Shown: one piece after another, positions 1 through 64,000 of the stretch | How positions within the stretch are numbered: the stretch's first letter is position 1 | Layout of the letters: each line of letters starts with the position of its first letter | Assembly (NCBI GenBank): GCA_036172245.1 | Contig: JAYWIR010000027.1 | Location: forward strand, 372,001 to 436,000 | Direction: 5' to 3' | Source of the DNA: Raillietiella orientalis | Lineage: Eukaryota | DNA length: 64,000 nt | The notes under the pieces: generated by a model | Seen by the model: the letters and a program-made list of their open reading frames with translations, nothing else | Told to the model about the DNA's origin: nothing | The model's database searches: none | Position numbers and translations under genes: made by a program

Positions 1-233
1 CCTGACCCCCATCTAATCTTGCCTTACCATCCGCCATAGAAGTACCTCCATTTAATACCATTCCGCGCTGCATGAGGAAGGAGCACCAAATGCGGTCCCA
101 TGACTAAGAACTAGAAGCCTGACTGTAGGTAGCGAACAAGGACACCTGGAAGCAGACCTCCAGAAAGCTGAAGGATGAAGTGGATCTGCAAAGTAAGGGG
201 AAATGGATGGAGTGGATACCAAACCCCAACTTA

Positions 234-387
234 GTGCCCATACCGGCTCTAAGGACGAAGAATGGCAGCAGCCAGCCGGCGGGTCAGGAACCCTCCTGAG
301 CCACTGCGCGAGGGATCCCTTCGGTGGCAAGAACTGTTGGGTGTGGCTCCCGAAGAAAACTTGCGGTCTCTCCTTTGTGAGCGGACA
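234..387. repeat. 154-bp direct repeat, copy 1 (copy 2 at 3923-4076)
   Basis: gtgcccataccggctc...gtgagcggaca recurs at offset +3689 with one visible mismatch (aactg vs aaccg). Confidence 0.95.
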
Positions 388-2849
388 AGCGTGTCGATGG
401 AACGCGAAAGCGAGCCTAAAGGAAGAGTCCCAGAGATCCAGGAACGCTGCCACGGTCAACAGGATCTTAGCACCGTTGTTTCCAATGCGGATTTCTAGAG
501 TGCAGTTTCCAGGGAGCGTATTAGCCACAGAGGCTAAGGAAGTTGCATCGCCATGGAGTAAGTGATGGCCAGAGATGCTGCGCCTATTTTGGTTTTCGTG
601 AACGTTCAGCTCAATAGTTCATGCGTGGTGCCATTGTGATGTGTGAAGCCCACGAAGACACGCACTATCGTTCGACCAGAAATGAAATTTCATTGGGATT
701 CTGGTGTTCTCGATTGAAGGAAAAATCCGAGATGCGCTTAGTGTAGAAAAACGCGCTGCTAATTGAGAGGTGCGTGCTTATGCAAAGGAAAGGGGGGGGG
801 GGGTCTGAAGCACGTGCTGCAGGTTACGGTGGCACATGCAGTCCTAATGTGAAGGACACGGCTTTCAAAGATGGGAGGGGAGGGTAGTTAAGAGTGAGCT
901 TTTCTCTAAATATTAGATACTGGAGGAATTTATTCCGAACCCCTCCAGGATAAATTGTCGAGCAGATCTAGAAGATCCAGTTTTTCTCTTTCTTCCAATG
1001 ATGGATGACAGATCAATGCGGGATCAGGATTCAGGAGTATCTCGTTTCGTTCCGTGAAAGCAATGGTTAAAAGCGCCTCCTTTGCGAAGCTGGATCAACA
1101 ATCGTTACGATAGCAACTCCCACAAGGACTGCACGTTTTTTTTTTTCTGTCCTGTCGTAATCAGAATGCAACAATTGAGAGAGAGGGAAGGGAAAAAAGC
1201 AGGCACGCATGATCACTGTGCTGAGGTTTCCACGGAAACCGGGATCCTATTATGTCCACAAACATTCCGTCTCTTAGAAACCATTACGCGATGGCACGAC
1301 TGCGTACGTGCAAGGTTATCACAGACAGCAGGCAGAGCTTGGCCTTTTTATCCTTACCATCAAATAGCAAAGCATTTCGTACTTCAGCGACATCCATCAA
1401 CGCTTTCCCTTAATCCCGCAATGCACGATTCGCCATTGCCACTTTGCTTCTTCGGGAGGAGATCGGAGATCCTTCTGCACTCCAAGCTGATGGCATTTTC
1501 AAGGTTAAAAACCAAAAATCCTCCAGGCAGTGCACTTTTAACCGAGACGAGGGAAGACGAAGAAAAGAAAAGAAAGAAAGAAATCCGATTCCGTCTCGAG
1601 AAAACTATCCTGCTTGCGGTGGGATGTTGCATCTTTGAGGAGGCAGTCCATGTCCATGCCTGGCATTGCTGCAAGGGTGCGTAGAGTGCGAAATGCTGTG
1701 CTATCTGATGGAAGAAATGACTTGACAGAAACCCTTGGTAGTTTGCACAAGTGAAATGAAGGAGAACGGCTAACGACTTGTTGGCTATGAAGAGTAGTTG
1801 AGGCAGTAATTGAGAAGCCATGGACATGAAAAGTAATTGAGACATGGACAATGGAGGAGATATTAACAGCAGACCACGGTTTGCCAGCAGGATTAGCAAA
1901 TGGCGGTCGGCGAAGAGCTCATGCATACATATCCTTATTTTCCTTTAAAGGTTAAAGTGGTGGAAATTTTCTCTATGCAAGTTCCAATAGAGATGCAGCT
2001 ATCAGAGGGAATAAAACGAAATGCAAGACATAATGTGATCCCATCTAGGTGTAATTTCTTAGAGGGATGGGGATGGATCTCGTTGAGCGTTTTCTCGAGC
2101 ACAGTAAATCGATAACCGTTAAACTACAGGATGCCCCTCCCTCAAGCGCGGGGTTAGCCAAGCCGGTGTCCTAGATGCTCCGGCGAGCAAAAAAGCTGGA
2201 TCCTCAAAGCAAAGAGCTGCTGCCGCACTAGATGAGGGTGATTATAGGAGGTCGTGCTTCTCATCTGGATGAGTTCAGTACTGGGGATTCTCTTAGTCGG
2301 CTGAGGAGGCAGGCGTCGAAGCAGGGTAGAGGAACGGAAGACGCAGTCGGGTGGAATCAAGATGGATGCTAAATGCTAATGAGCTAGGTAGCATTGTCTT
2401 GTGTGGTCACTGTGGTGTTGCCTAGAGGTGATGATAAGCTGATAAATTGGACTTGTAACTGTTCTTCGTAAATAAAGAATGGGGATTTACTTAACCTTCA
2501 AGCACGAAGCGCATTTCAAAATTAAGAGCCCATTGGCTATAAAGAAAGAACAAATAAGAGGAAAAAAAATTTATTCGTGGTTCCAAACACATACATCCCC
2601 GTGTCATTTTTCTACGTGGTCACCATTTTTTTTCAAAAACTTTCGATACCCTGGAACAAGCTTTTTTTTGAACCCTCTGCATGGGGTTCCGCCGCCTGGG
2701 AGTTCAGCCAGTTCAGAACTGCAGTTTTCCACTCTTCATCTTCCTCCTCGAATCGTTGAGCCACTTCTTGAGGTGCAGAAGGACGTGGTAGTCAGTGGGC
2801 GCGTTGTCAGGACTGGGTGATCAAAAAGTTCCCATTTGAATTTCCGAAT

Positions 2850-3600
2850 TTTTAAAGGTTAGTACCTCTCGTTGGATATGTGGCATTGCGGCATCTGATG
2901 ATGAAGTTCGAACTCTTGAACCTAGAAATTCTCTGGAAGAAGGATGAGAACCAGACTGCAGCGGCGCTGTTCTTTGGTGTGCGGTTTCCAAGAGAGCGAT
3001 GGGATACCGTCCTTGAAGTTCGACCACGATGGTTTCATACTTGGAATAGCAGTGCAGGCTCACTCCGGGCATCCGTGTCGCAACCATGTGAGCACTCGAG
3101 TTGTCCAACGAATGGGACTCTCAGAGGATCGCTGCAGAAATGGGTCATTGGATCACTGTGTTCGTCTGCTTCTTCCTTGCTTGCCTGAGGGTGCAGCAAT
3201 TGAAGACTGAGAAGACGAGACAGTACAGGAAGACATCGCACGATCAAGACAGCCGCTTTAATTGGACCACGCTGCTCTCCTCGTATGCGTCCCAGATGAC
3301 CTGAATCTTCTGCGAATGGCGGAACTCGAGGAAGCCGTCTTGGGATTCCAGTGAGTGTCGGTGAGATTTCAGCGCCAATATGAAGGCGGAAAATTACGTG
3401 GGGCAATTCTCAGAAAGAGAGTCGTGCGTCCGTCAACTTTGTCCAGGTCGTCCGAAAATTCGGATGCCATTCGCAACAGCGGCATTTGCGACTGGCTCGG
3501 CTTCGAGTTATCCGCGTTACCGTCATGGTCCGCCATGTGACCCGAGACGCTGACGCGGCGAAGGGAGCTCAGCCTGCTTGGCAGCCACCAATACGAGGAC
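2850..3600 (+). mobile_element. Possible decayed Penelope-like RT thumb/linker remnant
   Basis: Frame-broken peptides LWKKDENQ..LFFG and FILGIAVQAHSGHP loosely resemble the Penelope FT.E..LPFLD and YRK.THS motifs; by eye only. Confidence 0.25.
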
Positions 3601-4575
3601 GGCTGCTGCAAAGTGGCCTCAGCCAGAAGTCGAGTCGGGAACCGCCGGCATGCAGCATCGGTTCCAGACGGAAGGAACGGCTTAAGTCAAAGACCCCCTT
3701 GTCCCCACCTTTCTTTTATTTATTTAGCTATCGTCCCCTTCCTCCCATTTCGGACTTCTAGAGTGGCCGACCTGCGTATCGGCTGACCCTCCACTTGAGC
3801 TTTTGTTGTTGTTGTTGTTTTGCATCGGAAACCGCGTTCCCGACTTGTTCATTTTAGTTGAAGAAACTTCCCGGCGAGACCGGGTGATGAGGTTAATGGG
3901 GGTGGACGCGCGCGGTAACCTCGTGCCCATACCGGCTCTAAGGACGAAGAATGGCAGCAGCCAGCCGGCGGGTCAGGAACCCTCCTGAGCCACTGCGCGA
4001 GGGATCCCTTCGGTGGCAAGAACCGTTGGGTGTGGCTCCCGAAGAAAACTTGCGGTCTCTCCTTTGTGAGCGGACACCTCGTCGTTCTCGCGGTGCGCTG
4101 GGACTCTTCGTGCAGCCGACGTCGGAACCTCGTCTCAGGGGGGAGCTGCGCCCCCCCTTACCCCGACCAGCTCAAGGACTGAGGCGCCTCCCGCTGGCTG
4201 CGGAGGAGGCTGGCATCTCCAGCTACGCTCCCGCTCCCGATTCCACCGCACGCAGAGGGCTCGCGCGCGGCAGGCGCCGTGACTGCAACAAGGATGCGCC
4301 GTCATCCGCGCTGTCGTCGCACGCCCCGCCTCGCTCTGGAGTCCCTGGTGCAGAGAAGGGAGGCCGCCCGCAGGGTGGTCTCACCAGGAAATCGAGTCGG
4401 GGATCACCGCCATCCAGCGCCAGTTCGGAGCAAGCAGGAGCAGCTACTGTCAAAGACCCTTCCTTGTCCCCTACCCTTTGTTTCATTTATTCTTCCCTTC
4501 CCTCCCATTCCGGACTGCTCCGGTGACCGACTTGCGCGCAAGTGACCCCCCCCCTCCTCTTTTTGTATTTGTCTT
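3595..4575. repeat. Diverged ~215-bp direct repeat pair (~3595-3810 and ~4358-4575)
   Basis: Shared blocks tcgagtcggg, gtcaaagaccc, ttgtcccc, ttccctcccatt(t/c)cggact and gtg(g/a)ccgac at offset ~763. Confidence 0.7.
3923..4076. repeat. 154-bp direct repeat, copy 2
   Basis: Near-identical to 234-387. Confidence 0.95.
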
Positions 4576-6000
4576 TGTTCTGAGAACTGACTCCCAAGGT
4601 GTTTGTTTATTTCTCCCCCCCCGCACCTCCTCCCATAACAAAAGTCCGAGAGTGACCGGGAGGAAACGCTCACCTGCTCCTGCGGCCGGATTCGCCTCGC
4701 GGCGCAGAGCATGCGCACTTCAGAAGGCGATCTTCGTGGATGGGCGCTTCCCCTCCCTCTTAAACTGCGTCCTGCGCACCGGGACCGTGGTGCCGCAGGA
4801 GGGTCTTTGGGGAGAGCTGACCAGAGACCGCGCTAACATCAGGATGAAGTCTTCTTCGAATGGTGAGGAGGAGGGAGGGCTCGAACGAACCTTCGGACCA
4901 CCTTCAAATTTCCCTACACGTCTCCCTACCTCCCTTCCTTACCCCTTCCCATCCTCCGCTGCGTGCCCGGATCCTCGGACTCGTCGCTGCGCGAGACGCG
5001 CCTTCGCTCGCGGACGCGTGCGCCGCAGCATGCCGGAGCTCAGGAGCAGCAGCGGAGGACGCTGGAGCGTGCTTCGAGGGTGGAAGGGCATCTTGGCTTG
5101 GCGCTTCTTTCGGGACCTGTCTTGCACCTCCTGGGAGCCGCTTCCAGGAGGAGAGTTCAGGGACGGGCAAACGAAACGAAAGAGCGGAGGCTGCGCAGCA
5201 GATTCCCTCCCGACTGGGTCATTTTTGAAACAAATGCGAAGGGTGCGCGGAGGGCACAAGGGTGACCCGACGCACCCGAACGTATCCTATGCATTCTTCC
5301 TCGCCTTTTCGATGACAGGTGCATCTCCCTCTCTAGGATGACCGCCGACCACCGTCCTTGGAGAGGGAGGGGGAGATGAGGGAGGGTAGCGCTGCGGTCT
5401 CCGCCTCCCACTGTGGGTATGCCGAGAGCATGGAGAGCATTGACGCAATTCGGAGAAAACAGCTGCCGAGGAGTACCTGCGCGCAGGACACAGGGAGGGG
5501 GAGATGCGAGGGCTGGTCTTCTAGGAGCTTTTCGTAGACCCGAATGTCCGTGAACGCAGGAGGCATTTGAAACACCGATGAACTCTTTTTTTTTTTTTGG
5601 CACGTGAATGCAATGCCCTCGAGGGGCAAGAGGGAAAGGAGGAGAGCGACAAGGTGAGTCGGCGTGAATTTCCGTTTCCTTGCCTCCGGGGGATGCTCCC
5701 GAATGCCTCTCGAGGAGGCGCCGGCGGAGAACCTCGGGGCAAGAGGAGCTATAAAATTCCCTCCCTCCTCCCCGAGGAGAAGAGACAAGGGTTCCCTAGG
5801 AAGCGGCCCCGTCGTCCCTTTGCCCCCTCGGCGCCTTCCGTGTGTACTGTGGTTCCTTGGGGAGAGGAGCTCGGGGATCAGCGCCTTCTGCCGGGCTCTT
5901 GGGAAGGGAGACGAGGGCAGAAAGAGGGAGGGAGCACTTGGAAGAGGACCGCGTGCGCTGGCAAGGGGGCAGCGGTTATCCCAGGACGGAGGGGCAGGGG

Positions 6001-9000
6001 CTACGGCCGCAGCTGGAGAGGAGTGCCCACGCTTCCCTTCCACCTGTCCAGCGCCTTGCGTGCGGCGTCCATCCTGTTCTGTCTGCGTTGCTGGCGGCGC
6101 TTGTAAAGTATTTCGATGATGATGAGCCCCACACCTCCCACGACGCCGACCGCCACCAGGATGAAGACTCCGGCCATGTTCTCCAGGCCCAGAGTTGCCG
6201 GCGTCTTCTCGTCTTCCATGCAGTTGTTTGCGTTTCCCTGGAGGATCCACCGGTGGTCCAGGTCCTCCATGAACCCATCTGTGGGGAGGAGATGATGGGA
6301 AAAGAATCACTCGGAGGGGAGGACACCGATCGCTGCGCACGGAGGCGTCCGCAAGAGGCCACACGGCTCCAGGAAGAGAGGAAGGAGAGGAAAGATGAGG
6401 GATGAGGGTGAAGTGGAGGGGGAAGGGAGGAAAGGAAGGAGAAGGAAAGAAAGGAAGAAGAAAGGAGGAGGAGGAGGAAGGTAGGAAGAGGAAAGGAAGG
6501 CTCTTCCGCTTTCCCCTTGGACTCCTCCTCAAAAACTTTGCAAAACAAAAAATAAAAAATTACGCACTCTCGTGAAAGGTCAGGATGGTCAGGGTGACCT
6601 TTTCCGTCCAGGGAGATTTCTTCCGGAAGCCGATGGCATACCCTGACCTGCCGAAGAGGTCTCCAGCCGTGACCAGTTCACAGTCCTGCGCGGCCTCGAA
6701 CTCCAGGCGGCTGCTGTCCCAGATGAAAGCGTTGAGCCTCCTGGAAAGGTTGCAGAGCAGCCTTTCCCTCGCCTCCCAGTTCCCCTTGGATTCCCCTCCG
6801 CTCCATGGCTCACCCTTCTTTGACGGCGAGGATGGCTTCCTCGGCACTGTCGAAGTTGCTGCTCTCCATCGTGCGGTACACGTGCGACAGCTCCACCTGG
6901 CGCCGGAAGTACATGTCCACGGCTGAGCCCCTCACCGTGGCGTAGGTGAAGTTGTCCGAGGGATTCCTCAACTGGAAGGATGCGAACAGGTACTCTCACG
7001 GAGGATGGAAGTGGGATGAGAGGGGCCGTGCCTACCCTGGCGTCGTGGATGCCCGTGAGACTTGTTTTGGGGCGGTCCAAGACCAGGAAGGCCGCCAGGT
7101 TCGCCGTGTACGAGGCCACGATGATCATGGCGAAGCCTGCCCACACCATGCCGAGGACACGGGCGGAAAAGCTCCTGGGCGTGCCTGGAAAGAAGCATGA
7201 CCTCGGGTGCAAGAAGTGGGGTGGGGTGGAGCCCCCTGACCTTCTCCGATGCCGCTGTTGAGCAGCACCCCCCAAGCGAACCAGATGGCACTGGATAGGT
7301 TGAGGGCATCCTCCTCGGTCCTGCTCGAATGGGCGAGCCGGTAGCGCCCGAAAGGGGAGAAACGGTCCAGAAGGTAGAGCGCCAGGGCCACCACGTGGAC
7401 AGAGACCATCACTAGGATCCAGAGGGTGTCCCGGAAGGGTTGAAGGAAGGAAACCAGCTTGGAAGTCTTCGGTTGCTACGGAGAGGGGGAAGAAGAGGAC
7501 ATGGGCAAAATCAGGCAGGAGGAAGGGATGATTAGAAGAGGGACTAACCTTCTTCTCGAGGATGGTGATGCCCTGGTACTTGAAGGGCTTGCTGAACTCG
7601 ATGGCCTGAGCGCGTTCCGGGTTGATAGTCAGCGGCGCCACGATGAGGTCCCCCCTTTCGGCGACCAGCTCTCCGACGACCCCGGTCCACTGCTTCTTTA
7701 CTGGAAGGAGCCGAGATGAACTAGTTCAGACCCTCGCAGCAACAGCCTCCTTCGTATGCGCGCGGGTAAGAGGAGAGAGGATCTTCTGTCCCTTCCACCT
7801 CCGAGGGGTCCCCAGCTTCCCTTCCTTCCTCCGAAGGCCCCATTCCCCCCGGAAGGAAAACCCAGGCTAAGGAAGAAGGAAAAAAGGAGAATTCTTTCGC
7901 CTGAGAAAACGCTGGGAAGAACTGCACCTCGGGTTTTCGGGGGCGCCGGCTCCCGCCACACTAGGATTTGTTTCATCAGTCTGATCACGTGGAAGACGGG
8001 GACAAACAAAAGGGGGACAGTAGGAGTCGTGGCAGCGATGACCATGTAATAGACGAGAGAGCGGAATCGAGTTCCACACGGAACGGAGCCAGAGCTCCCC
8101 TCTCCAAACTGCCGAAAAGGAACGCCCTGGACCACGAGGGGATCTCTGGAGCGGGGACAGAGGACGCGCGTACAGAATACGGACCGGGACTCTTAGGGAT
8201 GTGGCCGGCTCACGCGCCTTCGATAGTCCTCATGCCCCTCCCTTTGTCCGTCGCTTGACACTCTCAGAAACGTATTCGTGTGGTATCTGCATAGGGACAG
8301 GCGCAAGACGGTGCTCCTGGAAGTGTGGCTACATGGGCGTCTGGTCCGACGCCGGCCTCGGCCCCGCCACTCTCCCGACCAGTCGCTCTGGGCGGCAGCG
8401 GCAGCGCGGAGCGCAGAGTTTGCAGCTCCCTCCCCTTCTCGTTCAAGATGACCCCCGCGGCGAAGGCGCCACCACTCCTCTTCTCTGCCACCAGTCGCCC
8501 AGCCTCGTGCAGGACGCATGGAAGCTCCGCGAGCGTCCTGACGGGTGGGGGAGGGTAGCAGGACACCCGTGGCGTTTCAGATGGATTCCGGAGTTCCCTC
8601 CCTCTCTGAACATCGTCAGTCTAGGCTCTGCACATAGTCAGCCTGAACGGCCGTAGCCCAGCGACGGTCGGCAAGCTGGCAGAAGGATTCGCTAAGACTC
8701 GCCCGCCAAAGTTGTGGCCGTCGGCCTTCCAGAGAACCCTGGAGAAAGTGGGGCTAGGGATGGGCAGCGAATGCAACTGAAGTGTTCCCCTACTCCCCTC
8801 CTGCACCCGGTCTGTCGAAGGGGGTAGAGGATGGACGGAATCGAAGGAAGCACGCTGACCTTCCCCTTCCCCCGTTCTACCTAGCGACTCACCCGTGACG
8901 TTGTTGTGGACCAGGTGACCGTATTGCCCTCCAACGACCAAGCGGAGCACGAAGGTAAAGTTGACCTTGGCGGCGAGCTCCAGCAGCAGGTCAATGCAGT

Positions 9001-11575
9001 ACCCGCGGCAGCAGTGCGCCTCCGCGTTGGCGGTGTCGAAGTCGCTCCAGCAGGGCGTCTCCCCTTGGCGGCAGACTTCCCCCTTCCAAGGGTGAATGCG
9101 GCGCGAGTAGACGAACGGCTTCTCCTCAATAGTGAGGACCATCAGCAGAGTGGAGATCTCGTAGCCGGCGGGCTTGGAGCGCGTTCTGCCGGGCCATATG
9201 ATGTGCTCGTCGAACACATTGAGCTCGACATGTCTGGTGACCTGGAACCAGGCGTCGCGGGGTTCCAGGAAACCCCGTCCCTACCCGCCCCGCCCTGCTT
9301 TCCCTCGCACGTACCGTGTTGTAGAAATACTGGCCCACCTTGACCTCCCGATGACCCCTTTGTATGTTGATGACGTCGTACTCGGCGTTCAGGCGGTCGC
9401 CGTTCTCGTCGAAGGCCACTTTTCCCGTCAGGCCGTCCAGGAGCACCTGCTTCTTGATGTAACTGGAGAGCAGGGAAGACTCGATTCTCGTCAACCCGTG
9501 GGGGACGAAGGAACCCGTGACCGGATTCATGGGATAGGATCCTCTCCTAAATTCCCTCCCTCGCATTCCCGTTTTCCCCTGGGGCAGCGGCGGTCGATCG
9601 ACTCGCGTCGCCCGGAACAACGCGGCGGTGCCGCCTTCAGGATGCCTTCCCTCCCACCGACCCGCTCCTTCCCGGATCTCACTTGAAGAAGGTGGACCCC
9701 GTCGTCCAGGGGAATCCGGTGTTGTTGCAGTCGCGGGGAGCCATGATGACCTCTTCGTTGGCGTGCATCTCGCCGAGAGCGTGGGCGAGGACGTTCCTAG
9801 GGAATGGACTCTAGGTATTCCCAGCGGGAGCCCGCACACGCCTCTCCCTCCTTCCGGGGGCAACTCACAGACTGTCGTGGATGTGCGCCGACTCGTTGCG
9901 CGCGTAGACAAGGCGTAGGCCGATGGCTCCCTCGGGGACATCCGGCGCTCTCAGAGCCTGCTCCGTGACGATCCACGCGTACCCCCGGGTCGTCATATTC
10001 AGCGCGGCGGCCTCGCGGAAGACGGAGCCAGCGTCTTCCTCGCTGCGAGGTGCACGAGCACGTGGCCTGCTGGGGGTCGAGAACCCTTCCTCCCTACCTG
10101 GCGTAGAGCAGGAACACGCGGGACTGGCTGCTGCTGGACTCCTGCAGGTCCTTGGGCAGCCTACTCGACCCGGGGTCGAATTCGATAGTCCTCTCAATCT
10201 GAAACAAGGGCGAGGAAAAGGGGCAGCCACAAGTGCGGGCAGCGTCCCTCCTTCCTCCTCTTCCCTTCCTGCCACTCGCCGAACTCAGACTGATCGCTGC
10301 CCTCTCCGACCCTTCGAGACCGCACCTTGGAAGTTCCTGCAGCCCCAGAACCTTCTTCTCGCTTTCGGAAGACCGCTCGCCAGTGATCCTTCCTCGCCTG
10401 GTTCCGCAGAGCGGAACGCAGACCCGATTGAAGATCAAAAGGGGAACGACCCCACTACCGATTTACGCTCGAGGTAGGAGGTAGGATGTCCCCACCCCTA
10501 TCGCGGCGCGAGGAGCCACCGTGGCATAGGCTGAGGAGAGCCGGCAGCGCGAGCGAGCGCCTCTCGGACTACGCACCCTGCCTTCTGACCTCACGCCACT
10601 CTATTCATTCGGCCTCCCAGCCGGTTACCCCGCTTTCCTCCCCCACCACGACCGCTCCCGTCTCCTCCTGCTCCTTCCTCCCCCGAGGGTTCCCCCCCCC
10701 CGCCCCTACCTTGATGTTGGTCTCACTGCTCTCGCTCATGTTGAGCGCGAGGCTCTGGAACCGCACGAGCAGAGACCTGCCGTCCGCTCCGCCGCTGTAG
10801 ACGATGACCACCTGCCTGAAGGCGAAGTGCTTCAGCAGTTGCATCCACACATCCGCTTGGTGGGAGAAGGGAGGCACGGTGCGCAGGAAGGACACATGGA
10901 CGTTCTGCCGGAGGGAGACAAAACGGGATGGAAAGGGGAAACGCCGGAAGATGGGGCCGGTGCCCGCCCCCCCTCTCCCACCTTATCCGAGAAGGCGCTG
11001 TCCCTGGAGCTGATGCCCACGACTGGGATGTGGTAGAAGCCGCTCGTGTAGGACACGGCCGCCGAAGAGTAGTCACCGTTTTCGGGGTGCGACACCACAA
11101 TGGCGTATACCTATAGGGGTGGATAGAGGAAGGAGGGGCGCCTCCTCCTCCATTTGCTCCCCACAAGGGGGCTTTGCTCACCTGCCTCCGGATGAGATGC
11201 TGGCAGATTTGCAGCGCGGCACGGATGGGGTTCGGGTTGACCAGCATCGTGGCGTCGTAGAGGGTCACATTCTCCGGGAGAAGGTCCTTCCTCTCGTTCA
11301 GCTCCTTCCGAGGGAGAGGAGAGGGAGGAAAGGGTGTGGTGGTGGGGGAGGAGGAGAAGGAGGAGGAGGATAGGGATTCCGCAAGGGCTCACCTGCACGA
11401 CCTGGGAGAAGAACTCCATGTTGGGGACGCTGCTCAGCACCCCCCCGAAGGAGTAGAACATCGGATTGACTCCTTCAAGGGGGAGTGCCAGCAGCAGCAG
11501 CAGCAGCAGCAGCCCTTGAGGCAGTGGAACGGACATCCAAGTGGCAAGGGAGGCGCTAGGTGCCTGGAGAGGCAT
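6001..11575 (-). CDS. Nmdar1: NMDA-type ionotropic glutamate receptor subunit 1 (GluN1), 15 coding exons; C-terminal end uncertain
   Basis: GT-AG exons with compatible phases: 11575-11393, 11304-11182, 11110-10982, 10904-10710, 10198-10098, 10042-9869, 9796-9683, 9462-9315, 9241-8893, 7700-7549, 7475-7241, 7184-7036, 6971-6814, 6740-6568, 6278-6001. Has a signal peptide (alternative ATG at 11536) and GluN1 motifs [38 protein letters not shown] (pore N-site), [40 protein letters not shown]. Confidence 0.95.
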
Positions 11576-12729
11576 GGGAGTGTTGAGGATCGTCCTCGTT
11601 CGTCTCCTGGAAAGCAGCTGCGCCGGGAAGCTGACCCGCCGAGGAGTGTATCATCCCGAACCCACACCTTTCACACTTAGCACTCGGAGCCCTGCCTTGA
11701 GGCAAGACGGAAGCCAAGGCGCAGTGAACCCACGAGACGAGGTGGACGCTGGGAGAGGGGATACAAGGGAAGACCTTTCTTGAATTAAGGTCGTCAGCAG
11801 GCCAAGGGAAGAAGGGATAAAAGGAAAAAAAAGAGTTTTAGAGCGAAGTTAGGGAGGTTGCAAGGATACCTCGAGGAGAAGGGTGGGAAAGAGAGCGGCG
11901 GGAAAAAGGTCCTTTCCCACATAAGTGGAAGACGAGCGACCCACTCTGCCCTTATCCCGCTGCCCCAGAGGCGAGGGGTGTCCCTCCTGCTCCCAGCGAT
12001 AGAAGTGAGTCTGCTCCCTCCACCTGCGTTCCCCCCTTTTCCACGCGACGAGCAATCTTCCCGACTTACCGGTCTGCCAGGACGCGCGCGCGATCTTGCA
12101 GCCTCCGCGACGGGGAGCGGGCAATTGGTACAGGGAGCCGTTCGGATGCTGGAGGAGCGCGCCGGCGCCGGCCAAATCGATTCGTTCTCTTTGCCTTTCT
12201 CCTTCCCGGTCCGCAGGCGGATGCAGCGGTACCCGGCTGAGCAGAGGATCGTTTCCAGGCGACCAGCTCGGAACGATGGGGAGTCCTCCTCCCCTTTAGC
12301 TCCATCCCCCGAGGCGGGCGGCGCTGCCACTGCGCTGACGCAAACGACCATTGGTTTGTCTCTTAAGCACCCGATCATCCTTTTCCTTCCACCCCTTCTC
12401 CTTTACTCCAGGAGGGAGTGAGGGCTCTCAAAGATGGAGGACAGTGGGATAAAAAACGGGGGGAGTGGAAGAGAAGGGATGCTGGCGCTCCTCCAGAACG
12501 CAAATAGTCGCTCCAGAGAACCTCCCAGCGTTCCTGCAGCTGCACAGGAGGGAGCCAGCTAGCAGGAATTTGATTCCCTTCCTTGCTCCTCCCAACTCCT
12601 GCCCTTCCCATCACCTGAGTGGCATGCGCAGGTCGGCACAGGGAAGGGAAAGCAGAAAAGAAAGCTGGAACCCAAGAGATCAATCTCTGTCTGCTGCAGG
12701 TTGCAACCATCCCTACAGTCGGCAAGAGA

Positions 12730-13131
12730 CAGCGTCAACAAAAGGGACGTAGATGGGGAGATGCAGAATCGCCATCCATCTTCCCAAAACATCCCAGAAA
12801 GGGCATCGTCAATTCAAACCTCCTCAACAACCATCCCGGCACGCAAGCGGAACAGCCTCCAAGACCGCCGGTAGGAACTTCAGGCGGCCAAAGAACTCAC
12901 CTTTGGATTCCGCAAAGCTCAGACGGTTCACGTGCAGAAGTTCATAGTAGGGATGCAGAGACCGACAACAGACCCATGAGGACGACGAACACATTCCAAG
13001 AGCACCTTCCCACACGATAGAAACCATACAGCATCCTTGTCAAACAACACAGACAGCATGGCAAACAGAGCATACTCAACGGCTTCCACTCGTGGGAAAA
13101 GAAAGGCACACGATTAAGAAGAAACGATGGA
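12730..13131 (+). mobile_element. Possible decayed Penelope-like RT C-terminal/thumb remnant abutting the left arm
   Basis: Broken peptides NLLNNHP and RRTHS..H.AS..SMANRAY resemble the Penelope LN..HP and RK.TH..S.HP..RA motifs; by eye. Confidence 0.3.
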
Positions 13132-13599
13132 ATTCATCTGAGAACATCACCGGAGCGCACCGGAGTCCGCCTCAGAGGATTCGAGAGGACGAGAAGACCG
13201 ACAAAGAAGCTGAGAGGAGGAGCACGATTCCCACCATCGCTCTTGTTGTCCTTTCCGCAATACAGTCATTATCAGCAATTCAAGCGCACAAGGCAACCTT
13301 TTCTTTACGGGAACCCCCAACGCGGCAGCACCTCATTGCGGCCAACACAACGCAACCGACGGGTGCAACCTGGTCCCAGCAACTACGCTCGCCTGCTTCC
13401 AGCCAAGCCCCGCCCAACAACCTACAACCACCACCGGAGTGGAGCACTCGTCACACTCCCCATCCCACGAACGCATGGGGCAGCATCCCCTTGCGCGCAA
13501 GCCTACGCGCGCAGGCTGCTTCCCGAGTCCACACGATTGCCGGAATCCACCGGACCACGCGTCAACGCTCCCACCTCGTTTCGTGCCGGATGCTCACCC

Positions 13600-14164
13600 G
13601 ATCCTCCAGGCGTTTCGTCACGCGTTTCCGCAGACACGGAGACGACCATCGCTTCCTTACCGCGCATCGCCAAGCGACCTCCGACCTCGAAAGCGCAGCG
13701 CACCAGCGCGGCAGGCGACACCAGCAGGAGGAGTGAAAGACGCGAAGCCGAACACACACAGCGTCCACGCTTCCGCAGACGTCAGCAAGCAGCCCCTGCC
13801 GTCGTCCACTCGCTCCGACTCGCTCAAGACTTTCTCTGGACCTGCCGCCACCCCTCCAGCCTTCCCGCGAGCCGCGTCCTCTCTCGAAAGCCCGAAACTC
13901 CGGCTACGCTCCCGTGCCCAACTGGCGCGCCTTCCCTTCCCACTCCGACCCCAACGGCACAGCGAAAACGAACGGGGGACGGCCTCCCTCTCCAATGGTT
14001 TCGTTTCCCACCCGGAAAATGACATGCTACACTCGGATCTCGGCCTCGAATTCCAGAGAGCGCTCCAGCCACTTTCCTTCCAGCAGGCGTCAACAGCCCT
14101 CCCCTCCGTCCGTAGGGTCCGGACGGCAGATGGAGCGACCTCTTCGCATTCTCCCGAAAGCCCT
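13600..14164 (+). mobile_element. Possible Penelope-like linker/GIY-YIG 3' remnant in the arm (mirror ~36346-36910)
   Basis: SLPYRASPSDL and KQPLPSSTRS motifs; 14038-14164 is clearly homologous to 47288-47393(-). Confidence 0.4.
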
Positions 14165-16312
14165 TCCTCACCTCCCTCGGCACAACCCGTCATCGCCGAC
14201 GTCGACGCCTCCACTCTTCCTTCCTTACTTTCCGGCTCCGGAAGCCTCCGCCTACTCCATGCCCTCCAAGAGCGCCTCTCGTCTTCCATGCGAAGCATCC
14301 CAGCAATACCTGTTCGCGTCCGCAAACAAACCTCCCGTCACTCGGATCGCCGCAAAGACAGGTGCACGACACGGTCTTCCCACGCACGACGTGACGAAGG
14401 CGCGCGTGCGCTGGTCCCGTCGACAGTCCACGGAGTGTGTGGCCGCGCCGACGGCCCACCAACACGTCCCACCTCGAAAACGCTCACTGAGCCTGCCGAC
14501 GAGCCTGCCCACCCGCGCTCGCCGATGCCCACGGCCCGACACCGAAACGCGGAATGCCGCCTGGCGACTGTCCCCGCACGCGCATCATCGGCAGCCAACG
14601 CGCAAACATCTCTGCCTCCCTCCGTCGGCAAGCGCGCCTTCTTCTGCTTCTTTCCTTCTTCCGTTTCCCATGAGGGAGTTCCGCTCCTCCTCCCACGGAT
14701 TGCCTCCTTGCTCGCTGCCACTGGCGGATTCCCCCTCGTCCGGCATCCCAGAAGCCGTACGGCCATCTTCGCCGCACCCTGCTCAGCCCTGGCGCTCGCA
14801 CCTTTTCTCGCGTTCGGCGGAAGACGACGCGAGTTTCCGCCAGCGCGCCGCACCTCCCGCTCGCCGCTCGCCACGCGTCGGGACGCCGCGGAACGCCAAG
14901 CGTAGTACAGGAGACAACTTGCGCCCCCCGTCCCCAGAAGCAGGAGCCACGGCGCGACCGCAGCAGACGAAAGCCGCCTCTGTCTTCTCCTTCTCGCCGT
15001 GCACGCGAAGCGGAGACGGACGACCACGAAACCCGGTTGCTCGGCACACGCGCTGGACCACATACCGCACCGTCGGGCTGCTGAAATGCAAACCAGCAGA
15101 AAGGCAGGCAACCGACGACGCTACAGCCTCCCGATCGCCGACGGCGGACTCCCGTGCAAAAACAGCCGAGGGGCGCGATCCGCAGACCAGGATGCCCTTC
15201 GACCTCACGCAACTGCGCAGGTCCAGGCGGTCAGGAGACTGCAGCACGCATTCCTCACCGCTCCACCGCAGCCGCCGCATCGGACTCTCTCGCACCCGAC
15301 GTTTCCAGGATTCGCAGCGTCCCCATGCACACCAAACTGCCTTTCCGGCAGCCCAACGCACACGGCGCGAAAACGCCTCCCCACGAAACCAGGAAACCGG
15401 TTGGCCGCGAGCGCGACACGCTAGTCGCGAACAGCCGAACCGCCATCCGCGCGTCAGGCGCTCCCGACGACCCCCGTCTCGAATCCCAGCCGCCTTGGGG
15501 CTCCGTGCGACTCACAAGAGCGCAGCGGCACGCCGAGCCCCCAAAGGGTCGCGCGCCATCACCCCACCGAGAACACGTGCCAGAGAAGCGCCAAGACTGC
15601 CGTCAGAGACTCGCTCGCGTTCCCTGCCCGCTACGCGCAGACGGGCGAAAGGGGACGCGCCAACACGCCCGTTTAACTCCTCCTCTTTCGCACCACCCGC
15701 GTTGCGATCGATCGACGCCCACGCGCCCCCCGAGACGAACGCAGGGCGCAGCGCGTTCCGGCAGCACCTACCACGCTGCTGCCGAAACACCAGCGGGCGC
15801 GTCCCGCGATGCGCCGCCTTCGCCACTCGGGGAAGTCGGCCTCCCGCACGGACTCTCCTACCTGCGTGACCAACGCACGCCTCCAGCGCGCGTACCAGGA
15901 GCGTCGCCAAATCCGCCACCCGACGACCCGGTCGCGCCAAACTTCACCGGCGACGCCACCTGCCGCGCGGTTCGCCGGCGGCTCCGCGCCAGCATTCCTT
16001 CCCTCCCGTCAGCGACTGCTCGCGGAAGAGCCCAACCCGCGGCGCCCTGTCGAGAGGCCCAACGCGCGTCACGCCTCCCAGATCCACCAACACGCACACC
16101 CCCTGCTCGAAAACGTGCACCCAACACCGCAAGGAGGGCAGACCACAAGCAGGAACCTTCCTCCGCCAACTTCGTCCTCCTTTATTGCCATTTCAACAGG
16201 CCACTGCGGCATCTCATCCGCATCAGCCACGGCACATGCTACAGAGAGACGGAGCCACCTTTTGCCCGGAAACAGCGCCAGCGACACACAGCCAAGGCAT
16301 CTGCTCCCTGCC

Positions 16313-16377
16313 TCTTCTTCTTCTTCTTCTTCTTCATCATCATCATCATCATCCTCGTCGTCGTCGTCGTCGTCTTC
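16313..16377. repeat. Compound trinucleotide tract (CTT)n(CAT)n(CGT)n; mirror at ~34133-34197
   Basis: Seen directly. Confidence 0.9.
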
Positions 16378-16857
16378 GAGCGCAGCACCGTCCTCTGAGC
16401 CATGCGAGCGCCAGCTGCGCAACCATCCTGGCATCCCATCCGTGCTGGGGCATCCCGACGTCACACAACGCCACTCTCCGCACAGGGAAACGCCGGCGGC
16501 GGCCTTTGCAGCGGTCCCTCACAACCGCTGCGTTCGCCGCCACGTGCAAACAGCCACGTGCGCCAAGCGCACCAGGTGTCCACCGGCCACCGTGGCGCAT
16601 CCCGTCGGCGTGCCCGGCCAGCCTCTCCCTCTCGGGTACAACCGCGTGCGCTCCCCGGGAGGCAGAGCACCATCCAAGGCACCAAATCCGCTCCAGCTCC
16701 GATTCATTCGTCTCCTTCATCCTCGTCGCAACGCCAACGCCAGCCGTCCCGCCAACCGGCGTTCGCACCGGCGACGGACGCTCCCATGGCATCACAGACG
16801 AACCGTGTGCGTGCTGCGCTGCTTCTCCCGCGCAGGCACCCAGGTCAGCCCGCTCGG

Positions 16858-17528
16858 TCAACACAGCAAACAGCCGCTGCCGGGTTTCTCTTGCGCCAGC
16901 GATGACTCGTGCAGCGCCCAGGCCAGCGCCTCGTCGTCCGTCTACCGCGCAGTTCCGCCATTCGCAAATCCAACACCACGCTTACCGATCCCCCCTGCAG
17001 CTGCTGCCACCTCGCCGTTCCCTCGGTCTGCGGTGGCTGGGCGGCAGCGCAGCCGTGGTCCTGTCCGTGGCGATGCCTGATGCAGTACTGCTGCCCGCAT
17101 TGGCTGCAAGTGAACGGCACCAATTCCTTTCGGTGACATCCCCGCTCCTGGCAACGCCGCCCATCCTGGCGGAACCTCCGCTATCATCCACTCCGCAGCC
17201 TCCGACCCCCGCACCTTCTGCCGTTTCTGCTTCGGGCAACGTTGGTCCATGTGCTCGCTCACGACTGCATCCGCGAGCTCGCCTTTCTTCACGGGCACCG
17301 GCTCCTGGCAGATGGGGCACGTGGGCACTCGCACATCCAACAGGTGCATGCAAGCGCACCCGTGGTCTCTGTACTGGTAATGGTCTTTGCTGGCGCCCGT
17401 TACTGCGTGAACGGCGCGCGCATCCCCACTTACCAGAAACACTGCCCGCACAGGTTGCAGACGACCGGCAAGAAATCTGAAACGCACCACATAGCACACG
17501 CGGCCACGTGGACGCTCGCTCGCTCGCT

Positions 17529-17559
<31 letters not shown>

Positions 17560-18208
17560 CGGCCGTTTCAAACACCGCACGCCAACACGGGAAAGCAAGA
17601 ACAACACCCACCCACCCGCCTGCCTGCCCGCGTTCCCCTTCCCCCGCAGGTCGCGTTCCCCCCTCCACCCCCACCCCTCCCGAACGGACTCGCGCCGCCC
17701 TCCGGCCGCAAACACCAACATGCAGCCGCTCGCTCCTTCCTCTCACTTCCCCGCTGCAGTGCACACCGCACCCGCGCGATGGCAACAGCACTACGCAACA
17801 CCTCACCACCAGCCGTCCAGCCAGCCAGCCACGGACCCCGGCAACGGCGACAAGTTTCCCCCGGAGCGTCTTCCCCTACGAAACGTCAGGGCGTCGCCTG
17901 CCAAGCGCGCACACGAGCAAAACTCCGACAGCCACCAAGACACAAAGCACCCATTTCGGCTCCAGCCGCAGCTCTCGCCGCCCCACGCCCGCCCGCCTCT
18001 CCGCCTCCGCTACCCACCCACCCACGTTCGCGACACGCAAGCAGCACCGCATCCTTCCCGGACTGCCCACCCGAATGCATCCACCCCGCACGCGGCCTTC
18101 CACAACACACCATCCATGCAGACGGAGCGCACGCGCAGACAGTCAGTCAGTACCTAGCCGATTGCACCCGGCGAGCGAGCAGTGCCTTCCCACGTCGGGC
18201 AGCTCCAT
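16858..18208 (-). CDS. ZFAND2: AN1-type zinc finger protein 2 (AIRAP/AIRAPL-like), left-arm copy, 178 aa
   Basis: Exons 18208-18154, 17476-17434, 17389-17215, 17165-16986, 16941-16858. Translation MELPDVGRHCSLAGCNRLDFLPVVCNLCGQCFCKDH... has two AN1 fingers, a CPIC..H..C finger, a UIM-like DDEALAWALHES and a C-terminal CAAX-like CLLC. Confidence 0.92.
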
Positions 18209-18534
18209 GTCCCCGCGAGGGCACTTCCTCCGGACGTCGTCTTCGTTCGCGCGCCGACGACCCGCGCGTCCGCACGCCGTGCTCACCCGCGGCGGTGACG
18301 CAACGCGCCTGCGTCCACCAGTTGCTCCCGCCGCCCGCGGACGAGGTTGCTGGCGAACGCCGACGCGCGGCGCTGCCGGTCGACTTCCGCTTCGCGGCGA
18401 TGCACCGACGCGGGCGGGCGACCGACGACGGCACCCGCCCCGTTGACGTCATCGCTCGCTCCGACACGCGCTCCAGCCACGCGCTGGACTGCTGCTGCTT
18501 TCCCCCGGCGGACGACAACCGCGAGCCGCACGCA

Positions 18535-18537
<3 letters not shown>

Positions 18538-18565
<28 letters not shown>
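18538..18565. repeat. (CT)14 microsatellite; the mirror copy is (AG)13 at 31946-31971
   Basis: Counted directly. Confidence 0.9.
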
Positions 18566-18571
<6 letters not shown>

Positions 18572-20427
18572 GTTTCTCGCGGCAACGGACGCCGCCGCCA
18601 TGGCGACGACGATATCCACGCACGCGCGCGCGCAGGCTGCCTCACGGATTTCGCACACACGCCGTGCGCGCTCGCGCGTCCCACCTGGCGCTGCAACGAC
18701 GTCCAGCGCCATCTCCAGATGCTGCCGATTTCGCTCGCGAGCTGCCGCTTCGCACCGGCAGAGGGGAGACCGCACGAAACCTTCCCGCCAGCAGAGCTCC
18801 CCCGCAGTTGCTGCGCGTGGCCTTCCGCCTGCGAATGGCCGCTCCTTCCGCAAAAGGTGCCGTTCCGCAAGAAGCGTCGCGCGTGCGTCTCCCAAGCGAC
18901 AGCGTTCGTGGTGCTCATCCGCCGGTTCGCATCGCAGCCTTTCCATTTCCAGCAAGGAGCAGAGGCAGCAGGGGCGAACGGGACGAGGACGCCCGCAGCC
19001 CTGAGCGTTTCGACCCGCGAGCGCAGCACTTCTTCGATCGGATCCCGGGAGCGCAGCGCTCCCGAGGTCACCCGCGCCTTCCGCAGCACCGCCCGCTCGC
19101 CATCTCTGAAGTGCTCGTCGCCGCGTCTACTCGGAGAAATTCCTGAAAGTTGCCTGAGGCTCTTCCCTCTCAGTCGCAAGCGAGCGCTGGCATGGAAAGG
19201 GAGGAAGAGGATTCGGGATTTTCTCGCCGAGAATCGCCGCCGCCAGGAGCAGCGCCGGGCGGGCGTTTCGCTCCGGGGCGCCCCCTGCGAGCGAAGCCGA
19301 CGGACAGGCCCGACGGCACGCAGAGAGCATTCCGCTCGCCGCGTGTGCAGGGCAGGCGCACGCTGCCTGCGAGAAGGCGGCCGGCGGCAAAACGGAGCCG
19401 CACGGCACCGCGGAGAGCTTATGAAAACGGGCAGCGGCTCCGGGGGGCGCACCAAACCTGCCCGGATCCTGGGCAGTCCCCTTCCGCGAGAGGAGTCCCG
19501 TGAAAGTGTGCGACAGGGCGCGGGACGCTGCTGGACCGCCATGCCACGCGAGAGCGGCCACCCCAGCATGCCGAAGAGGTCGCTCGATGGCGGCGACCTC
19601 GGGCTGCCGAACGGCTGGGACACTCGCTCGAAAGCGACCCGTGGGCGGAAGGTGCTGCGGGCGTTTCTTTCAGCCCCTTCCGCCTCCCGGAGAGTGCACG
19701 AAAAACGAAAAGGAGCCTCTCGCGATCGACTTCGCGATTGCTCCCAGCCACCCGAGGATCCGGACCATGCAGACTGCTGAAACCAGGAATCCTCCTCGCC
19801 TCGTCGCGAGCGTGGACCGAAGGGCACGACGTCCCTTTGAACCACGAGGCGCGCCCGGCAGCTGCGAAGAGGAAGCTGCCCGCGATTCCCGGTGAAGCCA
19901 AAGGACGCGTTTCGGCTGCCAAAGTCCGCCGCGGCGAGCGGTTGCCCTGCAAACGAGACGGAGGCAGCCCTGGGGGCAGCCCGCTCCACGGGCGACTGCT
20001 GGTGGTCGCGGGTGCTGCGGTCGCGTCGACCGCGCGCACCTCCGAGAACCGCGCCGGCACGTGGCCGGACGCGCACGCAAAGGAGCATCCGAGGCGGCAC
20101 GTGGGCGCAAAAGGACTGCCGCTCGTGGGTCGGCCGTCGATCCTGCCGCTGCCTCAGGGCTTTTGGTCCGCTGCCACGTCTCTTCCCACCGCCGCCCTCC
20201 TCCGTAGATGGCGCACGCGCGCTTGCGCGGTGTGTGCCAACGCAACGGAGGCTGCCGGCGGAGCCGCAAGTGCACACGAGGCACGAGGGCCGCGGTGCTG
20301 CTGCTCCCGCATCTTCTCCTCGGGAAAGTCCCGTTCCCCTGTCCTCAGGTCGGGAGCGCGCACGCCCGGCCTCTTACCCGGCATGCACGCCAATGAGCTG
20401 CCGCTGCGCCGAGCGCTGCGTGCTTTC

Positions 20428-20433
20428 TTTATT
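20428..20433 (-). promoter_or_regulatory. Putative polyadenylation signal AATAAA of the unrecognised gene (mirror 30074-30079 on +)
   Basis: tttatt about 80 nt downstream of the TGA at 20515. Confidence 0.55.
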
Positions 20434-20514
20434 CGCTCTTGCGAGGTCGCCCACCCACGGCCTCGAGGGATGGCGGGTTTGTGGGCGCAACCCGCGGTGC
20501 TCGCCAACCGCCCA

Positions 20515-23500
20515 TCAGCGCGTGGACGGTCCGACGGCGGCCTCTTCCGCGGGGGGACCAACATCCACGACGTAGCCCTCATCTTCCGATTTCGTGACGT
20601 GGATGGGGATGCAATTCTTCAGTTTCTCGAGTATTGCGCCGATGATCTCGTCGACGGTAGTGAAGTTCTTCCTGGAAAGAGAGGGGGGAGCGACTGAGTA
20701 TCCGCAGGCCGACCGGGCAGGGAGTTCCGTCACCCGAACGTCCCGAGCTCCTGGTTGACGCGGGCGCGTTGCTACGGGGAAGGCTGGTGGCGTGGCCGAA
20801 GGGATGAGGGCTGCTCACAGCGGGCCGGGAGGAGCGGCACCTCCTGCCACCACTGCGCTGCCAGAAACTACCGCGGGCACACCCCTCCTTCCGTCACCCC
20901 TGTCTCACCGTCCCGGGGGCGAGTGGGGGAGAAGAGGCGATTTCCGGCCCAATCCGCGCGCCGCCAGCTGCGGGCCGGACCCATCCTTCCGGCAGGGAAC
21001 CGACGCCCGTGGAGCAGGAAGCCGAGCTTCCTGTTCTCTTGTCGGGGATCGCCCGCGGAACGCGAGGATGCGCCCCTTCCGGAAGCGTACCCCAGACGTT
21101 GGTCGTTGGCGCCTCGCACGTGGCGCCGCCGCGCGCCTGGACGCGAGGGGACCGCCCGCATCCGCGCGGCAGTGCGCGACGGCCTCCGACCCGTGCGGTT
21201 CGCCGCTCGCACGACCGAAGTCGCCGAGCGGTCTGCGAAACCTCCCGTCATCCAGAGCGGAGGAGTTGCGGCGACCGCGCGGCAGCCGCTGACCGTTCGC
21301 CGCAGCCGCGCCCGCAGCAGCAGCTCTGCGGCGGACATGAGACTCGCGCGGAACGCGTGCGACGCGAGGGAAGGCGCGCACACGGCTGCCGAGCGCCCTG
21401 CCAGGGCGTTAGCGCCAGGAAGCGCCTGTGCGGGCGGCCCCCGCGCACCTACGCGTCCCTCGAGCGAACCGAAGTACGCGCGTGTCGCATGAGAAAGGTC
21501 GGGCAGCAGCGAGAGGCTTTCCGCGCACGCACGCAGGACGAGGAAAATTGCCTTTCGCCGCGCGGTGCGTCTCGAGAGCCGGGAGAGCGACATCCCTGCT
21601 TCTCCCGTGGCCAGATTCCAGGCGCCGACGGTCCCATCCGCGCGGGAGGCGGTCGTGGCGGCTGGCTTCCTGCGAGGCGATCGGCGATCCCTTCCCCTCT
21701 CCACCTCCGAAGGGATGCGCCCATCCCTTCCCTTCATCGCTTTCTTGGGCTGTGGCCACCCGCGCTCCGTGCGCGCACGCACCCACTCGGCACGCGTGTC
21801 GCGCATCCAGCACTCTCCTGGCGACGAGTGCGCGCAAGCCGACGAACGTTGCGGGTGAGCTGTCTGTCGCTCCTCCTCCCCAGAGAAAGGCGGGAATCCT
21901 CCTTAACCTTTGGGCCACGCACACCCGGTCGTCCTCCTCGACCACCCTCGCCGGCGCGTGGGGCAGCCAAAAGGAAACGATCGCTCCGGCGGGAAGAGGC
22001 GACCGCACGGTCTCGCCTGCGCCGAAGTTGCGCAGGCACGGAGCCGCCCGCTTGTTGGATCGGGGACTCGTGCGGGGCGCAGCGACGCGAAGCGCCCGCG
22101 CGCTTCCCAGTCTCGCCCTGTTTGCACGCCCCTTCTTTGCACCGCTCTCTCTCGGGAAGCGTCGAGTACGGAGCGCGGAGGAGGGGCCGGCTCCACTTCG
22201 ACCAGCGCGCCCCGGGGGCAAGAATCCTTCGGTTCGGGGACGCACCCCGAGACGCCGAACCGGCAGGGAAGCGTGGTGGGTGCCGGGGGAGGCGGGGGGA
22301 GAGGTAGCGCCACGTCTGGGGAAATCCTCCCGACGCATCCATCCCGTCTTTGGGCTTTCGCCCCCTCCTTCGAGGGCGAGGAGGAGGCGGTGCTCCCGGA
22401 GCGAAGAGAGCCGAAGCTCCTTGGCGCATCCGCTTCCGCTTTCCGTCGTCGCTCCCGGAAAAATGGGGTTCCCTCGCTTCGCCGAGGTCCTCGCCCTTGC
22501 CGGTCGCCACGCTGGGAGCATACGGGAAGCGTCTATGGTGAAACTCGGCTTCCTCCTCCCCGCCCCGCACCCCCGTCTCCGTCCTGGCCTCGCGTCACGC
22601 GCGTTCCTTGCCGAACTGCACGCGGTCCTGAAGTGCAGCGACGGCGTGGGGGTACCGGAGACGTTCCCCAGCTCGGGATACGGCGGGACACGTGGGTCCA
22701 CGGAGTTGGCACGCGTGCGCGGTGGAAGGCGAAGTGTGTGGAGCAGCAGAGGCCGTCGGCGGAAGCGACGCAGCGTGCGCAAGCGGAACGAAAGTGGCAG
22801 CGGTGCGGTGCGGCAGTGATGGCGTTGGGTTCTCCGTGAAGCGACAGCGCCGGCGTCGACGTGAGCAGCGGACGAGGACCCGCGGAACGAATGCAGCGGC
22901 ATCCGGCTTTCTCGTTCGAGACGAAGAGAGGAATTCCGGGAAAGGTGCTGCTGCGCGCGGATGCGGCGGAGACGCGTCGGTGGCGGCGAGGACTCCGGGC
23001 GAGGACCTGGCGTGCGGAGAGAGAGGGAGGCGAGGGAGAGCGGGGACGAAAGGGGGGGGTCACGCCTCGCCGGCACGGGAGGAAAAGAGGTCGCTCTCCA
23101 CCTGTTGGCATTCGCCATTCACGCCTCCTGAGTGCCAGAGAATCGCTCAAACTGCTTACTTATCGTTGGGATCTTCTGTCGTCTCTCTCAGGTCCACCTG
23201 CTCCTGATCCATGCATCCTTGCAATGCATTGAGGAATTCTCTGAGGAGCGAATGCAGCGTTTTGTGGTTGATTCTGGAACGAGAGTCAAGTCTGTGACAC
23301 TGGACAATAGGGAGGTGCATGGAGGGATTCGGGGGCAAAGATGATCTTCAGACACCTCGGGTGCAGCCTCTGATTACGTGATGTTTGGGGAAGGATACGG
23401 TTGAGCCTCAATCTGCTCTCCTGGATGGATTTCGCCCTGGTTTCTGAGCGATGGTGCGATTATTCCTTGCAGCGGAACTCCACCTCTAAACTTTCAGCCG

Positions 23501-26288
23501 AAGGGTGTCCAAGGAAGTTGTGAACCGTTCTCTTTCTCTCTGACCCGTATTGGGAGGAAGGCGTGACATGGTGCCTTCTTCTACGAGTGCTATTCTGTCG
23601 GTGCATTCGCGCACACGCATCCTTGCGACGGAAATGTTGGTGGCACCGGCTTTTGGCTTTAGAACCCTTCTGCAGGAATGGTACAGAGCGTACCGTTTCC
23701 CTTGCGGCGCGTGCAGCTTCTCTATTGCTGGAGGGTGCGGACCTCGCCGCCAAGCGCAGAAACCATCACGGAAATCCCTGCTTACTTGATTGGTGTCTGC
23801 TCTGTCTCGTTGGCATTTGCATCGGGTATGGGAGTTCCCTCGACGTCTGCTTCTCTAAATGGAGACAAGAATTTCTTTTTCAGTCTTCCGTCGGTGGTAG
23901 GAAACTGTTGAAGGGGAATTCCGAGAACTGGAATTCGAGGGACTTTTTGAAGAGGGGTTGTCCCGAGACCAGTTCTTCCTGGTGCTCGGGCGATTCGCGG
24001 TTGCCGGCAAGCTCGATCGGAGGACGAGGTGCTCGTCCACTTGCAGAGCTGGTGAAACCTCGGGGTCTGCTCTTCTTGAGGATGGCGCCCCTACTGCCAC
24101 AGGAGCAGTGCAAGCCATGAGGGTCGTCCGTAGACCTCGCTGTGCATCTCTTCGTTCTGTTTTTCGGATTGGCTGCTTGTGATGTTCCTGGGGCACACAG
24201 TAGAAGGGCGACGTCCTGCTTGGTGTTCCCGTGGAGCTCCGCTACTTTCTGGAGTGTGAGGAGCAGGACGCGGAAGTCCAGGTACGCCCTACGGGGATCG
24301 TCGCGATGACCTTCGAGTCCAGCTGTGTCTGCGGATTCCGGTGGATGATCTCCCTCCGGAGATTGGAAGCGCAGCAGCGGCGCCTTGTCGCAGTGCTTGG
24401 CCTATATGGGGATCATGATCCCCTGGTCCTCCGTCACCCTGGATACAAGAGTTCCCAGTCCTCTGATGGAGAACGCCTGTGCCGGACGTCCTAGCATACG
24501 GAAGATCCCAGAAGCGACGATATCCAGGCGGCGAATGACCCTCGCGACGAGGGTGTATGGGGAGGAGGGAGGGGAAGTAGGAACGATCGACGAGTCCCCG
24601 ACATCGAATTCTCAGGAGTGCATGGCTGCCGGTCACGAAGCGCCAGTTTGCTGATCATGTCCTGGGAATTCTTGTCCTTGAATGGGGTGGATCCTCAGGA
24701 TCAGGACTCTTCGCAAAGCGGCGATCAGAAAAAGTACTCCACTATTCTCGTGCAACGGGACCTTTTCACGTGGGTCCTGCCACCGATACCCAATTCAGTT
24801 GGCGTCTCCGAGGCTTCAGCTTTGACCTTTAGCTTGGAATCACCCTGGTGTCCCGGCGGTTGAGTCTGGCGCAGATGACGGGGGTATGCTCTCCAGCAAA
24901 GCAGTGAACCAGTGAGCTTCTGCTGTGAGGAGCAGCGAAATTTCCGAATGGTTTTCTTCCGCTTCCAGTGAGCACTTGAAGGGAGCGTCATTTTTGAATC
25001 GGCTTATAGCCGGTAACCGACGACCCACTGAAGAATGTGTCGCATGCAGATGACCACCTTGCAAGCTCTATTGTATCACGGTTTGCGTTCGTTCTGGTTG
25101 GACTCCACGCTCCGCGTTGCAGCCACGTTCCGCCCCAAGATTCGCCGTTCCCTTGTTTCCACATCCTCTTCCAGACCTCCGGAAGTAGTCTTGGCACCGG
25201 GTCGGCATTCAACAGGTCGAGAAGGTGGATCCGTCTGCCATTCGCGGAGCATCTGCTCCGACCACTGTAGCGGGATGCCTGTGGCAACCAGTGATAGCCC
25301 GAGAGCCTTCCGGAAATGCCACTCTCGGGCGTGGGATGTTCAGCAAATCGAATTCCTCTTTAGAATGTTTCAGCCGGCAGCTCTGGAGACGAGAGTTGTT
25401 CGCGGATGCAGAGGAAAGTGCTTTGGCTCCGTCGATCTCTTGGCTTGTGAGAAGTTCTTCTGGAGTGGCCTTGCGCAACTGGATGGTTTTCCGTGGACCG
25501 TGGATGCATGGGGCGCGTTTGTACGTGATTGTGCGGTCAGTCGCATCCGAGAAACTTTTGCCCACCCCTAAAGTGGACAGTTTTTCGGAGATCATCGTGC
25601 GTTCTCTGTTCATCCTCGACAACGGGTTGTGCACATGCGTTTCTTGGAGATCCAGCGCTCGCTAGGCGGGCTGGAGGAGGTTGCATTGATGGAGGCTCTC
25701 CAGGCACTCAACCTACTGGTGGTCAGCATACCGTGCTTCCGAGGGCAGGTCTCCCTCTGGTGGGGCTGCACATTGTTGAAGGGCTCACGTAGCTTTGGAT
25801 TTTCGCACGGTTCTTCGTCCAAGAAATCAGTGCGATCCTCAGCTTCCGGAGCAAGCAGCACGGGCGAGTTTTCACGATCAAGAATTTTCGCGCGGACTCC
25901 GAAGAAGGGCGAGCCGCGATGCCCACACCCTCGCACAGAGCTTCCGGACGCTGCGTTCGGACCGCTCGCTCTTTCGCAATTCTCCCGAATGCCTAGGAGC
26001 TCCACGACCGCTCCTCCGGCAGGTCTTCCTCCTCCCCCCGGTGCATGAGAACCGGCTAGGCTGCAGCGTTAGCAGACGGCCCACTGTCCCTCTGCAATCA
26101 ACGGCATTGCGCACACATACAACCGGAAGGACCGCCTGCAGGCAAAAGGGAATTTGGTCTCTTTGGAGTTTTCTTGCGTATAAAAAAAAAAAAAGTAAGA
26201 AAGAGTACCTCTTGATCTCTTGCCCGTCACGCATGGCCGCTAAGCAGCAGCAGCAGCAAAGTAGCAGCAGCTGGATACGAGGAGACAT
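20515..26288 (-). CDS. Putative 4-exon gene for an unrecognised 133-aa secreted protein
   Basis: Exons 26288-26209, 26135-26085, 23273-23160, 20671-20515. All three introns are GT-AG phase 2 and join in frame: MSPRIQLLLLCCCCCLAAMRDGQEIKRRSFRLYVCAMPLIAEGQINHKTLHSLLREFLNALQGCMDQEQVDLRETTEDPNDKKNFTTVDEIIGAILEKLKNCIPIHVTKSEDEGYVVDVGPPAEEAAVGPSTR. Hydrophobic N-terminus; AATAAA downstream. Confidence 0.6.
23370..25650 (-). mobile_element. Decayed near full-length Penelope-like retroelement (RT + GIY-YIG) in the spacer
   Basis: Colinear frame-broken motifs: SKEEFDLL (N-term), KNSQDMISKL..EFDV..IVP (RT), AYLDFRV, LVSGQP (NGYP-like), ELPYP..KQG (linker), SIQES..P (GIY-YIG C-term); by eye. Confidence 0.5.
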
Positions 26289-27302
26289 GTCCGGATTTCC
26301 TGAAAAATGACTTCCGTGAAGTGGATGCGCGGGGGTGCGTGGATGAGGTCCATGCGGATTCTGCGTCTCGAGCGGCAGTTTCGGTCGCCCGCGCCCTTCG
26401 CGAAAATCCCACGCGCCTCGGCAAGCCCTGTGATGAATACGACTCACGGTCATTCTGCGTTCCCCCTGGAGGGCCCGGGACCTAACGGCCGGGCCCATCA
26501 GTCAGCAGTTCCCGCGGGCTGCTGGCTCCAGAGCTGCCGGAACGTGGTCTCCAGGCGCGACTCCAATCACCCTTCGAATCACGGATGCGAGGGCGCGGAC
26601 CTTACGGAGCTCGGCGCCGCACTGGAGCATCCGGTCGTCGCTGCCGGCTGAGCGGAGTTTCCCCAAGAGCGCGCCTCTTTAGCAGGGAAGCCGCGCCTCC
26701 CCAGACTGTCGCCAATGTGGGTCGCGCGAAAATCGGAATCGCTAAAGACACGGAGCTCTGCCGATCCCCCGCCCATCGTCCCTCGTAGAGCTCCTCCACT
26801 TACTGCGGTGCCCTCCAACCTCTCCCGGCAAAAGTCCCTAGAGGGCGCCGCTCCACTCCCACACGCGCGAGAGGCGAAATTCACTCTTCGAGGGGCGAGG
26901 ACCACAAACTCACCGCAACGCTGAAGATGCGTAGGGTCAGCTCCTCCCCGAAAGACGGCTGTTGTGCAAAACAAGTGATCGACCCTTTCCTTCTCGGACG
27001 AGCTTTATAAAGGGAAATTCGGAAAAGCGGAGGGCAGCAAGGAGAGGAGCCCACACGTCAAGCGGGCGGCTGGTTCTCCTCGATATCCCGTGCCTCTCCG
27101 TCTTTTGCAACACCAAAGTGGAACGAATCTCTCGGGACGCAGCAGGCAGAGTCCAGGATCACCTTACGTAGACCAAATTCCACCTAGCAAACTCCCAAAT
27201 CACGTGAAAAAGCAAAAATCGAAGTCCTGAAAGAGGGAGCAGCCGAGCTCGCTATCCAGGAGTACAAGCAAACCAATCGGCACATATCCACGTCCTCCAG
27301 AG

Positions 27303-29992
27303 GCAGGTGGACCTGAGAGAGACGACAGAAGATCCCAACGATAAGTAAGCAGTTTGAGCGATTCTCTGGCACTCAGGAGGCGTGAATGGCGAATGCCAAC
27401 AGGTGGAGAGCGACCTCTTTTCCTCCCGTGCCGGCGAGGCGTGACCCCCCCCTTTCTTCCCCGCTCTCCCTCGCCTCCCTCTCTCTCCGCACGCCAGGTC
27501 CTCGCCCGGAGTCCTCGCCGCCACCGACGCGTCTCCGCCGCATCCGCGCGCAGCAGCACCTTTCCCGGAATTCCTCTCTTCGTCTCGAACGAGAAAGCCG
27601 GATGCCGCTGCATTCGTTCCGCGGGTCCTCGTCCGCTGCTCACGTCGACGCCGGCGCTGTCGCTTCACGGAGAACCCAACGCCATCACTGCCGCACCGCA
27701 CCGCTGCCACTTTCGTTCCGCTTGCGCACGCTGCGTCGCTTCCGCCGACGGCCTCTGCTGCTCCACACACTTCGCCTTCCACCGCGCACGCGTGCCAACT
27801 CCGTGGACCCACGTGTCCCGCCGTATCCCGAGATGGGGAACGTCTCCGGTACCCCCACGCCGTCGCTGCACTTCAGGACCGCGTGCAGTTCGGCAAGGAA
27901 CGCGCGTGACGCGAGGCCAGGACGGAGACGGGGGTGCGGGGCGGGGAGGAGGAAGCCGAGTTTCACCATGGGGGACGCTTCCCGTATGCTCCCCGTGGCG
28001 ACGGCAAGGGCGAGGACCTCGGCGAAGCGAGGGAACCCCATTTTTCCGGGAGCGACGGAAAGCGGAAGCGGATGCGCCAAGGAGCTTCGGCTCTCTTCGC
28101 TCCGGGAGCACCGCCTCCTCCTCGCCCTCGAAGGAGGGGCGAAAGCCCAAAGACGGGATGGATGCGTCGGGAGGATTTCCCCAGACGTGGCGCTACCCTC
28201 TCCCCCGCCTCCCGGCACCCACCACGCTTCCCTGCCGGCTCGGCGTCTCGGGGTGCGTCCCCGAACCGAAGGATTCTTGCCCCCGGGGCGCGCTGGTCGA
28301 AGTGGAGCCGGCCCCTTCCCTCCGCGCTCCGTACTCGACGCTTCCTGAGAGAGCGGTGCAAAGAAGGGGCGTGCAAAAAGGGCGAGACTGGGAAGCGCGC
28401 GGGCGCTTCGCGTCGCTGCGCCCCGCACGAGTCCCCGATCCAACAAGAGGGCGGCTCCGTGCCTGCGCAACTTCGGCGCAGGCGAGACCGTGCGGTCGCC
28501 TCTTCCCGCCGGAGCGATCGTTTCCTTTTGGCTGCCCCACGCGCCGGCGAGGGTGGTCGAGGAGGACGACCGGGTGTGCGTGGCCCAAAGGTTAAGGAGG
28601 ATTCCCGCCTTTCTCTGGGGAGGAGGAGCGACAGACAGCTCACCCGCAACGTTCGTCGGCTTGCGCGCACTCGTCGCCAGGAGAGTGCTGGATGCGCGAC
28701 ACGCGTGCCGAGTGGGTGCGTGCGCGCACGGAGCGCGGGTGGCCACAGCCCAAGAAAGCGATGAAGGGAAGGGATGGGCGCATCCCTTCGGAGGTGGAGA
28801 GGGGAAGGGATCGCCGATCGCCTCGCAGGAAGCCAGCCGCCACGACCGCCTCCCGCGCGGATGGGACCGTCGGCGCCTGGAATCTGGCCACGGGAGAAGC
28901 AGGGATGTCGCTCTCCCGGCTCTCGAGACGCACCGCGCGGCGAAAGGCAATTTTCCTCGTCCTGCGTGCGTGCGCGGAAAGCCTCTCGCTGCTGCCCGAC
29001 CTTTCTCATGCGACACGCGCGTACTTCGGTTCGCTCGAGGGACGCGTAGGTGCGCGGGGGCCGCCCGCACAGGCGCTTCCTGGCGCTAACGCCCTGGCAG
29101 GGCGCTCGGCAGCCGTGTGCGCGCCTTCCCTCGCGTCGCACGCGTTCCGCGAGAGTCTCATGTCCGCCGCAGAGTTGCTGCTGCGGGCGCGCGGCTGCGG
29201 CGAACGGCCGCGCGGCTGCCGCGCGGTCGCCGCAACTCCTCCGCTCTGGATGACGGGAGGTCTTTGCAGACCGCTCGGCGACTTCGGTCGTGCGAGCGGC
29301 GAACCGCACGGGTCGGAGGCCGCGCACTGCCGCGCGGATGCCGTGGGCGGTCCCCTCGCGTCCAGGCTAGCGCGGCGGCGCCACGTGCGAGGCGCCAACG
29401 ACCAACGTCTGGGGTACGCTTCCGGAAGGGGCGCATCCTCGCGTTCCGCGGGCGATCCCTGACAAGAGAACAGGGAAGCTCGGCTTCCTGCTCCACGGGC
29501 GCGTCGGTTCCCTGCCGGAAGGATGGGTCCGGCCCGCAGCTGGCGGCGCGCGGATTGGGCCGGAAATCGCCTCTTCTCCCCCACTCGCCCCCGGGACGGT
29601 GAGACAGGGGTGACGGAAGGAGGGGTGTGCCCGCGGTAGTTTCTGGCAGCGCAGTGGTGGCAGGAGGTGCCGCTCCTCCCGGCCCGCTGTGAGCAGCCCT
29701 CATCCCTTCGGCCACGCCACCAGCCTTCCCCGTAGCAACGCGCCCGCGTCAACCAGGAGCTCGGGACGTTCGGGTGACGGAACTCCCTGCCCGGTCGGCC
29801 TGCGGATACTCAGTCGCTCCCCCCTCTCTTTCCAGGAAGAACTTCACTACCGTCGACGAGATCATCGGCGCACTACTCGAGAAACTGAAGAATTGCATCC
29901 CCATCCACGTCACGAAATCGGAAGATGAGGGCTACGTCGTGGATGTTGGTCCCCCCGCGGAAGAGGCCGCCGTCGGACCGTCCACGCGCTGA
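27303..29992 (+). pseudogene. 5'-truncated copy of the unrecognised secreted-protein gene (3' part of exon 3 at 27303-27344, exon 4 at 29836-29992)
   Basis: Same donor (GATAA|gtaagc) and last exon as the left copy, with one I>L change (GAILEK vs GALLEK). The upstream exon sequence is replaced at the arm boundary. Confidence 0.5.
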
Positions 29993-31939
29993 TGGGCGGT
30001 TGGCGAGCACCGCGGGTTGCGCCCACAAACCCGCCATCCCTCGAGGCCGTGGGTGGGCGACCTCGCAAGAGCGAATAAAGAAAGCACGCAGCGCTCGGCG
30101 CAGCGGCAGCTCATTGGCGTGCATGCCGGGTAAGAGGCCGGGCGTGCGCGCTCCCGACCTGAGGACAGGGGAACGGGACTTTCCCGAGGAGAAGATGCGG
30201 GAGCAGCAGCACCGCGGCCCTCGTGCCTCGTGTGCACTTGCGGCTCCGCCGGCAGCCTCCGTTGCGTTGGCACACACCGCGCAAGCGCGCGTGCGCCATC
30301 TACGGAGGAGGGCGGCGGTGGGAAGAGACGTGGCAGCGGACCAAAAGCCCTGAGGCAGCGGCAGGATCGACGGCCGACCCACGAGCGGCAGTCCTTTTGC
30401 GCCCACGTGCCGCCTCGGATGCTCCTTTGCGTGCGCGTCCGGCCACGTGCCGGCGCGGTTCTCGGAGGTGCGCGCGGTCGACGCGACCGCAGCACCCGCG
30501 ACCACCAGCAGTCGCCCGTGGAGCGGGCTGCCCCCAGGGCTGCCTCCGTCTCGTTTGCAGGGCAACCGCTCGCCGCGGCGGACTTTGGCAGCCGAAACGC
30601 GTCCTTTGGCTTCACCGGGAATCGCGGGCAGCTTCCTCTTCGCAGCTGCCGGGCGCGCCTCGTGGTTCAAAGGGACGTCGTGCCCTTCGGTCCACGCTCG
30701 CGACGAGGCGAGGAGGATTCCTGGTTTCAGCAGTCTGCATGGTCCGGATCCTCGGGTGGCTGGGAGCAATCGCGAAGTCGATCGCGAGAGGCTCCTTTTC
30801 GTTTTTCGTGCACTCTCCGGGGAGGCGGGAAGGGGCTGAAAGAAACGCCCGCAGCACCTTCCGCCCACGGGTCGCTTTCTTGCGAGTGTCCCAGCCGTTC
30901 GGCAGCCCGAGGTCGCCGCCATCGAGCGACCTTTTCGGCATGCTGGGGTGGGCCGCTCTCGCGTGGCATGGCGGTCCAGCAGCGTCCCGCGCCCTGTCGC
31001 ACACTTCGGGCGGGACTCCTCTCGCGGAAGGGGACTGCCCAGGATCCGGGCAGGTTTGGTGCGCCCCCTGGAGCCGCTGCCCGTTTTCATGCTTCCTCCG
31101 CGGTGCCGTGCGGCTCCGTTTTGCCGCCGGCCGCCTTCTCGCAGGCAGCGTGCGCCTGCCCTGCACACGCGGCGAGCGGAATGCTCTCTGCGTGCCGTCG
31201 GGCCTGTCCGTCGGCTTCGCTCGCAGGGGGCGCCCCGGAGCGAAACGCCCGCCCGGCGCTGCTCCTGGCGGCGGCGATTCTCGGCGAGAAAATCCCGAAT
31301 CCTCTTCCTCCCTTTCCATGCCAGCGCTCGCTTGCGACTGAGAGGGAAGAGCCTCAGGCAACTTTCAGGAATTTCTCCGAGTAGACGCGGCGACGAGCAC
31401 TTCAGAGATGGCGAGCGGGCGGTGCTGCGGAAGGCGCGGGTGACCTCGGGAGCGCTGCGCTCCCGGGATCCGATCGAAGAAGTGCTGCGCTCGCGGGTCG
31501 AAACGCTCAGGGCTGCGGGCGTCCTCGTCCCGTTCGCCCCTGCTGCCTCTGCTCCTTGCTGGAAATGGAAAGGCTGCGATGCGAACCGGCGGATGAGCAC
31601 CACGAACGCTGTCGCTTGGGAGACGCACGCGCGACGCTTCTTGCGGAACGGCACCTTTTGCGGAAGGAGCGGCCATTCGCAGGCGGAAGGCCACGCGCAG
31701 CAACTGCGGGGGAGCTCTGCTGGCGGGAAGGTTTCGTGCGGTCTCCCCTCTGCCGGTGCGAAGCGGCAGCTCGCGAGCGAAATCGGCAGCATCTGGAGAT
31801 GGCGCTGGACGTCGTTGCAGCGCCAGGTGGGACGCGCGAGCGCGCACGGCGTGTGTGCGAAATCCGTGAGGCAGCCTGCGCGCGCGCGTGCGTGGATATC
31901 GTCGTCGCCATGGCGGCGGCGTCCGTTGCCGCGAGAAAC

Positions 31940-31971
<32 letters not shown>

Positions 31972-32300
31972 GGATGCGTGCGGCTCGCGGTTGTCGTCCG
32001 CCGGGGGAAAGCAGCAGCAGTCCAGCGCGTGGCTGGAGCGCGTGTCGGAGCGAGCGATGACGTCAACGGGGCGGGTGCCGTCGTCGGTCGCCCGCCCGCG
32101 TCGGTGCATCGCCGCGAAGCGGAAGTCGACCGGCAGCGCCGCGCGTCGGCGTTCGCCAGCAACCTCGTCCGCGGGCGGCGGGAGCAACTGGTGGACGCAG
32201 GCGCGTTGCGTCACCGCCGCGGGTGAGCACGGCGTGCGGACGCGCGGGTCGTCGGCGCGCGAACGAAGACGACGTCCGGAGGAAGTGCCCTCGCGGGGAC

Positions 32301-32950
32301 ATGGAGCTGCCCGACGTGGGAAGGCACTGCTCGCTCGCCGGGTGCAATCGGCTAGGTACTGACTGACTGTCTGCGCGTGCGCTCCGTCTGCATGGATGGT
32401 GTGTTGTGGAAGGCCGCGTGCGGGGTGGATGCATTCGGGTGGGCAGTCCGGGAAGGATGCGGTGCTGCTTGCGTGTCGCGAACGTGGGTGGGTGGGTAGC
32501 GGAGGCGGAGAGGCGGGCGGGCGTGGGGCGGCGAGCCTGGAGATGCATGCCGAAATGGGTGCTTTGTGTCTTGGTGGCTGTCGGAGTTTTGCTCGTGTGC
32601 GCGCTTGGCGTGGCAGGCGACGCCCTGACGTTTCGTAGGGGAAGACGCTCCGGGGAAACTTGTCGCCGTTGCCGGGTTCCGTGGCTGGCTGGCTGGACGG
32701 CCGGTGGTGAGGTTGCGTAGTGCTGCTGCCATCGCGCGGGTGCGGTGTGCACTGCAGCGGGAAGGAGAGGAAGCGAGCGAGCGGCTGCATGTTGGTGTTT
32801 GCGGCCGGAGGGCGGCGCGAGTCCGTTCGGGAGGGGTGGGGGTGGAGGGGGGAACGCGACCTGCGGGGGAAGGGGAACGCGGGCAGGCAGGCGGGTGGGT
32901 GGGTGTTGTTCTTGCTTTCCCGTGTTGGCGTGCGGTGTTTGAAACGGCCG

Positions 32951-32981
<31 letters not shown>

Positions 32982-33652
32982 AGCGAGCGAGCGAGCGTCC
33001 ACGTGGCCGCGTGTGCTATGTGGTGCGTTTCAGATTTCTTGCCGGTCGTCTGCAACCTGTGCGGGCAGTGTTTCTGGTAAGTGGGGATGCGCGCGCCGTT
33101 CACGCAGTAACGGGCGCCAGCAAAGACCATTACCAGTACAGAGACCACGGGTGCGCTTGCATGCACCTGTTGGATGTGCGAGTGCCCACGTGCCCCATCT
33201 GCCAGGAGCCGGTGCCCGTGAAGAAAGGCGAGCTCGCGGATGCAGTCGTGAGCGAGCACATGGACCAACGTTGCCCGAAGCAGAAACGGCAGAAGGTGCG
33301 GGGGTCGGAGGCTGCGGAGTGGATGATAGCGGAGGTTCCGCCAGGATGGGCGGCGTTGCCAGGAGCGGGGATGTCACCGAAAGGAATTGGTGCCGTTCAC
33401 TTGCAGCCAATGCGGGCAGCAGTACTGCATCAGGCATCGCCACGGACAGGACCACGGCTGCGCTGCCGCCCAGCCACCGCAGACCGAGGGAACGGCGAGG
33501 TGGCAGCAGCTGCAGGGGGGATCGGTAAGCGTGGTGTTGGATTTGCGAATGGCGGAACTGCGCGGTAGACGGACGACGAGGCGCTGGCCTGGGCGCTGCA
33601 CGAGTCATCGCTGGCGCAAGAGAAACCCGGCAGCGGCTGTTTGCTGTGTTGA
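32301..33652 (+). CDS. ZFAND2: AN1-type zinc finger protein 2 (AIRAP/AIRAPL-like), right-arm copy, 178 aa
   Basis: Exons 32301-32355, 33034-33076, 33121-33295, 33345-33524, 33569-33652; no coding difference from the left copy noticed. Confidence 0.92.
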
Positions 33653-36600
33653 CCGAGCGGGCTGACCTGGGTGCCTGCGCGGGAGAAGCAGCGCAGCACG
33701 CACACGGTTCGTCTGTGATGCCATGGGAGCGTCCGTCGCCGGTGCGAACGCCGGTTGGCGGGACGGCTGGCGTTGGCGTTGCGACGAGGATGAAGGAGAC
33801 GAATGAATCGGAGCTGGAGCGGATTTGGTGCCTTGGATGGTGCTCTGCCTCCCGGGGAGCGCACGCGGTTGTACCCTAGAGGGAGAGGCTGGCCGGGCAC
33901 GCCGACGGGATGCGCCACGGTGGCCGGTGGACACCTGGTGCGCTTGGCGCACGTGGCTGTTTGCACGTGGCGGCGAACGCAGCGGTTGTGAGGGACCGCT
34001 GCAAAGGCCGCCGCCGGCGTTTCCCTGTGCGGAGAGTGGCGTTGTGTGACGTCGGGATGCCCCAGCACGGATGGGATGCCAGGATGGTTGCGCAGCTGGC
34101 GCTCGCATGGCTCAGAGGACGGTGCTGCGCTCGAAGACGACGACGACGACGACGAGGATGATGATGATGATGATGAAGAAGAAGAAGAAGAAGAAGAGGC
34201 AGGGAGCAGATGCCTTGGCTGTGTGTCGCTGGCGCTGTTTCCGGGCAAAAGGTGGCTCCGTCTCTCTGTAGCATGTGCCGTGGCTGATGCGGATGAGATG
34301 CCGCAGTGGCCTGTTGAAATGGCAATAAAGGAGGACGAAGTTGGCGGAGGAAGGTTCCTGCTTGTGGTCTGCCCTCCTTGCGGTGTTGGGTGCACGTTTT
34401 CGAGCAGGGGGTGTGCGTGTTGGTGGATCTGGGAGGCGTGACGCGCGTTGGGCCTCTCGACAGGGCGCCGCGGGTTGGGCTCTTCCGCGAGCAGTCGCTG
34501 ACGGGAGGGAAGGAATGCTGGCGCGGAGCCGCCGGCGAACCGCGCGGCAGGTGGCGTCGCCGGTGAAGTTTGGAGCGACCGGGTCGTCGGGTGGCGGATT
34601 TGGCGACGCTCCTGGTACGCGCGCTGGAGGCGTGCGTTGGTCACGCAGGTAGGAGAGTCCGTGCGGGAGGCCGACTTCCCCGAGTGGCGAAGGCGGCGCA
34701 TCGCGGGACGCGCCCGCTGGTGTTTCGGCAGCAGCGTGGTAGGTGCTGCCGGAACGCGCTGCGCCCTGCGTTCGTCTCGGGGGGCGCGTGGGCGTCGATC
34801 GATCGCAACGCGGGTGGTGCGAAAGAGGAGGAGTTAAACGGGCGTGTTGGCGCGTCCCCTTTCGCCCGTCTGCGCGTAGCGGGCAGGGAACGCGAGCGAG
34901 TCTCTGACGGCAGTCTTGGCGCTTCTCTGGCACGTGTTCTCGGTGGGGTGATGGCGCGCGACCCTTTGGGGGCTCGGCGTGCCGCTGCGCTCTTGTGAGT
35001 CGCACGGAGCCCCAAGGCGGCTGGGATTCGAGACGGGGGTCGTCGGGAGCGCCTGACGCGCGGATGGCGGTTCGGCTGTTCGCGACTAGCGTGTCGCGCT
35101 CGCGGCCAACCGGTTTCCTGGTTTCGTGGGGAGGCGTTTTCGCGCCGTGTGCGTTGGGCTGCCGGAAAGGCAGTTTGGTGTGCATGGGGACGCTGCGAAT
35201 CCTGGAAACGTCGGGTGCGAGAGAGTCCGATGCGGCGGCTGCGGTGGAGCGGTGAGGAATGCGTGCTGCAGTCTCCTGACCGCCTGGACCTGCGCAGTTG
35301 CGTGAGGTCGAAGGGCATCCTGGTCTGCGGATCGCGCCCCTCGGCTGTTTTTGCACGGGAGTCCGCCGTCGGCGATCGGGAGGCTGTAGCGTCGTCGGTT
35401 GCCTGCCTTTCTGCTGGTTTGCATTTCAGCAGCCCGACGGTGCGGTATGTGGTCCAGCGCGTGTGCCGAGCAACCGGGTTTCGTGGTCGTCCGTCTCCGC
35501 TTCGCGTGCACGGCGAGAAGGAGAAGACAGAGGCGGCTTTCGTCTGCTGCGGTCGCGCCGTGGCTCCTGCTTCTGGGGACGGGGGGCGCAAGTTGTCTCC
35601 TGTACTACGCTTGGCGTTCCGCGGCGTCCCGACGCGTGGCGAGCGGCGAGCGGGAGGTGCGGCGCGCTGGCGGAAACTCGCGTCGTCTTCCGCCGAACGC
35701 GAGAAAAGGTGCGAGCGCCAGGGCTGAGCAGGGTGCGGCGAAGATGGCCGTACGGCTTCTGGGATGCCGGACGAGGGGGAATCCGCCAGTGGCAGCGAGC
35801 AAGGAGGCAATCCGTGGGAGGAGGAGCGGAACTCCCTCATGGGAAACGGAAGAAGGAAAGAAGCAGAAGAAGGCGCGCTTGCCGACGGAGGGAGGCAGAG
35901 ATGTTTGCGCGTTGGCTGCCGATGATGCGCGTGCGGGGACAGTCGCCAGGCGGCATTCCGCGTTTCGGTGTCGGGCCGTGGGCATCGGCGAGCGCGGGTG
36001 GGCAGGCTCGTCGGCAGGCTCAGTGAGCGTTTTCGAGGTGGGACGTGTTGGTGGGCCGTCGGCGCGGCCACACACTCCGTGGACTGTCGACGGGACCAGC
36101 GCACGCGCGCCTTCGTCACGTCGTGCGTGGGAAGACCGTGTCGTGCACCTGTCTTTGCGGCGATCCGAGTGACGGGAGGTTTGTTTGCGGACGCGAACAG
36201 GTATTGCTGGGATGCTTCGCATGGAAGACGAGAGGCGCTCTTGGAGGGCATGGAGTAGGCGGAGGCTTCCGGAGCCGGAAAGTAAGGAAGGAAGAGTGGA
36301 GGCGTCGACGTCGGCGATGACGGGTTGTGCCGAGGGAGGTGAGGAAGGGCTTTCGGGAGAATGCGAAGAGGTCGCTCCATCTGCCGTCCGGACCCTACGG
36401 ACGGAGGGGAGGGCTGTTGACGCCTGCTGGAAGGAAAGTGGCTGGAGCGCTCTCTGGAATTCGAGGCCGAGATCCGAGTGTAGCATGTCATTTGCCGGGT
36501 GGGAAACGAAACCATTGGAGAGGGAGGCCGTCCCCCGTTCGTTTTCGCTGTGCCGTTGGGGTCGGAGTGGGAAGGGAAGGCGCGCCAGTTGGGCACGGGA

Positions 36601-37368
36601 GCGTAGCCGGAGTTTCGGGCTTTCGAGAGAGGACGCGGCCCGCGGGAAGGCTGGAGGGGTGGCGGCAGGTCCAGAGAAAGTCTTGAGCGAGTCGGAGCGA
36701 GTGGACGACGGCAGGGGCTGCTTGCTGACGTCTGCGGAAGCGTGGACGCTGTGTGTGTTCGGCTTCGCGTCTTTCACTCCTCCTGCTGGTGTCGCCTGCC
36801 GCGCTGGTGCGCTGCGCTTTCGAGGTCGGAGGTCGCTTGGCGATGCGCGGTAAGGAAGCGATGGTCGTCTCCGTGTCTGCGGAAACGCGTGACGAAACGC
36901 CTGGAGGATCGGGTGAGCATCCGGCACGAAACGAGGTGGGAGCGTTGACGCGTGGTCCGGTGGATTCCGGCAATCGTGTGGACTCGGGAAGCAGCCTGCG
37001 CGCGTAGGCTTGCGGGCAAGGGGATGCTGCCCCATGCGTTCGTGGGATGGGGAGTGTGACGAGTGGTGCACTCCGGTGGTGGTTGTAGGTTGTTGGGCGG
37101 GGCTTGGCTGGAAGCAGGCGAGCGTAGTTGCTGGGACCAGGTTGCACCCGTCGGTTGCGTTGTGTTGGCCGCAATGAGGTGCTGCCGCGTTGGGGGTTCC
37201 CGTAAAGAAAAGGTTGCCTTGTGCGCTTGAATTGCTGATAATGACTGTATTGCGGAAAGGACAACAAGAGCGATGGTGGGAATCGTGCTCCTCCTCTCAG
37301 CTTCTTTGTCGGTCTTCTCGTCCTCTCGAATCCTCTGAGGCGGACTCCGGTGCGCTCCGGTGATGTTC

Positions 37369-40300
37369 TCAGATGAATGCCACCGTTGCTTCAAATCCCG
37401 TGTCTCCGTTGATCACTCGGCTGTTCCAGTGGAGGATCATAAAGTTGGAGTTGGATCGCACTAGGCTGTGGCTCGGTAGTTGTTCATTGTCGCAGAACCT
37501 GTAGAAATGAATTTTGATTTAATTGGTTTTTGCTATTACGGCGGTTATTGACATCTTAGTGCTTGTGATTGCCAGGGCTTGTGGTATCGTGTGTTTGCCA
37601 ACGTACTTGTAGAGCATGTGTGCACTCCGGATATGAGAGTTTTCTTTTTTTTTTTTGTGAGTAACCTCTTTTTTTTTTTTTTTTTTTTGACAATCTCTGT
37701 TGTAAGAGATTGGTTTTTGAAGAATCTTTCACGTTACTGTGGCAACCGTCATGCATGGCATGTCTGTTTGGCTGCACAGGAAGTATCGGTGATTGTATTT
37801 TCTGTCTGTTTGACGGCGGCATCGTTTCAAGAGCTCTAATTTTTTTTTTTTCTGTTGGGAAGGGATTCCCTTCAGAAAGGCAAACGCGCATCAAGAAGTT
37901 TTCCATGCACCCAGGGCCCTTGGACAAGGGAAGGGAACACCCGCCTGGATATCGTACGCGATAAGTCCTTCCTCCCTTGCTGCAAGCCGCGTGTGTTTTG
38001 GCTTGTGTTTGCGTTCCTTTCGAGCTTTAGAATGGCAAACTCACGTTTGTCCCCTGTACATATGGTTTGCACGGATTGTCAGACTTTCATAGTCACAGCT
38101 GGTGGAACCGCTGTCATCCAAGAAGAAGGTGACGTGGTGGAAGGTGACTTGCACGCGCTTTCCCATCGGCGCAACGATATGCCATAAGCAGCCTCCTGTT
38201 TCTTGGTGGTTTTTCGGCGTGGCGATGGAAGCGCCATCTTCCGTGACCTTTCTTCCGCATTTCATGGCATTTGGGGCTGGAAAAGATACAAACATGATGG
38301 TGCACTCTTTCATTCTATGGCTGCAGGGGGCTCTCGACGCGTGCAGGCAGCAGCGCTCGTTGCGCCAAGACGGAGAGGAACTCACGATAGTAGCCTCCGG
38401 TTTGCCTTTCGCAGTACTGCCCCTCTGTGCCTTGCGGGCAAACACATTTGCAGTCAGGTCCCAGGTAACCATAATTTTTGCAAGCTGTTTTCTGGCTGCA
38501 TTTTTGGCTCCATAGATCTGAAATCATTCTCCCGTGGTTTGGCACGGAGGCAGCTCCCCCTACCTATGCAATTGTAGGCCGTGTTGATGGTTAGCAGATC
38601 GAAATGGCTAAAATTTGTATTGAACGTACTATCCAGGAGGTATTGAAGTGATGGATCTTTGGTTATTATCGTTTCGTTTCCGTTTTTGCTGAAGAACTGG
38701 AAAAGAAATCCCTTGCTCCAGAAGATATTTCGGTAGCTAGTGGTATTCCCGATCCTGCTGTGCGAGCATGAACGAGGAGGAAGGGGAGCGGAGGACGCTT
38801 CGTCTCTTGCGAATCGCGCCAGAATTGAGTCTCCCCACCCGATTGGTTGTCAGGGTCCCTCCCCCACCGTAGCGAAGTAACCAGGATGGTTCCTTGGCAC
38901 TCCCTTGTGTTCCCCTTCTTGAACGCAATCCGGGAACACAAAGCTGTTCAATCCCATCTTCATCGATTTGGGTTCCTTTCTGTTGTCGAATTCCGTTCAT
39001 TTCCCGAAACGTACCGTTTCCAGGACACTTCCGGGAATGGACGAATTGACGTTTCCCTTTCTTGGAAACGGAGATTGCTTCGCCACTTGGGGAAGCGACT
39101 TTGTCATTCTCTCAGCTCCTCCTGTAGTCCAGCCAAGGCTTCACGTTTCCCATCGAAAGCGACTCCCTAACGGTTTCGTGGTATTCACCCCATATCGAAG
39201 ATCCCGATGAAGTGTGATTTCGAGATGGCACGGAACGCTTGGCAGACATTCGTGTTGGATGGGCAGCGGTGCGACGTCGCTACGCATCTCGACGGCTCAC
39301 GTGGTTACTTTTGGGTCTTCGAGTTTCAGGTGGCAGCATTTGCCTGAATGACATCACACAACCTCTCCGATCTTGCCCCATCGACTGCCTATTCCAAAGT
39401 GGGCACCGAACGATTGCTCTACGAAGAACGCGGAGCAGCGTGCGATGTCGCATATATCCTTTTGGTGTTCAGCTTTCCTTACTCTTCTTTGGCTATTTGA
39501 TTACCAGTGGAATGACCTTGTCTCCTACGATGAGAGCGTCTCGATCCATTGTACTGTTGCTTCTTTGTATTCGTCTTCTTTATCCCCAGTTTCAAAAAAG
39601 AGACGTAGGTTCCCTGAGTGAAGGCGTTCGAGGCGTTCAGCCCACAAGCAGTTCGCCTGGTGCTGTGGACACGTTCGTCACTGCCGCATGCGCAGTCGCC
39701 TGTGCTGCTTCGTAAGTCACTCTGCAACGTCATGCATAGCGTTGTTCCTTCCGATTGGGAGCAGGAAGCAAGTCTCAGGGTCTTCCCCTAAATGCATCCT
39801 CGCTGTTTCCCTACTTGGAAAGGCCACTGTTTGCTCCATTGGGTCTCACTCGGACCCTCGTTCGCGACATCACGCTTTCGAGCAACCTCATCATGTAACC
39901 CCCACTAGTCTTCTGGAACATTTCAGATGAACTCCTGCGCTGATGTCAGCCCGCGAGGATGTTTACGTCTCAATCCGCTGTTTTGGTGTGCTTTCTTGTA
40001 CCTTGCAGATGACAAAACCTTGGCGCATTGTGCAGGTGCAAAGTCAGCTCGGACACTTTGACACTGCCCATCTCCGGTGTGTGTGTGTGTGTGTGTGTGT
40101 GGGAGTGCTTCTCTGGGAACACCTTGGTGTTGGTAGGTCTTGAGTTAGAAGAAAGTTGGTGTCCACGGGTGCACAAATTTACGATGGAATGATGAAAGAG
40201 TTCAGCATAGTGTGGTTCCTGGTGTTTACGCAAATAGGAGTGCACTTCACTGCCCAATGATAGTGGCCTCTTCAGCTCCACGTTCTGTGTGCACGACTTC

Positions 40301-41819
40301 AGTCAAAAATATTCAATCATCCCTCACCTCTGTTAGAGATGTTGCGTGTTGTGCGGTGTCTTCCAGCGAACAACGGGGAACGCATGGAATTCTCATTCAC
40401 TAGTGACGTGTCTAACGATGAAATGAAACAGCGAGAGTCTCATCTCTGGCTGCCTTCCTGGGGATTCCCCATGCACAGTGAACACAGATGGCATTCTCAC
40501 AGAGTACTGCGTTCTCAATGCTTTGTGCGTTCAGAAAGAAGGATCCTTGTATTCAATGGATTTTCAACTCTTCCTTTCAGGTATTGGAGTTCACTTGGAA
40601 AAGAATTTTTCTACACCTCAATCCCTTCTCAGGGTTCTGGACTGCATTAATGTGCGAGGTTCCACATGTTGTCCCTATTCAGGAATGAAAATCTTTCTTG
40701 CATTCTTCCCCTTTTGGCACTGTGATCTTGCCATCAATGCTGAATGATGCGCTTTTCTAATGGGAGGCACGCATCCCGTTTCATCCACTTTCACGCCATT
40801 GGTTTGAATGAGTTTCCATAATAAAGTGAAATTCCTGATGCCATTTCGGGCGACCTTCGATGTCTTCATGTCTTCCGACTTGTGGCACCATGGATGCCCT
40901 CATCCCCCTGACAACTGCTAGCGGACGCGAACCCGGCAAAACGACAGGTGCTTGCCCGAGCACGTGGGAGAGAGAAGCACCAGCAGGACTTTTCCTCCAT
41001 GCACGATTCGTCTGTCGCTCCACACCAGCCTGCTCCGTTTCCCTGCCTCCGGCGATTCTTTCCACGAGCCACGGCGCTCACTTCGGCCTTTGCTGCCTCC
41101 AGCGTATTGATCCGCTGATCGTCTGCTGCAGCTGATCGTCTGTCTGCAACTGCTGGTGTACTGATTTGAGCGCAGGAGCTGCACTTCGTCTTTGGCAGCA
41201 CTCAATCATCATTCCACCCAATTCCCACGCTGAACACCTTCGCACGATCCGCCTACCCACGTCCTGACCGGCGGTGGTTTGCCACACGGTCTCTTTCAGC
41301 TGCCCTACAGTCGCAACCAATTCCAGGAGCCGTGCCTTCGAGCGAATCGTGTGGATCCTCTCGACCACCAGAGGCTCACTCCCTTGGTGGTCTTCCCTCC
41401 TCCCGAATTTCAGATTTTTTTGCCCTCCGCCCCATCTTTCCCGCCTGCCCTCGATCGAGTCAGCCATTTTCTTGCATCGGCCGATCGAAAGAGCTCCCCC
41501 CGCTTCCCGAGATTCCTCGATCCCTCTCTGACTGTCCGTTTTTTCCCGGCCCTCTTCTACACAATTCTCTGCAGAAGCAGAGAGTCTTTGAAACGACGGC
41601 CGAATCGGAAGAAGGGGGAGGGGAGCAACCCAAGCACACACCCTCCCTTTAAGACCTCAGCGTTTCCACTGCCCTTCGCCATCATTCCTATATCGTGTTC
41701 GAAGAGCAAATCTGTTCCATTCCATAGTCTCTGCAGGTTTGTTTTACAGAGATGTGGTCCCCCCCTCCTCCTTCTGTTCTTGTCTTTGAACTCACAGGTC
41801 CATTCTCCCCCCTCCCCTC

Positions 41820-41852
<33 letters not shown>

Positions 41853-43663
41853 AAACTACTCACATCGAAACCATACTGCATCATGCTGGTGAGATCGTAA
41901 GGAAAAGGGGATGGCACCGCGCAATGCGTTGCATCGAAATTGTTTTCATGTCCAGAAAGCAAGTTCTCCAGGATGATTACGACGTGCTCGTCTCGATCAC
42001 TGCGCTCGTGCTCGTGTGTGAACCCAAGGGAGTGGCCCATTTCATGCGTCGCAGTTTTCAGCTGAAAAATAGGGGTTTCGTTAACCATCGTTCTGAAGAA
42101 GACACGGTGGTCCAAGCGCTTGACGTCGGGAAGCAAAAAGACGGGAAAGGCAAGCGCAGGAAACGCTCGGAAAGCTGTCGCAGCCCCGAGACTCCCTTCT
42201 TAGTCATGACCCGCGGAAGCCTCTGTTCTTCCACCCCTAGCACGAGGCGTGGTCATCGGCTTCCGTCTCCAGCCGGTCCCGCAGGCTCGCTGCGAGGTCT
42301 GCGCCGCGCGCGCCGGTGGAGGAGCTCCAACGGTCGGGCCGTTGGCAACTCCCTGTCGGCAGCGTAGCTGAAGACGCGAACTCTCTCTCCCATCGGCAGT
42401 AGCAGCGGGTCCTCTGCCCCCGAAGACGGAAGGTCGGCCCGGCCTCATGCGTTCAGCTCACACCAAGCGCGCGAGCGCAAATTTCCTATCCCGAGGAAAC
42501 GCTCTCGTCGCCCCTATCTAGGCACTTACGCTGACACAATTTTCGTCAAGATTCAAATCCTGAGATTTGGGTTTCTTCCATTCATTCCAGATGTTTCCTA
42601 CATAAGAAACACAGCCTTTACTGCTTGGAACGACCTTGATGTGGTATTGTGTAGTGCTCTTGTATTCATCGAAGGAAATGCAGGTCTTTTCTCTGTAGAG
42701 TTGCGCAGCCTGTCTTACAAAAGCCTGCGCTTTTTGTGACACTGAAAAACAAGAAAACACGCGTGAGAAGGGCTGGCGTGTGGGCTTCTCCCTCATCTCC
42801 CAGATCCATTGCCCCATCCGGCTGATCCTCGCCGCATCCTTCAGCGCTCGGTGACTGCGGGATGAGCTCGCTTGAAAAGGCGGCGAGCGGCGCGAACCGG
42901 AAGGATCGGTTCGTACCGTCGCATCTTCAGCTCTGGCATCCCGCGAGGAAGCGGAGATCGATCCCCCCCTCCTCCCTCCTTCTCCGCGCCTTCGGTTGTT
43001 GCCGTGCGCGTAGCAAAGGCAGTGGCACGCCTCGCACTGCGTTGTGGCCAGCGCGGCTGGCCGCCGCAACATAGTCCTCCTGAGCGAACCGGCTACTGAG
43101 CCCGACCGTTGCCAAGCAATCTGCCGCTCAAGAAGAGCGTGCCGCCACCCTCCCCACCCTATCCCCTCGATTGGCGGAAAGCGTTGTGAGGTTCACGGAA
43201 GTGTAAAACTTGCAAGTTCCGTTGTGCCATCAGACGGAAAGGCGGATCATCTCGGAAGACGGAGGAGGCGCGGAGGCGGGCAGATCCTCCACAAATCCGC
43301 GCCAGCTCGCAACCGTCACGTCTGCGCACACCCTTCCGGTCTTCAAGCGCAAAAGGTTAAGCATTCGGCAGGTTAAGCACGCACTTGGAGTGCTTCGGCC
43401 TCCCAGTGTCACCATGGTCGTAAAACGAAAGCGAATGACACTCTGGAGGATGTACGACGTTACTCTAGCCCCACATTACTATTATACGGTTCACTCATCC
43501 CCATTCTCCCCTCATTACCTCCTGAGAACACGAACGGGATCCGAACTATCCCATTCTTATCTCTGGTCTTCCATAGATTGGTAGCGTGGCACATCCTCTC
43601 CTTTATTTGTTCTTCCTGCTCCGGTGTCAGCAGCATGTCGCCCCCGTACAACTTCGGCCCCGC
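37369..43663 (-). CDS. Astacin-family zinc metalloprotease A (astacin-EGF-CUB; SpAN/blastula protease 10-like), 5' exon(s) not located
   Basis: Exons 43663-43519, 42741-42530, 42061-41864, 38696-38564, 38517-38386, 38276-38045, 37498-37369. Motifs: propeptide GDMLLT, HEMGHSLGFTHEHERSDRD, Met-turn SMMQY, EGF CKNYGYLGPDCKCVCPQGTEGQYC, CUB ending GFEATVAFI*. Confidence 0.9.
40078..40100. repeat. (GT)n microsatellite
   Basis: Seen directly. Confidence 0.9.
40900..41350 (-). mobile_element. Possible Penelope-like GIY-YIG remnant in an astacin A intron
   Basis: KTKCSSCAQ ... KAEVSAVA resembles Y.I.C..C ... SAVAEH. Confidence 0.3.
41822..41850. repeat. (CA)n microsatellite
   Basis: Seen directly. 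Confidence 0.9.
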
Positions 43664-43799
43664 CTAGACGTGGAAGAGGTAAGTAGACATATGGAATCAG
43701 CAGTGAGCGTCGATGCACACGAGCACACATCAACATTTCAAGCATACACGGACGTGTTAACGGATGCACCACGAATCCCGCACCGGCCCTCTCGTGGGA

Positions 43800-44665
43800 A
43801 CTGCTTCCCATTCGTTGCGGCCAACTCATTCCAGGTGCAAACTTCTCTTCAGTCCTTCAGTCCATCCGCAAATCCTCGATTCGTGCTCCGGCTTTTCAAG
43901 AAATGATGTGATGGTCTTTCTTATCGAAAGCACTCTTGTTGTTTCTTTCCGAAGGCACAGAGCAAAGGGAAGCGTTCCAGGACGGTCATCGGCAGAGGAA
44001 TCCGTGTCATCCGAGCCAAACCTGGCGTGCGGCGAAAGCGCATTCCCTTGATGCGAAAAAGAGAGACAGCTCAAGTCCGCCAACCTCGGGAAAAGCTCAG
44101 CTTCCGGAGAGACCGAGCGACCACCCGTAGCTGGTAGGCAGTCGAACAGTCGAGTTCCGGGCTGTGAGTTGAGCTCCTCGAGGTCTCCGGATCGGCGAAG
44201 AGGAACGGGAAGAACGGGATGCTTGGGACTCAACGCTGTAGCAGACCTGAGTACGATGAATGCTGTCGATGACCACATCCGTCATCCGTTCTTTGCGCTT
44301 CTTGTAGCTCGTTTTGACGAGTCGAGAAGTGGCGCTCTTGTAAACTGTCTTCCTTGAGCATTTCGTGGGCATCACGGAAGCTGCGGTTGCAACGCAGTAG
44401 AGTTTATCATCAAGTGGCGTGGCAGTAGACAGAAGTGCGGTGGGAGAGGATAACGAGGGCACTGAGGAACCGTCCGAAGGAACCGCGGCTGGCCGGAGAT
44501 GAGTGAGCCTAGGAGGGATGCTGGCTGTCCGCTAATCGTCCGAGATGCGAACTTCTTGCACCCTCGCCTCCAGATAACCCGAGCTAGGTCAGCATCTCCC
44601 GTGCTACCATCCCTGAAAGCACGCATCCTGGAGTCTCACCTCATCCTGGCTCACGGTCCGACACT
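43800..44665 (+). mobile_element. Decayed Penelope-like 3' half
   Basis: ILD..SYRK thumb-like motif. ANFLHPR..SLKARILESHLIL..PT (44547-44664) matches 47418-47550(-) with synonymous third-position changes and resembles a GIY-YIG C-terminus. Confidence 0.45.
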
Positions 44666-46106
44666 CCGCGAAGAAAAAAAAGACCACCTGAAAAAAAAAA
44701 AAAAAAAAACTTCGTAGAGTAAGCACTGCCTGCCTGACCCACTCACGTGAAAGCACAACGATGTCAGGAGCATGGTAGTAGTAGGAAACGTTCGATGATC
44801 GACACCTAAATCCGAAGAGGAATCCGTCGAGCCGGAATTTTATACCGCTGGAGTTCAGAGAGTGAGCTCCTTGACGGAATTTTCGGTGAATGACTCGGGA
44901 CACCTGAAGGAATTGACGCAAAGCGATCTCGACGGTGCAGTGTGGGTGGATAGTGTATTCGTAATAGAAAAACGAAACCTTAGCCCAAGTGCATGCTAGG
45001 TGCCGTCCCCATCCTTGTGATGGGTGATGAATGATCTGGTGAGTGGGGCGAACACTGCTGCAACCAGGTGGATGACGTGCTGACGCGTTTTGGTCGCGTG
45101 TGGGGTGCATTTCGATTCCCAAACGCAGTTACGGTTGATTGATGGAGCTCTTGTCGCAGATGCTGGACTTGCCGACGATGTTGCGCTCCTCAAGTCTGAA
45201 GCGTCGTTCCTGAAGTTTCCGAATGGTGTGCGGCCGGAACTTTTTTGCTGATAGCCGGAAACCTTGGAGATCAGCGATGGCTACCCATGCGTTCACCGGA
45301 AGATTCAAGAACTCCAGATTCAGGAGGTTGGCTTCTGTCTTGGTGCCACCAGGAGTCAGTGCAGATAGCAACGCATTAGAACTTGAGACCCTCCGTTGCC
45401 ATGTCTTCATGAAGGGAGTCGTACGAAGAAGGACTGCCGTCAGCAACGCAGAGCACCTGGATGGATGACTTTGCTAAAGTCATTTCGCGCCACTTGGCTG
45501 CGGCACTTTCACAGGATCGTTGATAGAAAGAGTTGTGTAAAAATAATATGATCTTCAGCATGTTCCCTGTTTCGAGGTGGCTTTTCTGCTAGTACATCTG
45601 CTGAAGGGACTGTGAACTGTTGTGATGGCTCGGGGTGCTGTTCCTGTCTTGGAACCGTTAGCTGTCGCAGGTGCGCGTTAGTGCGCATCTTCGTGATTCT
45701 TCTCGCCTCCTGAATTGTCTCCGAAATTGTGGGCTCTCCGAAGCAGCTCGCGCTGCCCGCTGCTCCCTTTCGTATGCGGCAAGTAGGTCTTAAGATGGAA
45801 AACTTATTGCTTTCTCGGCTGGAATGCCACCCGCGCCTGCAATTCGCGTGCAGAAACTGGACTGTAACGGAAACACCAGTCTCTCCGTAAGAAACTCTCC
45901 AGGATCTTTGGAAGGAATTCTTTTGTAGGAGGGCGAGGAGAAGGAACACGGCCAAGGATGCGCGAAGAACCGAAGTCCTTGAAATTCTCCCACCTTCAGC
46001 ACTTTTTCCGGGTTCCGTGGGGATGGTGAACTCTCTCGCAATGCTTGCTGTCGTCAGACAACTTAAATCGAAATCGCATCACCTCATTCTGCGAGAGAAG
46101 GCACCC

Positions 46107-46822
46107 ATGACTCAGGAAGACAGCGAGAGCGGGCGCGTGGCCACCTCCGGAGGGGCAGAAGCCGCAGTCCAGAGGAGACCGAAGGAGTTGGTAGCCAAGA
46201 AGACGGAGGCAGCGAAGCCCAAGCCGCCTCACCCGAAGACGATGGAGATGGTGGGCAAGGCGATCGCCACGCTCCAAGAGCGAGGCGGCAGCTCCGTGCA
46301 AGCGATTAAGAAGTACGTCGTCGCCAACCACAACGTAAGCGAGGAGAAGATGGCTCCGTTCATCAAGATGTTCCTGAAGACAGCCGTGCTGTTGGGAACC
46401 ATCATGAAGACGAAAGGCAACCGGACACTAGGGACTCTTTCAAGCTGAGGAAGGTCACTTTGCCAAGCCGGAAGAAAGCGAGCAGCGAGGCGCTGCCGCA
46501 CTCCTTCTGTGCTTCCGCCTCCTCCTCTGCGGCGAAGACACAGCAGCAGCAAAAGAAGAACAGCAAGCTGCAGCAAGCTACTGCGAGAAGCGTGAAGGCG
46601 GCGGAAGCGAGCAGAGGCTTGTGCCAAGACAGCAGAGCCCGCCGCAGCGTCCCTGAAAACGAAGACGATGGCGAGCCTGAAGGCGAAGAACAGCGCACAG
46701 CTGCCGGCTCCAACAGAAAAGCGTCGTCCTCGAAAGTGCGCCCTTCTTTCACCAAGACAAAGGCGCTGAGCAAGCCGAAGGCGAAGAAGACGGCCCCGAA
46801 GAAGAAGAAGAAGAAGCAGTGA
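46107..46822 (+). pseudogene. Histone H1-like (H15 globular domain) gene with a frameshift near 46420-46437
   Basis: HPKTMEMVGKAIATLQERGGSSVQAIKKYVVANH..MAPFIKMFLK..KTKG is in one frame; SFKL and the K-rich tail (KPKAKKTAPKKKKKKQ*) are in another. Intronless. Confidence 0.8.
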
Positions 46823-47287
46823 AGTGACATGAGAGAGCAAAAAGATGATGAGGCCGTCGCCAAGGTGGCGACCTCGCGCGGTCGGCTCGTCATCAGACAA
46901 GAGACCTTGATCGGTGGTTGATCTCAACGTCAAGAGCAGATGGGGCGAGCGCGCACGGATTTGCGGATGATCCAAGGGATGACTTACAGCAGATAACGTG
47001 CAACAAGCAAAAACTGTGGATTTGCCATTCCATGGTATCTCTTTTAACCTGAAAAGTGGTAGAGCTCTGGAAATGGAGATCTTGAAGGCCTTTCTTGATA
47101 CACTGTGGAGTCATTGCGCTCCAGGAAGACCACCGTCGATTCCTGAAGGCGAAGTGGCTGCGGAACGCGTTGACGGCGCCAAGAGGATGTCTTGAGTGAG
47201 GAGCTTTGGCTTGATCTGAATTTTTTTCCGAGTCCTCGAGTGTGCATCTGCACGCAGAGCATCGAAGCATCTGGAGCTTGAGGTCTG

Positions 47288-47760
47288 AGGGCTTTCCGGT
47301 GAATGGGCATAGGTGTTACCATCTCCCGTTTGGACCGTGGGGGCGGTGGCTGAAGGAAAATGCCTGAAGCGCTCGCTGGAATTCAAGGTTGAGTGCATCT
47401 GGAGCTTGAGATCGGGAAATGTCGGGCAGCGAGCCAGGATGAAATGAGACTCCAGGATGCGTGTGTTCAGGGATGTTAGGACGGGAAATGGAGATGCCGA
47501 CCAGATGACTGATCTCGGGTTGTGGAAGCGAGGATGTACGAAGTTTGCCTCTTGGAACGGATAGTGGTTTGACGCAGTGAGCCATTCAGGGAAGTAACAT
47601 TTCGTTCCTTTGGCATGTCCGAGTGTGACGCGCTCCGTCACTCCGTGGAGACATCCTCTTGACCTCAAACTGAGCGCTCATTTCCAAGATGACTTCCAAA
47701 TAGCAGGCATGGCGTGCAGCAGTGGCGGAGAGGACCTCAAGGTGAACGCGAACAGGCATG
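47288..47760 (-). mobile_element. Decayed Penelope-like GIY-YIG/3' end
   Basis: EWLTASNHYPFQEANF...RILESHFILARCPT...TLN; homologous to 44547-44664 and to the arm segment 14038-14164. Confidence 0.45.
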
Positions 47761-47799
47761 CGGGAGCGATCAGATCCCTAGGGAGAATGGAGAGGCAGT

Positions 47800-48800
47800 T
47801 TGGAGACCAGCGTGGTTGCCAACACGTGGCTGCTTACCTGCAGTGGAGCAGCAGCGAGTCCTGGAGTTAACCTTCGAGGAGCAGAACACTCCGGGTGATC
47901 GATGGAAAAACCGTGGTAAGTTAGCGCTCAACCTGCTGGCAAGCTTCTTTGCATCCCGGCAGTTCCAAAAAGGCTTCATCCACGGAAGTCCTCTGTCTAG
48001 GAAAAGCTAAGAAATGCGATGGGGCATGACTTCCACTGCCTGGCAGTGAGCATCAGATGAGGAGACCCCAGCTTTTTCCCGAAGGTTCCTGCTGAACTGA
48101 GGCAGATAGCGACGACTAGCGTCTGCTGAGAAAACTTCCAAAGTCTTCACCTGCAGGCGGCCTACGGGATTCTTCTTGAAGATGACCTGCTCATTCGAAG
48201 CGCTTTGGACTGCGAGCGGCAGTACCGCGCGACGAGTCCCACACTTGATGCGTAGCTCACCTCACCGGGAGCCAACCGGGAGCGTATGCTGAGGCGTGGT
48301 CCAGAGCAAGTGTGATTCCGACCAAGGCCAACGCTCATGAACCGACCGACCTTGCTGCCAGCAGCGTGCGCGTGCATGGAGGCCTTCAAGGCGCGCCAAA
48401 GGTTCTTCAAAGCGTTTTTAGAGGATTGGCTGATCCCGGCACTACGCCCTGACCCGTCAGCTATCACCAGCTTCGTTGTGACTCTCCACAGAATCCATAG
48501 AAGCCAGCACGAGGCCAGTCTCTCAGGAGATCTCCAAGATTCCGAGCTGCATGCTCCTCAATGTCCCCTCCGGCATGTTCGTGTACTGCAGGGAAAAGAT
48601 CGCCATCCCTTTGAGGAACATAGAAAAGTGGACTGTTCACCATTTCCTCCGCGCCATGCTGTACGGCCTTGCAGGTTCGAAGGCTCAGAGTAAGGATAGG
48701 GAAGATAAAGGAAGAGGCCTTCCTTACAATAAAGAGATTAAGAGCACCCATGGCCATGGATAATCTTTGCCATCGTCGTCGCCATGGGCATCCAGACTCT
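47800..48800 (+). mobile_element. Possible decayed reverse-transcriptase remnant (family uncertain)
   Basis: Broken peptides such as MEAF..FFKAFLEDWL and ELHAPQ..; weak resemblance only. Confidence 0.2.
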
Positions 48801-50249
48801 AGGACTCGGGAGGTTCCTCTTACAGAAATGGAGCAGCAGGCCATAGATGCTACCAGGAGAATGTCTTTCTTGGGAAAATCTAAGAGTGAGAGGGCCGCGT
48901 TTAGAGGAAAAACATATTCTCAGATTTTCAATTCTTGTTTGACCCCTTGATCCACTTCTCAGAGATAGCGATCCTACCCTGGCTCTTTGTGGAGTAGACT
49001 CCGCCTCTGACCTCGAGCTGAGCTTTGATTTCCAAAACGATTGGATTTCCGGATTGACCCACCTCTATTCACCACGACGCGCCGTGAATTCACGCACCCT
49101 TCTTCCGGCACGTGAGCATCAATGGCTCCACCCCAAACTCAGGGAGACGAGCTTCGAGTACTGGCTAAGGAGGAAGAGCGGACCTTGAGAGGCGAACTGT
49201 GATGCTCGGTCGTAACTGCTCGCATCTGCGGTTCGGCTCAGATGCCTGGTCGGGGGTCTGCCCTCCCCTATTTTTCCACGGGTTCCTAGCCACCGATAAT
49301 CCTATCAATCAGACAAAGATCAATGCGTTCTCTTTCGACTTCCTCTCTCTGTCTCCCCTTTCCAGAAGGAAGAAGGAAGGAATGGGGGAAGCTGGAAAGC
49401 AAGCAGAACGCAGCGAAGGATGTTCGGAGGCCGTGTCCAAGGCTTTCGTCTTTCGGTCGATCGACGGTGACAAAGACAGAAAGACTCAGAGGATTCCGCT
49501 GTACCCACTCGCGCGGCTCTTCTGGATGCGTCCCCCGGCAACCTGGTAAAGGAGATGGATCCCACCCCATGTGAGCCGAGAAGACGAGGTGCGGAAGCCG
49601 TCGAAAAAGGGAACAGTTGGCTAGATCTGGGGGGGGGGGAGAAAAATCCTCCCCCCTGTAGCCATTCAGTGTATTCCGGAAAATTGCAAAGCGTCTCGAT
49701 TCCTGGGAAACCACAAAAAAACAGGAAATTAAGGAAGTCCAGGGAAGAACTTCAGAGATAATGTATTTCTTTGTATCGTGTCAAAGTTTACCTCCGTGGC
49801 AGTTCTTGCCGTAAGGGGCAAAAGGCTTCCTTGACCCTCGTTCCCTATCCCCGAAATTTCCTCTTATGAGGATGAGGTCTGAGCCAAAGCAACAGACCCC
49901 AGATCGAGTGGCTGCAAAGCACTCCGTGATGCCTGGAGAAATTCACACGTCTTGCACTCCACGCTGTGTCTGGTTCAGAGAAATTCCCTTTCTGTCTGTG
50001 CCTCTCTCTGCATCTGTCCATCCATATCCATTCATCTGTCCCATCCACCTGCTGGTGCTAATCGCCGGGAGCCATCAACCGGGCTATCCAGTTCATCTTT
50101 CCTTTTCCCTGGAAGATAGCCATCATCCTGCTCTTCCACCCTCGGACCGGCCAGGAAAGAGCTCGATAACCTGGAGAATGGGAAGTATCGATCAGTCTCC
50201 AAAGGCTTTGTCCTTGTCCCGTCTCTCAACCTCTCCTCCATGGGAGAAC

Positions 50250-50900
50250 AAGACCAGCAGATGTAGCTGACGGTGCGCCTCGCCGTCTTCGCTCCGTCGA
50301 ATCCTTCATCTCTTCAGCGAAGGACCTCAGAGCGTTGGCCGTCGAGCCTTCTGAGCAGAGCAGATGGGACGTGTAAGAGCAGAGGACGATAAGATCCTCC
50401 TCGCCCGCCAAGAGCTTTGATGTCCGACTGGACATTTTCCCGGTATCTAACTATCACGAAAGAGGGTCGTCCGCATGATTCGCACTCCATGAAGACGGGA
50501 ATCGTAGCGTGAATAGGAGAAACTGCTGGTCCTCTGCCTTGAGCCGACGCCCGAAAGAGACAGAGAACAGGGAAGAAAGTTCCTGTGTTACCGAGGCTTC
50601 CCGGAGCTAACGCAACCCGTTTGGAACAGGAAAGCGCAGAACTGTTCTTCCCGTAGAGTTCCACGAAATCCTTCCCGCTTTAAGAAACAACAATCGGAGT
50701 GAATAGGGAAGTTCTCCTCGTCCACTATCCCCAAAAAGCTGCTTCTTTCGTGGCCGAATGACCACAGGAAGAAAGAGGGATAGGACGGTATGAAAAGTCC
50801 CTGACCCGGCATCAATTCAGTACCCTCTCGTGCCGTGGAAGTCAGCGTGCTCGCGATGGTCTTGTCTGACGACTCCTGCAAGAGGCACTGAGTGCCTTAC
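50250..50900 (-). mobile_element. Possible Penelope-like linker/GIY-YIG remnant
   Basis: PSYP ... FMECESCGRP resembles GYP ... Y.I.C..C. Confidence 0.3.
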
Positions 50901-52371
50901 CTTGTTCTTCGGGAAGACATCTTCCCCCCTTCACATACGCTTGCTTCTGCCGCCTCCCACCCTTTAGGACTCCGCACCTGCAGGGAAGCGATCGCTCCTC
51001 TCACATCCCATCCAGTCTGATTCCGTCTCTTCCCTATCCAACTCCATTCTTTTCACCCTCACCGAAACCTGAAACCTGTCGTATGCCATGTTACCCAGAC
51101 AACCCTTCCCCACCCTCACTCCGCTGATCTCCAATCCTGGTAACGGCCTTATTCCGTTGCTCGGACTTACCCCACTACTCAAGAACTATGCTAGACTCAC
51201 TGAACCTATTCTCGTCCTAGTCATTTCTACGCCGAATTACTCCCCATATCTTTAGCTTGTCCACTTCCTATCCACTGATTCCAGCCCGTTCCCAGTGCCT
51301 CTATAGCCTTCTATAAATTCTCTTTTTTATGACTCGTCTATCCTATTTCATTCATCACGCTACATCTTGTTTTACCTCCCTCCCCCCTGCCATTCCACTC
51401 CATTTCACCTGATCCATTCCACTCTCGGCCCACCCTACGGAATCCCTGACCCCTTTTCACACCACTTTACTCTCTCACTCTATTCTGCAACATCCTGAAT
51501 CCAGTGCCATTTCCGTTCGCTCCCTTCCCCATTTCAGCCCACTTTCACATTCGCTCGCTTTGCCTCTCGCATCCGGGAGGATCACTTCCAATCCACTCTA
51601 CTCTGAGCAAAACAGCCGCACCCCATCTTGCCCCCGTTTGCCTCCACTCCGCACCTACACCGGACCATCCCATCTCCACCCTCATTCCATCTCACCAGCT
51701 GCATCCTCATCTCAAAGCTGCTGCTGAGCACCAGGGGGAGAAATCGACCCACCAAGGTGACCAGCGGAGTCGGAAGGAATTCCCGGGCTGCGATCCTCCT
51801 CGCCTCAGAAGGACGACGTGCCTTCGGGCATTCCTCGGCTCGGCGACAGCAGTCCGGCGCACGCGCGAAAACCTGCGGTTCAGTAAGTCACCTGAGGACG
51901 GTTGGTCCTCTCGTCTTCCCGAATGCCTCCGGGAGAGGGATGTCTGCAATCGTATCCGTAGAAAGGGAACTAGAGTGAGCTTTCGAGGGTTCCAAAAGGA
52001 ATCAGAGTTGGACTGCGATCCCGAGGCGAGGCGTGACGGTCCAACCGTGCCGCTTCAGTAGAGTTTGACCTCTCCTCTACGCCTTCGTGTGACCTCCCCT
52101 TTGGTCTCAGAACCGAAGGGCTCTGTCCCGAGATCTCTTTCGAGGTCCTCTACCCTTAGGGAGGTGGAAGCGACACTCCGGCTCCGGTAGCACGAAGACC
52201 GACCTCCAGTCAGTGGGGAAGGGGTGTGTGTGCTGGAAGCAGCGTCTTCCCTCCCAAGTGCGCAGTGTGGCCTCGAAACCTCTTGAGCGCGGCGCAGCCA
52301 TCGGCTTTATTCAAACCGGCAGAGATGGGGAGGAGAGGCGATCCAGAGGGGCCTGCGGGAGCAGCGCGGTG

Positions 52372-55300
52372 TCAGCAGGGGCCGCCCCGGACGAACTGCA
52401 CCCTCGCCTGGAACCCCGTGCTCCCGTTGGGGATGATGCTCGCCCAGTGGAGCACGATGGTACCCCTCATGGACTGAATGACGGACCCTCTCCCGAGCTG
52501 CCTGCTGTAGCAGTACCTACGGAAAAGGAGAGGGAAGGTTTTCGCCCCTCGCAGGACATTCACGAGGGGAGGATTCGGAGGGGGAGGAGAGACGGGAAGC
52601 GGAGAGCCAGCAAGAAGGGGCTGCGAGGGAGTTGAAGGATCCCAGGATGGAGGAAAGAGCAAAACTCTGGGATGCCGCCGGTGCGGTATCCCAAAGTGGG
52701 GAATGGCGAGTTTTCGAAGAAAAAAATAAAAAATCAAAGTTCATGAGGGGAGGGTGCATGAGAAAGAGGCCGGGAAGGACGGATGACCGAGGAGACGATC
52801 TCGAAGCGCACCGCGCACCACCGCCTTCCCGGGGGAGAATGCGGTGGCGAAATCCCCCTCGAGGACCCTTCGAAGCAGCTGCTTACATTCTTCCCAGATA
52901 GAGGTCGTTGTTGCGGATGGTGAGGGATTCGAAATGGCAGTTCTCCGGCCTGTAGAAGGTCATCTGCAGGAAGCTCAGTCTGACTTGGTGGCATCGTGGT
53001 GCCTGGATCAGCCACACGCATTCCCCTTTGGGATGCCGCACCGGTGTCTGAATCGTCGCTTCCGTGGTCACCATGCCTCCGCATCCGAGAGGATTGGGTG
53101 CTGCCGGAAGATGAGAACGCTTCAGCAGCGGCAGCAGAAGACCCTCTCCCTCTCCTACATAGCCCTCCAATTTGCTCCAGAACGGAGGACTCTACACCCT
53201 TCGCCCCCACTTCATCCTATTAGAGCCCGGATGCGTTCCCATCCATCTTTTCCGGCTTCCCCACGCCACCCCTGCAAGATCCCTTCCCTCTAGAACGCCA
53301 CCGTGATTCACAGGAGCGGGGCAGCTCACTAAGATTCGGGAGCAGTCCGTTCCCACGGCAGCCTCTTTGGTGTCCCCCCCACTCCTGCCTGCTGCTACCT
53401 CTTTCGAAAAGAGGACAGGTTCCCGGGACTTCGTCCCCGAGGAGCAGGGTCTGAGACGACGCTGAACTGGGAGACGGAGTGAAAAACAAAGTGGAAGGAA
53501 TGGTCATGAGGGAAAACCCGCCCTCTTTTCTGCAGGCGAGGGAGGAGACGAAAAACAGGATGATGCAGGAAGAATGGAAAGCTGAAAGGAACACGCACCC
53601 CGAGAGGAGCAGCTCTCTAAGGCCTTCCTGGGGCGGGATGAAGGAAGGAGCTGTTGTCACTGCCCCTCGCATCCCTTGAGGGAACGAGCGCGCTTGGAGA
53701 GGGTGCAGGGGAGGGGGTTTTCCCTTTCGCCCGAGAGTTACAGGGGTTCACATGGAGTATTCCCGCCGACTCACGATAGTATTCGCCGGTCTTCGTCTCG
53801 CAGAGGCTGCCGCTGGTGCCCCGAGGACACACGCACTGGCAGGAAGGTCCGAGGTAACCGTCATTCTGGCAAGGGTCCGACTGCTTCTTGCAAGCGAAGA
53901 GCCATCCTTCTGCGGGGGAGGAAAAGGGGGAGGAATGCGGTTAGAGTGGGACGAACGCAGGTACCCGTCCCTCACCGATGCACCCGTAGGCCCGGTTGAT
54001 GAGCAGCTGATCCCGGTGGGTGAGCCCGAAGTCGTTCCTACCAAGCAGGTACTGCAGCATGACGTTCTTGGTCACCATGACCTCGGATCCGTCCCTGCTG
54101 AAAGCCTGGGTACGGGAGAAGTTGCGGTTGGGTGCGGCGATAGTGAGGTACGAGGAGGGTGAGAAGGGGGGGGCAAGGATGGCATCAGCAAAGTGTCAGC
54201 AGTAGGAAAGTCCCTCTACTTCAAGTCATACCTCGTACTTGTACTGCATAACCCCTGTCAGGTCGTAGGGAACGTTTTCCGTGTCGCAAGTCACAAGGCC
54301 GAAATTGTGCTGCATGGCGGGCATGACGTTGGCCATGTTGATGACCAAGTGCTGATCCCGGTCCGGACGGCTCTGCTCGTGAAAGACACCCGTGGCGTGC
54401 GCCATCTCGTGCACCACTGTGTTGATCTGGGGAGGTAGCATATCACTTAAGGAGCCTCCAGGAACGGCCTGGCATGCCCAGAATTAGAGGAGAAGAGGGC
54501 AAGGTCCCAGCGACATGGGGAGGGAGAGGAAGACGAGGCGGAGCCCTCCGCTGCAGCGAGGGAACTCACGAATGCACATCCACGGCCGAGGTTGACGTCC
54601 TGGACCCTCTGGGCGTTGACCATGTGCCCCACTAGCGAGTTGCACCCGCTCCCGAACTGGATCCTCAGCTTGTGGCGTGGGTCGTATGGACTGACCGGGA
54701 AGAAGCGCAGACATGTCTTTTCGGCGTACTGGGCGACGGCCACGGGCACGAGGTTCCTGGCATCCGCTGGCACTGGAAGCACCTGGTCAACAGGAAGGCA
54801 GGGCGAATCCATAGAGCGAGTCGAAGCGCTTTCCGGATCCCATTTTCACGGCCATCTCCACGAAGGGAAAATCTTTCCGTTCCGAGGCCCGATCCCGTCC
54901 CTGGCGATGATTCCGCCGCTGGCCTCGCTGCTTCCCCAGAGGGCCAGAGCGTATAGGGGAAACCCCGCCGCCAACTGCACAACGTTCCTGTTCCCTCCCT
55001 CTCCCATTACCCCGGCCTGCGAAGCACCCATTCCCCCGCAAGGGGCAAGAAAAGAGGGTAAGCCCTCAGGATACTACGGACCTCTCGCCTGAGAGAGACC
55101 TCCGTTTCCTCGAAAAGAGATTGTAAAACAGAAGGGTGGGGCGATGCGAGGCGTCAGGATGGAGGCACAACGGGGCACAGGAGCCACGGCAGGGGAGGAA
55201 GGAAGTAGCGTGATGGGACCGACCATCTCGTTACCCGGAGCACTCCTTTTCCTCTCATCCTCTTCCAGAAAGTGATCGGCCTAATCAGGGACCCCGAAGG

Positions 55301-57031
55301 GGGCTGCCGATTATACATATCTACATGGGGGAGGAGGAGGGAGCCATGCGCAGCGCGCCAGACGGAAAGGAGCGAAAGCAAGAAACGTCCTCACAGCTGG
55401 CGTGGATAAAGTAGGGGATGTGAACCAGGCCATCCTGGGATTTCGGCCACAGTGACCTCTTGAACTGGATGCAGGACTTCTCCTCGAGCTCGGCCTGCTG
55501 CTTGCTGGTGAGCAGCATGTCCCCGTACCGGTAAACCTCTCCGTACAAGGGGTGCCACTCCCGGATCTGGAAGGGGGAGAGTACAGGCCTCCAGGAATTC
55601 TCGTTTCCGAGGAATGGGGATGACGGAGGGATATAGAGCTGAAGGCGTGAGGGGAGGTGGCGAGTACTCGAGGGGGAAGGGCATGATGGGAACGGTGTCG
55701 GCGATGGCTGTGTATCCTCTTCGCTTACCTGGTCTTTCGTTCCGTTGAGGACGTGGTGCCGGTGAATGCTGTCGTGGTCAGGAGGCTCCTATGAGAGTAA
55801 AAAGAAGAATGAGAGGGGCCCAGTTTGGGGGGGGAGGGGAGGCGGAGATGGCAACAGCGTTGCAAAGCGACCCGCAGAGGGAGTCTCTCTTACAAGGCGT
55901 AGGTAGCAGGGCCGCCAGTGGTCCCGAATTCGAAGGCAAAACACGAGAAAGTGAACTCCTTGGCTTCCGGCAGACAGCCCCGAGGCCACCGACGAAGCTG
56001 TCGCTTGGAAACCTGCCTCCGTCACATCCGCGGGTTCGCGAAACGCAAGCTTCCCTCTCAGATCGCGAGAGCAGACATCGCAATGCCCTGTCCTCTCTTG
56101 GGAGCATTTCTTTTGCGCGCCAGAGGCTTTCGCTCCAGTCTCTCTCAGGGTGTTCTGCGCGGGAAGGGTAAGAAGCCGTTTTCTTTGATCCAACGTGTCA
56201 GCTTTGCGCCATCCGGTTGAGCCCAGTGTTGTCAGAAGCGTCAAACACGGACAATCAATATTTCCCGCAATATCAGCGAAAGTTAACCAGGACTGACATT
56301 GTTTTCCTCCCGTTCAATTACTTATTTACCTATTTATTAATTTCTAAAATCAACACTTCCCTCCGAACGATTTTGAGCGCGTGGAAAACCCAAGTCGGTA
56401 GGTGGTCTCTTCTCGGTGCAACCCCTGGTGATACACAGAACGCGATGTTCGGTGTTACTTTCGCGAACACGGGAAGGCCGAATTGGCGAGCAGCAGAAAC
56501 TCGTCGTCATACCTGTGAGGCTGAGGTGTTCAGGATCTCCCTGAAGGGGGGTTCGGTGATCACCTGGAAGGAAACGGCATGAAACCAAAGAAATTCCGAA
56601 GCTGCTCGCCAACTTAGGTAAAACAAAAGCATTACAGATTGAAGCTGTGATCTCCGAATCTCACGAGAAAAGAATTTCCGTCGCCTACCTCAGGCGCTGT
56701 CCTTTCCGTGAAACTGTCTTGCCCGGGACTGCCATCGAAGGAGGACTCCTAGAAGGAGAGAAAGAAGGCACAGGAATTTCTGATCTGGAGCTTGGCAGCA
56801 GGGCGCCAAGAGTTTGCGCTCATCGGACCAGACGCCCGCTGCAGCGTTGGCTGTGTCCGTGGGAGCGAAAGGCAGAGCATAACTGTGCTCTGATGATCCA
56901 GGAAGCCGGTTCACCGACGTAACAGGTCGAAGTGGTTACTTGGTTTTATAAATTGGGGATGGAAAAAGCTAGTTTCGTACCTGCGATGCTGATGAGTTTA
57001 GGACCTGTCTGAATGGAGGTTCGGTGATCAC
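52372..57031 (-). CDS. Astacin-family zinc metalloprotease B (astacin-EGF-CUB), signal-peptide exon not located
   Basis: Exons 57031-56981, 56563-56513, 55788-55729, 55566-55395, 54772-54570, 54426-54232, 54105-53976, 53909-53775, 53100-52887, 52516-52372. Motifs: GDMLLT, HEMAHATGVFHEQSRPDRD, GVMQY, EGF CQNDGYLGPSCQCVCPRGTSGSLC, CUB ending GFQARVQFVRGGPC*. Intron positions and phases match astacin A. The three 5'-most exons are less certain. Confidence 0.9.
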
Positions 57032-57679
57032 CTGAAAGCAACAGAACATCAATGAGGCAAACATTAATGAGGGTCCTCAAGAGACATGTTGCTCTCATAG
57101 GACAGCGAAAATGCTAGTAACACGGTTCGCCTTTGTCGTTTCCAATTCTCAGATGCTGCGTTGGGTTTCAACGAAGAACCTGTTCTTCAGCTGCCCGTTT
57201 TTCCTCCCCTTCCCCATGTCCTCTGTTCTCTTTCGTCTGAGAAGCTCAAGGAAGCCTTGAGTTGGTGAGGAAAAGAACGGTTTTCCCCACTGTCTGTCTT
57301 GTTGGTGTTACACGCGAAACAGTTCATCTCTGGACAGCAATCGGCTCTCATGGTCCCTGTTACCGTACCGGACCAATTGGAAAGCCGTTTTTTGTGGTCG
57401 TGTTTTGGGTAGGAGCAGAAGTTATGATTTTCCTATAATCCTTCAGATTGTGGCCTCGGGACGTTTTCCCGCGTTCTGCTGTCACTACTGGATAGACCCA
57501 CGACCTCAGTGCAGAATACCCATGTCATTTCATGGGTCAGCTGTTTTGGCTAACAGCTTCCAGTACCCTCGCATCAGAACAAACTAAGATTTTCGATAGC
57601 TGAGGTTGTGAACTCCCAAACGGAAACTTTAGAGTCTCTTATCCCTGAGAAGATGCGAATGAATAGCTTTATAGGTAGA

Positions 57680-57895
57680 TGGCCAGATAGGTTCCTTCAA
57701 TCTGCATCCACAGCGAAGAGCTGATGAGATGCTTTCCTCAAGGTCGCTGAGAAACTTACTGGGAACTGATAGCGCCGAATGGCTTCTTCCTAGCGATTAC
57801 GGACCCCACGAGATGATGGTCCTCATTCGAAACGAGGACATGGTTTGGAAAACTAACAACGCTGGAGAATCTTTAAATCATTCTTTTTCCAAAAA
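57680..57895 (+). mobile_element. Possible MULE/Mutator-type DDE transposase fragment
   Basis: WKTNNAGESLNHSF resembles the RTNN..E..N motif around the catalytic Glu; an ETYW motif lies upstream in another frame. Confidence 0.35.
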
Positions 57896-59199
57896 AAAGA
57901 AAGAGAGAGAGAAGCTAAGAGTAAACTCTTCGGTGTTTCACAGACAGTAGGTTTTTGAAAATGTCCCATCCTTCTCAGCAAAAGTTACTGGAAGGCAGCA
58001 AACAGTCCAAACTAAAAAAATGGGAAGCGAAAAAGTATCAAAACACCTCCTCATATAATGCCAAGGGGTAGAAGAGTGACAAGTAACAACCCCAGTACCT
58101 AATCCACTCTACTAAATTTAGGAGGTAATCAAAGTTAGAAAGCTCACATTACAACAGCAAAAGACCAAAATCGTAATGGGGACTGTCCCGATCTCTGGTT
58201 CCGGGTGACAGCTGAACCTCTTCAGCTATGCTTATCATCAGAATAACCGCTTAGTATCAAATGCCAGCACTCGTAAACTTTCTCAAAGTAATCTCAACTG
58301 CATCACCAAAGTACCCACTCCAGGACGACTTTGTGAAAAACGCAATTGAATCTCTTCAACACAGTTCCCAGTTTCCAGAAAAAACGGCTCTTAACTCACT
58401 CAATAGATGACAACTCAGTGGAGGACTTCCTTACGGAAGGAAACCAGAAAGAAATACAAAAGAATGCTTGACGCCGCTCAATTCCCAACTTGGTGGTGAA
58501 ACAACGCCCCACAGGTCACCGCCTGCAATTTTTTATCCCTTGAAAAAACACACACACATTGAATTCATCCCCATCGGCACACGAGCATGCAAAATCAAGC
58601 CATGGATGCCAGTGTCAGCAAAGAATGGTGGGAAAAACACTATCCGATTATTCAGCATCGGAATCTATTAGGTCCACAGACTAAATCTTCAGTATCCAAT
58701 CATAGTTGTGACAATTGACTTTCATTTTCTGACTTGACCGCAACTACCATACTTTCTCTTAATGTTTAGATTTCAAGATAGTTTTTTAGCTTGCCGAGAG
58801 AAAAAGCCATGGATACAGAGGCAAGACCCTCGTAGTAATTCTGCTACGAGGATTTTGCCTATTTTTTTGGTCAACTCTGTATCCAGAAAGAATTAGCTAT
58901 TGAATTGTCCGGCATAAATGAATCATTTCATTATTGTAAGGATAGGAAGGTCAGCAAGTGCAAGTACCCCACTGGACTATGGCTAAAATTGTAAGGAAGG
59001 AGTCTCTCTCGTGTTCTTTGGATTTGGTGTTTCTGGATCTAGTCCCTGATGTCTGCCTCATTTACTACAGATCTCTTAGGTCTTGAAGGGCTGTTTTCTG
59101 GGCTTCAGGTATTCCATCTCTCAAAGGTCAACTACTTAACTTCCAAGCTACCCCCACTTTGACAGGCGATAAGCTGGAATCCGAGACAGATTCCTGGAC

Positions 59200-60150
59200 C
59201 CAGGTCCAGGGTGCTGGTGAATTGTGCAACAAATTATGCCGGCAGATTTGGCAGCATCTCGCTCTCGATGACGACGAGGCAGTAGCAGACAATACAGAAG
59301 AGATTTCAGAGTTTTGAGAACGTCATAGGAGCAGCTCATTCCAATGGAGAAACCGGGATTAAGGTGGATGAAGATGGTAATTTTGCAGCACTGCTGTGCA
59401 GTTCCTCCTTTTCACTTTCGAATTCTGTGTTCCAGAAATTCCCATCTTCAAAACAAGGGAATCTTTTCTTAACAACTTCTGGTTCCAGGAACGGTTCAGC
59501 GAGCGCCAAACGGAAGATGCTCCTCTGCAAGCATCACCAGCGCGTAACAGATACAGAAGCACCCTCGCTACACTTGATGGTTCTGACTTCCTGCCCGTTC
59601 ACAAGACATCCTGGAAGAAACATCCCATCCAGCCGTGCAGAGAGATTTGCATCCTTCAAGGAGAAGATTCAAACAGCGAGTTTTCTGTTGCCAGAAGACA
59701 GGGCTCTGTCTTCAGCGGGCAGAGACGACTGCCCGCGAATTCTGCTGCGGCTCTCAACCAGAAGCGGTGCTTAAACACACGAAGGAAGAAGACGTTCAGT
59801 AATCAGCTGCACGGAGAACAAGTGCCCAGAACTGAGAATGATGCTATTTCGCTTGTTGTAAGATTCCAATTCCTCCGAAGTCACTCGTGCCCAAAAGGTT
59901 GCCACGACGAAGCATCTAGTTGCTTTTTGGGGAGCAGCCTTGAAGACTCGGTTCGCCCTTGGAGCGTACCACAAGAACACAAACCACATGATCCTCCATA
60001 GAAGGCTGCCTACTCGACCCTGGAACGCCCTTCCTCTCCCGCCAACGGAGCGATCGGAAGCGCTTGGTGGCTGCCAGTTTTTGAGTCAAGCCTGCAGACG
60101 TTCCTTTTGTGACGTCACCAATAAGAGTACACTTCCACCCTAGGGAAAGC
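59200..60150 (+). mobile_element. Decayed Penelope-like RT 3' half + GIY-YIG
   Basis: ORF 59396-60001 shows colinear LFTFE..IPIF, then VVRFQF..C..C and R..PQEH. Confidence 0.4.
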
Positions 60151-60699
60151 GATGACACGTAGCCCGTGTGATGATCATTCAGGACGATCTCACGTGATGA
60201 TCAACGGGTTGTTCGTCACGCCAACAGAGTGCTCTTCACGGTTGTCTTCTTACACGAGCTCGTGTAGCTGCAGGACGGAAGTGACCTCTAGACCCGCTAT
60301 CAAGCGGGATTTGTTCAACGGTCTTTCGCAGAGAACTCCTCTCAGGAGTCAAAGAGCGCTCGCTGCCGAGAGGAGGGAAAAGAGAGGTCTCGGGATCAAC
60401 ACCGGGATCTCGGGTGTTCCTGGCTCCCCACTAGAGCGTTTCCGGAAGCCCAACCGACTTTGCCTACCCGGGAGCGCGAAGAGGAGCAGCTCTGAGTCTT
60501 CCCCTTTCAGGAGCCACACGCCACCCGGGATCTGACAGACTCGCCCCTCTTTTCAAAAGTCTCGCTCCCTGGCTTTCCCTTCTGACCCTAGGGTCACTCA
60601 CTGCGGGAGAGAAAGAGGTCCACAAGAGGAGAGGAATCGGGGAGGCGACTCGAAAGGAGCTGAGTTGGAGAGACCCGGAGGGCGTTTTCTTCCCTGGTC

Positions 60700-63000
60700 A
60701 CTATTGCGGAAAAGCTAAGAGAGGAAACGAAGAAAGAGAATTCGGATGTCCTCGGGAGCAGATGACCGGCAGCTCCGACCCTTTTGGGAGCCGACTCGAA
60801 CAGGAAGGAGGCGAACCTGGCTGGCATCCCCTGGCGACGCGGAGCTCGAAGCAGCGGAACGGAAGGCACCTCAGCTCTTCTGGCGCTGGAGCCGTTGAGG
60901 ACTCGGCCGGGTTCTCCGGGATCCGCTCCGGCAGAGGAAGGACTGACCCTTCCAGAGGCCCCTGACATCCAGCAGAGACATCTGGAAACCGACAACGTGC
61001 GGTTTGGCGCATCACGGGTTTCAAGTCGGGACGGCAACGGGACCCGTCGCACCCTCCATCGTGGGCGGGTCAACAACCATGGAGCCTCAGGCAGCCGAAG
61101 GGTGCCCGTCCACCCACCCTCTTTCCCTTGAACGGTTCGCGAGGGAGACACTGTAGCGCATGTGAAAGGGAGAAGGGGCGTAAGAAGAGGCCATCCTACC
61201 CCTTCGCCATCCTTCAAGGACGGCAGTCCCGCCTCCCTCTTCCGGAATTCGAGGTCTTCGACGTTCTCCGCGGAGAAACCGAGGATCGTGGAAAAGAGAC
61301 CAGGGGATCTCGAAGTGAGGGTGGAGGAGAAGAGGAGGTGGGACAGAGACGGAAAAGATAGAACAAATTCTTACCGTGTCTTCCATGCCGCTGGAGACCG
61401 CAGAAGCGAGCACCGCCAGAGCCGCGATCGCTCCCTGGAAGTATTGAGAGTAAAGAGGATCCCGGGAACGGCCGTTCCCCTCGCACTCACCACAAAGCGT
61501 CCTCCGTGGAATCTCGGGAGCATCTTCATCCTCCAGGACGGAGAAGCTTGGGTACGGCGGGGGCCTCGGGGTGTAAGCGGATGCCGTCGCGGCCCGCGCT
61601 ATATATAGGGGTTCCCTCCGTGGGGCCGGCCGGCTTTACTAAGTTCCTGGAAGATCTGCTTCCAGGTGGTGCCTGTCGAGACCAGGAGATTCCGGAACTT
61701 GTGCAGGAGGGATGTGGGATCGGCTGGAGAGTAGGAAGATGCGGGGTGAGGGGGGGCTGCAATCAGCAGCAACAATTAAGGATAATTGTTGGGATTGCAT
61801 CAGGATGACCTTTGCGTCTGGCAAAGAACGACAAGAGGACAGACGCATTCCCATGGAGGCCCCTCCGTGAGCAGCTTGCAGGTGTCCTCCCGGGCTCGAC
61901 CCTCCATGCAGTCCCTCACCCACCCACCCATTCACCAGCCGCGCGCCCGTTCTGGGAGATAATTGGGGTCGCCCGATCTTCCCCGTAATTCGCCTCGCAG
62001 ATGCACCGGCTCCGGATCGAACGCGGCCGATCCTTCGAGGACTCCTTTTCGGAAAGGTCGCGTTCCCCACTTCCGGCAAGGTGGGAGCTCTCTGGGGCTT
62101 TCGCGAGCTCCTTGAACTCCCACCGAGACTCCTCCCAGGCGTCCCACCCCCAACGAGGCACGCCTTCCTCGGAAAGAACCCAGGCAACCTCCTCCCCAGA
62201 AATGGGGGGGAGGAAGAGGACGAGGATTTCCGGGTTCGGGTGAACACGTGCCTGAGGGCATCTCGTCGCTCGAATGAATCTGCCTCTTCTTCCCAAGGAC
62301 ATCGCCTTTGTGCCGAAGGTGGCTCGGCACAAAGACAGGTTGCGGAGGCAGGAGAAAAAGAGGAACGCGCCGGATTTTCTTCCCAGAGGGGGACAGGTGC
62401 TGGGACTGCTGAAAGTAGCGACAACTGCGCACTGTGGCTAACAGTCCCGGCAGTGGAGGGCGTGGATAGGAGGTCCTAGTGGGGATCCCCTGCACACTCC
62501 TTCTGGAGTCCGGATAGACGTCGCTCCCTTGTGTGTGCGTTCGGGATGCGAAGATGGCTGGTTGATCCTGGTGGGGAGGCACCTCTCCACGCCCTTGCGT
62601 TCCCAACGGGTTGACGGATACCCTCCAAGAAAAATTTTTTCCACCAAGGTCGATACAGAACCCATTTTGTGGGGGAGGGGGGGCAGGAAACGGCGCTGTT
62701 GAATCCCGGATGTCGCTGTTCCCGGAAGATGGGATCCTTCGCGAGACTTCTCAAACAAAAGATGCCCCCAGGTGGACCACGCTCTCCCTACCAAGAGTAT
62801 GGGGGACTGTTGGTAGGGATACCTATTAAGAGTCCCCATCTTAGCATCGCGCGCGCAGGGGGAGTCACCAGCACTCCCAGACCAGAAGGAAATGCCGGGT
62901 CGAACCTTTCCAGAAGCTCGAATGCCGGGACTGTCTGGAAAAGGGGCTCTGACCAGCGATCGAGTCAACGGCAGCTTTCTTTCGGGTCACCCCACGCAGT
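60700..63000 (-). mobile_element. Decayed non-LTR (LINE-like) retrotransposon
   Basis: In order on minus: ILLVG..STWG (APE-like), VKPAGPTEG (KAPGPDG-like), GERPFP, LDV/SGA..RV and RGCQPGSP (G.PQGS-like); all frame-broken. Confidence 0.4.
60709..61098. repeat. Diverged direct repeat, copy 1 (copy 2 at 63499-63868)
   Basis: Shared blocks gaattcggatgtcctc, cctggcgacgcggagctcgaagcagcggaacggaaggc, gaggcccctgacat and gcctcaggcagccga. Confidence 0.9.
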
Positions 63001-63498
63001 ACTTCCAGACGTGCTGGTATCAGATTCTGTGGGAAAAAGGTTCAGTCAGGATGCCTCAGGAAGCCCAGTGGGATTGCTCGGGGAGTGTCGGACCGCGTGG
63101 TCCAAAGAGGGAGCGATCGGGCAGATGCGCCTCCCGGAAGCGCATCCGGTGGAGAGGGCCCTACATGAAAACAGGCGGCTAAACCTTCCCAGAGGAAATT
63201 TCCGCCGCCTGGATCAGTCTCCTGCGAGTGCAGGCCGCGAAGGTTGCACGGGGTTTTTCCGTGGCAATCAAGAAGCAATTTGTTGAGTAGCAATTACGAG
63301 GGTGTATTATGATTGTAGCGTTTTTCCCTCCCTTCCTCCTTCTCCCCCATGCCACTTGGTCTTCATTGTTTCGCTACATTCTGATTTATCCGGGAATGGA
63401 AAACCTCCTGAGGATGCTGGAGGAGGAGTGCTGGCTGCAGAGATGCCACCTTTTGCCGCCCCTCGGTTCACATCGCCAGCGCCAAATGCTCGGTTTGG

Positions 63499-63868
63499 GA
63501 AAAGCTGAGGAGAAAAAAGAAAAGAATTCGGATGTCCTCAGGGGCAGGCGACCCGAAGCTCCAACCCTTCTGAGAGCCAACTCGAAAAGGGAAGGGTGCA
63601 AACCTGCTCTGGCATCTCCTGGCGACGCGGAGCTCGAAGCAGCGGAACGGAAGGCTCCTCTGCTCTGCTGGCGCTGGAGCCATTAAGGACTCCGGGCGGG
63701 TTCTCCGGGGTTTTCCCCGACAGAGGAGGGACTGACCCCTTCTGGAGGCCCCTGACATTCAGCAGAGACATCCGGAGACTGACAACGTGTGGCTTGTCGC
63801 ATCGCGAGTTTCGAGCCACCGCGATCTGCATCGCGGGCAGATCAGCGACGATGGCGCCTCAGGCAGCC
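63499..63868. repeat. Diverged direct repeat, copy 2
   Basis: See 60709-61098. Confidence 0.9.
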
Positions 63869-64000
63869 GATGAATGAACGTGCTTTTACCAGAAAAAATA
63901 AATAAATACCAATGTCGGAAGATCATCAAGAAGATATGAGGAGCACGAAGAAATGGGAGCTGAAGGTTTCGAGGGTAGCAAAGCAGGAAGGGAAGGCGCG

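Follow-up and report, generated by a model that had tools for sequence, protein, structure and literature searches.

GC- and CpG-elevated arms of a gene-bearing palindrome in Raillietiella orientalis, probably shaped by GC-biased arm-to-arm conversion

Introduction

GC-biased gene conversion between palindrome arms is already documented in primates and in plastids. In primate X-chromosome palindromes it has been shown with outgroups (Jackson et al. 2021, PMC8981503), with a reported arm GC of 46.3% against 41.2%, a gap of about 5 points that leaves the arms well short of an equilibrium of 60.9%, and a conversion bias of 70% (PMC8981503). Human Y palindrome P6 is described as having conversion tracts with a mean of 2068 bp, a GC bias and rare crossover inversions (Hallast et al. 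2013, PMC3723533). Its arms are given as >99.9% identical and <2 GC points from the spacer, and four other Y palindromes are reported to show no such difference (PMC3723533). A sex-chromosome or otherwise non-recombining setting is typical of the primate palindromes. DNA that becomes part of the plastid inverted repeat grows richer in GC, both at third positions and outside coding sequence (Li et al. 2016, PMC5010901), and histone and rDNA arrays are held to be GC-enriched through conversion (Galtier 2001, 2003, cited in PMC8981503). Gene-bearing inverted duplications with proposed conversion have been described in Folsomia candida and Adineta vaga (PMC5490193, PMC7953838); a comparison of arm and flank composition was not found in these accounts, and the term 'GC content' is absent from the main text of PMC7953838. 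Honeybee GC- and CpG-rich domains, reported beside a low-CpG housekeeping class, are attributed to allelic GC-biased gene conversion that favours CpG (PMC4406589). A literature search, with thin coverage of subscription journals, found no invertebrate precedent for GC-biased conversion of palindrome arms.

The palindrome described here lies in a 64,000-nucleotide stretch of the Raillietiella orientalis genome (the window), on a contig of 3.0 Mb in an assembly that totals 210 Mb. Its genes, among them an NMDA-receptor-like gene, astacins and histone H1, suit an arthropod-like animal. Like the primate X palindromes, it has arms that are >99% identical, a unique spacer, arm genes, arm GC above that of the flanks and shifting arm/spacer borders. 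Unlike them, it belongs to an invertebrate, has 10-kb arms and a GC gap of 6-16 points depending on the baseline, and its bias is one that we infer. It shares multi-kilobase tracts with P6, in that its longest identical run is 1.9 kb, but its arms are only 99.06% identical and its arm-spacer GC gap is larger. The plastid inverted repeat is organellar, multicopy and phylogenetically tested, whereas this palindrome is nuclear. The histone array and rDNA of the same genome share the arm GC level and dinucleotide pattern, but such arrays consist of many tandem copies under selection, as opposed to two copies here. Honeybee domains arise allelically and over whole regions, with no link to repeat arms, and provide the main rival background.

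Structure and age of the palindrome

Self-alignment of the window by blastn returned one large inverted pair, which bears out the palindrome claimed by a first-pass annotation of this DNA: 10.1-kb arms at 99.06% identity (10115 columns, 39 mismatches and 34 gap openings) around a 4.1-kb spacer. Its parts are as follows.

13118..23201, plus strand: palindrome arm A, from blastn and alignment; near-perfect match from 13132
27303..37392, minus strand: palindrome arm B, the inverted copy; near-perfect match up to 37378
23202..27302, no strand: unique spacer, 4101 bp, GC 0.566
13308..23082, no strand: GC/CpG-high core of arm A, bounded by change points, GC 0.677; mirrored at 27421-37202
13132..13307, no strand: low-GC outer lip, about 0.52 GC, identical in arms A and B
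23083..23201, no strand: low-GC inner lip, about 0.53 GC, identical in arms A and B
13118..13131, plus strand: eroded arm edge; 11 of 14 bases match astacin coding sequence beside arm B

The window contains zero N. A DNA search with 18600-23250 matched only the two arms in the genome; a whole-arm DNA query returned just 13 short microsatellite matches, with the arms themselves absent from the list. Homology between the two spacer ends was not detectable (154 of 200 shuffles score as high), and none was found past the arm ends, where 114 and 154 of 200 shuffles reach the scores.

The 46 difference events between the arms, which include multi-base replacements and 5-7-bp indels, are clustered: their variance/mean ratio in 500-bp bins is 3.7, a value reached in 0 of 10000 simulations, and the longest identical run extends over 1920 bp. 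Clustering and the eroded edge together suggest that the palindrome is old and that its arms were converted patchwise; mixed haplotypes or polishing could produce such clusters as well. The earlier proposal of an old, repeatedly homogenised palindrome is supported to this extent, while its further element, a GC gain from biased arm-to-arm conversion specifically, is again one that we infer.

It is very improbable that the second arm is an assembly artefact, produced when two haplotypes or a fold-back read were joined from a GC-rich single-copy block. A clustered difference of 1% would equally be expected from two haplotypes or from patchy polishing, and misassembled palindromes have been warned of (PMC7953838). 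Such an origin is, however, hard to reconcile with four distinct junctions, a window free of N and a unique 4.1-kb spacer. Further points against it are the multi-base replacements, the indels of 5-7 bp, the erosion of the homologous edge and a GC step at either end.

Two further classes were considered and rejected. A young fold-back or breakpoint inverted duplication should have arms close to 100% identical, differences scattered evenly and ends without a step in composition, which does not fit the 46 clustered events and the GC steps at four ends. For a giant transposon with long terminal inverted repeats, a Pfam scan of 44 arm and spacer ORFs found no transposase family, and the arms contain a ZFAND2 gene and the ends of host genes.

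Two genes cross the arm borders.

20515..23606, minus strand: putative unrecognised gene, from the spacer into arm A; stop-free exons, GT-AG introns
37369..43663, minus strand: astacin gene with a CUB domain (Pfam Astacin and CUB), from the right flank into arm B

The astacin stop and last two codons fall within arm B, and the outer lip on that side contains the stop codon and downstream DNA. The putative gene has its 2488-nt last intron (GC 0.696) and its last exon inside arm A, the inner lip being the end of a putative exon and the start of this long intron; arm B carries only the 3' part of the gene. No homologue was found for the two exons tried (word-indexed protein search for the last exon; Atlas; Pfam). 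The astacin stop marks arm B as the native copy at the outer end; at the inner end, the putative gene suggests that arm A is native. If that gene is real, the combination would call for an arm-to-arm crossover that flipped the spacer, for borders that crept, or for an origin through an inversion that duplicated its breakpoints.

At each of the three differing positions of the eroded edge, arm A has an A where the astacin copy has C or G. A second astacin gene at 52.4-55.8 kb, which matches the first exon by exon (GC3 0.81, against 0.58 for the first), retains two of the affected residues, so two of the three differences polarise as GC-to-AT in arm A. This amounts to at least two GC-to-AT losses, a very small sample, in DNA that now lies outside the arm.

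Composition of the arms

The arm core (13300-23100) has a GC of 0.676 and a CpG o/e of 1.15, against 0.566 and 0.93 in the spacer, which confirms the arm elevation in GC and CpG that had been read from five hand-counted lines; those counts (44, 44, 50, 26 and 33 of 60) are all exact. Arm GC exceeds that of the spacer and flanks (0.566, 0.559 and 0.512-0.529; the right flank at 37400-50000 is at 0.529) and also that of the Nmdar1 region (0.612, CpG o/e 0.81).

The best GC change points fall at 13307, 23082, 27421 and 37202. Measured from the perfect outer ends (13132/37378) they lie 175 bp further in, and from the inner ends about 120 bp. Within 175 bp of each of the four ends, GC rises towards the arm interior. 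The coincidence of GC steps with arm ends, put forward earlier as a check, is thus close but not exact, as the 2-logL intervals exclude the ends. In a fixed 3-kb window, three of the four arm ends pass the threshold for a strong step, and the outer end of arm A lies just below it (dLL 12.4, step 0.09). Among random points, 35 of 685 pass within 200 bp, in either direction. A GC of at least 0.65 together with a CpG o/e of at least 1.1 occurs in six of nine 1-kb arm windows and in none of 662 outside windows, which were sampled outside masked duplications among the stretches examined; GC of at least 0.65 alone is reached by 33 of the 662. With limits of 0.63 and 1.05, a survey of 464 kb of the contig in 2-kb windows (232 in all) yields nine that qualify, eight of which are arm windows. 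The richest 9.8-kb single-copy stretch outside has a GC of 0.643. These comparisons are to be read with the caveat that the palindrome was picked for its GC trait.

Dinucleotide ratios set the arm apart through CG and GC over CC and GG more than through GC content itself. Arm values for CG, GC, CC and TA are 1.15, 1.12, 0.83 and 0.24, while GC-rich single-copy DNA has CG at about 0.93 and CC at about 1.03. The histone array (1.21, 1.20, 0.81 and 0.29 in the same order) and the rDNA match the arm signature, with CG and GC high and CC and TA low. The histone array stands at 0.64-0.68 GC beside adjoining DNA at 0.30-0.47.

The same data bear on the alternative that a GC-rich, unmethylated single-copy block existed beforehand and underwent duplication not very long ago, the breaks falling a little beyond its edges, so that its GC owes nothing to conversion. 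The genome is indeed a GC mosaic, with 33 of 662 outside windows at or above 0.65 GC and strong steps in 202 of 685 3-kb windows; Nmdar1, 1.6 kb from the palindrome, has a GC3 of 0.85; the low-GC lips fall on gene ends; and C10:924-950 kb, which has no internal repeat, nevertheless shows a CpG o/e mostly of 0.9-1.3 at 0.54-0.69 GC. Such a block would, however, need both native edges to lie within 200 bp of the breakpoints, and to do so again in the ANAPC11 palindrome described below. The joint GC/CpG state of the arm is missing from all 662 outside windows, and the clustered differences and the 3 of 14 changed bases at the eroded edge speak against youth. We consider this origin unlikely.

Genes and fragments in and around the arms

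The arms carry a ZFAND2-type gene, which is compared here with a single-copy control and with a fragment shared between arm and flank.

16858..18208, minus strand: ZFAND2-type gene, 5 exons and 4 GT-AG introns (677, 44, 49 and 44 nt), GC3 0.80
32301..33652, plus strand: second ZFAND2 copy, in arm B, ends mapped via the arm alignment
6064..11536, minus strand: Nmdar1, single-copy GC-rich control, 15 stop-free exons and 14 GT-AG introns, GC3 0.846
14021..14170, plus strand: decayed shared fragment, partner at 47281-47420 (minus strand)

The arm gene combines AN1 zinc fingers with a ZFAND2-type C2H2 finger, the combination that identifies ZFAND2 (AIRAP/AIRAPL) proteins, and matches Pfam zf-C2H2_ZFAND2 (PF25403, E 2.6e-12) and zf-AN1 (PF01428, E 1.5e-12). 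We take it to be of the B type (UIM, CaaX end). Two ZFAND2 copies were found in the genome, one in each arm. A search for ZFAND2 homologues retrieved 202; for one ZFAND2 exon stretch, a word-indexed protein search found no homologue. The gene stands out in composition from two single-copy zf-AN1 paralogue loci, which have a GC of 0.35-0.43 and a domain GC3 of 0.24-0.47, compared with 0.67 and 0.77 at the arm locus. No GARP excess was seen in the ZFAND2 domain exon against 140 aligned of 150 homologues; taken together, the two amino-acid classes gave a mixed picture (GARP -0.6, FYMINK -2.5 residues).

The 6064..11536 gene is presumably Nmdar1, a label given from its motifs. Its introns have a GC of 0.52-0.70, and its short introns resemble those of ZFAND2 in GC (0.63 and 0.65). 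ZFAND2 GC3 is 141/176 (0.80) against 716/846 (0.85) in Nmdar1 (p=0.14). The caveat attached to the first-pass annotation, that the Nmdar1 region is itself GC-rich, therefore carries more weight than it was given, with a GC3 of 0.85 and single-copy 9.8-kb stretches that reach 0.643.

Two of the three internal controls offered for arm-specific enrichment are weak. The long arm intron of the putative gene is at 0.696 GC, against 0.54 and 0.52 in two short putative spacer introns, as had been argued, but the gene model has no homologue. The fragment common to the arm and the region near 47 kb is real (no shuffle out of 200 attains its score), although the count is 24/42 against 21/42 and not 25. 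Over 116 aligned columns counted, 11 differences are G/C in the arm and 5 are A/T, unpolarised and with p about 0.2. The fragment family showed no copies beyond one at 44.5 kb and no Pfam match above the cut-off. T-poor acceptors in ZFAND2 hold for three of the four introns (1-3 T and 6-7 pyrimidines in 17 nt) but not for the first, with 8 T; the corresponding 17 nt of short Nmdar1 introns average 5.3 T and 12.8 pyrimidines.

Other palindromes and repeats of the genome

The edge-step pattern recurs in one of four further palindromes. The ANAPC11 palindrome (C1, 7 kb, 99.7% identical), which was not picked for GC, has an upward step into the arm no more than 55 bp from each of its four ends, with arms at 0.59-0.63 GC against 0.31-0.48 around them, and it also shows clustered differences and a frayed tip. 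The DHODH pair (23 kb, 99.96%) stands at 0.50 GC with no rise in its arms and fits the class of young fold-back or breakpoint inverted duplications. The C106 pair (at least 12 kb, 99.9-100%) stands at 0.51-0.52 GC, with no rise at the two inner ends examined. These two flat pairs are the most identical, as would be expected if they are young. The pepsin-like pair (3.5 kb, 99.8%) has a GC of 0.574, above its outer flanks and not above its spacer, with steps 270-990 bp off the ends. Candidate pairs on C2, C10 and C11 from a search for the CpG-rich pattern are not palindromes (on C11, two 10-kb pieces were examined), and an acyltransferase family search for a three-paralogue palindrome gave no match. 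Among other sequences, a mixed array at 98% identity has 0.55 GC and 278-bp satellites have 0.40-0.43. A RING-finger gene with a single detected copy in the genome (C26) reaches a GC3 of 0.90, so a conserved gene can evidently be GC-rich even where no partner copy is seen.

Recomposition of the arms in place is supported by GC steps that follow the arm edges, by the lower GC of the single-copy paralogues and by one further palindrome with the pattern. The agent need not be arm-to-arm bias: loss of gene-body methylation, more breaks with allelic GC-biased conversion, or an altered mutation spectrum could each accompany a palindrome. Methylation state alone separates large GC classes, since 70 CpG-poor outside windows have a GC of only 0.375 +/- 0.048; the non-methylated equilibrium is already estimated at about 0.62-0.64; the arm is distinguished by CG/GC over CC/GG more than by GC; and honeybee allelic conversion is reported to favour CpG (PMC4406589). 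On the other hand, the ANAPC11 gene body within the arms is CpG-poor (0.36-0.51) and yet has a GC of 0.479, when only 4 of the 70 CpG-poor windows reach 0.457 or more, and an allelic process would have no reason to halt within 200 bp of both arm ends and spare a 4-kb spacer. We regard such a process as quite unlikely.

Direction of change

Proxies for the direction of change disagree. Compared with the histone array, the H1 copy in the window carries A/T in place of G/C at 74 sites and G/C in place of A/T at 30. Among the singletons of the histone array, 15 are GC-to-AT and 13 AT-to-GC, and rRNA pseudogenes give 73 against 75; with both near parity, no AT-ward input is seen for a bias to oppose. 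The equilibrium GC implied for non-methylated copies is about 0.62-0.64. Non-methylated DNA may thus already tend to about 0.6, in which case arm conversion would have less to add.

For this palindrome the GC odds ratios of arm to baseline are 1.60, 1.65, 2.0 and 1.33; ANAPC11 gives 1.54 and 1.57. Four of the six thus lie at 1.54-1.65, against baselines picked after the fact. In a two-copy model at equilibrium, the odds ratio equals the odds that G/C wins, i.e. 57-67%. The ratios of 1.54-1.65 lie within what the 70% bias reported in primates allows (PMC8981503).

A palindrome recomposed by biased conversion

On balance, the arms are probably those of an old palindrome recomposed through GC-biased arm-to-arm conversion. 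An old inverted duplication of the sole ZFAND2 locus of the genome would have founded it, and patchwise gene conversion would since have held the arms at about 99% identity. Whenever a new difference was converted, the G/C base would have won somewhat more often (about 60-65% if the arms are at equilibrium), a bias that would lift the arms above the GC level otherwise given by their context. The outermost 120-175 bp may lag because conversion is rarer near the edge of homology, because the edges were annexed later, or because gene ends are constrained. Against an arm-specific bias, ZFAND2 GC3 (0.80) is not above that of single-copy Nmdar1 (0.85) or of the second astacin (0.81). In its presumed workings the palindrome resembles those of primates and the plastid inverted repeat, and it likely belongs with the GC-biased-conversion palindromes of the primate type.

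A bolder generalisation is doubtful. Under it, conversion in the old palindromes of this genome would have run to equilibrium, and G/C would hold a nearly constant edge (odds ratio about 1.6, 61-62% transmission) over the local methylated or unmethylated baseline. This edge would have lifted the housekeeping gene ZFAND2 out of its AT-rich paralogue class and eroded its polypyrimidine tracts.

Implications

At this single locus the mechanism is a familiar one, unproven here, and the value of the case lies in a genome-wide palindrome series. With many small palindromes of differing apparent age, sharp edges and two background GC classes, the strength of ectopic conversion bias would become measurable in relation to allelic bias within one species. 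If the fixed advantage proves true, arm GC would date the palindromes of this genome, and among its sharply bounded single-copy GC/CpG islands some could have begun as palindrome arms.

Arm-to-arm substitutions and strand skew

Comparison of arm A with arm B across positions 13495-23047 of the window yielded 20 isolated SNPs between the two arms of the ZFAND2-bearing palindrome, among which, read on the plus strand of arm A, the transitions comprised nine A/G and no C/T differences. GC skew ranges from -0.21 to -0.29 across 13.3-18.9 kb of the window, where the gene-sense strand is the G-rich one. Together, the restriction of transitions to A/G and the skew of this interval suggest a transcription-linked C-to-T change; skew is near zero at the sites of six of the nine A/G transitions. 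The arms of the ANAPC11 palindrome, compared for the same transition asymmetry, showed none.

Within the ZFAND2 gene, three introns (window 16942-17433) are only 44, 49 and 44 nt long, with purine-rich acceptors.

Other palindromes and repeats

Two further palindromes were located via aspartic-protease matches:

C106:66001-111962, palindrome, arms of at least 12.3 kb, 99.9-100% identity
C1:9440928-9454628, palindrome, arms of 3.5 kb, 99.8% identity

The window also carries short direct repeats:

228-387 / 3917-4076, direct repeat pair, 160 bp, 98% identity
60704-61022 / 63495-63812, direct repeat pair, 323 bp, 84% identity

On contig C27, an array adjoining a 99-N gap (497670-519997) comprises ~2.5 tandem copies and one inverted copy of a 5.46-kb unit at 98% identity; a Pfam scan of 18 ORFs returned no family above cut-off. 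Satellite arrays with a period of ~278 bp and a GC of 0.40-0.43 lie at C82:5001-11479 and C39:2011375-2016659, one of them adjoining the histone array at a contig end. In the rDNA at C371:1-3403, GC reaches 0.72-0.81 in the spacer and expansion segments, where CpG o/e peaks at 1.57.

Histone H1 and astacin genes in the window

A dispersed histone H1 copy (window 46100-46800), its reading frame apparently frameshifted, is 72% identical to the 4.3-kb unit of the C8 histone array and has a GC of 0.60, versus 0.66 in that unit. Two astacin-CUB paralogues are also present:

37369-43663, minus strand, astacin-CUB paralogue, GC3 0.58
52375-55788, minus strand, astacin-CUB paralogue, GC3 0.81

These paralogues, 10 kb apart, are strongly unlike in GC3.

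Follow-up and report, generated by a model that had tools for sequence, protein, structure and literature searches.

The closest described counterparts of the structure reported here are the primate X-chromosome palindromes, whose arms (median 37 kb) show a GC excess of only 4-5 points and whose GC equilibrium was given as 60.9% versus 39.9%, corresponding to an odds ratio of 2.35 (Jackson et al. 2021, PMC8981503), and human Y palindrome P6, with a GC content of 38.8 versus 37.0% (Hallast et al. 2013, PMC3723533); these primate GC figures, taken from excerpts of both reports, are medians, and the per-palindrome tables of either may hold larger steps. Whether high GC follows from palindrome formation or instead favours it was a question left open in the excerpt of PMC8981503. 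Human fold-back inverted duplications have a median spacer of 3,428 bp in the cited part of that study (Hermetz et al. 2014, PMC3907307). Among small invertebrates, palindromes were described in Folsomia candida (PMC5490193) and surveyed in Adineta vaga (PMC7953838), those of the latter being artefacts according to the passage cited from PMC8494291. Inverted chimeras produced by amplification (MDA) usually span a distance of <10 kb, with a peak at 250-300 nt and an overlap of 5-8 nt (excerpt of PMC9984789).

The window that we analysed (the whole stretch of 64,000 nucleotides from a Raillietiella orientalis contig) contains a structure of this known kind, and what is unusual is the taxon and the strength of the GC effect. 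As in the primate X palindromes and P6 as excerpted, large inverted arms that are >99% identical enclose a unique spacer, the arms are genic, and their GC content lies above that of the flanks; unlike in the primate X palindromes, the arms are 10 kb long, the GC excess is 11-14 points and the genome is arthropod-like. The cargo is a housekeeping proteostasis gene here and a testis gene in the primate palindromes cited. Fold-back inverted duplications share with this locus an inverted copy, a few-kb unduplicated spacer (4.1 kb here) and perhaps short homology at a junction; the cases in the cited part of PMC3907307 are de novo and megabase-sized with a terminal deletion or translocation at the end, whereas the present palindrome is interstitial, 10 kb in size and rejoined to unique sequence on both sides. 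Like the Drosophila staggered-break inversions in the sections cited from Ranz et al. 2007 (PMC1885836), the locus combines two native with two novel junctions and one intact with one truncated gene copy, and has a duplication at one breakpoint only; the Drosophila duplications, however, reach at most ~1.9 kb and are decaying, at ~88% identity, compared with 10 kb at >99% here, and in this locus, unlike in those inversions, the duplicated part is larger than the inverted part. With Folsomia and Adineta it has in common gene-bearing inverted duplications in a small invertebrate for which conversion is proposed, and the same risk of artefact; the palindromes of those two species hold blocks of collinear genes whose synonymous divergence varies widely, number 16-19 per genome, and are cited here from passages that report no GC step at arm edges.

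Self-BLAST of the window yielded a single inverted match (13118-23201 versus 37392-27303, 99.06% over 10,115 columns), within which exact identity between the arms began at 13132/37378 and stopped at 23201/27303. Together with the arm-to-arm alignment, in which 10,010 of 10,102 columns were identical (99.1%), this confirmed the coordinates given in a preliminary description of the locus, which had reported near-identical arms of ~10 kb around a 4.1-kb spacer. The window contained no N, and both palindrome flanks were unique by self-BLAST. The assembled architecture was as follows:

13132..23201: left arm, 10,070 bp, GC 0.672, CpG observed/expected 1.16 (self-BLAST, alignment, composition)
23202..27302: single-copy spacer, 4,101 bp, GC 0.566, CpG observed/expected 0.93
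27303..37378: right arm, 10,076 bp, left-arm sequence in reverse complement
13104..13131, plus strand: continuation of homology at the outer end, 27-28 bp, imperfect, aligned with the astacin coding sequence 37379-37405 in reverse complement
14039..14164, plus strand: old repeat fragment present in both arms, related to 47393-47288 outside the arms (82/106 columns identical)

The spacer held the upstream part of an unnamed gene, here called gene G, and decayed LINE-like frames recognized by eye only, with a Pfam match above the cut-off in 0 of 68 spacer ORFs; no relevant Pfam match was obtained for 36 junction and spacer ORFs. Scans of the window for tRNA and Rfam families gave 0 hits each, as did exact 24-base scans of metagenome contigs with a sequence near the inner new join and one from ZFAND2 exon 3. 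At the outer end, the imperfect 27-28 bp match had an anchored score of 22, which none of 1,500 random pairs reached (maximum 16.5), and it may represent either decayed arm homology or homeology used for a template switch; past 28 bp, DNA similarity was no better than that of shuffles. The inner end showed no decayed homology (score 2, equalled by 35% of random pairs). Exact microhomology at the inner join would be hidden within the arm. Two further candidates for the left flank, a Penelope-like fragment and a decayed astacin exon of greater length, were rejected, with protein scores (19-37) within background. On the idea that the left flank and the right end of the spacer had been neighbours before the event, an element common to both was sought and none was found.

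Gene models at the locus were as follows:

16858..18208, minus strand: ZFAND2B/AIRAPL-like gene, left copy, 183 aa; coding exons 18208-18154, 17476-17434, 17389-17215, 17180-16986 and 16941-16858
32301..33652, plus strand: ZFAND2B/AIRAPL-like gene, right copy, identical protein; exons 32301-32355, 33034-33076, 33121-33295, 33330-33524 and 33569-33652
20515..23273, minus strand: gene G, predicted from splice, phase and poly(A) evidence only
26914..27011, minus strand: gene G, candidate promoter and non-coding first exon (by eye, putative)
27303..29992, plus strand: 5'-truncated right-arm copy of gene G, beginning mid-exon and lacking an in-frame ATG and the upstream exon part
37369..43651, minus strand: astacin-EGF-CUB gene of the right flank, with the outer junction 37378/9 inside its last exon (37498-37369)

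ZFAND2B is a general, housekeeping proteostasis gene. The complete, outward-pointing ZFAND2 gene that had been noted in each arm was borne out, both copies having five exons, GT-AG introns, the same 183-aa product and Pfam domains, with an AATAAA at 16181-16186 (left) and at 34324 (right). The product has two AN1 fingers (zf-AN1 PF01428, E=8e-12), a ZFAND2 C2H2 finger (zf-C2H2_ZFAND2 PF25403, E=3e-12) and a Cys at position -4; the last exon also encodes a stretch that was read by eye as a putative UIM and that had no Pfam match. The N-terminal 130 residues could be aligned in 137 of 150 fetched relatives, 39 of which also carry the Cys at -4. An unfiltered search with exon 4 returned 1,210 proteins, the best match being 47% identical, and a word search with exon 3 gave 0 of 5 candidates. 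ZFAND2B/AIRAPL is a proteasome- and p97-associated adaptor, and the present product resembles it, as presented in the excerpt of PMC4626058, in its two AN1 zinc fingers, C2H2 finger and terminal Cys-x-x-x reminiscent of a CAAX box, and differs from it in being shorter (183 aa).

Gene continuity identifies two of the four junctions as native: 23201/2 is crossed by gene G and 37378/9 by the astacin gene, which leaves 13131/2 and 27302/3 as the new joins. The exon of gene G at 23273-23160 has an open frame through the inner junction and a GT donor; its last exon (20671-20515) is phase-matched and is followed by an AATAAA at 20428-20433, and its candidate promoter, read by eye, has a TATA-like box at 27004-27011, an initiator-like sequence near 26980 and a donor after 26914. 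Homologs of gene G were found in 0 of 28 candidates, with no usable Atlas match. The last two codons, stop and 3' UTR of the astacin gene lie inside the arm, and alignment of its end to a paralog continues through 37378/9 (E=1e-12). The locus thus assembled holds two intact ZFAND2B genes, one intact astacin gene and, regardless of spacer orientation, one intact copy of gene G.

Of all blocks in the window, the arm was richest in GC and CpG (GC 0.67 versus 0.54-0.57), and its compositional limits lay close to the arm ends:

13307..23082: left-arm block of high GC/CpG; its change points lie 175 bp and 119 bp in from the ends of that arm
27421..37202: right-arm block of high GC/CpG; change points here are 119 bp and 176 bp in from the ends

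When the best-fitting GC block was sought in 54 kb of single-copy sequence, its edges were offset from the arm ends by +178 and -118 bp, a coincidence with a naive chance of ~1e-4 for two uniform breakpoints, calculated once the pattern had been seen. At the native junctions, GC stepped up into the arm by 0.137 and 0.146 per kb, a step of at least 0.13 occurring at 0.33% of 916 background positions, and the CpG step at the inner junction (0.069) exceeded the background maximum of 0.053. Within gene G, the in-arm intron had a GC content of 0.696 versus 0.572 for the upstream region in the spacer (chi-square p=1e-22). Among 2.5-kb stretches, the minimum GC inside the block (0.658) was higher than the maximum outside it (0.634), and non-coding GC was 0.681 in the arm versus 0.52-0.57 across six outside regions. 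The resulting GC odds ratio of arm to background, 1.6-2.3, is close to the primate equilibrium value of 2.35 cited from the excerpt of PMC8981503. Under the assumption of flanks at equilibrium, the GC content of the arm would need at least 0.11-0.16 substitutions per site at total bias and 0.4-0.8 at the human bias of 0.70, and therefore it cannot be recent.

Other measures of composition were less distinct. Fourfold sites of ZFAND2 had a GC content of 0.80 (n=79), which is not clearly above that of two genes outside the arms, NMDAR1 (0.71, an approximate value since the alignment stretches include some intron) and the other astacin (0.77). Relative to its outside relative, the repeat fragment had GC in the arm at 10 sites and AT at 4 (p=0.18; only a 126-bp fragment is comparable), with control pairs at 13:7 and 28:21, and a three-way repeat comparison was no better aligned than shuffles. 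The nearest relatives are distant, the best NMDAR1 matches being 41-52% identical. An amino-acid shift toward GC-rich codons was set aside as evidence, because the GARP values (ZFAND2 0.289 versus 0.219 in relatives; NMDAR1 0.276 versus 0.232) come from relative sets that differ between the genes. The terminal 119-176 bp of the arms are low in GC, yet identical between the arms; constraint on the signals located there (a stop, AATACA at 13259, an exon and a donor) is a putative explanation.

The preliminary description had the arms differing by scattered substitutions and small indels; both kinds of change were found, but they were not scattered, 58 of 68 lying in four patches that total 1,614 bp:

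17700..18000 (left-arm coordinates): patch 1, ZFAND2 intron 1
19400..19700 (left-arm coordinates): patch 2
20990..21360 (left-arm coordinates): patch 3, gene G intron
22040..22680 (left-arm coordinates): patch 4, gene G intron

The two examples it had given were located, gcaata/gcacta at 20634 (Ile/Leu in gene G) and (CT)14/(AG)13 at 18538, a microsatellite one unit apart. Outside the patches arm identity was ~99.9%, and half of all difference events were indels. The patches held 33 indels and 25 substitutions, as against 15 and 78 in the older repeats of the window (Fisher p=3e-7), and of the 9 isolated substitutions 8 were transversions and 1 a transition, compared with 52 transitions and 26 transversions in the older repeats (p=0.001 against that ratio; p=0.07 against 40% transitions). 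Since even the isolated substitutions are skewed in this way, no natural divergence between the arms was demonstrated. Most of the visible differences look like consensus errors, and the true arm divergence is thus probably ~0.1%. Coding indels numbered 0 of 34, with ~2.5 expected (p=0.07, not significant). A dependence of the patches on local GC found no support (Spearman 0.20, p=0.21). Frameshifting was also seen in a histone H1 gene nearby.

Taken from the sequence as assembled, the locus is probably an inverted segmental duplication that is both real and old and that behaves as mammalian sex-chromosome palindromes do (probability of about 0.65). The GC edges point to long-lasting GC-biased conversion between the arms, which predicts them; neither an amplification chimera nor a fresh duplication does so. 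A real inverted duplication, of a kind kept by conversion, had already been proposed; that proposal gains the GC/CpG edges and the 27-28 bp homology as partial support. We infer conversion and age from composition rather than from outgroups or population data; the GC step itself was observed, and biased conversion would be its cause. Gene continuity suggests an ancestral single-copy order of spacer (reversed), right arm and right flank, to which an inverted copy of the 10-kb segment would have been added ~4 kb upstream, either by a replication template switch followed by return to the fork or by an inversion with one staggered break; under a template switch, the present orientation of the spacer would require one later flip or be arbitrary in the assembly. 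The arms would then pair and repair each other, which may keep them nearly identical down to functionless pieces such as the truncated gene G and the astacin 3' end. If conversion favoured G/C over A/T, freely evolving arm sites would drift to GC and CpG would build up, with no such drift expected in the spacer, in the flanks or at arm-end signals under constraint.

An inverted duplication that is real but young (or an inversion with one breakpoint duplicated) and that copied a pre-existing GC island, such as a former recombination hotspot, is an unlikely alternative, even though it accommodates the sharp ends cutting inside exons and the lack of convincing natural divergence between the arms, allows the 27-28 bp match to be template-switch homeology, and draws on the argument in the excerpt of PMC8981503 that GC-rich DNA is more prone to palindrome formation. 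It does not explain, however, why both breakpoints lie 119-176 bp beyond the pair of composition edges that is strongest in the 54 kb; breaks at a hotspot would be expected inside it, and the Drosophila staggered-break duplications of at most ~1.9 kb in the sections of PMC1885836 are a fifth of the arm length.

An artefact, in which a single-copy segment was written twice and the joins 13131/2 and 27302/3 are absent from the animal, was at first judged slightly better than even on account of the error-like differences; it was lowered after the composition analysis and is now considered quite unlikely. It could have arisen through fold-back chimeras of whole-genome amplification or through a mis-oriented spacer contig extended from both sides, and it too predicts exactly two native and two novel junctions. 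The arm differences resemble long-read errors (indel-rich patches, with a frameshifted histone H1 nearby), but real inverted duplications also reduce nanopore accuracy in the second arm (excerpt of PMC7229812), and the patches consequently do not separate the two readings. Assemblies of amplified DNA contain many misassemblies, with 1,753 cases in a 121-Mb C. elegans assembly in the part cited of bioRxiv 10.64898/2026.06.11.730069, and the A. vaga palindromes turned out to be artefacts (passage of PMC8494291). Two independent chimeric joins would nevertheless each need to coincide with an edge of the GC block. The outer join spans 14.2 kb versus a usual chimera limit of <10 kb, and the inner join spans 4.1 kb versus a chimera peak of 250-300 nt (excerpt of PMC9984789), distances to be read with the caveat that long-read assemblies would enrich for long spacers; the 4,101-bp spacer fits the in vivo fold-back median (PMC3907307, part cited) better than that peak. 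In addition, unique sequence lies on either side of the palindrome, no N occurs in the window and the assembled piece continues over at least 1.58 Mb.

A transposable element of fold-back or TIR type that had very long inverted repeats at its termini and had captured host genes would account for inverted terminal arms around a unique centre and for the decayed retroelement-like frames seen by eye in the spacer, and is very improbable: as the preliminary description had held in arguing against a TIR transposon, there was no target-site duplication (no direct repeat of at least 4 bp common to the 31 bp outside either outer end) and no intact transposase (families absent from 100 scanned ORFs, comprising 68 of 91 in the spacer region, 27 in the arm and 5 in the right flank), and host genes extend from the right flank and spacer into the arms, crossing two of the four junctions, so the palindrome does not represent a unit inserted at an empty site.

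If the old, conversion-maintained palindrome is real, it would provide a small-scale natural experiment for studying GC-biased gene conversion beyond mammals. The step within gene G, from 57% GC upstream to 70% in the intron, is 2-3 times the arm-flank difference of primate X palindromes in the excerpt of PMC8981503, and the locus bears on the question of order left open there, because GC and arm edges coincide to ~150 bp. We found no report of a GC-enriched palindrome of this kind from an invertebrate in the open-access literature, which is weak evidence. Composition may also serve as a read-free triage for assembled palindromes, since arms with a composition of their own are unlikely to be fresh chimeras; if the locus is an artefact, it cautions against scoring the palindromes of this assembly as duplicated genes. 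As a broader and doubtful extension, many housekeeping genes of this genome might reside in old palindromes near GC equilibrium, in which case composition steps would map past and present arms to ~150 bp, GC islands without a partner would be collapsed or orphaned arms, and arm-to-arm repair would be a main recombination route genome-wide, as on the mammalian Y.

A single long inverted self-BLAST match, 99.06% identical over 10,115 columns, bore out the near-identical inverted arms proposed in the preliminary description and their limits, with exact identity spanning 13132/37378 to 23201/27303.

13132-23201, left arm (10,070 bp)
23202-27302, spacer (4,101 bp)
27303-37378, right arm (10,076 bp)

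Self-BLAST found no other repeat longer than 400 bp in the window, and tRNA and Rfam scans of the window returned no families. Smaller repeats comprised a 160-bp pair (228-387 and 3917-4076, 98% alike), a 390-bp pair (60708-61098 and 63498-63870, 79% alike) and an older dispersed family (44539-44671, 47556-47288 and 14039-14164) with one fragment inside the arms. Assembled sequence continues for at least 1.58 Mb past the window, whose gene content is that of a compact, GC-rich animal genome; a search with one exon of the NMDA receptor subunit 1 (NMDAR1) gene in the left flank yielded 60 relatives, most of them from insects and no more than 41-52% identical, so the window is arthropod-like and the database lacks a close relative.

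5950-11580 (-), NMDAR1 gene, unusually divergent, with many short introns and its 5' end ~1.5 kb from junction 13131/2
16318-16378 and its mirror image, compound run of the trinucleotides CTT, CAT and CGT downstream of ZFAND2, identical between arms though of a slippage-prone kind
16858-18208 (-) and 32301-33652 (+), ZFAND2 copies of the left and right arms
20515-23273 (-), gene G, a predicted unnamed gene
23500-25900 (-), broken spacer frames without Pfam support that we take, by eye, to resemble LINE reverse-transcriptase motifs
27004-27011, candidate TATA-like box upstream of gene G
37369-43651 (-) and about 52370-57030 (-), tandem astacin-EGF-CUB paralogs of the same exon layout with intact zinc-binding motifs, differing strongly in third-position GC (0.56 vs 0.81)
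46107-46823 (+), histone H1-like gene (PF00538, E=6e-18) outside the palindrome, with one frameshift past the globular domain and another in the lysine-rich tail (pseudogene or sequence error)

As had been described, each arm holds a complete, outward-pointing ZFAND2 gene. Each copy has five exons, GT-AG introns and a downstream AATAAA. The two products are identical (183 aa) and include a stretch that we take to be UIM-like, for which a Pfam search gave no match; their C-terminus has a Cys at -4, as does that of AIRAPL/ZFAND2B (PMC4626058). One intron measures 677 nt, and those within 16858-17476 and 33034-33652 are only 34-44 nt long, a very small size for an animal spliceosome to handle. 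The last exon of the right-flank astacin gene crosses junction 37378/9 and aligns through it with the paralog at 52.4 kb (41% identity, E=1e-12), which places the final two codons, the stop codon and the 3' UTR inside the arm. In gene G, an exon stays open in frame across 23201/2 and is followed by a GT donor and a phase-matched last exon, with an AATAAA 82-87 bp past the stop that is the sole other one on that strand; because homolog searches returned no match, the gene is treated as a prediction. Since genes run across 23201/2 and 37378/9, these are, on the gene models, the native junctions and 13131/2 and 27302/3 the new joins, a pattern in which the right-arm copy of G is truncated and only the tail of the astacin gene is present in the left arm. 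Transcription of the truncated copy could also start from the TATA-like box, which reads identically on both strands and has the novel junction 290 bp away.

The arms had a GC content of 0.672 and a CpG observed/expected ratio of 1.16, compared with 0.566 and 0.93 for the spacer and 0.572 and 0.539 (CpG 0.82-0.83) for the flanks. GC change points fell at 13307, 23082, 27421 and 37202, in each case 119-176 bp inward of the corresponding arm end. In single-copy sequence no change points were stronger than the arm-edge pair, with log-likelihood gains of 208 and 79 (the one taken next gained 21.5, and one later pair reached 53), and the limits of the best GC block in 54 kb lay +178 and -118 bp away from those of the arm. 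This edge coincidence was tested post hoc, and its naive chance of 1e-4 presumes uniform, independent breakpoints. GC steps at the native junctions were +0.137 and +0.146 per kb, a size attained at 0.33% of 916 background positions. Within the arm the gene G intron had a GC of 0.696, against 0.572 for the gene's upstream stretch in the spacer; the last astacin intron, just outside the arm, was at 0.429. At one end the low-GC arm margin contains the stop codon of the astacin gene together with a candidate AATACA signal, and at the other it contains an exon plus a donor; such elements, if constrained, would resist GC drift. ZFAND2 fourfold sites (GC 0.80) were not clearly above those of outside genes (0.71, 0.77; flanking astacin 0.54), which tells against GC-biased conversion. 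TpA was strongly depleted across the whole window (observed/expected 0.35-0.53), most in the arms (0.22).

We favor, with a probability of roughly 0.65, an old, real palindrome subject to GC-biased conversion. The non-coding arm/background GC odds ratio of 1.6-2.3 would at equilibrium correspond to a bias of 0.62-0.70, and a two-copy model arrives at the GC level only after 0.11-0.16 or more substitutions per site if the bias is total, or 0.4-0.8 if it is 0.70, so that under biased conversion the palindrome would be old; ongoing conversion between the arms would keep them alike despite this age. The repeat fragment shared with 47.3 kb, the only polarisable sequence, showed 10 arm-GC and 4 arm-AT changes (p=0.18; controls 13:7 and 28:21), which counts against this reading; a three-way alignment proved unreliable. 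Outside the outer arm end lies an imperfect match of 27-28 bp, with a score that none of 1,500 random pairs attained; it is consistent with an eroded arm edge and could also be homeology of a template switch. Also against the preferred reading, no decayed homology was found at the inner end, nor any further out than these 28 bp at the outer one. A recent duplication of a GC island that already existed seems an unlikely origin of the arms, although PMC8981503 suggests that palindromes may arise more easily in GC-rich DNA.

The ancestral order would have been reversed spacer, right arm, right flank, brought to the present order by an inverted copy inserted ~4 kb upstream and a subsequent spacer flip. 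Staggered-break inversion may be another route; such duplications are given as at most about 1.9 kb (PMC1885836). The spacer orientation, as assembled, may be arbitrary.

The arms differ by 68 events (34 indels, 19 transversions and 15 transitions). The small indels and substitutions reported earlier were thus present, but they are not scattered: 58 lie in four patches (17700-18000, 19400-19700, 20990-21360 and 22040-22680 in left-arm coordinates) totaling 1,614 bp, at 3.6 events per 100 bp and all within the inner 5.5 kb of the arm, and 10 in the other 8,456 bp. Patch positions did not track local GC. The ratio of indels to substitutions was 33:25 in the patches and 15:78 in three older window repeats (Fisher p=3e-7), and an indel-rich spectrum of this kind marks long-read consensus error rather than ordinary divergence; alternatively, the patches may be repair-associated mutation clusters. 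The nine isolated substitutions, eight of them transversions, look unnatural too; true divergence is therefore at most 0.9% and may be zero, with a value of about 0.1% the most probable. Real inverted duplications also lower nanopore base-call quality in the second arm (PMC7229812), so error-like differences alone do not decide whether the palindrome is real.

An artefact of assembly or amplification is, in our estimate, slightly less probable still than a young copy. Misjoins are described as abundant in amplified-DNA assemblies (bioRxiv 10.64898/2026.06.11.730069) and the Adineta palindromes turned out to be artefacts (PMC8494291), but distances of 4.1 and 14.2 kb would be needed here, as against a chimeric peak of 250-300 nt, usually <10 kb (PMC9984789), and nothing would cause two chance joins to hit the edges of a GC block. 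A mobile element is highly improbable: the palindrome ends lack a target-site duplication and Pfam found no transposase family among 100 ORFs scanned, both as first described.

A conversion-maintained palindrome, the reading we prefer, is of a known kind, and by analogy the structure would work like one, sharing its geometry and GC excess. In primate X palindromes, conversion is reported to favor GC about 70:30, with arms 4-5 GC points above flanks and equilibria of 60.9% vs 39.9% (PMC8981503); for human P6, GC bias is described along with tracts of kilobase length and infrequent inversions (PMC3723533). For scale, a gene-based survey that used a different method counted 16 palindromes in Folsomia candida and 19 in the old Adineta assembly, against 0-4 in another 21 genomes (PMC7953838). 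The present palindrome stands out for its taxon, for carrying a housekeeping gene, and for how large and sharp its GC step is.
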